Shown here one piece after another: positions 1 through 64,000 of a DNA stretch of 64,000 nt. Positions within the stretch are counted from its first letter, which is position 1. Every line of letters begins with the position of its first letter. The notes below the pieces were generated by a model. It saw only the letters and a program-made list of their open reading frames with translations, made no database searches and was not told the DNA's origin. Source of the stretch: Eledone cirrhosa (Eukaryota). Made by a program: the position numbers and the translations under genes. The DNA is taken from positions 387,748,001 through 387,812,000 of the forward strand of contig OZ024740.1 in assembly GCA_964016885.1 (NCBI GenBank), in the 5' to 3' direction.

Positions 1-434
1 ATATAAAGGGCAAATAAAACAAAGGAAAGTAATATTTTATCCAATATATTCAAAATGATATTTCAGGGTTATAGACCTCTTTTCAAATGTGACAGGGAAA
101 CGGTTCAAAACAAAACCGAATGATCGATATATTCTCCCTTAACTGCGTCTGAAATAAGCATGAATGTAGTCATTATAATATCCAATCTGCTTTGTGCATT
201 CCCAATCTATTATCGTGCAGGTATCTATCTTGTAAAATTTAGTGTACATAGATCCCTCATCTGTGAGTAGGGATCCAGTAGTGCCTAGTTGCTCAACATT
301 AAAATTCACTCGCGCGTCTACGATTTCGAAGTCGTTGTAAGTCTTGAAAGTTTCTTCCTGTGATGAAGTGAGGATAAGGGTATTTTTTACGTACCCGGAG
401 AAGAAGGAGCAAGTGCTGTGCACTCCATCTGATA

Positions 435-480
435 CAGAGAAGGTGCACACTCTCCATGCGGAGAGTGTGCACCTTCTCTG
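435..480. repeat. Perfect 21-bp inverted repeat with 4-nt loop
   Basis: cagagaaggtgcacactctcc-atgc-ggagagtgtgcaccttctctg. Confidence 0.95.
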
Positions 481-790
481 GTGTCTGCACGTCATGATTA
501 TTTCTGATTTCATGTTGACCGCATCATCCTTCAGTCTGACTATCTCCATGGCCTCGGATAGGCATAGCCTGCACTTTATATTTCCAGCCGAATATGCACT
601 CGCATGCCGAACGATACTCCAGTTAAGGGCATACGGGGTGCCTTTGTCTTTCAAGTCCCACACCAGGTCCGCCAGCCTGGTAGAGTGCCTCTTGCTCCGG
701 TTCTTGAAAGCGTTCGTGTGGTTATACATCCGCGATTTAAAGGTCGTGGATGTTGCGCCGATGTAGGTGCGCTTTATACTGTCTAGCTCT
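460..790 (-). mobile_element. Penelope-like element GIY-YIG endonuclease fragment
   Basis: Minus-strand translation YIGATSTTFKSRMYNHTNAF...LNWSIV...CRLCLSEAMEI...NMKSEIIMTCRH matches the PLE GIY-YIG/CCHH C-terminus. The fragment ends at a perfect hairpin. Confidence 0.85.
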
Positions 791-868
791 ACACCTCACC
801 AATGACGTGAGCCTAAACATCGAGTGCTCACCTTGGTGAATCTACAGTAACTTCACTTTACACTCCCT

Positions 869-943
<75 letters not shown>

Positions 944-1132
944 TCATAGAACATATCATAGAGACACGTCGAAGCAGGTAAAACAAGACACAGAGGGACA
1001 GAAAGAAAATGGTAGAAACGAAACGAAAACGGAAATATAACGTAGAGAATGGGAAAAAATACTTTCTGAGAAATATGAAAATTTTAGTTGTTTGAAATAA
1101 CAGGTTATATTTTATAACTTAAATGTACGTCA

Positions 1133-1811
1133 TCTATATATCTAAAACAGAGAATGTCTGTCTGTCTGTCTGTCTGTCTCCCTAAAACTCGAGAACCACC
1201 CAACCGATTGTTTTCAAACTTTACACATGTAATACTTATGGTCCAGTGAGTGTTTTGAGCAAAAGATATTTCAAATGTTCAATGCCCTAGGTACCGCTTT
1301 AGGCGATTTAGCGATCTCTCTCTATAATTCTTAGTCTTTCTTTTTAGATAGATACATAGATATAACATTGCGCCCTTATAATATCTGTCTGTATGTCTGG
1401 CTGTCTTGCTGTCTGCATTACGACATTATGACGCTATATATGTGTGTGTGTGTGTGTGTATATATATATGTATACGCTATATATGTGTGTGTGTATATAT
1501 GTATATATAGTGTGTGTATATATATATAGAGTGTAACGTTTTTCGAAATATTTACTTCTGCGTTCACAGATTGATTTTTTTAGTTTCAGAAGATCCCGTT
1601 AAGGGTGAAAGCAGCGATTCTTTGCTTAAACTTTAATCTGTTATTTTAATATATATATATAATTATATATTCGTGTACAGATATTTTTGCATACACAATA
1701 ACAAAATATGAACAAACGTATTTATTTCACGAGGCTCGATAAGGATAAATATATATCAAATATATAAGAACCATAGAGCAAATCCTGAGCAACGCCGGGC
1801 CATTTTGCTAG
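1133..1811 (+). mobile_element. Non-autonomous Helitron
   Basis: A|TCTATATATCTAAAA start followed by (GTCT)n; 3' GC-rich hairpin cctgagcaacgccggg then CTAG|T; inserted between A and T without TSD. Confidence 0.75.
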
Positions 1812-3643
1812 TTACTTCTAATATTCTGTTAATAACTGCTGTAGGATTAGCAGAAGCTGTAAAGCGTCGGTCAAAATATCGTAGGGTATCTTGTAACGCC
1901 GTTTTATGTCATGTGTAACAGTTATTAATTATTACATTCTTCTTTTAAATGTTTAAAACAATTCTTTCATCGTATGATGTTAAACTAATGTTGGTATTAT
2001 GCATTATCTTAGCTGTAATTTGGATGTTGTATTCTTTTGAAAATCTAAATTCATTTATTCTATCTTCTGTTCGTTTAGCCTTTGGCACAAATTCATATTT
2101 GAACTCTGACAATGAAGTGAAACATTATACAATTTGGTGATTTAATGAATAATTTTAATGTGAGAACATCCGAATAATTGAAGTCGATTAGCTCACTTTA
2201 GGTGTCTTACAACCCCGAGCTATCATTTTATTGCTATTCTATCTTTGTATTATTACAAAATTAGACGACAACGTCTTGCAGTAGTGATTAACTGTTCTTT
2301 ACCCTCTGAGGTCAGGTGAAGCTATTTGTTGGTTTTGTGTTTCCCTTCTCAAGGATCAATGAGTTATGAAAACAGTCAAGGATTGAGGTCAATTTAGTCA
2401 ACTATATTCTTCCCCTAAACTCTTGCTTTCTTGTCAGTAATGCTATTGAGCTATTTTACGGATTAATAGTATGTACATTTAGTCGCCTGATTCTGTCTGT
2501 CCTTCATTCGTCAAAAGCGGCAATTTCAGGTCCTTTTGGGTATAGTCCTGCCACCTCTTTGGTAGGCTGTCTCTTTTTCTCTGACCTTGGAAATCTTTCT
2601 TGAATACTTGATAGATCATAGTTGTTTTCAGTTGGTGCTTCTTGACTACTTCTATAATCATGATAACGCCTCCCTTACTACATGTGTCAATATCTAAAAC
2701 ATAATTTTGTATCTACGTTGCTAACAGCTACGGCATTATTTTCGCTCTGATAAATATATTAAGCTGTGTGGGATGAAATAATGTGAATTACGTCTCTTTG
2801 TATTAGAATGACAATCCCCCCCCCCCCCTCCCCATCGACATCAGCTATTGTAGATTTTAGCTCAATATGTTCGCCGTAACTTGAGATATTCAACTAAACT
2901 TTATGCATTCTTGAACATTTTACAGTTTAATTTCGATATAGTATTATATGTCTCATAACCGGTTATCGTTATAAAACAACGTTATAAAATCAGTTATCGT
3001 AATACAACAAGGCACATGTAGAGCAACGTTTATGCAGGCCTGTGTCTGTCGTTGAAATGAAAATCTAGTTAATATCCTTTAATATGATCCAGTTCATATA
3101 TCTAACTGAAGGGAGAAAAGGGAAGCGTTACGAGAAGTGTGGTCAATCTCACTGAAACCTTTTTCTAGGTGCCCGTTATCCCTGGTAGTGGTTGAAAATA
3201 TCTATATCGATATTACTGACAATATGATTGAATTAGAGACTGCTCATTTATTTCTTGTCTAAAAGACAAAACCGTTGATCAGTGTATCTCTAAGCTGTCA
3301 AAATTGATTCGATAGCAAAGAAAACTCAGTGCTTACCAGAGGGGAGTTATTTGATCATATTCAGCATACGTAATGCGTGTAAAATTTTTTGTTGAACATT
3401 GCTTCTTGTGATTATTCTTCTATTATTGAAATGCAGGACAAGGTCGAGTCTAGAGAGATGAAAATTATTGGATACTAAAAGTGTCAGGAACAGATGCCTG
3501 CATATTGGATATGTGTATATATTTATACACGTTGGTACAGTTTCGGTTACACACTCTGTATTTATACAGATATAGCGTTATACACGTCGGCTGGTAGCGT
3601 ACTTCTTACTCTCACCCCTCTCTCTCTCTATATATATATATAT

Positions 3644-3740
<97 letters not shown>

Positions 3741-3934
3741 AATATATACATATATATATATATATACATGCATATATATATATATGTATATATATATGTG
3801 TGTGTGTGTGTGTATAAGTATATAGGAAAAGGGTCAGGCTTCTGACTCTTTTCCTATTACCCACTCTACAACCCTAACTATCGAGTACTCTGGTGCGTTA
3901 TGGTCCATCTGGTATCTTACCATACCTTCTTTGT

Positions 3935-3966
<32 letters not shown>

Positions 3967-4316
3967 GGTACTCCTCATTTAACGATCTACTCATTTAACG
4001 ATCACTCGGAGTTACGAACAACTTCACGAATTACATATATTAGTTTAACAAAAATCTCTCGAAATTACGATTCCTTGACTCGTCAATAATATATTCGCTC
4101 AACGACAATATCTCGCAGTTACGATCCGCAGAGAACAGTGACAGCACAGTTGTGAGTGAAAGTGAACGCAGTTGTGTACAATAAGTTGGGTTGAGGCAAC
4201 CGGCAGTGCTGAGAAGCCTCCGGCTCATCACCTTTCGCAGCGTCATTCGAGTGTATCCACTGAACACAAGAAGTTACCAAGTATTTTTTCGTTTCGATAC
4301 CGTTATATCCCTCAAG

Positions 4317-6014
4317 ATGTCAGCAAAAAGAACCAGTACTACACCAGGACCTTATCCCAAGAAGTCAAGGAAATCCATTGATATAGAAACAAAGCTGAAG
4401 ATCATCAAACGATATGAAGAAGGAGGTAAAGTGAACGCAATTGCTGCTAGAATGAACTTGGCAAGTTTTACTATATCTACCATCCTCAAGGACAAAGAAT
4501 GAGTGAAGGAGACGGCCAAGAACACAACGGGATACAATGCTTTGATAACAAGACAGCGAAAAGGCCTGATACATGAAATGGAGAAATTGTTGGCCATGTG
4601 GTTTGATGACCAAATACCCGAACGAATACCAATGAGTCTTCATATTATTCAAAGCAAGGCGCGCAGCATCTTCGAGAAACTCAAGTCACGTGAGAGAGAC
4701 GAGTGTACTGAAACGTTTACGGCAAGCTACGGTTGGTTCCAGCGATTTCGTCGTCGATTTAATTTGTACAACCGTCGTATTACTGGTGAAGCAGCAAGTG
4801 CTGATACGGAAGCACCAAAAACATTCCTCGGTGTTTTAGACAAGATTGTCGAGGAAGGAGACTATCGCCCGGAACAAATTTTCAGTGTCGACGAAACTGG
4901 CCTCTTTTGGAAAAAAATGCCTGAAAGAACGTATCTTCACAAAGAGGCTAAAAGTATGCCTGGCTTCAAGGCATTCAAGGATCGAGTGACGTTGCTTTTA
5001 GGCGGAAATGTTGCGGGGCATAAGTTGAAACCATTTTTCATGTATCGCTCCCAAACACCACGTGCATTAAAGAACGTGAACAAACACACGCTGCCAGTGT
5101 TTTATCGGGCAAACAACAAGGCATGGATGACGTAATCTTTGTTCGAGGACTGGTTCATCAACTGCTTTATACCTGCAGCCAGGGAATACTGCCTTGAAAA
5201 CAACATTCCCTTCAAGATTCTACTTCTCGATAATGCCCGAGGCCACCCCCAACATATTGATGACCTGCATCCTAATGTTAAAGTAGTGTATCTGCCCAAA
5301 AATACGACGTCAATTCTTCAACCAACGGACCAGGGGGTGATATCTACTTTCAAGGCGTATTATTTACGAACTACTTTTGCACAGGCAGTAACAGCAACGG
5401 AAGATGACGTAATGGATCTTCATGAATTTTGGAAAGATTTTAATATTGTCAACTGCATCAAGAACATCGACAGAGCTTGGCGGGACGTGAGTGTAAAATG
5501 TATGAAAGGTGTATGGAAAAAATGCTTGAAAATGTTTGTTAATAATTTTGAAGGTTTTGATAAAAATTCAGATTTTGAAGGGATAAGTAATAAAATTGTT
5601 GGTCTTGCTCAAAAGTTGCGGTTGGAAGTGGATGCGCAAGATGTGGACAATTTAGTGAAATCTGTTGAAGGGGAGTTGACTGACGAAGATTTAATAGAGT
5701 TGGAAGAGCAGCGACATAGAGAAGAGTTGGAAGAAGCAGCAGAACAACCAGATGAGGAACAGAAAAAGTTTACTGTTAAGGGCTTGGCGGAAGTATTCAT
5801 GCATATGAGTAAGGCGGTGTCAGGATTGGAGGCAATGGATCCTAACATTGAACGCTTGGCAACATTTCAAAGACATTTGGAAGATGGACTACGTTGCTAT
5901 CGTGAAATTTATGATGAGAAAAAAAAGCAAACAAAACAGTCATCTATGCTGAGCTTTCTGGTGAAAACTCCGACACCAACCCCACATACATACCAAATAT
6001 CTGTAGTACTGTAA
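4317..6014 (+). pseudogene. Tigger/CENP-B-like transposase with two in-frame stops (4500-4502, 5133-5135)
   Basis: Single reading frame from ATG 4317: psq-HTH (KSIDIETKLKII), CENP-B HTH (ASYGWFQRFRRR), catalytic motifs VDETGLFWK, LLLDNARGHP and LQPTDQGVI. Confidence 0.93.
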
Positions 6015-6127
6015 TATGATGTGTATTGTGCAAATAGCTTATCATACAAGAGAGAAAATAAAAAGATAACATGAAAAATATATTGCCGAGTGTTAAAGAG
6101 AGAAGCTATTCGGTGCCAATAAGGTAG

Positions 6128-6483
6128 CATAGCCTAAGTTTGAAAACCTTGAAATCCACAGCTAAAACAAAAAGTAAGGCTTTAATATAATTTATAAAGA
6201 AAAACTATAGTGCTATGTATAACATACGATTTAAAGTTAAAAGGTATCAGTCAAAATAAAGAAACAATATATCCAGCATTATTCTGAGCGTATATGACGA
6301 ATGTTGGCCGAGCGAAAGGAAAGGTTATTCAGTGCCCATAATGTAGCCTAGCTTAAGTTTGAAAACCTTGAAATCCACAGCTAAAACAAAAAATAAGACT
6401 ACTTTCTTTTATAAAGAAAAGCTATAATTATGTGTATATGATTTTAAGTTAAAAACTATTAATCGAAATAAAGAAACAATATC
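6128..6483 (+). repeat. Imperfect ~140-bp direct repeat in the Tigger 3' region
   Basis: tagcctaagtttgaaaaccttgaaatccacagctaaaacaaaaa... occurs at ~6130 and again at ~6345. Confidence 0.85.
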
Positions 6484-7342
6484 AAGAATATATACTGTAC
6501 TGTACAGGCCTATATGCCCAATGTCGGCAGAATTACTCGTTTAACGACCATTTCACTTAACGAACGGGTCAATGGAACGTAACCCGTTCGTTAAACGAGG
6601 AGTACCTGTATATAGTTCAGGAAATGACAAAGCAAACACAGTGGTGCAAAACACAAAGTTTTATTAGTATCATGCTTAGGAAGATGTATAGAAGGGTTTG
6701 GTGCTTCGGACATAAGTCTTTCTTCAGGAAATGGAGAGTTTTGAGGGAGAGAGAAAAGGTATTCAGGAGGTGGGGCCAAGGTGGAGACTGCATGTGTGTC
6801 ATGGCTGTTGTTATGTGTGTGCCGATGGGGTGCATTTCGTGGTTATGCATTATTGCTTCTGTTTGTGCGTGTAGTTGGAGTATCTTTGTTGGAAATGAGT
6901 ATGTAGGTTTTTCTGTGTGCACTTGCGTTTATGTTTTCACTGAGTGTGAGTGTGTGTGTGTTTATATATGGGTGTGTGTGTGTATATATACACGTGCATT
7001 GTTTGTGTGTGTTGTATGTCTGGTTGCATATGTCTGCGAATATACACGTGGTGTCCGAATAAACACGTCGGTCAGAACGGTGCTGTTTCCAGAAGTGGTC
7101 AGGGGAAGAATGACGTGGGTGGCTGGTTATTTGATATCGATTATAATATAAGTGTGTATATATATGTGTGTATGTATGTGAAAGTATGTATGCGCGTATA
7201 TATATACACATAACATTTTGCTAATATGTAAATCAGGCCGACTATGTGTGCCTGTTTATGCGTGTGGACGTTTGTATATGTATATTTTTTGTCACTTTAG
7301 GCACTATAGATACTTAGATGTACACATACGTACATCCATTCA

Positions 7343-7379
<37 letters not shown>

Positions 7380-7380
<1 letters not shown>

Positions 7381-7740
7381 CCTGCCATAGAACCATATTG
7401 GCATACGGTTGGATAATACATGTGTCCCTATATGCATTTTGCATGTAGGGAAACATACTTTATTATTATTAATCTCCCCTAGTCGAGATAACATTTTGGT
7501 CGTTTTAACTTCTGCTATTTCTAGTGGCAGGACATTGACCTTTCCGCCCCTGTCTTCTATCTTTACACACGGCACTAGACAAAATTGTTTCTTCATCATA
7601 CACTCTCATCCGGGAACAGTTCTGTATGGCGCCAGTTCGTAATTTGAACTCGGGAATTTTATATTCTCCGAGTGAGAAGAACCCTCTGACGAAAGTCTTC
7701 TTCTCAATGAATTTCCGCATGGATTATCCATTTATTTTGA
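7380..7740 (-). mobile_element. Highly decayed Penelope-like GIY-YIG remnant
   Basis: Fragments across frames (EFKLR..., ETILSSAV, KCYLD*GRLIIIKY) loosely follow the PLE endonuclease order; frameshifted. Confidence 0.4.
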
Positions 7741-7831
7741 GACTTGAAACCGCGCGGTAAGGGTAATTATAGCAGGTACAGTGAACTTTTAAAAATTTAT
7801 TTTAAAACTTTTTCTTATTTGCTAAACCTTG

Positions 7832-7910
<79 letters not shown>

Positions 7911-7919
<9 letters not shown>

Positions 7920-10225
7920 ATAACAGGAGGCTGGACTGGTGTAAATCCTTGAAAGGTTTATTATACTATGATCATTTCAATGACCGGGTTCCATATGAAT
8001 CCGGTGATATCATCAGGTATTGGAATATAACAAAGGAATATGTAAAAAACCATGGGTCCGAAAAATCAGAGACAGAGACAAAGAGGACGACTGACCAACT
8101 AGCTGCCTTCACCTCGTCCAGTCGCCCTCAAAGTGATGGCAACTCAATCTATTAATGACCATCTGGTGAGGGGGCGAAGGCTTATAATGCACTACCACCT
8201 CTCCGTCAAAGAAAAGGGGGAAGAAAGAAAGGAAGAAAGAAGTCAGTGTAAGGGTCACACTACATTCATGCTAGAAAATGCCGCGAAAACTGCTACTCCA
8301 AAGAATCTATATTTAGCAAAGGCATATATAATGGGTGTCTGTATGGTCTAATGTGTGAACCGAAAATTGGAACGTTAAACTTATGATACGAGTTATAGGA
8401 TGAAATTAAATTAAATTAAAAAATATTAAATTGCAAAATGATAAATTTAAAAATAAATTATTAGAAAATTAAAGGTTAAGGTAGCGAGATTTATTTAATG
8501 AACTTACAGAGAGAGTCTTATATGGAAAAATTTATCTTGATAAGATATCAGGATGGGATATAGAGTAAATATTTCGATTGTGAGTCCCAGCCAGCACCCT
8601 CCAACCATGAGTCAGCCAGTTTCGTGTGGTATCGTCCAGCGAAAGAAATGGAAATACATTTTCCAAGTACTCTAGGAACGTAGCTACCTCAAGGCCTCGG
8701 GAGCGCTAGCGGGAAGTCTACAATTTCGACAGGCCATCGTCTATACCAAACGAATATTATTAATTCACACATGAGGTGTTTATTTACGTGCCAGTAGAGG
8801 CATGATACAGCTAGTAGTTATGCCTAAACCTGGAGTTTATAGGTATAAGTATAATATGGCGGCCAAATCAGGCAGCCCGGTGGGACCGAGGCAAAGCCAC
8901 CCGCTCCGAGTAATTTCGTTTACCGAAAGAGGGGAAATTTATTTATCCGAGCACTCAAGGCAGGCTGAACTTTCCGAGTGCCCAGCGCGCAGCCGGGAAA
9001 AGCCACCACATAAGTCGAAGGTAGCAACCCAATGAAAAGTGCAAATAGACCATCATTATTTTAAAGTCCCAGTTAGTCCGGGTTATAAGTAGTGTGGTTC
9101 ATTGGTGGGTAGGGGGCTATGAAAGGTGAATAATGACCTGAGTAAGGAAAGTTACAAAAAAATAATAAAAGCAGGATACAAAGATAAAATACAAATATAA
9201 AGATAAAATACAAAGATAAAGAATACATTGATAAAAATACATTCATAAATTATTTAAAAAAATTAATAAAAGTAAATAACTAGGGATGTAGTAAGACGGA
9301 ATTATATAAGAACGTATCGGAGGAATCACAGTGTAGGTGGAATACAATATATAAGTTGTAGTAAGATAATACAGGTTGTACATCTAGATATAGAGGATGG
9401 AAGAGATGGAATGGTAACAGGTGGTACCTAGTGTAAAGTTAGGGTCTCCGAATTCAGTGTGAGTCACAAAAAAGTCCTGAGGTATAGAGTAGAGAATTCA
9501 GTCAATACAATACATGTTTTAGTATAATACGTAGAGTTTTGTCGGAATCGGAATCATCCCGACAAGGAAGTAGTATCGAGAGGGCGTTAGATAAAGCGCA
9601 GAGCAGCCAAAATCCGAATGGTAAGTAGATCAGTTAATCCCATGCTGGCAATAGCTGTACACTGAAGTCAGTGCCGCTGTTCAATATTACATTTGGAAGT
9701 GCTCAACATTATTGGAGCTTTATTTCTTTAGGTTTGTTGGTTCACCACTGGATAGAGTTGGTGTAATATTGTGGAGAGTACTCAACGTAGTGCAGTTCAC
9801 CCGTCTTCGTTTGTGTAGTTGGTGGTGCGAATACGGAGTTAATTATAAATAAAATAACAGGAGGCTGGACTGGTGTAAATCCTTGAAAGGTTTATTATAC
9901 TATGATCATTTCTCTGCCTCTGATTTTTCGGACCCATGGTTTTTTACATATTGCTTTGTTATATTCCAATACCTGATGATATCACCGGATTCATATGGAA
10001 CCCGGTCATTGAAATGATCATAGTATAATAAACCTTTCAAGGATTTACACCAGTCTAGCCTCCTGTTATTTTATTTATAATTAACTCCGTATTCGCACCA
10101 CCAACTACACAAACGAAGACGGGTGAACTACACTACGTTGAGTACTCTCCACAATATTACACCAAGATTGACCATACGGAATGACCAATTCTATCCAGTG
10201 GTGAACCAACAAACCTAAAGAAATA
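7911..10225 (-). mobile_element. Non-coding Penelope-like/retrozyme-like element with direct and inverted terminal repeats
   Basis: 7911-7978 is repeated directly at 9845-9912. 9722-9912 is inverted at ~10011-10225, and 7911-8075 is inverted at ~9913-10079. Hammerhead motif lies in the repeat. Confidence 0.75.
9969..10026 (+). ncRNA. Minimal type I hammerhead ribozyme motif (inverted copy at 7963-8020, minus)
   Basis: atac-CTGATGA-tatcaccggattcatatggaacccggtcatt-GAAA-tgatca-TA-gtat; stem III is palindromic (ATGATCAT). Confidence 0.7.
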
Positions 10226-10358
10226 TATATATATAAATATATATAAATGTAATCTGAGTTTTTCGAATATTAATAATAATATTCGATTCGTTTGCAATTA
10301 TGCAAACAGCCTCTTTTGAGCCATGTCAGTAGAATGAGCCCCTCATTATTGCTCTTGT

Positions 10359-10441
10359 GTTGGCATGTAAACAGAACTGCAGATGCTATTGTTTCTGGGT
10401 GATTACCCTTCGTCAGTGCAGTTTACTGTTCACCTGCCAAC
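10359..10441 (-). ncRNA. Hammerhead ribozyme motif, stem III degenerate
   Basis: Minus strand: actgca-CTGACGA-agggt aatc accca-GAAA-caatagca-TC-tgcagt, with extended flanking complementarity (gttggca/tgccaac). Confidence 0.65.
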
Positions 10442-12963
10442 TCTCAGAGCTAGTGAAAATATATATATATTATATATATATATATTCATGAATGGATGTA
10501 CGTATGTATACATCTAACTATCTATAGTGTCTAAAGTGACAAAAAATATACATATACAAACGTCGGCACGCATAAAAAGGCACACATAGTCAGATACTTC
10601 CATGCAGACATTTTTGTTAGATTTGAGGTTTACTTCGATTTCTCTTCTCTGAACTTGTACTCAACCTTCATCATTTTTCTCTTACCCTTTTTTCTGAAGA
10701 GTGAGTTTACTGAAGATCTTTCTTTGTTTATATTTAGAAGTAGCGTTAGTTCCGAGGGATTTTATTAAGTAAATATTTTGTATGAGTAAAGTTGTCAAGT
10801 TACTATTATTTTCCATAAGCAAGGGTGCATGGTATTTTTCAAAGTACTTCGTGTCTTTTATTCATTTTACAAAATTCTGGATATGGCATTGTGTGTTAAT
10901 ACATAAGCTGGTATAATCTGGGAGTTCATTGACCCATCGTTTGGTTAATCAACCAATCAGCTATTTACCTAATTGTTAAAGCTATTTCATCGAACAACCT
11001 TAAAACGTTTGGAGTATAAACATTTAATTAAACAATACGGTTGGAAGTTCAAAAATGGAAACGTAAATTTTGTGAGCAAAACTACATTCAACCTATGTTT
11101 TCAATGTAATCAACGATATTCATACTGCCAACGTGAATATTCAGGTTTTCAAGAATTAAGATGGACAAGGGCCAATTTTGTGAAGTATTTACGCGAATAA
11201 ATATGAACAGATATTACAGATATATCTATTGATGACATCACATATTAGAGTATAATATGCTCAAATGATATTGATTTATATTATATCGATAGTCTGAGTT
11301 TGTTGTTTAGGATTCACACTTCTTCCTTACTACATCTAATATCACATGACTACATCTAATATCACATGTGATAAATAATTAATCTACTCAAAAACACGAA
11401 GTCGTTATCATATGTAAGTTTTCCTCTATATCCATATCCAGATATTATCTTACTCCTTTAAAATAATAAATGATTTATCAATTTACCAAGTAAATGAAAC
11501 AAATTCCATATGGAAATATATGAAAGCCAAGACAATACATGACATGATGCAGTTGTTTATTCTCAAGTAAACCCGTAAACCTTAATCAAGTACACCAACA
11601 ATAACATGTATTCCGCCCGTGAATCACCTCGTCTTTTTAATATTCATTACTGCAATATTTAACTTAAACATTTGTGAGTACATGACTGTGACTGTCTTTA
11701 TGTCTGTCTGTATGTATACATTTGTATTTAAAATGTATACATTTGTATTTAAAGTCGCTCGCAAAAATTAGTTGTTTTTGTATTTTTCTATTATTTAAGC
11801 CGAAATCTGGGTGTGTGCTTTACATATATATATGTGTGTACACATATGTGTATACACATATATATATTTAGATGTGGCTGTATCAGTCTATTTTAAACGT
11901 TAAATCAGTTTTGAAGACTACTGTAATTTTATATTAGTTACACATTTATATTCAAATTCAGATTAGACAACGAAGAACTCTTTTAAGATTAAGGTCAGTA
12001 ACAAGGTTAAAAGGCACTGACAGAGAGAAATTTCATTTGAAGATGCAATTCCTCTTGTCAAAGCATCATAGGATAGGTTATGCAAGGAACTTTCTTGTGA
12101 GCTTTCATCAATTTCACTTAAAACGGAAATTCAAGAAACGAGTGTCGAAAAACAGAGAAACGCTGTTAGCTATTTTGAAATTACAAACTTTAGACCACTT
12201 TAAAAAGATGGTTGAAGAAGAAATAGATTTATTGAAGCTAAGTTATAGCATACTGATCATAATTTAGCAAACTGTATGAAATGTACATAAGAATGGATTT
12301 GTCGTTAACAGATCCGTTTTGTAGCAACGAGATTCCAAATTCAATTTCACTTTGCGCCCAAGTACCAACAACTATAACCTAGAATCGACTAATGTCTTGT
12401 AAATAGAATACCATTGACCGAAACCGTGCAAAAGCCCCTCCCCGTGCGTATGTATATACATATGTGTGTGTATGTGTGTATGTACGTGTATCAATGTATA
12501 ATGTGTGTGCACACACGCGCGTCTGAGTGTGTCATCAACAAATGTAAATATCGTCAAGAAAATCGATGAACCAGCTATTTCGAACTAAAATAACTTGACA
12601 TTTCTTCTGGGCTAAACAGACAATCCATTTCCTTTGACACCACATTATTGTCAGTGAGCCAATGAATTGCAGGATGTCTCCCTCCTACACCAAACTGAAT
12701 ATCTATATGTGCTCTCGTGCATTGCTCCTGTACCCCTTCAAGAGAGCATCACATATATCACATATACAGGTTGAAAATGAAGGCCTCAATATAGCCAAGT
12801 CAACCGCTCCAAGTCATCACAGAATTCTCAGCTACTGGACCAACAACGCTTAATATTAGGTCACCCTTTCTCTCGTGATGCAGCAAAAACAGTATAGTTT
12901 ATGTTGTTTATTACCACATAACAAATGATTAAATATAATGCTATATTTATGATTTGTATTCAA

Positions 12964-13330
12964 GATATAATTATATAAATGTACAGCATGGCGGCGAGCA
13001 AATGATATAATTATATAAATGTACAGCATGGCGGCGAGCAAATGATATAATTATATAAATGTACAGCATGGCGGCGAGCAAATGATATAATTATATAAAT
13101 GTACAGCATGGCGGCGAGCAAATGATATAATTATATAAATGTACAGCATGGCGGCGAGCAAATGATATAATTATATAAATGTACAGCATGGCGGCGAGCA
13201 AATGATATAATTATATAAATGTACAGCATGGCGGCGAGCAAATGATATAATTATATAAATGTACAGCATGGCGGCGAGCAAATGATATAATTATATAAAT
13301 GTACAGCATGGCGGCGAGCAAATGATATAA
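12964..13330. repeat. 40-bp minisatellite, ~9 identical copies
   Basis: Unit gatataattatataaatgtacagcatggcggcgagcaaat repeated head to tail without spacers. Confidence 0.97.
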
Positions 13331-13888
13331 AGAATGAAATGTATGAGTAAGTGTTGCTGAAAAGCGAAATTCTTATCTTAGCAAAACGACTGGGATAGAC
13401 AATGCATTGTGTGTTTGCATATTTTCGATTGTATGTTAAGGTGTTACAGACATATATATATATATAAACATATATATGTGTGTGTGTATGTCAGTATGTG
13501 TGTGCGTAGTACGAGCGTCCGAAACTTTAAGACCCCCTTCCTGCTATTTCAGCCGTTAAATTAATATATTCCTTCCACATACTGTGCCGTTTATTTTATT
13601 ATTTCTGTTTATCTTTTACATACACACACACAAACTACAACAACCTTATATATACATATATAAAATTGTTGTAGTTTGCTTCAATTGGATAGTAAGTGTT
13701 AACAATTTGATAAAAATGATGTTGGGTGTTACCTTGCAGTTTTTTATAGGTCCCTATATTTATCTGAAAGTCAAAAATATCTTCACAGAGAAGTAACCGT
13801 GGAAGCAAATATACGTTAAATAAAACACATTCACAATATATTACATAGTTATTGTAAACGTAGAAGAAATACTTTAAATGTTTCATAC

Positions 13889-14016
13889 CTGAAGTAACAG
13901 AAGATGAACATTGTAACTAAAAGTAGGACCAATGATATATTGCTCATAATGAAGTAGATGTAAGCAAGAATCAGTGCTCGTTGGATATCAAAACTGGTGT
14001 GGATTTCAGATGGTTC
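13889..14016 (-). CDS. Internal exon of a class B (secretin-family) GPCR encoding stalk and TM1
   Basis: Acceptor ttttcttttttactttcatAG|, donor AG|GTATGA. The 128 nt translate to EPSEIHTSFDIQRALILAYIYFIMSNISLVLLLVTMFIFCYF(R), matching class B TM1 (xYxxxxxxSLxxLxxxxxIFxYFR) with the typical phase-2 intron after YFR. Confidence 0.82.
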
Positions 14017-14112
14017 CTATGAAAGTAAAAAAGAAAATATGTATGTAAATATAGGGAGAGAGAGAGAGAGAAAGAGAGGGAGGGAGGGAGATAGATAGAG
14101 AGAGAAGATATA

Positions 14113-14150
<38 letters not shown>

Positions 14151-14259
14151 AAAAAATAGAGGTGTGATACACGAGTTGTGATATATTAGTAAAAAGGAAA
14201 AGAAAATGCTGACAAATTTTTTCCAGTGAAAAATAGTTTAATTAGGAATAAGTATAAAT

Positions 14260-14437
14260 TAGTAATTGTTTCTACTTTTGGCACAAGGCCAGCAATTAAC
14301 CAGTGCATTACTGGTACTTTATTTTATCGACCCCGTAAGGATGAAAGGTAAAGTTAACCTCGGCGGGATTTGAACTCAGATCATAAAGGGAGGCAACTAT
14401 GCTTCAAAGCATGGCGTCCGACCCTCTATCGATACAG
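14260..14437 (-). mobile_element. tRNA-derived SINE (octopus-type)
   Basis: B-box ctGAGTTCAAATCCcg and core ctttcatccttacggggtcgataaaataaagtaccag; homologous copies at 22865 and 29691. Confidence 0.8.
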
Positions 14438-15397
14438 TAATAAGTATTAGTTAGTATTCAGTTTTACTTTTAAGTTTGTACCGGTTGCGCATTTCTTATT
14501 CTTTTCAAAAATAATTTTGAGATAGAGTGCTCGTGATTTTTGCTCTAATCTGATCAGTTTTGGAAATTCTTCCTGTTTTATGTGAAAAAAGTGGCTTGGG
14601 AGGTATTAAAATTTGGTTGGTTGTTGAATGTCACGTGAATTAGCACTATAAATTTCGCACCAATTCGTGTGCAAAAATTCTTGTAGTTAAAACAATTTTG
14701 ATTGGTCGGTAGAAGTCACGTGAATGTTTAAATTGATTTTAGCGCGAATTGGTTTCGCGCCAAATGTAGGTTTGTCGAAGAGTGTCCTTTTCCGCTTGAT
14801 TGAGTTGCAGTCATGTTGAGAGGTCCACAGTTCAGGTGTCTATTAAGTCAAATATGTGTGTGTGTGTAGCAAAGTGGTTTATTGTTGTGATAATGGAAAT
14901 GAATTGGTCAATAGGAATGTGTGTGTAGGTGTGTGTGTAGGGGGGTGGGTTATTTTAACATGTTGAAACATATTTTTCAGCTCTTGTCTTATACGGAGAA
15001 GTGTATGTGTGTGTGTGTGTATGTCGCTCTGTATGTTAGTGTGCGCGCGCGCGTGTGTGGATGGACCAGTATTTTTGTGGTACTGGTAAAAATGGCGTAC
15101 ATTATTCGATATTTTCGGTCATTTGCAAAAACGATTCTCTCAAAAGAACATCAATGACATTAATAATAAAAGTGAGATGATGTATAGTATTGTCATAACA
15201 ACAAGGCGTGTGTGAGTCCAGATTGTACGTACTGCCAGGGGAATCCATTAGGCCCTGCCGTATGGGATACTTGTGTACAAATATGTATGCACCCATCAAT
15301 GTGCAATACATGTGTGCGTATGTGTATGTGTGCGTGTCGGCACATGTATATCTATAAACGTCAAAAGGTATGCAAATTTGTGTATATTTGTGTTGAA

Positions 15398-15473
15398 CAT
15401 GTGTGTTTACGTATGTCATGTGTGTTTACGTATGTCATGTGTGTTTACGTATGTCATGTGTGTTTACGTATGT
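15398..15473. repeat. 19-bp tandem repeat x4
   Basis: (catgtgtgtttacgtatgt)4. Confidence 0.9.
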
Positions 15474-15636
15474 CATTGTGTTTATATGTGGATAGAAATG
15501 TATGTAGGATGTATGCTGATGTAGGTATGTATATCAAGAGAGAGAGAGAGGCATTGTTTGCAAAGAATCATCTTTTTATAACCATGAACGTTATTTACAA
15601 GGATCCTTATCACGTTGCGTATAACTACACAGACAC

Positions 15637-15795
<159 letters not shown>

Positions 15796-16249
15796 CATTC
15801 AGAGGCTCCAGTTTATCCTCATGCGGCATAAGGCTTGTAATATTGAGATTACATACTCGTTATATTTAGGTAATAAATAGATCATCTGCTTTTACATCTT
15901 GCAACATCTTTAATATGTGAAAATAAAAATCTCATATTACTGTCTAAGCCAACGTATCTGAAAAAAATCAGATTTCGTACTTATCAATATAGAACAGGGA
16001 GTATCCTTAAAACGTTTAAATAGATTATGAAACGTTTTGAGTTGAGTTGCAAATGTAATAAACTCTCAACTGTCACGCAGGCGAAGCTTATTAAACTAGA
16101 GAGAAAATGTCATAGAAACTGTACAATACAGAAAAAAGAAATAAAGCAAATAAATGAAAAGGTTTGTTTCAGCAAGGCCCCACGGACAAAATGACGAAGG
16201 CATTGCCAATGAAAATTGCCTGCGAAACCCGATTTGACAACTGCCCCAG

Positions 16250-17200
16250 CCCACGGTGTTCCCTTCTCAGGAGGGTTGCTGTCATTCCGAATTTCCAAGT
16301 CCGAGAACATGTGAGATCACGATGGTGACTGGCCTGAAAAGGAGAGGGGTGAGTCAAGCCCCGGTGTATGGTTATCTTACCTCTCCTCTGCAATGCGGTG
16401 GCCGGTTTTGCGACCGAAGTGACAAGATTAGGGACAGAGAACGAGTCATAGCACATGACTCACAAATTAGGAATGTACCTCTCTCGAATGAGGTGACTAA
16501 CTCCGCCTGGGCGCTTCCATCATCACGGTCGAGGCAAACCGGTTCCAGTTGTGACAGGAAGTCGGTTGCGTCGACGCTTCCTTTGATTGTGTCGCTTAGA
16601 GCTATGTGTTGAGGGAACCTTTTTGCGCCATGACGGGATTATAGTGGGTGCAGACCAAATCTATCAGCAACAGCTCCACAACAGCATTTATGTGACTCAC
16701 ACGCTGGTCCACATCGATGCTGATGCACTGATCATCAAGACGGGAGCCGGTTGATAAAGAGAGCATCGCATTGAGCCACGCACCGTTGCTTGGCTGCGAG
16801 GCGGAACGGAGGAATGCGGGATGGTGTTGGTCCAAGGAAGATTCGATCCTCTGATAATTGACCTGCACTTGATGTCGCCTCAATTGCGTTGGACATCTGC
16901 TTACTGGAAAACAATGAGGCCTTTATCGATCTCATCGGCTATAGTTGGCACAAGGTTTCTGGTTACATTGGGTCAATCTAATTTGAGGAGGACCTCGCTA
17001 ATCAGGGTGCAGCTGAAGTTGATTGGGAAAAGGTAGGTCAGCTGTACCAGATCAGAAGTGGCTTGGAGACGGAGTCTAGCGAATTTCACAACGTTGGCTG
17101 CGCGTCAACGAGGCGCATTTTCTCTGTCGTTCAAATCAGATAAGTCTGCTTGGTCTTGTGGTACTCTTCTACGGCTTTTGAGAGTATTGGGCAGCTGGGA
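16250..17200 (-). mobile_element. Decayed CRE-clade non-LTR retrotransposon 3' part (RLE)
   Basis: SNGAWLNAMLSLSTGSRLDDQ and SQLEPVCLDRDDGKRPGG...CYDSFSVPNL resemble CRE/MoTeR-like C-terminal motifs (GAWLxA.P...G.RLD, DGKRPDG). Confidence 0.65.
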
Positions 17201-19599
17201 ACGTAGGCGCCAACTTCCAGCGTTAGACTTGCCGTAGTTGGTCAGATTGGATTTTGAGTAAGGTGCCTTGGCATTCAGCTTCACTGTATCTGTTGATGGA
17301 TATAGACGTATTTTTAAATTTCACTTAAAGTCAGCAGCAAGACAAACACCCATCTGTGACAGTCTGATTCCTATCTCTCTTCTGAAACTTTGGAAAGTAT
17401 TATTTCTAACTACATATTGTTATCCACAAATTTGTAAGTACTTATTTTAACTCGAAATGTCTCACTATTGCAACAAACCTTTGCAAAAACTATTATATAT
17501 ACTTGTTCATGGATATCTACAAAGATTGATAAAAGTACAGAAAGGAAAAAAATATACATTAGAATAACTACAGAACATGCCTAGAAATTGATCTGGGAAT
17601 TAAAATGACATTCTCAAAACTGAAAACATAGTTATCCCATGTCTGAATCAACTTGCTAAATAAAGAGACCAACTTTTCAAGAACCGTTCCGAGAAGCAGA
17701 TAAAGAACTAATTAAAAAATATTGTAATCTCATTTAAATTAAATTATTTTATAGACATTTTGAAAAAATAAATAGGCGTTTAATTTTTCTAATATTGTTC
17801 AAAGAGATCAACAACCACATACAACAAGAACAAGAACCACAGAAACAACAACCACTGCAGCAACAACACATCAACAATAACGACACAAGTAACAACAACA
17901 TCAACGACAAAAACAACAGGAGCAGCGCCAGACATTCCTCAATAGAAACCTACTAAATGACATGGGGTATGCTCAACAGCTCTTCTTCGCATGGCAACTA
18001 TTCATGCTTACCACTTTCTCAAAATATTTCAAAAGGCCAACCATTATCATTGGGATCGTCTTCTGCTACTACTATTACTACTACCACCACACCAATTTCT
18101 AATTAAACACTCCTCACTTTCTCTCAATCTCAATTCAAATATGAACCTCACAACTCGACGAAATATTTGCCTAACATAGGCAGCGTCTCGCAACATCGAC
18201 AACACCAAATAAAAAGATCTTCCCTAAAATGAAAATATGGGATCAACCGACACATAACGTGACCAGAGAGAATATCCGTATAAAGAAATTGATTTTTGCA
18301 TTAACGAACGGTTCCTTTGTCGTAAATACCACCAGCACATCATATACGAGAACAAAAAAAGCATTCAGAACTAACAATAAGACATCTTTAACAAAATGAT
18401 TCATTCATCCTACTTCTATTTATTTATTCATTTTTCCACCTTTCTTGCGTCAAACTTACATGACGCGCGTCGGAAACCCTACACCGGTGGCATTTCCTGC
18501 GCTGTATAACTCTATCAACTCCACTAATCTTGGACAATGTATTCGTAGCAATCTCTCGCCTTAAGCAACCCCAGAACATTTTCTTATCAGGATCCCAATA
18601 GATGACCACACTCTCGCAGCCGAAACGCTATCATTCTCCATCTATAAGGCATTTGACACCAACAGCCCGCATGACTGGAACCACCTACTCAGTTTTGCGA
18701 CTCTCACACGGGACCCAGATGGCTGGGGAGGGTTTGGTCCTTTCTCTGACTTCGCGGCCCAGAGGCAACATAGCTTCCTTCTGCCAGCTATCACTCCAGC
18801 TAGCCTCTCCCTTCCTGCCTGCTATCTACCCTCTCCGACATCCCCATGCAGTCCTCTTCCGGTTGTCCGAAATGTTTCCGGGCACGAGTCAATTGTAAAC
18901 TAATTGATGATGATGTTTCTGCTGCTCTGTGTGTGATGACTTCGAGTGATGCAATATCCGTTCCACACCGCATGTCCTAGACACTCTCCGCCTTAAGCTT
19001 CCGAAAACCCCAGAGTAGATGGCCTGTGAGCTAGCCACCTAAGAGATCTTATCTTGCTACAATCACTGAGATAGGAGTACGTCTGCTCCGGTTGATTACC
19101 TCGCGGATGACGACTTCTCCGAGTTGACTATCGCCAAGCCTGTGATTTTCTTTTTTAATTAAATACAACCATTAATAGAATACAAAACCTGACAAGATCA
19201 AAACACTTGGTTTTCAAAAAGCATTGGTTACTCTGCACTACATAAGGTAGTATATTTGCATCTTATTTCTCTTCAATATCAACGTAATGGAAAAAAAATA
19301 GGAATACTTCAACAATAATAGTAATACTCACTGTAAGAAAATTGTAAGAATTGTAATTGTAAGAAAAATTAATAAACGTCGCCACAAGCCATCATTAGAA
19401 CATTAATTCAAGATAATTCCTAGGTTATTGTTTTTGTTTTAAAGCTTTGAATAGGTTAGTATATAAAACAAACATTTAAAACAACCCATAAAAAGGAAGT
19501 TTGTTTGTAAGTTGACCGCTAATAACACTAAATAAAATTGGTTATAATTAAGGTTTTTTCGTGTTTTTAACTAATCTGACTCTGATTTTCTCAGCCTCA

Positions 19600-20830
19600 G
19601 AGATTTCTTAAATTGTATTTTCTTTTCTAGATTTTTTTCGTTTGTTTTCGACCGAACTGACACCTGACTCACTCGCCAATTATTCCTTTTTTCGAAAATA
19701 GAGGCCGGGAGGGAGAGGAGACATCCGGTGTTACAGATAAGCACCTCTCAGCCTTTTAGATTTATAGAAAAGCACTCACTGGGAATCTCGAAGAATTTTT
19801 TTTCATAATATTTTTAGTGCATTTTCAACTAATATGACACCCGACATGCTAGCAATCGCCTCCCCCCACCGAAAACGGAATGAAGGTGGGGGGAAAATGT
19901 GGACGATCAATAAAGTATGTGTGCAAATACACCAACAAGGGTTTGCTAACGAGATGTCCAGTATATCAGCAGCAGGGTGGGACGAGGGCGAGGAAAACTT
20001 GTATTTTCTCGCCCTCGGAGATTTCTGCAGCGGAAAATTTTTTTCTAGGTTTTTTTGTTTTTTCTCGACTGATCTGACATTCGACTCACTCACCAACGGC
20101 TCCTTTTCCCTAAAATGGAGGCGGGGAGGGAAGGAGTTCTCCGGAGTTACAATTAAGCATCTCTTAGGCGTTTAAATTTATGGAAATGCACCCGCTGGGG
20201 GTCGCGAAGATGTTTTCTTTTTCTAGCTTTGTTCGTGTATTTTCAACTAATCTAACCTTCGACATGCTCGCAATCATTTGTTTACCCGAAAACAGATTAG
20301 AGGCCGATGGGGCACCTATAGAGTATGGGTGCAAATACGCCAATAAGGGTTCAGTTGCTGTAATGTTTGCGCTATCACAACGTAATATGTCCGATGAGGT
20401 GTCCAACTTCCAATATATAAGCAGTAAGGAAGCATTCTGGCACATCTTTGGATTCCCAATTCAGGTTCATTACCCCCTTGTGCGAAAAGTTGACGTCCAT
20501 TTAGATAATGGACGAGTGTATGTACAGCCCAAAATGCAGCCCAAGAAGCCATAGCACCAACAAAGACAACATTGCTAGCATTCTTTGAACTTTTTAGAAC
20601 TGGCTGCTTAACACAAACTCTACTAAACGGGCAAATACCATCCTACCACACCATTGATAAACAGAAAGGAAGACCCGTAGAAAGCTCTCCTGAAATTCGT
20701 AAAGCAACAGCACTAGGTAGGACAGCGGGAATGTTTACACTTGAATATGCTGCTCAATGAATGTAGAGGCCCTCAAGGCTTGGATGAACCTCTTAAAGTG
20801 AATGGCACTGTAACATTTATTAAGGGACTT
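19600..20830 (+). mobile_element. Helitron Rep/Hel remnant preceded by degenerate tandem repeats
   Basis: IEYGCKYANKGS...DEVSNFQYISSKEAFWHIFGFPI...VHLDNG and TTLLAFFEL match Helitron RepHel; KYVCKYTNKG is duplicated at ~19910. Confidence 0.8.
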
Positions 20831-21464
20831 ACACACGGAGAAGTTTGTTGGAATCAATGGGATGCAACACTAACTTGGGCCTTAGTTTGAATGAAATATC
20901 GTATCCACTAGAAAGAGGTGTGAAGTACTTGTCACGGTATAAGCAGCTGAACAAAATAAAATTTGGAGCATATAATATTCAGGACAAAGTACATACTTTA
21001 AGGTGGAAAAGTAAGTTATGGTATCAAAAGATATATAATATGCAAGCTAGTTATGTTTCTCAGCAGAAAAGCTCAATGGATTGTTGTCCAGAGCATCAAT
21101 AATTTCTAGCGGATAAGACGTCTAGTCTTATTTATATCTGCCACCTCAGTCAAAATGTTCTTCACTCCATGAGATTATAGTTTTAACTAATTCTCGGAAC
21201 CCGACATATATAAAGTTATTTTTGTACTTTATTGGAACTTATCCAAAGACGATTTCCTCTGATGATTAGTTTCGCGTCGTCCGTGGCTTTACCAAAATCG
21301 ATAGTTGGTAATCGATAATCGATTGCATAGATCGATTTTTCCCTCGGTCCTAGGAATTATGAAACGTCACCGGAAGGAATATAAGAACTTTTCCACCGCA
21401 AAGTATGCACTTTTTCCTGAATATTATATGCTTTATATATATGTACACATACTATGTGTTTCTC

Positions 21465-22700
<1,236 letters not shown>

Positions 22701-22864
22701 TATACGGGAGGTGGGGAAGGGTTGAATGGCGATTGTCAAACTGAGATCAGGTTGTGTTGTGATGTGACACTACATATATAAGAGAGATTTGGGTGTGTCT
22801 GAGGGGGGTGGGGGTTAATGTGTGTGGGAGTGAAGGAGTGTTGATGAACATTTAGAGGATGGTT

Positions 22865-23042
22865 TGACAGTATCGGTAGAGGGTCGGACGCCATGCTTTC
22901 TAGCATAGTTACTTCCCTTTACGGTCTGAGTTTAAATCCCGTCGAGGTTAATTTTGCCTTTCATCCTTACGGGGTCGATAAAATAAAGTACCAGTAATAC
23001 ACTGGAATAATTGATGGCCTTGTGCCAAAAGTAGAAACAATT
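22865..23042 (+). mobile_element. tRNA-derived SINE (octopus-type)
   Basis: Reverse complement homologue of 14260-14437. Confidence 0.8.
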
Positions 23043-23458
23043 ATATATATATATAGAAAATAGTGAATGTTAAGAGCAAGATAATTGATTGGGAGTGGAG
23101 TTGTGAGGTGTTGGGTGTTTAAGGAGTGTTTTAGAAAGGGGTTGTTAAAGTGCCCTCCTGCTGGTTCCATTTCAATAAAAACCTTTGCTGAATATAATGG
23201 TCAGATGTTTTTCAAATTCTTTTCTTATAGCTGAATCAACTATGTTAAATTTATGAAGAATAACTTCAACAATTTTCTATATTAAAGATGAATTTGGGTG
23301 TATTTCTGGGGAGGGGTTTAATGGGGTGTAAGATACGTCTTTTGATAAAAAGGGGATGACAGTAAGGTGAAAAATAAGGTTAGTCTTGGAATATTTGTTG
23401 ATAGAAATGTATGTTGTTGATATTGGTTTGGGAGGTGAGGCGGGGAGATCATGCTAGG

Positions 23459-23507
<49 letters not shown>

Positions 23508-23560
23508 CATACACATACATATATACATACATACACATATCCACACATATATGCATATAC

Positions 23561-23615
<55 letters not shown>

Positions 23616-24102
23616 ATAAATATTTCGTATCTCCAAAGAAATACGGTTTTAGGAAGCCGTATCTATGCAAACACCGGGGGGGGGGGGGGGTTAACGCCCT
23701 CTGGTGATGTCTAGATATACATATTGTTCAATATACATATTGTATAAAGCTATGCTTGAAGCGAAATCCTATTTCTTTTCTATTATAAGTTGAAGCAAAT
23801 TAAGCAGCTTCAAATACAAATGAGATTAATCACCTCATTTACACAGACGAGAAAACTATATATTCTCGCCTGTCTTCTAGTCCAGCAGTCGCAAGCGGTG
23901 GGAGGGACCGTCCTGACGATGGCCAGTTAAGCCTGAAATGCATAGACGGTTGTCCCCCTTGCTTCTGCTGGACATCACCAGAGGGCGTTAGTCCCCCCGG
24001 TGTTTGCATAGCTGCGGCTTCCTAAAACCGTATTTCTTTGGAGATACGAAATATTTATACATATTGTATAAAGTTATGCTTGAAGCTATATCCTATTTCT
24101 TT
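23616..24102 (+). mobile_element. Small non-coding Penelope-like/retrozyme-like unit with inverted and direct repeats
   Basis: ~23617-23711 is inverted at ~23970-24058; 23733-23779 is repeated directly at 24057-24102; central hammerhead. Confidence 0.8.
23881..23971 (+). ncRNA. Intact-looking minimal type I hammerhead ribozyme
   Basis: accgtc-CTGACGA-tggc cagttaa gcct-GAAA-tgca-TA-gacggt. Stem I is 6 bp, extended by gcaag/cttgc and tccagcag/ctgctgga; stem III palindrome ATGCAT. Confidence 0.82.
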
Positions 24103-24527
24103 TATATATATATATATACACACACACAAAAACATGCATACATATATACACACACATGCATACACATACCTGACACCTACATACATATACCTACATATAC
24201 GATCTATATATATAAATAAATAAATAAAATCGCATATTGAAAAAAGAAAAATATTCAAATAGAAGTGGATGACAACAGCACTTGCAAACATTCGATCGTT
24301 GAAGAGAAGAGCAGCCCTGGAAGGTACAATACCATTTCACTTGTTCCGCCGCCACCACACCATGTACATGTGAACATAAATACTTGAGTAGATGTGTATA
24401 CACATGTGTGTAGATGTGTGTGTATGTATATGTATGTAGGTGTACAGGTATGTGTATGCATGTGTGTGTATATATGTATGCATGTTTGTGTGTGTGTATA
24501 TATATATGTATATATATATATATATAA

Positions 24528-25134
24528 TGTCAGGTCACCAGTTGGTGCTACTGGTAACATGTATCCCAGTACAACCTGTCTCATGGTCGGGTCGTTGGCG
24601 ACTAAACTGGCAACCCCACCAAGATTTCTTGGTGAGGAGGGTGACTTTGGACATCCTGCAGGACTAAAAACAAAACCTGTCAAAGGGCAAAGGAGCTCTT
24701 AAGAGTCAATGGCCATCTAAAATCACCGGGAGAGATGACCCTTTAGCCTTTGTCAAGGCAGAATTCTAGGAGAAGGAAAACTCTGATATAACACCTGCAA
24801 CCCTGGTGGTATCCAATGATGTTGACTTGTTCTTCTTTTTGGTAAATATCATCTTGGTTAAGAGAGTGGGACTGGCTTTGTGCAGTGCCTTTGCTCACTA
24901 TAAAAGCTTCACGGCACAGGCATTGCTTTATATCTGGAGATCTCTCTGCACTTGTGGTCACATGGTACCATGGGCCCAGCACTAAGTGTCAATAATTGTC
25001 ACAAGTGTAGTGTTTGTACCAGAGTTTTCAAGTCGCTGGCTGGACTAAAAAGTCACACTCGTTCAGCGCATCGGTGGGGGTTCTCCTACATGGATATAAA
25101 GTAGTGGCCGTACTCGAAAACGAGTTGGCAGCCA

Positions 25135-25138
<4 letters not shown>
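24528..25138 (+). mobile_element. Non-autonomous bipartite RTE derivative (SINE-like)
   Basis: 3' part encodes relic [22 protein letters not shown] and ends tggccgtactcgaaaacgagttggcagccaccat, homologous to the RTE 3' end at 28393-28427. Confidence 0.8.
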
Positions 25139-25195
<57 letters not shown>

Positions 25196-25255
25196 TATGT
25201 ATGTATATGTATATATATATATATATGTATGTATGTATATGTAAATATATGTATG

Positions 25256-25313
<58 letters not shown>

Positions 25314-25318
25314 TATAT

Positions 25319-25664
25319 GTAGTACCTGCTATATGGCAGCAACTTCGATTCAAATTTAATATGATATATGTGTGTGTGTGTAGGTGTATTCATATGAGAA
25401 TATATATATGTATGTATAGGCGTATGTGTGCGTGTATGCGTATGTCTGTGTATGCATGTACGTACGTATACATGTTTGTATGTATACGTACGTACATGCA
25501 TACACAGACATACTAATACGACTACACATACACCTACACATACGCGTACGCATACACACACACAAATATATACATACATATATATATTCTCATATGAATA
25601 TACCTACACACACACACACATAAAATATTAGATATGAATCGAAGTTGCTGTCATATAGCAGGTA

Positions 25665-25667
<3 letters not shown>
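25319..25667. repeat. Imperfect ~350-bp palindrome
   Basis: gtagtacctgctatatggcagcaacttcgattca at the left end pairs with tgaatcgaagttgctgtcatatagcaggtactac at the right end; inner arms are also inverted around ~25476. Confidence 0.85.
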
Positions 25668-25747
<80 letters not shown>

Positions 25748-26029
25748 TATATATATATATATATGTCTGTATGTATATGCATTGTATCGATAGTTAACAC
25801 GTCAGTCAATATAACCTAATAACCTACATATAGCTTCCACGTGTATGTGTAATGATGCAGCAAACACATGAAACATAGACACAGATAGACCTAATCAAAT
25901 ACGCTTAAACTAACACATATATCCTTGCAAACAGTCCAATGTGTATAAATGACATGAATGTATGTATGTATAAATGATGTGTGTGTATGTATGTATGTAT
26001 GTATGTATGTATGTATGTATGTATGTATG

Positions 26030-26058
<29 letters not shown>

Positions 26059-26061
<3 letters not shown>

Positions 26062-28163
26062 GTCCTGTGAAAGTAGCTCTCGCAGAACCTCCGACGCTTG
26101 TGGAGGTTGCAGTGGCTATTTCGAAGCTGAACAGTGGAAGATCTCCAGGTATGGATGGCATACATGCTGAGCTCCTACAATATGGTGGTGAGAGACTCCT
26201 GCAACATCACTCTTTGTTTGGCAGGATATGGGCTAATGAATACGTACCTGAGGACTGGAGAGATGCAGTAATAGTGGTCTTGTAAAAGGGAAAGGGTAAC
26301 AGGAATGATTGTGGGAACTACAGAGGTATATCATTGCTTTCTGTCGTAGGGAAAGTTTTATGTAGGGTGCTTCTGGACCGTCTGCTGACACACATTGCAG
26401 ATTGTGTTCTTCCTGAAAGTCAATCTGGTTTTCGTGCTGGACGCGGCACTACTGATATGATCTTCTCAGCTAGACAGCTCCAGGAGAAGTGCATGGAACA
26501 AGGCTTGGATCTGTATCAGGTTTTTGTCGATCTGACAAAAGCTTTCGATACTGTTAACAGAGATGCATTATGGAAGGTTCTCCAGAAACTTGGTTGCCCT
26601 GATAAGTTCCTTGCTTTAGTTAGGTCTTTCCATGACGACATGAAGGCTTGGGTTAATGTCGGAGGTAACATGTCGGAGCCTATCTCAGTAAAAAATGGAG
26701 TGAAACAGGGGGATATTCCAGCACCGACCCTGTTTGCCATATACTTTGCAATGGTTTTCTGTATTGCATTCAGGAATTGCGAGCATGGTGTTTACATCCG
26801 ATATCGAACCTCAGGCAGTATATTTAACATCAGGCGCTTTGCTGCGAAGACAAAAGTATTTACATCAATCATAAGAGACCTCTTGTATGCAGATGATTGC
26901 GATCTTGTAGCGCACACAGAGAGTGATATGCAGCACATTTTGAATGCATTTTCTGACGCTTGCACTGCCCTAGGTTTGACTGTCAGTCTCAAGAAAACCG
27001 TCGTCATGTACCAACCTGCCCCTGGTAAGCAGTACACTGAACCAAACATCTATGTGTATGGCAAACGACTTGGAGTGGTTGATCAGTTTGTCTACCTGGG
27101 AAGCACTGTCAATCGATACGGCAACCTTGACAGTGAAATCTCACTTAGGATTAGGAAAGCAAGTGATGCTTTCGGAAAGCTAGAAAGGCGACTCTGGGGT
27201 CGGCGAGACATATGCAGGAGGACAAAGGTAAAGGTGTACAGGGCATGTGTGCTCTCTTGTCTTCTTTATGCCTGCGAGACCTGGGTCACATCGACACCAC
27301 CTTAAGCAATTGGAGCGTTTCCATCAGATGTGTCTCAGAGGGATCCATGGCGTTCACTGGAGGGACCACATCAGTGATATCGAGATTTTGGAAAGCTCTC
27401 TGTGTGACAGTATAGAAGCTCTTGTGCTTAAGCAACGACTCCGTTGGAGTGGTCACCTTGCCAGGATGAAGGATTCTAGAATACCAAAACAACTCTTATA
27501 TGGAGAGTTGGTTAGAGGAAAACAACCGCCACATAAACCAAAAAAGAGGTATAAGGATTCCTTGAAAGCCTCTCTGAAAGACGCTAACATCTCTGCTGAT
27601 ACATGGGAAAATATTGCTGCTGATCGTAATAAATGGAGAAAGACTGTATATGAGGGAAAAGTTGCCTTTGAGGCATCTCGAATCGCATACGAGAAAGTAA
27701 AGCGGGATGTGAGGAAGGGCATTGCTGTTGCACTTCCAGACGGCGAGGGTCCTCCTATGGTGCTGACATGCAGCGTCTGTGCGAGACTTTGCCTAAGCAA
27801 AGCTGGACTCGAAAGTCATCTTCGCAGTCATAAAGTAAGATCAGTGGTTGACTACCAGGCTGCTGTTGGAGATGCTACTCATCATGCTTGCCAAACATGT
27901 GGTAGAGAATGTAAATCAGCAGGAGGGCTCAAGCGACATGCAAAAGTACACGAACTCCAACCACAGCCGAGTGAATGTTTTGGTTGCCGACTCTGTGCAA
28001 GATATTTTAGATCATTGGCTGGGCTAAAAAGCCACATTCGATCGCAGCGCTATTAGTTGCTATCGTGTGTGTGTGTGTGTATAGATATGCTTATGTGTGT
28101 GCGTGTATGTGTATATATATATGTATATGTATATTATTATTGTTGTTGTCGTTATTATTATTG

Positions 28164-28228
<65 letters not shown>

Positions 28229-28270
28229 GTTATTAATGTATGTGTGTGTGTATATGTGTATGTATGTGTG

Positions 28271-28325
<55 letters not shown>

Positions 28326-28427
28326 CTTTTTTTTTTCTTTTTTAATTATTTATAAATTTTTTTCTTTTCTCTCTTTTTTTTCTCCTCGTGCAATGGCCAT
28401 ACTCGATAACGAGGGGGCAGCCATCAT
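26059..28427 (+). mobile_element. 5'-truncated RTE-clade LINE with three C-terminal C2H2-type zinc fingers
   Basis: RT motifs ESQSGFR, FVDLTKAFD, GVKQGD, LYADD, LLYACETW and QRLRWSGHL; one stop and frameshifts; 3' UTR interrupted by microsatellites; (TATG)n on both sides. Confidence 0.93.
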
Positions 28428-28536
28428 GTATGTATATATGTTTGTATGTATGTATATGTATGCATATATGTATGCATATATGTATGCATATATGTATGTA
28501 TATGCATGTATGTATGTTTGTATGTATGTATGTATG

Positions 28537-28826
28537 TCATCTTGGTTAAGAGAGTGGGACTGGCTTTGTGCAGTGCCTTTGCTCACTATAAAAGCTTCAC
28601 GGCACAGGCATTACTTTATATCTGGAGATCTCTCTGCACTTGTCGTCACATGGTACCATGGGCCCAGCACTATGTGTCAATAATTGTCACAAGTGTAGTG
28701 TTTGTACCAGAGTTTTCAAGTCGCTGGCTGGACTAAAAAGTCACACACGTTCAGCGCATCGGTAGGGTTTCTTCTACATGGATATAAAGTAGTGGCCGTA
28801 CTCGAAAACGAGTTGGCAGCCACCAT
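28537..28826 (+). mobile_element. 5'-truncated copy of the RTE-derived SINE
   Basis: Near-identical to 24849-25138; flanked on both sides by (TATG)n. Confidence 0.9.
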
Positions 28827-29226
28827 GTATGTATGTATGTATGTATGTATGTATGTATGTATGTATGTATGTTTGTATGTATGTATGTATGTATGTATGT
28901 ATGTTTGTATGTATATATCTAAGTATGTATGTTTGTATGTCTATATCTATGTGTATGAATATATGTACCACAAACTAGTGGCATAAGTATACATTACGAT
29001 AGTGTATGAAGTAACACATATAATGTGTGTGTTGATACCTACTTTCGGAATATGTTCATGTCTTCATGAACATTAGACATGGTTGATCAATAGCACTTCA
29101 TATTGGCAAAGAAGCGTAAAGAAATGACTACCTTTCCCACTCACACCATTCCATATTTCATTGGTTCCCGCCATTTCTCTTTGATATTTGCTTAATCCGG
29201 CTGTTCTTTCTATCTGCCTGTTTGTT

Positions 29227-29267
<41 letters not shown>

Positions 29268-29394
29268 CTATCACTACCTCTCTTGCTCTCAATGTATCCC
29301 CCTCTTTCTTCCTGTTTCACTCTAACTCTTTCTTTAGCTCTCACTCACATATATTCATACAAGACGACACACAAACGCATATATTCTCATATGA

Positions 29395-29453
<59 letters not shown>

Positions 29454-29655
29454 CACACATATATATATACATACATACATTTATACTAGCACACACACCT
29501 ACGCACAAATACACAATATTTCTATCCTCTCAAGTGTTCTCTCTATTTGTCTTATTCACTTCTACCTTATGTCATAAGCACGCACACACATATTGCTACA
29601 CACATACATATTGCCACACACACACATACGCACACACATCATCATAATCAACTTA

Positions 29656-29687
<32 letters not shown>

Positions 29688-29690
29688 ATA

Positions 29691-29875
29691 TAGTAATTGT
29701 TTCTACTTTTGGCACAAGGCCAGTAATTACCCAGTGCATTACTGGTACTTTATTTTATCGACCCCGTAAGGATGAAAGGCAAAGTTAACCTCGGCGGGAT
29801 TTGAACTCAGAATGGCAAGGGCCGTAACTATGCGTCAAAGCATGGCGTCCGACTCTCTACCGATACTGCCAATCC
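29691..29875 (-). mobile_element. tRNA-derived SINE (octopus-type)
   Basis: Homologous to 14260-14437. Confidence 0.8.
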
Positions 29876-29995
29876 CCCCTTATATATATATATAGTAATA
29901 ATAATAAATTTGAAGACTAAAATCCAGGGCTCGATAAGGATAAATATATATCAAATATATAAGAACACTAGAACTTAAACTTTAATCTATTATTT

Positions 29996-30032
<37 letters not shown>

Positions 30033-30044
30033 TATATAAATATG

Positions 30045-30123
<79 letters not shown>

Positions 30124-30164
30124 ACACACACACACACACATGTATATATATATAATATAGGAAC

Positions 30165-30340
30165 TGTTTCATTCGGCAGAAATCATCAGGAAGCCGACTT
30201 GGAAAGTCGGCTTCCTGATGATTTCTTCCGAATGAAACATTTCTCGTCCTGTAGAAGCCATTTCTATATTAAATATTTATACTCTGCTATGTATAGAGTA
30301 CCCTACTGTGGTTACCCCCTATTAAACCTGGGATAAACTT
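30165..30340 (+). mobile_element. Penelope-like terminus: 36-bp hairpin carrying a hammerhead core
   Basis: 30165-30200 and 30204-30239 are inverted (1 mismatch). ggcttc-CTGATGA-tttcttccgaat-GAAA-catttctcg-TC-ctgta-gaagcc. Confidence 0.6.
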
Positions 30341-30528
30341 ATATATATATATATAAAAAATAGGGAGAAAGAGACGATTATGAGGAAGAAAAAAAAATAT
30401 ATACAGAGAGAGAGAGAGAGTGAGGGAGAGAGAGAGAGGTAGGGAGAGAGAGAGGTAGGGAGAGAGGGAGGGATTTAAAATCCTGACCGCAGCGCCAAGC
30501 GGTTTCGTCTTGTGTGTTCAGTAAGCCT

Positions 30529-33072
30529 TAACAAAGCCACAATTCGGTCTTTGTCTGACTAAAACGGGTGCGTGTTGCTCGAAACCGAGCAGATGTGTGA
30601 AGCTTTTCAGCAGCACTTTGCTGAACTGTTCGGGAGCAACGGCGGCCCGGATCGGGGTATGGACTTCAGTGCATACCTCGACGGATTGCCTCGGCTCTCG
30701 ACGACCGCAGCACAGTGTTGCGAAAAGCCAATAACAGCCGGTGAAATACGGGAAGCGATGGCAAACTGCACGAGGTGTAAATCGCCAGGTTTGGATGGTC
30801 TGCCCTACGAGCTTTATGCATTTATGCCAGACTTGTTCGGTGACCCCTTCGCAGACGTCTACTGCAACTGGCAGCAGAACGGGAGCATTCCAAGTTTTGT
30901 GAGCCGGGGAGCGGTGGCGCTGCTGAGAAAATACCCAAACAAGGTGGATGTTATCGATGATTTCAGGCCCATAACCCTGCTAAACGCAGAGTTCAAGATT
31001 TTGGCCAAGGTGTTAGCAACGAGGCTGGCGCTTGTCGTCAGGGTCTGGTGGGAGAGGCGCAGACATGCGCCATTCCGGACAGATCCATACACGATAACCT
31101 CCACCTCATGCGATACATCATAGAGAGGGTGGTTAAGGAACCTGGCACGGGTGGGGCCCTGATCAACTTGGATCTATCCAAAGCATTCGATAGGGTCGAC
31201 CATCGGTACCTGGCGGCGGTCCTCGAAGCAGCCGGTTTCGGGCCCGTTTTCAGGGGTTGGATCGCTGCGATGTACAGCGACATCTGCTCAGTTGTGAGGG
31301 TGAACGGTCACTTGTCGCAGCTGTTCAGCATCATGCGCTCGGTACGCCAGGGTTGTCCCCTCTCGTCCCTCTTGTACGTATTGGCTCTCGAGCCGTTACT
31401 GCACAAACTGGGGGCGATGAGGGGCGTCCCACGCGAACTAGGATGCGGGAAATCCGAGTCGGCTTACGCCGACGACGTCACCGTGGTGGTGTAGAGCACC
31501 AGACACGTCCAGATACTCAGCAACGCTCTCAAGGAATACGAAGCGGTGACAGAAGCAAAGATAAACGAGGAAAAGTCGATGGGCTTGCAGCTCGGCACCT
31601 GGAGAGGCAAGTCCATGCCATCTGACAGCGTCGTGGGGCGTTGGACAGACGGACTGGTTAAATTGCTCGGGGTCTGGTTCGGACCGGACCTCCAGATGGA
31701 GAAAAACTGGAACGAGGTGACGAGCAAGGTGGCCTCCCTCACCCAGAAATGGGCCGATAAGAAGCTGTCCCTGAAAGGCCAGGCGGAGGTGGCGAATGCA
31801 TACATCGCATCCATCATCTGCTACCGGCTCACCGTCGTCCCTTGCCCCGGCCCAACTCTCACCAAAATGGAGCGCCTCCTCTTCCGCTTTTTGTGGAGGG
31901 ACGCGCTTCCATGGTCAGACGATCCATCTGCTGTCAACACCCGTTGCGTGGAGGACTGGGCATGCCATGGCTGATGATGCGCAAACATGCACTGAGGCTG
32001 CGACATCTCTGGTGCTTCCTTGACGGTGAACAGGTCTGGTGGCCGTTCGCCAGGCACGTTTTCCCACAGCTCGTCTCATTGACGGAACTGCAGTCCTGGG
32101 TCAGAAAAAGACCGAGGGATAGCGCTTGGAAACTGGAATGTCTCCAGGCGCTCACTGCCCTCTGCCAGCTGGGCACCAGTATCGTTCTATAGAGGACTAG
32201 TGGAGGGGAAGAGCGACAACGTACTCGGAGAGATCCTGGGCGTCGAAGAAGATCAGCTATTTGCTCTCTTCCGGAGAACTTTCAGACCAGGGCCTATGGA
32301 TAACTTCCCAAAATCCCTGTCCTGGCAGTGCTACCGGGGAGCGCTGCCGGTTCGAGATAAGCTCTACAGGCACGGAAGTGCCGTCAGACGAGCCTGTCCG
32401 AGATGCGCGCAGAGCGACGAAACCGTCGTGCACGCACGCGTTCAGTGCCCGAGCATTGCTGACTTATGGAGCTATGTCGAACAGTTTCTGTACGCGTGTA
32501 GGACTGATCCGGTTATCGACTGAGTCCATTGTGCAGATGGTCGCGCCGTCTTCCTTCGAGGAGGAAGGGCAGGCGGGTTTCATCTGCCTGGTGGCCATGG
32601 CGAAAGAGATTGTGTGGTGGACAAGGTTGAAAGGGTTAAAGACAGACACTTTTTCAAGTTTCACTTGAAGAGGAAAATCAGGGTGGAGAGGCAAGTGCTG
32701 CTTTCTAGCAAGTTTGTTGAAAGGTGGGTGAATGTAGCGAGAATGGTCCGAGTGAACGGGACCGCTCTGAATATACGTCTGTAGTTTGAGAAATGGAAAA
32801 ATTGAGAGAGGGTGCTTGCCCTGGTGGTTAGGGTGGCCGTGGTCTTTTGTGTGGTTTTCGCCACGAGTAACCCTCGGATTTTCCCCCCTATTGGGGAATT
32901 TTTCATTGTTTCAATTTTCATTTTTATTGTTTATATATATATATGTTTCTATGTCTTTTTTTTATTTTTCTTATATGAATAATAAAAATATTTACACGCA
33001 CAAAACCCACATTGTACCGTCCTGACCGTCCTATTTTTCTTGATGTCAGCCCTTGTGGCCAATAAAGAAATC
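30529..33072 (+). mobile_element. Tx1/L1-clade LINE, 5'-truncated, decayed (T1)
   Basis: KSPGLDGLPYE, FRPITLLN, LDLSKAFDRVDH, VRQGCPLS, YADD, CPRC...ETVVH...C; 3' UTR with AATAAA and (TTA)n tail. Confidence 0.93.
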
Positions 33073-33096
33073 ATTATTATTATTATTATTAATTAC

Positions 33097-33279
33097 TTTT
33101 AATGGGCTTTCTCCACAAATGTCCCTTGGAAGTCTCCCCCTATTGGGGAATTTTTCTTTGTTATTTTATTTCAACCTCTGTTTTTTTACACGCAGAAATG
33201 CCCATTTGTACCGTCCTGTATTGTCCTGTACTGTCCTTAATGTCTACTTTATGTGAACCCTTGTGGTTAATAAAGAAAA

Positions 33280-33282
<3 letters not shown>
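33097..33282 (+). mobile_element. Tx1 3' UTR-only insertion (T2)
   Basis: Nearly identical to ~45800-45983; bounded by (TTA)n. Confidence 0.88.
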
Positions 33283-33340
<58 letters not shown>

Positions 33341-33341
<1 letters not shown>

Positions 33342-33979
33342 TTCTTTGAGTCTCAGTCATTGATGTTAGTTAACTGGAAAGTTTGTTGAAATGAATATCA
33401 AGCCACTACCTGCAACCTCAGATATTCAGGACGTATCGGAGGGTTCTTGCTGTTCCCAGCAAGCATGCCTTTTGAAGCGTTCCAAAAAGTGTGAAGGGGC
33501 CAATTTTCTTTAACCATCCCTGGAAACTTTTTGAGATAGTCCCTAGTGCGCCTATGACAATCGGGATCACTTTGACTTCATAGCAGTTCCAAATCCTTTT
33601 TACCTCCCACTTTAAGTCCTGGTATCGGTTAATTTTCTCCCTCTCCTTCTCTTGCACTCTCGTGTCGAATGGGCAGGCCACATCCACAATCAGGCACGAT
33701 CTTTTTTCCTTGTCCACAACCACCAGGTCAGGTCTATTGTGTTCCAGTTTCTTGTCCGTCTGTATCCTAAAATCCCACAGCACCTTCACCTGATCGTTTT
33801 CTATCACCGACTCTGGCTTATGCTCATACCACTTCTCAGAATGTGGTAAATTGTTTACTTTGCATAGGTGCCAGTGGGTCACCCTACCCATCACATCATG
33901 TCTCCAGCCCTTATAGTGGGTCTGGGCTAGGTGTTTACACTCGGATACAATGTGAGCCACAGTCTCCTCTCTCTCCACA
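33341..33979 (-). mobile_element. R4/Dong-clade element family A, 3' fragment (D1)
   Basis: [18 protein letters not shown] and KINRYQDL restriction-like endonuclease; between (TAA)n tracts. Confidence 0.92.
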
Positions 33980-34018
33980 ATTATTATTATTATTATTATT
34001 ATTATTATTGTTGTTATT

Positions 34019-37000
34019 CCTTGAATCTCAGTCATTGATGTTGGTTAACTGGAAAGTCCGTTGGATTGAATATCAAGTCACTACCTGCAGCCTCAGATAT
34101 TCAGGACGTATCGGAGGGTTCTTGCTGTTCCAAGCAAGCATGCCTTTTGAAGCGTTCCAAAAAGCGTGAAGGGGCCGATTTTCTTTAACCATCCCTGGAA
34201 ACTTTTGGAGATAGTCCCCAGTGCGCCTATGACAATCGGGATCACTTTGACTTCATGGCAGTTCCAAATCCTTTTCACCTCCCACTTTAGGTCCTGGTAT
34301 CGGTTAATTTTCTCCCTCTCCTTCTCTTGCACTCTCGTGTCGAACGGGCAGGCCACATCCACAATCAGACACGATCTTTTTTCTTTGTCCACAACCACCA
34401 GGTCAGGTCTACTGTGTTCCAGTTTTTTGTCCGTCTGTATCCTAAAATCCCACAGCACCTTCACCTGATTGTTCTCCATCACCGCCTCTGGCCTATGCTC
34501 ATACCATTTCTCAGAATGTGGTAAATTGTTTACTTTGCACAGGTGCCAGTGGATCACCCTGCCCATCACATCGTGTCTCCAGCCCTTATAGTGGGTCTGG
34601 GCTAGGTGTTTACACTCGGACACAATGTGAGCCACAGTCTCCTCTCTCTCTCCACAGATCCTGCACAGTGGGCTAGCCTCCTCCTTGTAGATATGGTGCT
34701 TCAACCACTTCGTTTTGAGGGCCTGCTCCTGCGCAGCCATTAGCATTCCTTCTGTAGCCTTTTTGAGGTCTCCTCTTCTCAACCAGTTCCATGTCTGTGG
34801 ATCTCTAAATTCAGTTTTCTCAAAGAAGGTACTATGAAGGGATTTTCCCTTAAGGCTGCTCTTCCTCCTTGATGTTATTTCCTCCTTGGACATCCCCTGG
34901 CCTACTGTCCCCTCCTTCAGTACAGTCCTGAGCATTGGCTCCTTACTATAGGTCACGTATTTGTATAGGTTGTTTTTCTCCATCTGAACACAGTCCTCTA
35001 TGCTGATAAGACCTCTTCCACCCTCAGATCTCCTTAGGTAGAGTCTATCGACATCACTCCTCTTGTGGAACATGTTGTAGATAGTCAATAGCTTCCTAGT
35101 CTTCCTATCCATTTCTTTTTGTTCAGCAACATTCCATCTCAGAATTCCCGCACTGTACCTAATAATAGACACAGCTCGGGAATTTACTGCGCTTATGGCA
35201 TTTCTGCTGTTCAGATGTGACTTCAATACGCTCCTTACTCTCCGAATGTATTCAGTTCTTAACAATTCCTTCATTTTTTTGTTCTTTATGCCATCAGCCT
35301 CCAGAACGCCCAAATACTTGTATCCTTCCTCAGAGTCAATTTCCTTTATCATCTCACCTGTTGGTATCTGGATCCCGTTACTTCTGCTCAACCTACCCCT
35401 CCTCATCACAATGACTCCACATTTACCAATACCAAACTGCATACATATATCACTGCTGAAAATACGGACAGTGTCAACAAGCACATCCAACTCCTTCTCA
35501 CTTTTCCCGAAGAGCTTAAGATCGTCCATGAAGAGGAGGTGATTGATGGTAAGCTCTCCCCTTCCCAACTTGTATCCTGCTCTCACTTTTCGCAGCATAA
35601 TGGTCAAGGGCATCAGGGCAAGGACAAACAACAGAGGGGACAGGCTATCTCCCTGGAAGATACCTCTCTTGATCTTCACGCTTCCCAAGGATACTCCAGT
35701 TGATGTCATACTCCTGCCTAGCAACTGTCTGATGTTATCTGCCACCCTGAAGATCTCCAGGCTTTAGGTGATCCAGGAATGAGGCACCATGTCAAATGCC
35801 TTTCTGTAGTCTATCCATCCCATGGCAAGATCAGTGTGTCTCCTCCTGCAATTCCCCATTACCATCTTATCAATAAGTAACTGGTCCTTTGTACCACGTG
35901 ACTTCTTTCGGCATCCTTTCTGTTCGTCCGGTAACAAGTTGTTTGTGTGGAGGTGATGGTAGATTTCCTCAGACACAATGCTCGTCAACAGTTTCCACAT
36001 TACGGACAGACATGTGATAGGTCTATAGTTGGTAACATCATTACCCTTGATTCGGTCTTTCATTATCAGAACTGTGATACCTTTTGTCAACCACTCTGGC
36101 ACCTCACCCGACACCAAGCAGTCATTGAACATGGCCGTCAGCTTCGGGTGGAGGGATGTTAAATGTTTAATCCAATACCCCTGCACACCATCTGGGCCTG
36201 GTGATTTCCAGTTGGTTAGTTTTTTGGCCTGCCCCTTAAGAGTTTCAACTGTGATACTCAAATCTGTTTGTTGTTGTGCCTGCTCACCGATCTCCCTCTG
36301 TACTGTCTCAATCCACCCTGCCTGGGCATTGTGTCTAACATCCTGCTCCCATATTCCTCTCCAGAATGTTTTAGTTTGCTCCGCCCCAGGGATCAAGTCG
36401 TTGCCTCTTTCTTTCCCCTCAAGCTGTCCAAACAGCATCTTCTGGTTGTTGTCGAACATGCGGTTCTGTTTATACTGACTGACTCTCTTCTCGTATCGCC
36501 TGATTTTTGCACTCTTTGCTACAATGCGTTGCTTCAGTTCCTCTATGATAATATTTAGCTTTTTCCTCCTAGTTTTGTATTTTATTTCCAGTCTATTTTT
36601 AGTGCCTATGTTTTTTAGTGTCCCATTCAGTAGTGACTCAAGCTTTCCTATGTCATTTCTCATTTCCCCGATTTGCCCACTCAGTCGCTTCTTCCACCAC
36701 GGCTCTGCTCTTTCTTGTCTGTTGTTTCCTCTCGCTTTTATACCAAGTAGTTTCCTCACCGTATTTGCTGTTGCTTTAAGGATATTGTTGCACTGGTGAA
36801 GGCTCCTCGCCTCAAGGTATGGGATGACTTTGTTTACCTTAGCTGTTGTTTCTTTTAACTTTTTCCTGTCTACAAATCTTAGGTTCATAGGTCTCCCACT
36901 ATCATTGTTCAATTCATCTACCACTAAATTTAGGATGTCAACCGAATCTTGTCCTAGCCCGTCAGCATTCATCTCCTCAGTGGCCGTATCTCTGTTCCAG

Positions 37001-37810
37001 GTATTATTTATCTCAGTATTCAGATCATTGTCTGCTTCGGGTGGTTCCTCCGTTCTCAGGACCTCTTCACCTTCATTTCCCACTGGCTCGCTTGTCTGGC
37101 ATACTACACCCGCCATCTCCAAGCCATTCTCTCTGCTCAGTTCCTCCAGTTCCAGCTCGCTTATCCATCCATTAGTTCTTATTACCCGAGCCTGCCCGGC
37201 CAATTTTTGTTCATCTAATTTAAATAAACCAATCTCGTTCCAGATGTTATGCATCCGTCTCCTGTAGCCCCTCTCCTTGGGGTTACTTTTCAGGTAACAT
37301 TGCATAACAGTTCTATTCAATTCTTTCGTCCAGTTGGTTCTGGCCCCTTTCCTTCTTCTCCTTCCTCCAACATCAGCAGTATTTGGTTGACAGTCAGGTT
37401 CCTGCTGCTGAGCCAGGGGGCACCTGTTGGGTGAGAGTCTGTCACATGACGTTCTAGTCTCCATTTCACCGTTATTCGAACTGTTTATGTTCGATATTTA
37501 AACACTCTTATCGAGGATTGGCGAATGTATGGTTACATATCCATCTGTGGATCCGCCAATCCACTTGGCCCTTGTGTGGCATTATCACCACGCTGTATAC
37601 GAACACACATAAACAAACAAACACACAGGCAGAAAGGGCCCCAAAAATGAATAAGCATAAGTTTCATTGTAATGTAGTGTTCGAATGTCTGACTTAATTT
37701 TTGTTTTTTAAGATTTAGTTTTTCCCCCCTCTGTCCATCCGCCTGCTTCTCTCTTCATTCTTATTTTCTTTACGTTTTTTGTTTTTTTTTATTTTTTTAA
37801 TTTTTTTTAA

Positions 37811-37811
<1 letters not shown>
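34019..37811 (-). mobile_element. R4/Dong-clade element family A, apparently full length (D2)
   Basis: ORF 37464->34093 broken at ~35764, with a 21-bp deletion versus D3. Myb-like N-terminus (NWTKELN...CY...GYRRRMHNIW), RT ([24 protein letters not shown]), CCHC and RLE; ~345-bp 5' leader. Confidence 0.95.
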
Positions 37812-37864
<53 letters not shown>

Positions 37865-37865
<1 letters not shown>

Positions 37866-39987
37866 CTTGAATCTCAGTCATTGATGTTGGTTAACTGGAA
37901 AGTCCGTTGGATTGAATATCAAGCCACTACCTGCAGCCTCAGATATTCAGGACGTATCGGAGGGTTCTTGCCGTTCCAAGCAAGCATGCCTTTTGAAGCG
38001 TTCCAAAAAGCGTGAAGGGGCCGATTTTCTTTAACCATCCCTGGAAACCTTTGGAGATAGTCCCCAGTGCGCCTATGACAATCGGGATCACTTTGACTTC
38101 ATGGCAGTTCCAAATCCTTTTCACCTCCCACTTTAGGTCCTGGTATCGGTTAATTTTCTCCCTCTCCTTCTCTTGCACTCTCGTGTCGAACGGGCAGGCC
38201 ACATCCACAATCAGGCACGATCTTTTTTCTTTGTCCACAACCACCAGGTCAGGTCTATTGTGTTCCAGTTTTTTGTCCGTCTGTATCCTAAAATCCCACA
38301 GCACCTTCACCTGACTGTTCTCCATCACCGCCTCTGGCCTATGCTCATACCATTTCTCAGAATGTGGTAGATTGTTTACTTTGCACAGGTGCCAGTGGAT
38401 CACCCTGCCCATCACATCGTGTCTCCAGCCCTTATAGTGGGTCTGGGCTAGGTGTTTACACTCGGACACAATGTGAGCCACAGTCTCCTCTCTCTCTCCA
38501 CAGATCCTGCACAGTGGGCTAGCCTCCTCCTTGTAGATATGGTGCTTCAACCACTTCGTTTTGAGGGCCTGCTCCTGCGCAGCCATTAGCATTCCTTCTG
38601 TAGCCTTTTTGAGGTCTCCTCTTCTCAACCAGTTCCATGTCTGTGGATCTCTAAATTCAGTTTTCTCAAAGAAGGTACTATGAAGGGATTTTCCCTTAAG
38701 GCTGCTCTTCCTCCTTGATGTTATTTCCTCCTTGGATATCCCCTGGCCTACTGTCCCCTCCTTCAGTACAGCTCTGAGCATTGGCTCCTTACTATAGGTC
38801 ACGTATTTGTATAGGTTGTTTTTCTCCATCTGAACACAGTCCTCTATGCTGATAAGACCTCTTCCACCCTCAGATCTCCTTAGGTAGAGTCTATCGACAT
38901 CACTCCTCTTGTGGAACATGTTGTAGATAGTCAATAGCTTCCTAGTCTTCCTATCCATTTCTTTTTGTTCAGCAACATTCCATCTCAGAATTCCCGCACT
39001 GTACCTAATAATAGACACAGCTCGGGAATTTACTGCGCTTATGGCATTTCTGCTGTTCAGATGTGACTTCAATACGCTCCTTACTCTCCGAATGTATTCA
39101 GTTCTTAACAATTCCTTCATTTTTTTGTTCTTTATGCCATCAGCCTCCAGAACGCCCAAATACTTGTATCCTTCCTCAGAGTCAATTTCCTTTATCATCT
39201 CACCTGTTGGCATCTGGATCCCGTTACTTCTGCTCAACCTACCCCTCCTCATCACAATGACTCCACATTTACCAATACCAAACTGCATACATATATCACT
39301 GCTGAAAATACGGACAGTGTCAACAAGCACATCCAACTCCTTCTCACTTTTCCCGAAGAGCTTAAGATCGTCCATGAAGAGGAGGTGATTGATGGTAAGC
39401 TCTCCCCCTCCCAACTTGTATCCTGCTCTCACTTTTCGCAGCACAATGGTCAAGGGCATCAGGGCAAGGACAAACAACAGAGGGGACAGGCTATCTCCCT
39501 GGAAGATACCTCTCTTGATCTTCACGCTTCCCAAGGATACTCCAGTTGATGTCAACTCTGTCTCCCAGGACCCCATACTCCTGCCCAGCAACTGTCTGAT
39601 GTTATCCGCCACCCTGAAGATCTCCAGGCTTTTGGTGATCCAGGAATGAGGCACCATGTCAAATGCCTTTCTGTAGTCTATCCATCCCATGGCAAGATCA
39701 GTGTGTCTCCTCCTGCAATTCCCCATTACCATCTTATCAATAAGCAACTGGTCCTTTGTACCACGTGACTTCTTTCGGCATCCTTTCTGTTCGTCCGGCA
39801 ACAAGTTGTTTGTGTGGAGGTGATGGTAGATTTCCTCAGACACAATGCTCGTCAACAGTTTCCACATTACGGACAGACATGTGATAGGTCTATAGTTGGT
39901 AACATCATTACCCTTGATTCGGTCTTTCATTATCAGAACTGTGGTACCTTTTGTCAACCACTCTGGCACCTCACCCGACACCAAGCA
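37865..39987 (-). mobile_element. R4/Dong family A, 5'-truncated with uninterrupted RT-RLE ORF (D3)
   Basis: 681-aa open frame 37939-39984, nearly identical to D2. Confidence 0.95.
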
Positions 39988-40023
<36 letters not shown>

Positions 40024-40035
40024 GTTATTGTTATT

Positions 40036-40243
40036 CCTTGAATCTCAGTCATTGATGTTGGTTAACTGGAAAGTCCGTTGGATTGAATATCAAGCCACTA
40101 CCTGCAGCCTCAGATATTCAGGACGTATCGGAGGGTTCTTGCCGTTCCAAGCAAGCATGCCTTTTGAAGCGTTCCAAAAAGCGTGAAGGGGCCGATTTTC
40201 TTTAACCATCCCTGGAAACCTTTGGAGATAGTCCCCAGTGCGC
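40036..40243 (-). mobile_element. R4/Dong family A, short 3' fragment (D4)
   Basis: Matches the D3 3' end; (TAA)n on both sides. Confidence 0.92.
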
Positions 40244-40320
<77 letters not shown>

Positions 40321-40321
<1 letters not shown>

Positions 40322-42988
40322 AGTTGCATTTATCTTGCTTTATGTTCATACGAGTTATCACCAAGTCACAACCAGTGACCTCAAGAGACAACAAGGTCCG
40401 CCATGTTCAAGAAAGAACATACATACTCACACATGCATCTTTAGTGTTTAGACTTGTGATGTACTTATATTGACAGAATCTTCCTTAGTATATGGGCAGT
40501 TCCCATTAGTACTATCTTTTGTATTTCTCCTATACGCGGGTTTCCTGGGATTTCTGATAAGTAATCATTAGACCCGTTAGGTATCATTCCCAGAGCGCCT
40601 ACAACCACTGGTATTGTTTGAGTTCTCAATTCCCACATTTTTCCAATTTCTATCTCCAGGTCCTTATACTTGCTCAATTTTTCAAATGTTTTTATAGATA
40701 CATTCTTGTCTATTGGAACGGACATATCAATTAGCAGGCATACCCTCTTTTTAAAGTCCTTCAGTATTATATCAGGTCTATTTGCATCTATTTTTCGGTC
40801 TGTTTGGATGCTAAAGTTCCACAAGATTGAGATGTGATCTTTTTCAAGTATGGGAGGTGGTTGATGCTCCCACCAATTCTTTTGATGGGGCAGGTCAAAA
40901 TGCTTACACATTATCCAATGTATGTATTGTGCAGCTCTGTCATGCCTGTTTAGGTATTCGGTTGGAGCTATAGGACTGCACATTGAAATTATATGGTCAA
41001 TGGTCTGTGGTTGTTTTTTGCATACACGGCATAATGGGCTGCATCCATTTTTTATTATGTTGGCTTGGTAATTTTTTGTTGGCAGACACTGATCTTGTGC
41101 TGATATAATCAGTCCTTCAGTCTCCGATTTCAGTCCAGAGGATGCCAACCACTGATGGGTTAAAGTTTTGTCAACATCAGGATTGTTAGCTCGTTCTGGG
41201 TATTTTCCATACAGAGGCTTTTCTTGCCATTTCTTAGCCAGTTTCTGTAGCAGTTCTTTCTTTGCAGTTACTTTTACCTGCTTTGCTTTTTCTGTGTTTT
41301 CCATTTCAGCAGTAAATGGGACTTCTGGAATGTGTAGTCCATTACTGTATCTTTGTGCATCTTTTGTAATGGAACATGATCTTTTGATGCTTTCGTGTTT
41401 CAAAACGAGTTTGATCATCCAATCATGTGATTCCCTTAGATATGTAGATAATCCAATTGTTGCAGTTTTCAACGCAATGTCTAACTGGATTAACCCACGT
41501 CCTCCTTCTTTCCTAGGGAGATATATTCTATCTATATCTGCCTTAGGGTGATGCATTCTGTGCATGGTTAAGAATTTTCGAATTTTTGTATCGAGCCTAC
41601 GGATCTCTGTGCTTGACCAGTTGATGACATTGTAACTGTAGGTTACTACTGGTATGGCAAGCGTGTTTATGGCATCGATCCTATTCCTTGCATTCAATTC
41701 CGTTCTTAAGATTGCTCTTACTCTGCGGTAACATTCCTTCCTTATCCTTTCCCTCATTGTCGAGTGCTTGATTCCGTCTCCTTCACAAACACCTAGATAT
41801 TTGTAAGTTTTTTCTTGATCAAGTTCTCTTATCACATTCCCCCGATCAAGATTAATGTCTGAACTCTTCAGCAGCTTTCCTCTGGTGAACGTTGCTTTGG
41901 CGCATTTATCTAGTCCAAACTCCATTTTAATGTCATCACTGAAGTGCTCCACAGTGGATAATAGCCCTTGCAATTGTTCATCATTTTTTGCAAATAGTTT
42001 CAGGTCATCCATGTAGAACAAGTGATTAATGGTTTTGTCATAGACTTTATATCCATGTTTTGTTTAATTGAGCATTTTACTTAATGGTATAAGTGCGATG
42101 CAGAATAAAAGCGGTGATAAAGAGTCACCCTGAAAAATTCCACAATTAATATTAACTTCTCCAGCTTCCAGTGATTTTGTTTCACTATTCAAAAGGAGTG
42201 TCGTTTTCCATGTCTTCATACTGAATGACAAAAACCTCCTGACAACGGGGGATATTTTGAAAATCTCTAAACATTTTTCAATCCAACTGTGGCAAACTAT
42301 CGAATGCTTTTTATAATCTATCCAAGCAATTGATAGATTTTTGTGTCTATTATGACAATCTTCCAGTATCATTTTGTTAACCAAAAGCTGATCCTTACAG
42401 CCATATGAGCCTCGTTTACACCCTTTCTGCTCAATGGAAAATAGGTCATTTGTTATCAGGTGGTCATATGTATATTCAGTTAGGACTGATGTTAAAATTT
42501 TATACATTGTGGTCAAGCAAGTTATCGGTCTGTAATTTTTGGGATTGTTTGTCTCATCATTCTTCGGAAGCAGGAATGTAATGATGGTATCTTTTCTGGC
42601 TCCTTAACTATTTCATTGTAAAGTTGGGCTAACAGCTCGTGAGACTCTGTGAAGGCATTTATCCAAAAATTTTGTATTTTGTCTTTTCCTGGGGATTTCC
42701 ATTTGCTGGTTTTTCTTAGAGCCAAGCGCAACTGTTCAACTGTTATATTTTCCCATATTTGTTCTTCAATGTGAGCTGTATCTTTCATTTGTCTGTCTAT
42801 CCATGGGGCATGTATGTTATGAACTTTTTCTTCGGCCCAGATCTTTTCCCAGAATTCTTGCACTTCCTCCTTGGGTGGTATTGATTTAGCAGTTATTGTT
42901 GACTTACCAATTTTTCTGTAGAAGTTTCTTTGGTTGTTTTTGAACATATTATTGTCCTTATAGAATCTAGATCGTTTTTCAAAGCGCC
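40321..42988 (-). mobile_element. R4/Dong-clade family B, 5'-truncated (D5)
   Basis: Divergent RT-RLE (FYMDD, NRHDRAA, ANRPDIIL, KLSKYKDL), different 3' UTR, frameshifts; (TAA)n on both sides. Confidence 0.93.
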
Positions 42989-43059
<71 letters not shown>

Positions 43060-43065
43060 ATTGTT

Positions 43066-43539
43066 CTTTGAATCTCAGTCATTGATGTTATTTAACTGGA
43101 AAGTTTGTTGAAATGAATATCAAGCCGCTACCTGCAGCCTCAGATATTCAGGACGTATCGGAGGGTTCTTGCTGTTCCCAGCAAGCATGCCTTTTGAAGT
43201 GTTCCAAAAAAGCGGGGCTGGACTAATCTTCTTTGATCATCCTTGGAAACTCTTTGAGATAGTACCTAGTGCGCCTATGACAATCGGGACAACCTTGATT
43301 TCATGGCAGTTCCAAATCCTTTTTAACTCCCACTTTAAGTCGTGGTATCGGTTAATTTTCTCCCTCTCCTTTTCTTGCACTCTCGTGTCAAATGGGCAAG
43401 CTACATCTACAATCAGGCACGATCTTTTTTCCTTGTCCAAAACCACCAGGTCAGGCCTATTGTGTTCTAATTTCTTGTCCGTCTGTATCCTAAAATCCCA
43501 TAGCACCTTCACCTGATCGTTTTCTATCACCGACTCTGG
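43066..43539 (-). mobile_element. R4/Dong family A variant, 3' fragment (D6)
   Basis: RLE C-terminus more diverged than D1-D4. Confidence 0.9.
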
Positions 43540-43552
43540 GTTTATAATTATA

Positions 43553-43609
<57 letters not shown>

Positions 43610-45982
43610 GGCGACCTACGTAGTAAATCGTATCATCGTGAGCTCCGCAAAGGTTTGTTATTTCCGTTTGTTAAAAATTGCCATTTATGGAAAATTTTTA
43701 TTGTTAACTATATATAAGCGCACATACATTGTTTTCCGAAAAGGACACCCAAAAAGATTGGGGCCTTGTGCCCAAAATTTAAACTTTTATGATTATCAAA
43801 AAATTCTTTGAAAAAAAAATGGCTAATTCACCACTGCACCAAGCAGCTGAAAGCCTTTCTCACAAATTAACACCTCACACCGACACCACCATTGTAAATG
43901 ATACTACGTCTGCCAACACTAGCAATATTTTAAATTTGTCTCAGGCAGACATTCATTTCCCGCCATTACCAATGATTGCAGGTGTTAAAGCCGCCACCAA
44001 CACCACCACCGCGACAACCCCCACCCCCACCACCACCGCGACAACAGAAACAAAAGGAAAAAATAAATCAACTCGTGATGTCGAAATATTTTCAACCAAA
44101 ATGGACTCTCCCAAACCGAACTTCACTGACATCACCACCACCACAACTGAAACTAAAATTAATAATAACAAAAATAACGATAGCAACAACAACAACAACA
44201 ACAATGACATTAAAAAAACCACCCTGAGTTTTGCCAGAGTAGCAAAACAGTGCGAAGCATATACGGTAACTCAGGAGGAATTAGAAAATGCCAAACAAAT
44301 CGTAAAGAAAGATGGGTACAGGGTCAGCCTCACCCCCCCCCCACACACCTAATAAAATGGAGCATCGGCGCCTATGCACCGTGTCGTATCGAACAATAAA
44401 TGTAAAATCGCGCCGAGTGGAACGGGCATCCGAGTCCCAAATCCAAAAAAGCTTTGGGACATGTGTGGGCAAGAAAAACCCACATCAGACGTGGGCAGAA
44501 GTATGGAACCGTGGACGTGTTCTTTGAAACACCAGAGGAGGCTAGAGAACACTCCATGGCCCCATTAAGAAGTGACGACTTCACACTCGTCCCAAGCTAT
44601 TGTGGCCAGAGACTCGTAAAGATCAGGGTGACCCACGTTCCACCGGCCATCGAAATTCCCTGGCTAATAGCGGCCGTCCTCGCCGGCATCGAAGCCAACA
44701 CAAAGATAATAGCAATAGCAAAAGAAAAGCAGGAGAACTGGTCCGGATCTGGGATGGAGCTCCTGATCCAAGCGGACCAAAAAAGCATTGAGGAGATCCC
44801 AGAGGTAATAGACCTCACTGACGGCAGCCACCTCACCGTAATTGTCGAGGGCAGAAGACCTAGGTGTGTCATTTGTGGTGAAGGAACCCACCTAAGGGCT
44901 TTCTGCCCTCAGGCTAAAAGGTTGAGGCCACCTCTCCTACCCACCCCAGTGACACAACCATCAACACCACCAATAGCAGCTCGTTTCCTTGACGGAGCTG
45001 CAGTCCTGGGTCAAGCGAAGACCGAGAGGGAGCGCTTGGAGACTGGAATGTCTTCAGGCGCTCACAGCCCTCGACCAATCGAGCAATGTGATCGGTGGAA
45101 ACTCCACCTAGGCGTTCTATAGGGGATTAGTGGAGGGTAAGAGCGACGACGTACTTGGAGAAACTCTAGGCGTCGACGAAAATCAACTAGCCAATCTTTT
45201 CGGAAGGACTTTCGGGCTGGGGCCTATGGACAATTTCCAGAAATCCCTGGCCTGGCAGTGCTACCGGGGTGCTTTGCCAGTTCGGGATAAACTCTACAGG
45301 CATAGAGGTGCCGTTAGCCGGGCATGTCCGAGATGCGCACAGGGCGACGAAACCGTCCTGCACGCACTCGTCCAGTGTCCGAGCATTGCTGACTTGTGGG
45401 TTTATGTCGAACACCTGCTGTCACGTGTAGGACGGATCCAGCTATCAGCTGAGTCCATCATGAGGATTGCCCCGCCCTCTTCCTTTAGCCGGGAAGGGCA
45501 GGCAGTTTTTATCTGTCTGGTGGCCATGGCGAAAGAGATAGTATGGTGGACACGTTTGAAAGGGCTGAAGACGAGCACTTACCTCTTCGGTGATGCCCTG
45601 ATTAACTTTTTCAAATTTCATTTGAAAAGGAAAATCAGGGTAGAGAGGGAAGTGCTCTCTTCCCAACATTTTGTTGAAAGATGGGTGAGAGAAGCAAGTA
45701 TGGCCCGAATGAATGGGCCTTCTCTGAGTATGTGTCTTTAAATTAAAGGTGGAAAACTGGGAGAGGGCACTTGCCCTGGTGGTCAGGGTCACTGTGGTCT
45801 TTTAATGGGCTTTCTCCACAAATGTCCCTCGGAAGTCTCCCCCCTATTGGGGAATTTTTCTTTGTTATTTTATTACATCCTCTGTTTTTTACACGCAGAA
45901 ATGCCCATTTGTACCGTCCTGTATTGTCCTGTACTGTCCTTAATGTCTACTTTATGTAAACCCTTGTGGTTAATAAAGAAAA

Positions 45983-45983
<1 letters not shown>
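43610..45983 (+). mobile_element. Tx1-clade element with ORF1 joined directly to the ORF2 3' end (T3)
   Basis: ORF1 with CVICGEGTHLRAFC knuckle; from 44977 the sequence matches T5 from 57647 onward. Confidence 0.9.
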
Positions 45984-46030
<47 letters not shown>

Positions 46031-46255
46031 GGCCGCACATGTGTGAAGACAGACAAGTCTGCGGGGGAAAAGGTTCGTAGCTTTCAGCTGTTTTAAAGTG
46101 TCTTTTTTTTGTATTTTCTTGTCATTAACGAAACTTAAGGTACACATCTTGATTTAAAGAGAGGGATACCTCTCAATATTCGGGCTTTAAGCCCGAATAT
46201 TCAGATTTATTTTTAAAATCTTCGAAAAAAATCGCTTCCCCACCAAAAGAAAACT

Positions 46256-48231
46256 ATGGAAATTTTCGACCTTGAAACGGTAAACAACGTTCAGGTCAAA
46301 AGTTTAAAGGCAGCCACTGCAGATTTCACCACGACTACGACGGCTACAGTCATGCCTGTCATCCACTCTACTGAATGTGAAGGCAAAACTAAAAAGCTAC
46401 CATCACAACCTTCTGTGATAGCAGCAGTATCATCTGAAAACGACATCACCACCACCGCCACCACCACCACCACCACAACAACAACAACTCAGAGCAATAA
46501 CGACAAAAACACCGACAGCTTCAATGTAAACAAGGATGGCGGTGGCAACAGCAAGAATGACAACAACAACAATAAGAGCATCAGAAACACCACATTTGCT
46601 GCAGCAGCAGCAGCAAAAACAAAGCGCTTATTGAATATCGATATTGATATTAGCGATAAAGACGAACAGTTGGCCAAAGCGTGGAGGCTAATTAAACGGG
46701 AGAAGTCCTGGGCAAACCTGACCATCCCGGACGAGGCAATAGCGGCCATGCAAAGGAGGACGGTGCTCTTTCGATGTATTTCGGTGCAGACACGAAAAGT
46801 GGAACTTGCGAGCCAAGCAGAGGTAGAGGCTGCTTTGGAGTACATCGGAAGTAACATAGAGTACAAAGCAAGAGGCAAACAGTTCGGTACCATCTCGGTA
46901 CTGTTCAAATCCGAGGCCCTCGCTATTAAGCACTCGGTGATCCCCTGCAGAACGGAACGCATTATCATGCATCCGTCCTATATGGGTAAAAGGACAGTGA
47001 AGGTACGCATTCCCAGCATCCTACCAGGAATGAACATATGGTGGCTGCTGGGATGCGTAATCGAGGAGGGGACAGACACCACCCTCCTGGACATCAAAAG
47101 GACAGAGAGAGAAGACTGGTCCGGAATGGATTTGGAGATTCTTCTCCAAATGAAACCGGAGGATATAAATAACATCCCAGATTTTGCCCGCCTGCAGGAC
47201 GGGACAACAATCCAACTAATGATTGACGGAAGAAGGCCACGCTGCTTCGTTTGCGGGGAAGCCACGCATCTTCAAGCCTTCTGCCCTCAGCGCAAAAATG
47301 CAGGGGGTCGCAAACCTCCTTTGTTGCCAACGCCAGTGTCAGCACGGAAAGCTGCACCACCACCACCACCAAAAACAACATCAACAAAACACGGACACCA
47401 ACATCAAAAGCAGCCGGATCACCACCAACACCAAAACCAATCCAAGGAGAAAACGAGGAAAGCTCTCCCACTCCCCCTACCCCCCAACTATATACATAGA
47501 AAAAAAAAATAAACGCACACACAGACACAGAGACACTCACAGACACAGACCCTTTGTCTTCCAGCAGCGAAGATGAAGGAAAACCCAAAAGTGCAAAAAA
47601 ACAGAGAAAACTCACAAAAAAAAAAAAGCCCCTACAAAACACAAAAACACACACAACAAAAAATACAGTCACCACTAACGCAGACACTTCCCCAATAACA
47701 TCAGCACCATCAGCAACATCGACACCACCACCACAATTCCCGAAACGCAAACAACCTAAACAAACACAAGTACAAATAAACACACAAATACCTGAAATTG
47801 CAGACACCACACCTACAACAAACATAGACATACCCGAAACAACACCACCAAAACCATCGCCACCACCTTCACCAAAACGAAAACAAATAAAACCACACCA
47901 ACAAAATGTTAAAAACTTCGTGCTTGTCAGAAGGGCCAACGATAAACTGATGGCCCTCTTAGCGCGAAGCGAGGACATTCAAACAGAGGGGGAGATTTTT
48001 GAAATGAGCACATTTTGCGTGCCAGAAGATTTGCTTCTGGTCCGAATGTCACTCAATTCCTTTAAAGAAATTCGAGAGAGCTTTCCTCAAGACGTGGGAA
48101 ACCCGAATGTGAAACCCACATCAAGACTTTTAAAGGGGTTCCCAAAAGAAACCCCACCAACCATGGAGGTCGAACCACCCAACCTTCACAAGACCCGGGA
48201 GGTAAGTAAACCTTCCCTCTCTCTCTCTTAG
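46256..48231 (+). pseudogene. Tx1 ORF1p (gag-like, CCHC knuckle)
   Basis: RPRCFVCGEATHLQAFC, Thr/Pro/Lys-rich linker; frameshift separating ORFs 46256-47512 and 47554-48231. Confidence 0.8.
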
Positions 48232-48240
48232 CTTACCAAT

Positions 48241-51200
48241 ATGGCCATATTAAGAGTAGGAAATTTAAATGTTCGCGGCCTGGGGTCACCCTGGAAGCAG
48301 GGTCGCCTGCTCAACGACCTCCGGTCGCTGGAAATGGATGTGATTGCCGTAAGCGAGACCAGAATTTCCGACACGCGTGCACTAGCCCCCATTTTCGACG
48401 ACTATCAGATCTTCGCATCTGTTAGCAAGCCGGGAATGGGGGGTGGGGTGGCAGTGCTGTTTAGGAAAGGACTGGAACTCGAGGTAAGGTCGATCTTCCG
48501 GGACCCGGACGGTAAGTTGGTGGTCTTGGATGTGAGCAGTAGCGAAGGTGGTGCCTTTAGACTGCTGGCCGCCTACGCCCCTACAGGGGCCGGACGACCT
48601 GACTTCTTTAGGCGCCTGGAGACCTTTCTGGATACGTCTCGCCCTTTACTGTTAGCGGGGGACTGGAATGGCATCTTAGACGCACGCTGGGATTGTGTGG
48701 GAGTAGCCGATAGGAGCGGGGGGTGCAAAAGCCTCAAGCACCTACTCAGCCAGTTCCAACTGTCTGACAGGTATCGACTAGATTTCCCCAATGTGCCAGT
48801 ATGGACATGGACCAACCGAATGGGGTCATCTAGATCGTATATAGACAGAATCTTCATTAGGAAAATAGATAGAAATAGTGTGGGCTGTCCACTTTTTAAA
48901 ACGGTCGCCTATTAAGATCACAAATTTGTGATCTGTGTGGTCGACCTAAATAAAACGCGTAGGTTAGGACCGGGTTACTGGAAGCTGAACATGTCATTTC
49001 CGGCACGTAAGGCTTACAGGGACCGAGTCAATAAGTTAGTTAAGCAAAAGTTGACAGGGGGGATCATCAACAACAGATGGTGGGGGGCTCTCAACAGAGA
49101 GATTAGAGTAACTTCGATAGAGTTCAGCAAAGAACTAGCGTTAGAGAAAAATAGAAAGGAGGGGAGCTGGTAGATAAGTTAGACGAGGCTATTTGTAGTG
49201 GCATCGCAACTGACGTGCTAGCAGCGAGAATGGCATTAGACCATTTCTTCAATGCCAAACACGAAGGTTGCATTGTCAGAGCTAAGGCGCGTGCGCTGAG
49301 AAACGAGGGAACTAAAGCTGTTCGATGGGCCCGCGTGGCGGAGGCGCAGCGTGGTAATAAAACCACAATTCGGTCTTTGGCGGACCGAGACGGACACGAG
49401 ATAAGCGATTCCAAGCGGATGTGTGAGGCCTTTCGCCAGCACTTTGCTCGGTTGTTCAGGGAGAGTGGCGAGTTAGAGAGAGTAGCGGATTTCAGTCCCT
49501 ACCTTGACGGTTTGCCGCGCATCTCGACGGTCGACGCTGAACGCTGCGAAAGGCCGATTACTTCAGCCGAAATTCAGGACGCCCTTGTCGGCTGCATGAG
49601 GCGCAAGTCACCCGGCTTGGATGTCCTGCCCTACGAGCTTTACGTAAATATGCCAGACTTGTTCTCCGAACTCCTCGAAGCACTCTACTGCAACTGGCAG
49701 CAGAATGGGAGTATTCCCAGTTCTGTGAGCAGGGGAGTGGTGACGCTGATAAGGAAAGACGAGAACAAGAGGGATACATTAGACAACTTCAGGCCCATAA
49801 CTCTGCTCAACACAGAGTTTAAGATTTTGGCCAAGGTGTTAGCAAAGAGATTGGCGCTTGTCGTCGAGGATTTGGTTGGGGAGGCGCAAACTTGCGCAAT
49901 CCCAGCCAGGTCCATACACGACAATCTCCACCTCATGCGATACATCATAGAGAGGGTAGGGTGTAAACCTGGCTTCGGTGGGGCACTGATCAATTTAGAT
50001 CAATCGAAAGCATTCGATAGGGTCGACCATCGGTATCTGGAGTTTATCCTCAAAGCAGCTGGCTTCGGCCCTGTCTTTAGAAGCTGGATCGTTGCAATGC
50101 ACAGCGGCACACGCTCGGTGGTCAAGGTTAATGGCCACCTCTCGGAACCATTTCGGCTCTCCCGATCGGTCCGTCAAGGGTGCCCTCTCTCTTCCCTTCT
50201 GTACGTATTGACTCTCGAGCCTTTACTGCGGAAGCTGGAGCTGTTGCAGGGCATCCCGCTCGAACCGGGACGTGGAAAGGCGGTGTCGGCTTATGCGGAC
50301 GACATCACCGTGATGGTGTCGAACACCTCAGAAATCGAGGTGGTCGGCACCTTATTGAAGGAATATGAAAGGTTGACAGGAGCCAAACTTAACCCGGAAA
50401 AGTCGGTGGGCTTGCAGCTCGGAACCTGGAGAGGCAAGCCCATGCCGTCCAACAGCGACGTGGGGCGCTGGACGGACGGACCAGTAAAGTTGCTCGGGGT
50501 TTGGTTCGGACCAGACCTCCAGGTGGAAAAGAATTGGGACGACGTAACGAGCAGAGTAGCCAGTCTCACCCAAAAATGGGCTGGTAGGAAGCTATCACTG
50601 AAAGGTCGCGCGGAGGTGGCGAATGCGTACATCGCGTCCGTCATCTATTACCGCCTAACCGTCGTGCCTTGCCCCCGTCCGCGCCTCGTCAAGTTGGAAC
50701 GGCTCCTCTTCAAATTCTTGTGGAGGGGACAAGTTCCGTTGGTGAGGCGGTCCATCTGCTGCCAGCACCCTCTACGCGGAGGGCTGGGCATGCCGTGGCT
50801 AATGATGCGCAGACATGCGTTGAGGCTGCGACATCTCCAGATATTCTGCCTCAATGGTGAACAGGTGTGGTCGCCGTTTATCAGACGGGCCTTTGCGCAG
50901 CTCATTTCTTTGACTGAGCTGCAGTCCTGGGTCAAGAAGAGACCGAGACTGGGTGACTGGCACCTGGAATGTTGCCAGGCACTCACTGCCCTCTACCAAG
51001 CGGGCAATGCGATCAGTGGAACTTCCACTCTCGAGTTCTATAGAGGATTAGTGGTGGGCAAGTGCGATGACGCACTCGGAGAAGCTTTGGGCCTCGACGA
51101 AGTCGAACTGACCAGTCTGTACCGGAGGACTTTTGAGCCGGGGACGATGGACAATTTCCAGAAATCCCTCGCTTGGCAGTGCTACCGGGGGGCACTGCCG

Positions 51201-51662
51201 GTTCGGGATAAACTCTACAGGCACGGAAGTGCTGTCAGACGGACCTGCCCAAGATGCGCACAGAACGACGAAACCGTTCTGCACGCACTTGTCCAATGTC
51301 CGTGCATTACTGACTTGTGGAGTTATGTCGAACAGCTACTGTCGCGTGTGGAACGAATGCGGCTATCGGCCGAGTCCATAGTGAAGATCGAGCCGCCACC
51401 TTCCTTAGGTGAGGAAGAGCAGGACATTTTCCTCTGTCTGGTGGCAGTTGCGAAAGAGATTATATGGTGGACCAGGTTGAAAGGACTAAAGACAGACACT
51501 TTTCTCTTCGGCCAATCCCTCATCAACTTCTTCAAGTTTCACCTGGAAAGGAGGGTGAGGGTGGAGAGAGAAGTGCTGCCCCCCACTACATTTGCTAAAA
51601 GGTGGGTGAATGTGGCGAGAATGGCTCGTGTGAATGGGCCTACTCTGACCATGCGCCTATAG
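48241..51662 (+). pseudogene. Tx1 ORF2p (APE endonuclease, RT, zf-RVT)
   Basis: NLNVRGL, VSETR, YAP, AGDWN, SYIDRI and DH motifs; RT YADD; stop at 48913-48915 and frameshift near 49160. Confidence 0.92.
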
Positions 51663-51938
51663 GCTGGCTAACTTGAGGAGAGGGGTGCTCTCCTGGGTGC
51701 CCTAGAAGCGCAGGGTAGTTCAGGATTGGTGGGGTACCCGAATCACCCCAGGGTCATCCACCCCCTATCGGGGAATTTATTTTGTTCTATTTATGCATAG
51801 TTTATTTTATATTTTTATATTTTCATTGTTAAATTAGTCTTGCGATTGTGCACTTTTACTCGACCTTATTGTAAACCCCCACTGTCCCTGTCTTTGTATT
51901 GTCCCCTACATGTCGGCCCTTGTGGCTAATAAATGAAA

Positions 51939-51970
<32 letters not shown>

Positions 51971-51977
51971 GTTATTA

Positions 51978-52794
51978 CTCTTTGAGTCTCAGTCATTGAT
52001 GTTAGTTAACTGGAAAGTTTGTTGAGATGAATATCAAGCCACTACCTGCAGCCTCAGATATTCAGGACGTATCGGAGGGTTCTTGCTGTTCCCAGCAAGC
52101 ATGCCTTTTGAAGCGTTCCAAAAAGCGTGAAGGGGCCAATTTTCTTTAACCATCCCTGGAAACTTTTGGAGATAGTCCCTAGTGCGCCTATGACAATCGG
52201 GATCACTTTGACTTCATGGCAGTTCCAAATCCTTTTTATCTCCCACTTTAAGTCCTGGTATCGGTTAATTTTCTCCCTCTCCTTCTCTTGCACTCTCGTG
52301 TCGAATGGGTAGGCCACATCCACAATCAGGCACGATCTTTTTTCTTTGTCCACAACCACCAGGTCAGGTCTATTGTGTTCCAGTTTCTTGTCCGTCTGTA
52401 TCCTAAAATCCCACAGCACCTTCACCTGATCGTTCTCTATCACCGCCTCTGGCTTATGCTCATACCATTTCTCAGAATGTGGTAAATTGTTTACTTTGCA
52501 TAGGTGCCAGTGGATCACCCTGCCCATCACATCATGTCTCCAGCCCTTATAGTGGGTCTGGGCTAGGTGTTTACACTCGGATACAATGTGAGCCACAGTC
52601 TCCTCTCTCTCTCCACAGATCCTGCACAGTGGGATAGCCACTTCCTTGTAAATATGGTGTTTCAACCACTTCGTTTTGAGGGCCTGCTCCTGCGCAGCCA
52701 TTAACATTCCTTCTGTAGCCTTTTTAAGATCTCCTCTTTTCAACCAGTTCCATGTCTGTGGATCTCTAAATTCAGTTTTCTCAAAGAAGGTACT
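51978..52794 (-). mobile_element. R4/Dong family A, 3' fragment (D7)
   Basis: CCHC plus RLE, near-identical to D2/D3; (TAA)n on both sides. Confidence 0.92.
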
Positions 52795-52812
52795 ATTATT
52801 ATTATTATTATT

Positions 52813-55800
52813 GAATGCTATGGTTGACGGAGGCTCGGCTCTGTAAGGTATTGTAAATTTTGAACGCTTTAACAATTGTAAATTGTTTAAAACTTTTACC
52901 AACTTGTAGACAAAAACACCCTCCTCCTCGTGACAGGGGTCTTTCTGCCCGTTATTTGGCCCTTCGGGGTTAAATAACTGCTTATTGGGGTTTTGTGCCC
53001 AATATTTATTTTAAACAAAAAAAAAAACAACATGGCTACGAAAAAGAATTTTCATAGGTCACTCCCACTCATTCCGTCTTCTTCTTCCTCAATCGTCACT
53101 ACAGCAGAGAGAAGATTGTCTCTCTCCCTCCCTTCTTTAAATGTGTCTCTCTCCCTCCCTTCTCTTTCGTAAGCGACGACAGAACAGAAAAGTCTCGTGC
53201 AAAGCGTGTAAGATTTCTCCACGACGACGACGACAGCGACGAAACAGGTGTGCGGGAAATACGAAAACCCATTTCATTCGTCTGACGTCAGGAATAATAG
53301 CAGTAGCAGCCGTAATAACAACAGCAACAGTGACAATGAAAACAACAGTAGCAGACGCAACAGCATCAGCAGCAGCATAAACAACAACAGCATTAGCAGC
53401 AGCAACACCAACAACAACCACAGCAACAGCGGCGGCGGCAGTAGTCGTAGTACCTGCAGCAACAACAAAAGTAACAGCAGCTCTGACGACAACAACAACA
53501 ACAACAGCAGCAAAGAAAAACCAATCTCGTTTGCAGGTATCGCGAAGAACCTGGAAACAATCCTCATAACAAATGAGTAATTAGAGCAAGCGAAGAAGAT
53601 GGTGACAAAAACTGGACACCGAGCAATTTGCAAGGCAGCGGAAAAATTTTTCGAAACCCAACAGCACTGTACGGTCACGTAACGTACAGTAAGTACAAAA
53701 TCCCGTAGGGTGGAAAGAGCCACAGAGGCTCAAATACAAAAAGCCTTGGGGTCTGTGTGGCAGCGGAAAACACACATCACCCGAGGCAAGAAATATGCCA
53801 CCGTAGACGTACTTTTGGCTACACCCCAGGAGGCAAAGGCTCAATCCGTAGTGACCCTAAGGAGCGAGGAAATGGTGTTGGTGCCCTCCTACTGCGGGTA
53901 AAAAATTGTGAGGGTCAAACTGACCCACGTCCCCCCCACCCCGGATGGCCACTTCTTGGCTGGCCGCGTCTGTCCTCGTCGGAATCGAGGACAAAACAAC
54001 TGTACTGCAAGTACAGAAAAAAGTAAGAGAAGATTGGGTCGGCACCTCCATTGAGATGTTAATCCAAACCAACCAGGAGTGCATCGAAGCTATCCCGGAT
54101 GTGATAGACTTCGATAACGGCACTCAACTGCCCATAAGTGTTGAGGGCAAACGCCCGAAATGCTTTCGCTGTGGATCGAAGACTCACCTCAGGGCCTTCT
54201 GCAACGAGAAGACCCTGAGAAAGGAGAAAACCCCCCTCCTTCCGAAACCGGCTCAACGGCTACCAGCAACAGGACAAGCGGCAACCAGGAACGATAGGTC
54301 CGTGGCACCCATACCCACGCCACTGAAACCAAAAACAGCAGCAGCAGTGGAAGTATTAACAACAACAACAACAGCAATACCAAATGCAGCTGCAACAGAG
54401 ACTCCTGTGCAAACATCACCAACAACAACAAGTGAAAGAGTGGAGCTGGTACCCCTCCCCGACCTCACAGAATCAGACATGGAGTGTGAGGTGGGAGAGG
54501 GATGGCAAAAGGTCGTAAGAAGGCACAAACGCAGAAGCAGCGCATCGTCGCCTTTGAAAAGGGAGGAAAGAAATGAAAAAAAGGGTAAAGTCTACTGCAA
54601 AGAGACTCACAGCAGCAACACCACCCACACTAGCACCACCATCACCACCGGCGACAACCCCACCGCCAACAACAACAACACCTTCAACACCACCACCACA
54701 AGCACCAACATAGCAAACACAACAACAAAACACACACACCCAGCAAAAACGACAAGAAAATAGCAGAACCACACCCCACACCCAGAAAAACAAATGCACG
54801 GCAATAAATACACACAACAAGAAACTAATGACTTACATAATTGAACACACAGACATTTCACAACACGACTACATAATACCAGCACCAATCAAAACGCCAA
54901 CTAACATAAGACTGCTAAAAATAGCACAGAAACAATACACAAACATTAAAACGAAATTCCCCAACGCAGTAGGTGATTTCAGAGACCTAGGAGGAACTAT
55001 CAACCGAAGAGTATATTCGGACATACTCATAGAAGAGCCGATGACCAGCCGAAGGGACGATTCAACGGTCCCTTCACCAGACGATCAAGTGAAAAGGGAT
55101 GTAAAAACCATCCCTCCTCTACCAAAAGTACGGTAAGTGGTCTTTCCCATCTTTTCCACTCTATGTTAAACATGACCTCACTCAGAATAGGCAGCATAAA
55201 TGCGCGTGGCTTGGGGTTGTCATGGAAGCAGGGCCACCTGCTCAACGACTTCAGGTCACTAAACATAGCGAGACCAGAATCTCCGAAGCACGGGCCTTCG
55301 CACCGATCTTCGGCGGCTACGATGCGTACGCATCTCCCAGCCGTCCTGGGTCGGGGGGAGGAGTTGCTGTACTTTTTCGGAGAGGTTTGGATCTCGCCAT
55401 ACGGGCCATCTTCCTGGACCCAGAGGGTAAGTTGGTGGTGCTGGACGTGACCAGCGGAGACGGGCAAGCTTTCAGGCTAGTGGCCGTCTATGCTCCGACA
55501 GGAGCAGGGCGGCCTGATTTCTTCCGGCGCCTGGAGATCTTTCTTGGAACCACCTGCTCTTTAGTGTTAGTGGGCGACTGGAACGGGATCTTAGATGCAC
55601 GCTGGGACTGTGTGGGATTAGCGGATAGGGGTGGAGGGTGCAAGAGCCTCACCAACCTGCTCAGGCGTTTTGAACTGTCTGACAGGTACCGATTGGATTT
55701 CCCGAATGTTCCAATGTGGACTTGGACAAATCGCATAGGGTCATCCAAATCATATCTAGATAGAGTATTATGTAGGGAAATAGATAGGTCTAGCATAGGC

Positions 55801-58670
55801 TGTCCACAATTCAAGATAGTCAGCTACACGGACCACAAATTCGTGACCTGTGTGCTTGACTTAGATAGGCTTCATAGACGAGGACCCGGCTACTGGAAGC
55901 TAAACGCGTCCTTACCAGCGCGCAAGGCCTACAGAGACCGGATTAGCGAACTAGTTAAGCGGGCGTTGACGGGGGCCATCGTCAACAACAAGTGGTGGTT
56001 TGCTCTGAAAAGAGCGATTAGAATAGAATCGATTAGGTTTAGTAAGGCTTTAGCAATAGAGAAAAATAGAGCAGAGGGAGAACTAGTTAGAAAATTAGAC
56101 GAGGCGCTTAGCAAAGGCATTGCGACCGACGTGCTTGCGGCGAAATTGGCCCTTGACCAATTCTTCAATGCAAAGCACGAAGGCTGCGTTGTCAGAGCTA
56201 GGGTGCGTGCTCTCAGACACGAGGGGACGAAAGCCGTTCAATGGGCCCGAATGGCGGAGGCGCGTCGTGGCAACAAAGCCACGATCCGGTCTTTGGTGGA
56301 CCACGACGGGCGCATGCTACTCGATCCCGGGCAAATGTGTGAAGCTTTGAAGGGGTAAATCGCCTGGTTTGGATGGTCTGCCCTATGAACTTTACGTACA
56401 GATGCCAGACTTGTTCGGAGGCCTCTTGGCGGACGTCTACTGCAACTGGCAACAGAACGGGAGAATTCCCAGTTCTGTGAGCCGAGGAGCGGTGGCACTG
56501 CTGAGAAAGGATCCGAACAAGGGGGATAACATAGAAAATTTCCGGCCCATAACTCTGCTAAACACAGAGTTTAAGATTTTGGCCAAGGTGCTAGCAAAGA
56601 GGTTGGCGCTTGTCGTTGGTGGTCTGGTGGGAGAGGCGCAGACATGCGCCATTCCCGACAGATCCATCCACGACAACCTCCACCTCATGCGATACATCGT
56701 AGAGAGGGTAGCTAGGGAACCTGGCACGGGTGGGTCCTTGATCAATTTAGATCAGTCGAAAGCTTTCGATAGGGTCGACCATCGTTACCTAGCGGCAGTC
56801 CTGAGGGCGGCTGGCTTTGGGCCCGTCTTCAGAGGCTGGATCGCTGCCATGCACAGCGACATCTGCTCTGTGGTGAGAGTGAACGGTCACCTGTCGGAAC
56901 CGTTCAACATCATGCGCTCGGTCCGCCAAGGATGTCCCCTCTCGTCCCTCTTGTACGTATTGACTCTCGAGCCATTACTGCACAAACTGGAGACGTTGAG
57001 GGGAGTCCCGCGCGAACTAGGATGCGGAAGATCCGTGTCAGCATATGCGGACGATGTCACCGTAGTGGTGTCGAACGCCAAACACATCGAGGCGATCGGC
57101 ACTACACTAAGAGAATACGAAGCGGTGACAGGAGCAATGATCAACCAGGAAAAGTCAGTGGGCCTGCAGCTCGGCACCTGGAGAGGCAGGTCCATGCCGT
57201 CCAACAGCGTCGTCGGACGCTGGACGGACGGACCGGTTAAATTGCTAGGGGTCTGGTTCGGTCCGGACCTCCAGACGGACAAAAACTGGGACGAGGTGAC
57301 GAGCAGGGTGGCTTCTCTCACCCAGAAATGGGCGGAGAGGAAGCTATCCCTGAAAGGTCGAGCGGAGGTGGCTAACGCGTACATCGCGTCTGTCATCTGC
57401 TACCGCCTGACCGTCGTACCTTGTCCTAAGCCCCGCCTGACTGCGCTGGAGCGTTTGCTCTTTCGCTTTTTGTGGAAGGGACGTGCTCCGATGGTCAGGC
57501 GGTCCATCTGTTGTCAACACCCGCTACGTGGAGGGCTGGGCATGCCGTGGCTGATGATGCGCAGGCACGCGCTCAGGCTACGACATCTCCACCTCTTCCT
57601 CGACGGTGATCAGGTGTGGTCGCCGTTTGCTAGGCGCGTATTTCCCCAGCTCGTTTCCTTGACGGAGCTGCAGTCCTGGGTCAAGCGAAGACCGAGAGGG
57701 AGCGCCTGGAGACTGGAATGTCTTCAGGCGCTCACAGCCCTCGACCAATCGGGCAATGTGATTGGTGGAAACTCCACCTTGGCGTTCTATAGAGGATTAG
57801 TGGAGGGTAAGAGCGACGACGTACTTGGGGAAACTCTAGGCGTCGACGAAAATCAACTAGCCAATCTCTTCGGAAGAACTTTCGGGCCGGGGCCTATGGA
57901 CAACTTCCAGAAATCTCTGGCCTGGCAGTGCTACCGAGGAGACTTGCCAGTTCGGGATAAACTCTACAGGCATGGAGGTGCCGTCAGCCGGGCATGTCCG
58001 AGATGCGCGCAGGGCGACGAAACCGTCCTGCACGCACTCGTCCAGTGTCTGAAAATTGCTGACTTGTGGGTTTATGTCGAACACCTGCTGTCGCGTTTAG
58101 GACGGATCCGGCTATCATCTGAGTCCATCGTGAGGATTGCCCCGCCCTCCTCCTTTAGCCGGGAAGGGCAGGCAGTTTTTATCTGTCTGGTGGCCATGGC
58201 GAAAGAGATAGTATGGTGGACACGTTTGAAAGGGCTGAAGACGAGCACTTACCTCTTCGGTGATGCTCTGATTGACTTTTTCAAATTTTATTTGAAAAGG
58301 AAAATCAGAGTAGAGAGGGAAGTGCTCTCTTCCCAGCATTTTGTTGAAAGATGGGTGAGAGAAGCAAGAATGGCCCGAGTGAATGGGCCTACTCTGAGTA
58401 TATATCTGTAAATTGAAGGTGGAAAACTGGGAGAGGGCACTTGCCTTGGTGGTCAGGGTCATTGTGGTTTTTTACTGGGCTTTCTCCACAAATGTCCCTC
58501 CGAAGTCTCCCCCCTATTGGGGAATTTTTCATTGTTATTTTCATTGTTATTTTTGTTACATCCTCTGTTTTTGTTTTTTACACGCAGAAATGCCCATTTG
58601 TACCGCCCTGCATTGTCCTGCACTGTCCTTAATGTCTACTTTATGTAAACCCTTGTGGTTAATAAAGAAA

Positions 58671-58672
<2 letters not shown>
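52813..58672 (+). mobile_element. Tx1/L1-clade LINE, near full length with internal deletion at ~56350 (T5)
   Basis: Decayed ORF1 ~53032-55136 (CFRCGSKTHLRAFC); ORF2 55163-58411 (APE, RT). The segment between MCEA and KSPGLDG that is present in T4 and T1 is missing. Confidence 0.94.
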
Positions 58673-58717
<45 letters not shown>

Positions 58718-58772
58718 GTTGTTGTTGTTGTTGTTGTTATTTTATATAAATATATATATATAAAGGGTAACG

Positions 58773-59657
58773 AGGGTTCGGATAACTATTTCAATCATAT
58801 CTCATTTTGTTTGACCCGTTTAGCTTGTTCGCTTTTTTGGCTAAGGTGTTTAATGGCTTCTTAACCATCGTCTCAGCGTGTATGACCATTTTAACTTATG
58901 TTTATAGCTCTGGTATCTTCTTCATATCCATGGAGCGCTTGTCTGCACAATACGGAAGTTGCGTTTTGCTAATTTCTACCCGCCGAAATGCGATTCTCGC
59001 TAAATTTATATTTGTATTAATCTCCCAAGTCAAGCGATTAACCAGTTAATTTTTTTTGATTTTATTTGATTTTTTTATTTATTTATTTTGGCTTTTTAGT
59101 TAATTCTATTGACTGATTAATTGCTTAAGTTTATTTTAAAAACAACTCGGTCGAGAGCTTAATTCGTTTTGTGCGGTTTTTGCAAATTTTTGCAATAACT
59201 ACACGTGCTGAATTCATTGGCCAGAATAGGGGTTTTCTCCCCTTAGAACCTCACATGTGCTTTCATAACCTGTGAGATTCTGGCGCACGTAGGACAAAAA
59301 CCTGTTGAGAAAGCGATGCCTTGTTCGATCATTATACCAAAAGCTTATTTTTTATAAGCAGATAGTTTATTGATTTAGGTGTTGCAGAAACCCAATTTCG
59401 GAGTATTCCATCTTCTCCAAGGGTCCGGATAACTATTTCAATCATATCTCATTTTGTTTGACCCGTTTAGCTTGTTCGGTTTTTTGACTAAGGTGGTTAA
59501 TGGCTTCTTAACCATCGTCTCAGCGTCTATGACCATTTTAACTTATGTTTATAGCTCTGGTATCTTCTTCATATCCATGGAGCGCTTGTCTGCACAATAC
59601 GGAAGTTGCGTTTTGCTAATTTCTACCCGCCGAAATGCGATTCTCGCTAAATTTATA
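58773..59657 (-). repeat. ~235-bp direct repeat pair, possibly a Penelope-like partial tandem
   Basis: 58773-59010 recurs at ~59421-59657; the minus translation weakly resembles a PLE N-terminus. Confidence 0.65.
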
Positions 59658-59671
59658 TATATATATATATA

Positions 59672-59773
59672 TAAATCTTCACCGCACAGGCATTGCACGA
59701 TGCCATTAATTGATAATTATTAATAATGTTATATCGTGCAATGACCATACTCGATAACGAGGGGGCAGCCATC

Positions 59774-59775
<2 letters not shown>
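59672..59775 (+). mobile_element. Minimal RTE-derived fragment
   Basis: cttcaccgcacaggcattgc (cf. 24908) plus cgtgcaatgaccatactcgataacgagggggcagccatcat (cf. 28387-28427). Confidence 0.7.
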
Positions 59776-59835
<60 letters not shown>

Positions 59836-60272
59836 ACACACACATATATATGTATGTATATATACATATGCATGTATGTACTTATGTGTGTATATCTACG
59901 TGTGTAGTTATCCTGTGTGTGTACGTGTATGTGCGCGCGTGTGTATGTTCCTAATATTTCATCTCCCTTAGTGTATGTATCACAATAGTGTACTGTCGCT
60001 CCCTCATTCTCCCTCACTTTCGCTGTATACATCTATCATTTCTCCCCCTTAACCCTATCTATCTTTCCCTTTGTACAATCATTTCTATTCTGTCAGTAGG
60101 GGAGAATTTCTGCCAAATGTAACAGAGAATATCAATGCATTTTAATGGTTGGCAATAACAACCTCAATGTGAAACCTGAAATCAAATTTCTTGTCATTAT
60201 CAGATTCCTTACTACACAAGACTCTAATAGAAAGTGAAATATCATGTCACTCATATATTTATATATATATGT

Positions 60273-60495
<223 letters not shown>

Positions 60496-60951
60496 CATAT
60501 CTATATATAAATCGAGAGCGGTGCAGTTTTTATAGATTGGTTGTTATAGAGCTCAGAAGAGTGAAACTCAAATAAACTTGGTTGGGAAGTGAATTGAGAA
60601 AGCATTGTAAGGTGATTAAAATACCACATGCTATTAGACATAAAACGTTAACGTATATGAATAAATAACACATGATATTTTGGCGGCTTCTGTACCTGAC
60701 TGATTGAATACATTTTTGTGCTGAAGTCTTATCCCGTCTCCATAACTAACAATAGTTCTCATATAATCTTATGAGAATATACTTGGTTGTAAAATTCCTG
60801 ACATGGGCTACTGATATCTTAATATCGCGATGCACTCCTTCATGTTACAGAATCCTAGGAGTCATTTTTATTCCTTTTAATTGCCCACCAGTCCTGAAAA
60901 ACAGCTACAGATTATGGGTGACAAGATTCTTCTTCTAAGATACAAACAACG

Positions 60952-61836
<885 letters not shown>

Positions 61837-62228
61837 AAAGTTTTATTTAAAATTGTTGGGTTACAACGAGTAAATATTTTATAACTGATATAAAGCACTC
61901 AACAAGTTTTTGAATAAATAAATAAATAAATGATTACAGTGCTTCCTCCCTCCTGGATCTCTCAATTTGTATGATGATTATTATTATTCATCTGTTGCCT
62001 CAGCTGCCTCTCATTTTTCACCTCCTCGCTGTTTCTCTCTCCCATATCTCTCTCTGTCTCTCTCTGTTTTTATTTACATACATTTATTCCTTTTCTCCGT
62101 CTTTCTTTCTAACTGTGCTCAACACTGAATATTTACAAACATTTCACTACCAAACCAACTTTTTTAAATGGATGTTGATCAATATTTTATGGTACGTCAA
62201 ATTTATTTATAAAACTGCTTATATATTG

Positions 62229-62294
62229 TATTTTATCTGAAGAAGGCATGCCATATTTTTAATATGGTATCCCTGAAATATGTATAGTGAAATA
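62229..62294 (+). ncRNA. Type I hammerhead ribozyme motif
   Basis: tattttat-CTGAAGA-aggcatgccatatt ttt aatatggtatccct-GAAA-tatgta-TA-gtgaaata; 13 of 14 pairs in stem II. Confidence 0.72.
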
Positions 62295-62335
62295 AATATG
62301 GTTTTATAAATATAGTTTCCATTTGTTTAATATCG

Positions 62336-62367
<32 letters not shown>

Positions 62368-62454
62368 TATATATATATAATGGAAAATTTGAACAGGAAC
62401 AAAACAGAGAGGCAGTACAACGAATGTTTATTAATTTCACGCTCTGGAGAGTGG

Positions 62455-62495
<41 letters not shown>

Positions 62496-63039
62496 GTTGT
62501 TTGTATCTTAGAAGAAGAATCTTGTCACCCATAATCTGTAGCTGTTTTTCAGGACTGGTGGGCAATTAAAAGGAATAAAAATGACTCCTAGGATTCTGTA
62601 ACATGAAGGAGTGCATCGCGATATTAAGATATCAGTAGCCCATGTCAGGAATTTTACAACCAAGTATATTCTCATAAGATTATATGAGAACTATTGTTAG
62701 TTATGGAGACGGGATAAGACTTCAGCACAAAAATGTATTCAATCAGTCAGGTACAGAAGCCGCCAAAATGTCGGTGTTATTTATTCATATACGTTAACGT
62801 TTTATGTCTAATAGCATGTGGTATTTTAATCACCTTACAATGCTTTCTCAATTCACTTCCCAACCAAGTTTATTTGAGTTTCACTCTTCTGAGCTCTATA
62901 ACAACCAATCTATAAAAACTGCACCGCTGTCAATTTAATGGAAAATACAATAGATTGTGTTTCAACGTAGCCAGATTGAAAATTGTATCAAGAAATATCT
63001 ATGCGTGAATGAGAATGTGATTATATATTTACATTAAAA

Positions 63040-63820
63040 AGAGTCGGGCCCGCCGGCTGAGCTCTTGCTGTTTCGACTGCTAATTCGCTAATTCGCGATG
63101 CATGCATACTTCTATGACTGAATGCGTTCCTTATTTCTCTCACAAAGCCCACAAACCGAACTTTGACCGCATACCCACCATCCGGCCCATTAACCCGACG
63201 AAGTCTGATATAAGGAGGATCAGTAAAAGGATCCTTTACAAAATCATACGCAGAGTAAAACAACAAACGAGGCTTAGCTTATGGACCAAAACACAAGAGG
63301 TCATATCCTGGTTCCAAGGTATCACAGATAAAGAGAACACTAAATTCATCCGATTCGATATCGAAAATTACTATACCTCAGTAACATAACCACTTCTAGA
63401 GGCGGTTATTGATTACGACCGAAATATTACACCAATCAAGGCATATACATCATTCTCCACGCCAGGAAGGCGGTCCTGTTCAACAAAAACTAAATCTGGA
63501 TAAAAAATCCCGAAACTCACCCTTCGATGTTAGTATGGGAGCAGCCAGCTCGGTGAAGTTTACCGACCTGATAGGCCTGTATATACTCCAGAAATTGACA
63601 GAACGGTTAACCCGCTCTCGGAGGGGGTTTATATTGAGATGACGGGCTCGTAACCTTCACTGGATAAAATAGGAGAAGAGTCTGGAATTAACTGTAGAAA
63701 CGGCAAGAGCTCAGCCGTCAGGCCTCGGGTCTTCCAAATATAGTCACATTCTACTATCCCAAGTATCGAGTACTCTGCTGAATAATGGTCTTACTTGTTT
63801 AAAACTGGTTAAATCTTGAT
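63040..63820 (+). mobile_element. Penelope-like RT fragment flanked by inverted terminal segments
   Basis: HKPNF...IRPINPTKSDIRRISKRIL...VISWF...FIRFDIENYYTSV, FDVSMG and LY*DDGL; 63054-63086 is inverted (diverged) at 63686-63717. Confidence 0.88.
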
Positions 63821-64000
63821 ATATATATATATATGCGGTTGTGTGTAATTAACATAAATGAGTCTCGCTGCAAGGATTTTAAGCTGTGATCTTGTCACAG
63901 TGATCACAGTGACCCTGCGAGGAGGCCAATCACTAACTTCTGGAAGAAGTTCTCGAGCAGAGGTTTGTGCTCAAAGCATAGAAAACGTATAGCTTAATTT

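Follow-up and report, generated by a model that had tools for sequence, protein, structure and literature searches.

Question raised by the nest

How do retrotransposons of two clades, one carrying an APE and the other an RLE, come to share one simple repeat, with all copies of each facing the same way and the two clades facing opposite ways? The question arises from a nest at 30529..58740 of the window, the whole 64-kb stretch of DNA that was analysed. The sequence-only reading had described twelve abutting copies there, five of Tx1 type on the plus strand and seven R4/Dong copies on the minus strand. This arrangement was confirmed by the sequence, Pfam, self-BLAST and an element map, the Tx1 set consisting of APE/RT/zf-RVT copies or 3' fragments and the other set of Dong-like RT/RLE copies.

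Architecture of the nest

The nest opens with T1 (30529..33073, +; sequence, Pfam, element map), a 5'-truncated, broken Tx1-type copy with RT, zf-RVT and 3' UTR, followed by T2 (33096..33281, +; self-BLAST, element map), a 186-bp 3' UTR fragment of the T3/T5 type with TTA on both sides. Six minus-strand copies come next. D1 (33346..33975; self-BLAST, element map) is a 5'-truncated member of Dong-like family A, and D2 (34019..37809; Pfam, translation, element map) is a long member with RT, CCHC and RHD/PD..D..K RLE motifs, one stop in RT and a truncated 5' region. D3 (37865..39988; Pfam, PDB comparison, element map) is 5'-truncated with an open RT-RLE frame, and D4 (40036..40243; self-BLAST, element map) is a short 3' fragment, both of family A. 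D5 (40321..42988; Pfam, translation) represents a second RLE family, B, and D6 (43068..43539; element map) a divergent, 5'-truncated subfamily of A. T3 (43610..45984, +; sequence, element map) has an intact 5' end, ORF1 type 1 and an internal deletion at ~44977, and T4 (46030..51941, +; Pfam, translation) is full-length, with an ORF1 bearing a CCHC knuckle and with APE, RT and zf-RVT, interrupted by frameshifts and stops. Last come D7 (51982..52794, -; self-BLAST, element map), of family A and 5'-truncated, and T5 (52811..58673, +; Pfam, element map), near full-length with ORF1 type 3 and a ~166-bp internal deletion. T3 and T5 have ORF2 and 3' UTR in common, their differences being confined to the 5' UTR/ORF1 part. 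Truncation or breakage affects every nest copy, and the window's longest Dong lacks ~0.8-1.4 kb of 5' sequence found in copies elsewhere.

The copies had been said to be separated almost solely by (TTA)n, and this holds at all 11 internal junctions and at the right end, where unstranded tracts of 16-79 bp lie at 33074-95, 33282-345, 33976-34018, 37810-64, 39989-40035, 40244-320, 42989-43067, 43540-609, 45985-46029, 51942-81, 52795-810 and 58674-740. It fails at the left edge, where the 5' end of T1 (30529) adjoins GA-rich DNA without TTA; no support was found for reading this flank as an inverted 5' piece. The repeat in the nest totals 625 bp, a figure that takes in a few bases from Dong 3' ends. 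The element map bore out two further observations, namely that no copy among the twelve lies within the body of another and that neither Tx1- nor Dong-family matches occur in the rest of the window. A free 60-bp (TTA)20 tract at 28167-28226 holds no element. When the T4 3' end was compared with contigs of four runs, a TTA loose end was seen in run X1 (67 contigs, agreement 0.56); since that run may be the same source, the loose end is not counted as independent.

The Tx1-type elements and their target

The plus-strand elements belong to the Tx1 clade of the L1 group, as judged by ORF2 domains, the ORF1 knuckle, the RT tree and target-specific insertion. Pfam found Exo_endo_phos, RVT_1 and zf-RVT both in window copies and in an open ORF2 of 1143 aa, one of two near-intact ORF2 copies (the other being 1105 aa), and the EN matches L1 EN structures with E about 1e-7. 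As proposed from the sequence, at least three ORF1 types take part; types 1-3 share 34-50% aa identity, all three carry the knuckle CX2CX4HX4C, and a Pfam search returned no family for them. In a FastTree RT tree of 140 rows picked by similarity, from which mammalian L1, Kibi and Koshi rows are absent, X. laevis Tx1 ORF2 (P0355) joins the window elements in a group of 49 rows (SH-like 96), and the window lineage and Argonauta form a branch of their own, apart from a fish and frog group. Relatives found in a metagenome scan are mostly distant (24-43%), ESM Atlas names for the elements are generic (L1/RT), and cluster look-ups yielded no names of use.

A TTA-specific Tx1 lineage had been predicted, and the 5' flanks agree with it genome-wide. 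TTA x3 lies within 30 nt upstream of 86/87 full-length 5' ends (three families, best-scoring loci, excluding the three copies in the window) and upstream of 20/33 5'-truncated copies with at least 90% identity, against a chance level of 410/108,840 (0.38%) when the 31 nt preceding random positions are tested. The remaining 13/33 truncated copies lack upstream TTA x3, so the specificity is not absolute: several of them have ATTAT only, one has (TTC)n, three are joined straight to a Dong body and one to other DNA. All Tx1 3' ends carry TTA tails. The only clean readable Tx1 duplication (L092) is of 14 bp and starts ATTA. A sister Tx1 family, which goes beyond the earlier reading, sits on (TATC)n; it is 70-84% identical in nucleotides to the TTA family, and its tail and target have changed together.

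The Dong-like elements and their target

Translations of the minus-strand copies contain CxxC..H..C, RHD and PD..D..K within a single long ORF that has RT, CCHC and RLE and no APE. In PDB comparisons R2 matches first (E 3e-26) with L1 behind (E 5e-8), and the RLE stretch aligns to R2. The 120 homologues listed, out of 1860, include no named reference; the copies are called Dong-like from their structure, their target and motifs that we take to be of R4/Dong type. Families A and B, 38% identical in aa, are both present in the nest, in keeping with the two families first proposed.

The target is (TAA)n at both ends. Among best-scoring loci judged by eye, 30/30 3' ends and 16/16 visible truncation junctions lie on a tract. 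Of 30 full-length 5' ends, a set containing three groups of duplicated loci, 22 are within 2 mismatches of (TAA)5, and TAA runs occur in the 60 nt shown in all 30. No Dong target duplication was cleanly readable; that duplications are legible so seldom, once for Tx1 and never for Dong, is because pure repeats conceal them. Two weak tests for an HDV-like ribozyme, an Rfam search of 4 loci and a crude pattern without positive control, gave no relevant match and nothing, respectively. The notion of a Dong 5' region acquired by capture of a Tx1 5' UTR/ORF1 was dropped: only low-complexity matches were found, and 30/30 such 5' ends run into Dong.

Polarity and tract length across the genome

Antiparallel sharing of (TTA)n by Tx1 and Dong is a genome-wide rule. 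At 531 unique tracts, 243/245 Tx1 ends run along the TTA strand and 233/235 Dong ends along the TAA strand, so that the fixed opposite orientation noticed in the window withstood the comparison with random orientation. At L170 a Dong and a Tx1 face the same direction, but the repeat there flips from TAA to TTA. Upstream neighbours of the 87 full-length Tx1 copies were 33 opposed Dong, 13 Tx1, 16 same-sense SINE and 22 other, with 3 exceptions. Each search sampled the 30 best-scoring elements out of 500-2400 candidates, which biases the samples to young copies; mixed Tx1/Dong nests are present in unselected stretches too.

Growth of the target by insertion had also been suggested. Over 600 kb of unselected sequence, tracts that adjoin Tx1/Dong LINEs tend to be longer (30 bp at the median, vs 15 and 12 bp; p=0.001). 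Free tracts reach at most 66 bp there, and the repeat in the nest adds up to 625 bp. These lengths support growth, though the long tracts beside elements could also reflect a preference for long tracts.

A SINE with a Tx1-like 3' end

An abundant SINE family, likewise an addition to the earlier reading, has one copy just outside the nest (29690..29876, -; element map). Its target duplications have a limited length range and start ATTA in 27/32, a start that likely marks the nick. Over ~27 nt its 3' end resembles four Tx1 ends, a short match whose score is reached by 7-22 of 2000 shuffles; for D2, D5 and RTE the corresponding numbers are 1844, 201 and 1922 of 2000. From this sequence likeness, the SINE probably uses Tx1 machinery. 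Its polarity at the 531 tracts is 115/121. In the unselected stretches in which it was surveyed, 4/77 3'-complete copies had TTA x3 at the 3' side; the SINE is thus not tied to (TTA)n arrays and was rejected as a full third colonist of the nests.

How the nests may arise

The preferred reading, given a probability of about 0.7, is that Tx1 and Dong elements insert in (TTA)n/(TAA)n with opposite fixed polarity via different primer strands, each insertion renewing the repeat, so that nests grow. What has been observed of it is the use of the target at both the 5' and the 3' ends, the polarity, the occurrence of mixed nests throughout the genome and the greater length of tracts next to elements. 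In TPRT the primer strand is the strand complementary to the RNA 3' end. Tx1 RNA ending in (UUA)n would pair with a nicked (TAA)n strand, where reverse transcription would be primed, and Dong RNA ending in (UAA)n would pair with a nicked (TTA)n strand; the two clades would face opposite ways because each likely primes copying on a different strand. If Tx1 is the SINE's partner, the SINE duplications suggest an APE nick after 5'-TAAT-3' with a stagger of ~8-20 nt. Duplication, repeat tail and slippage could renew the target, leaving fresh repeat on both sides of each insertion. No interaction between the clades would be needed, each taking whatever repeat is there. Among the points against this model are T1 with its missing 5' tract, the 13/33 truncated Tx1 copies, the single clean Tx1 duplication and the shortness of the likeness between SINE and Tx1.

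The earlier proposal that APE and RLE nick opposite strands is an inference from the TPRT model; the patterns fit endonuclease preference and RNA-tail pairing alike. It might even be that polarity and target are due almost entirely to the RNA repeat tail, which would pair with whatever nick or slippage break an AT-rich repeat offers, the endonucleases having hardly any preference for sequence or strand. The SINE, needing just ATTA(T), the joint change of tail and target in the (TATC)n family and the few Tx1 copies in TTC or very short TTA speak for this extreme form; the one-phase start and limited length range of the SINE duplications suggest a defined cut, and the endonuclease sets specificity in TRAS/SART and Tx1L, according to part of a published account (PMC4494074). 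On balance the extreme form is unlikely.

It is far less probable that the array was assembled through tandem duplication, or through unequal crossing-over at TTA tracts, in place of repeated insertion. Such an origin would accommodate the 98-100% identity of D2, D3 and D4 over their 3' 200 nt, the duplicated loci elsewhere in the genome and the few Tx1-Dong joints without a tract, but the 5' truncation point differs from copy to copy, three family-A subfamilies (83-100%) occur in the nest together with family B and with four types of Tx1, and other nests have different element orders. Least credible of all is that TTA is a mere 3' tail, as the tails on every Tx1 3' end might suggest, or that the array arose by faulty assembly over TTA repeats: Tx1 5' ends, truncated ones included, are not random and lie at TTA, the tracts are short, and such joints are met again at scores of loci, spread over many chromosomes.

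Significance

Site and strand choice by microsatellite-targeting LINEs is described, in an excerpted account, as not well understood (PMC3812793). Here one genome, probably of an octopod, holds a repeat that two enzyme classes occupy on opposite strands, TTA and TATC sister Tx1 families, near-intact ORF2 copies and a cut-reporting SINE, so that the roles of endonuclease and tail pairing become directly testable. A tentative extension, held at less than even odds, is a three-party self-seeding system in which a Tx1-spread SINE, landing at any ATTA, would shape octopod genomes by planting TTA seeds that Tx1 and Dong fill from opposite strands and enlarge to TE hotspots, with Tx1 having switched between (TTA)n and (TATC)n. 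Such switching, if true, provides pairs of closely related natural endonucleases that differ in their repeat target. Tx1/Dong nests also suggest how TE hotspots of octopuses could form. TTA microsatellites used as markers in these animals call for caution, as they often flank LINEs.

Relation to known systems

The comparisons that follow draw on partial texts of the published accounts. Microsatellite LINEs of the Tx1 clade include Kibi on (TC)n, Koshi on (TTC)n and crocodilian Tx1 on (TTCC)n/(TTTC)n (PMC4494074). The present elements share with these APE, RT and zf-RVT, two ORFs and fixed polarity in a microsatellite (PMC4494074), and differ in their (TTA)n target, (TATC)n sister family, invertebrate host and own branch with Argonauta. 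Dong, placed in the R4 lineage (PMC3774820), is TAA-specific in B. mori, in A. gambiae and, as DongBg, in a snail (PMC3812793), and the Dong-like copies resemble it as RLE elements with (TAA)n at both ends (PMC3812793). No essential difference from Dong emerges in those texts; here two families, 38% alike, coexist.

R1 and R2 both occupy 28S rDNA. Keno (Tx1, APE) and Utopia (RLE) are both found on U2 snRNA genes (PMC4640811), and the identity of their 3' flanks means that they use the same site and direction. As in these pairs, one target is shared by an APE clade and an RLE clade; unlike Keno and Utopia, which run in one direction within a gene, Tx1 and Dong have opposite polarity in a dispersed repeat renewed by insertions. 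TRAS and SART lie in opposite orientation in the telomeric repeats of B. mori, likewise two families opposed within one simple repeat and forming arrays (PMC10088271), but TRAS and SART are two APE elements of the R1 clade and sit at chromosome ends, whereas here two enzyme classes meet in interstitial tracts. In O. vulgaris, L1-Tx1 and Dong-R4 are both listed as recently active and TE hotspots are noted (PMC13282606); the available main text of that annotation does not contain the word 'target' (PMC13282606).

In the literature searched, taken as distinct from Repbase and supplementary lists of Tx1 targets, no report was found of a (TTA)n-specific Tx1 or of the Tx1/Dong combination. The novelty of the dual-clade arrangement is smaller than first suggested, since APE/RLE co-targeting is published for Keno and Utopia, and opposed sharing of a repeat for TRAS and SART. 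The Tx1/Dong nest is real, and it is a variant within the known biology of target-specific LINEs.

Structure of the nest

The nest at 30529-58740 has the order T1+ T2+ D1- D2- D3- D4- D5- D6- T3+ T4+ D7- T5+, where T denotes Tx1-type copies (APE endonuclease) and D Dong-like copies (RLE). This count of 12, derived from reading of the sequence, Pfam searches on 42 frames, self-BLAST and a map built from the elements in the window itself, bears out the sequence-only reading, in which every Tx1-type copy is on the plus strand, every Dong-like copy on the minus strand, and the copies are joined by (TTA)n. Tracts of 16-79 bp each, 625 bp in total, occupy each internal junction and the right end, but the left end has none. 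Outside the nest the element map finds no Tx1- or Dong-group sequence in the window, again as claimed, and the 10 kb on either side hold a single fragment of these groups (114 bp, 69%). Every copy in the nest is truncated or broken; near-intact ORF2s of 1143 and 1105 aa occur outside the window, at loci L267 and L275. Element bodies are spared in the nest, as claimed, but not always across the genome, where Tx1 ORF1 regions are interrupted by other sequences at some loci (L271:1028-6698 and L278:1748-3125).

A presumably RTE-like element encoding an RT and C2H2 zinc fingers at the C-terminus lies at 26286-28235 (+). Its compound tail ends in (TTA)n, and this (TTA)20, 2.3 kb left of the nest, is unoccupied; T3-family copies occupy the tail of the same element at L171, L173 and L176. 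The window also carries a Tc5/pogo-type DDE transposase remnant (4503-6014, +; HTH_Tnp_Tc5, DDE_1) and a minisatellite with 9.2 perfect copies of a 40-bp unit (12964-13330).

Identity of the elements

In the plus-strand elements, ORF1 carries a CCHC knuckle and comes in three types (34-50% alike), and ORF2 is of APE-RT-zf-RVT make-up. The nearest named relatives of their RT are from Argonauta hians (66%), which points to a probable octopod host. In a FastTree phylogeny of 140 RT rows, a set without mammalian L1, Kibi or Koshi, the elements and Argonauta form one branch (100) nested in a 49-row group (96) containing X. laevis Tx1 ORF2, in agreement with the original Tx1 assignment. The sister branch to octopod Tx1 comprises ~1150-aa ORF2s from ENA assemblies (P0006-P0028, about 42%). 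T3 and T5 have ORF2 and 3' UTR in common at 94-98%, whereas the 5' UTR and ORF1 of their families differ (T3 43610-44976 vs T5 52811-55100; ORF1 ~49% aa; loci including L245, L254 and L280), a 5' module swap.

A related Tx1 family, with 2438 candidates in the genome search, has a (TATC)n tail at ~20 of 30 loci and a (TTA)n tail at none of the 30, both scored by eye; TATC also appears at several 5' junctions and tandem neighbours. This family (L184:8572-8850 (-), L211:489-560, L361-L390) is 70-84% identical to T4/T5 in nucleotides and forms tandem nests of its own.

The minus-strand elements encode a single ORF with RT, CCHC and RHD/PD..D..K motifs, have R2 as their nearest solved structure, and fall into two families, 38% alike: B (D5) and A (the remainder, including the divergent subfamily D6). 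The name Dong/R4 rests on this anatomy, the TAA target and characteristic motifs rather than on a tree. Full-length family A copies have a low-complexity 5' region of variable length, 0.8-1.4 kb (L258:6330-7200; L396, L399, L415), and at some of their 5' junctions the first bases of the element recur as short repeats. At L132:2472-3239, downstream of a truncated copy, a 26-nt segment of family B is repeated in tandem ~30 times.

Target and polarity across the genome

The 3.0-Gb genome (1796 contigs, several chromosome-scale) was queried with 5' sequences from three Tx1 families, a pair of Tx1 3' ends, and the 5' and 3' termini of Dong family A, the best 30 loci being kept each time; 60 stretches of 10 kb served as an unselected sample. 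With the window's three copies left out, 86 of 87 full-length Tx1 5' ends have TTA x3 within 30 nt. Among 5'-truncated copies of >=90% identity, internal deletions excluded, the figure is 20/33, vs 0.38% of random positions; among the 13 that lack it are copies at short ATTAT, one at (TTC)n, a 5' inversion and three joined straight to a Dong body. Dong 3' ends abut a tract in 30/30 cases, as do visible truncation points in 16/16 (by eye); full-length Dong 5' ends pass a strict test in 22/30, with TAA runs nearby in all 30.

Across 531 unique tracts (the window plus loci L001-L260), Tx1 ends lie along the TTA strand in 243 of 245 cases and Dong ends along the TAA strand in 233 of 235, 5' inversions accounting for two of the four exceptions. 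Neither random 5' flanks nor random orientation, either of which would have told against the sequence-only reading, is therefore found. At L170 the repeat flips and the relative orientation of the elements flips with it; thus polarity follows the repeat, not the neighbour. Counted per 10-kb piece, eight of ten runs in unselected DNA are single copies and the other two are multiple, both mixed; near selected hits, mixed ones make up 13 of the 19 runs with several copies. The nest is thus an especially large example of a widespread arrangement. Antiparallel use of (TTA)n by Tx1 and Dong is real and general.

Probable growth of tracts and nests

The unselected sample amounts to 600 kb and contains 45 tracts, of which 13 adjoin these LINEs. 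The adjoining tracts exceed the others in length (median 30 bp vs 15 and 12, p=0.001) and account for 41% of all bases in tracts. Free tracts there reach at most 66 bp, and the nest holds 625 bp of repeat; splitting of one tract therefore cannot explain the nest, and repeat was likely added during build-up, as the proposal of a self-growing array had it. Attraction between the clades is not needed: another Tx1 or an opposed Dong lies directly upstream of 46/87 full-length Tx1 copies (53%), close to the 41% target share, so that insertion scaling with the amount of repeat present is roughly sufficient.

Target use, polarity, mixed nests and longer flanking tracts are direct observations. Under target-primed reverse transcription, Tx1 and Dong would prime on opposite strands. 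The repeat target may be renewed through duplication, tail and slippage, and polarity could be set either by the endonuclease or by the RNA tail.

A SINE and the putative Tx1 cut site

An abundant, often tandem SINE (window copies at 14260-14435, 22861-23043 and 29690-29876) accounts, with a single query sequence, for ~2.6% of the unselected stretches. Its last ~27 bases resemble Tx1 3' ends, unlike Dong or RTE ends, with modest support. Its positions are mostly outside long tracts, and its tail lies directly upstream of 16/87 full-length Tx1 copies. Flanking duplications of 8-20 bp occur in 32 of 77 3'-complete copies, 27 of these beginning with ATTA, as does the one clean Tx1 duplication (14 bp). 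If Tx1 partners the SINE, it would cut the A-rich strand after TAAT, opposite to mammalian L1, which cuts the T-rich strand.

Comparison with known systems

In full-text searches of the literature no TTA-specific Tx1 came up; the target could be recorded in Repbase, in Kojima and Fujiwara 2004, or in supplementary material to the Tx1 and octopus studies. Nor was an antiparallel APE/RLE arrangement found in the literature searched, including portions of PMC3774820, PMC4758252, PMC10294476, PMC3747384, PMC8967140 and PMC13282606. Within that literature the TTA target of Tx1, the antiparallel APE/RLE pairing, and the observations on the SINE and the TATC family all seem new. Each single ingredient has precedent. 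Insertion targets are described for Kibi, Koshi and crocodilian Tx1 (PMC4494074), a list of microsatellite targets gives TAA for Dong only (PMC3812793), Keno and Utopia have one U2 site in common (PMC4640811), and TRAS and SART are in opposed orientation (PMC10088271).
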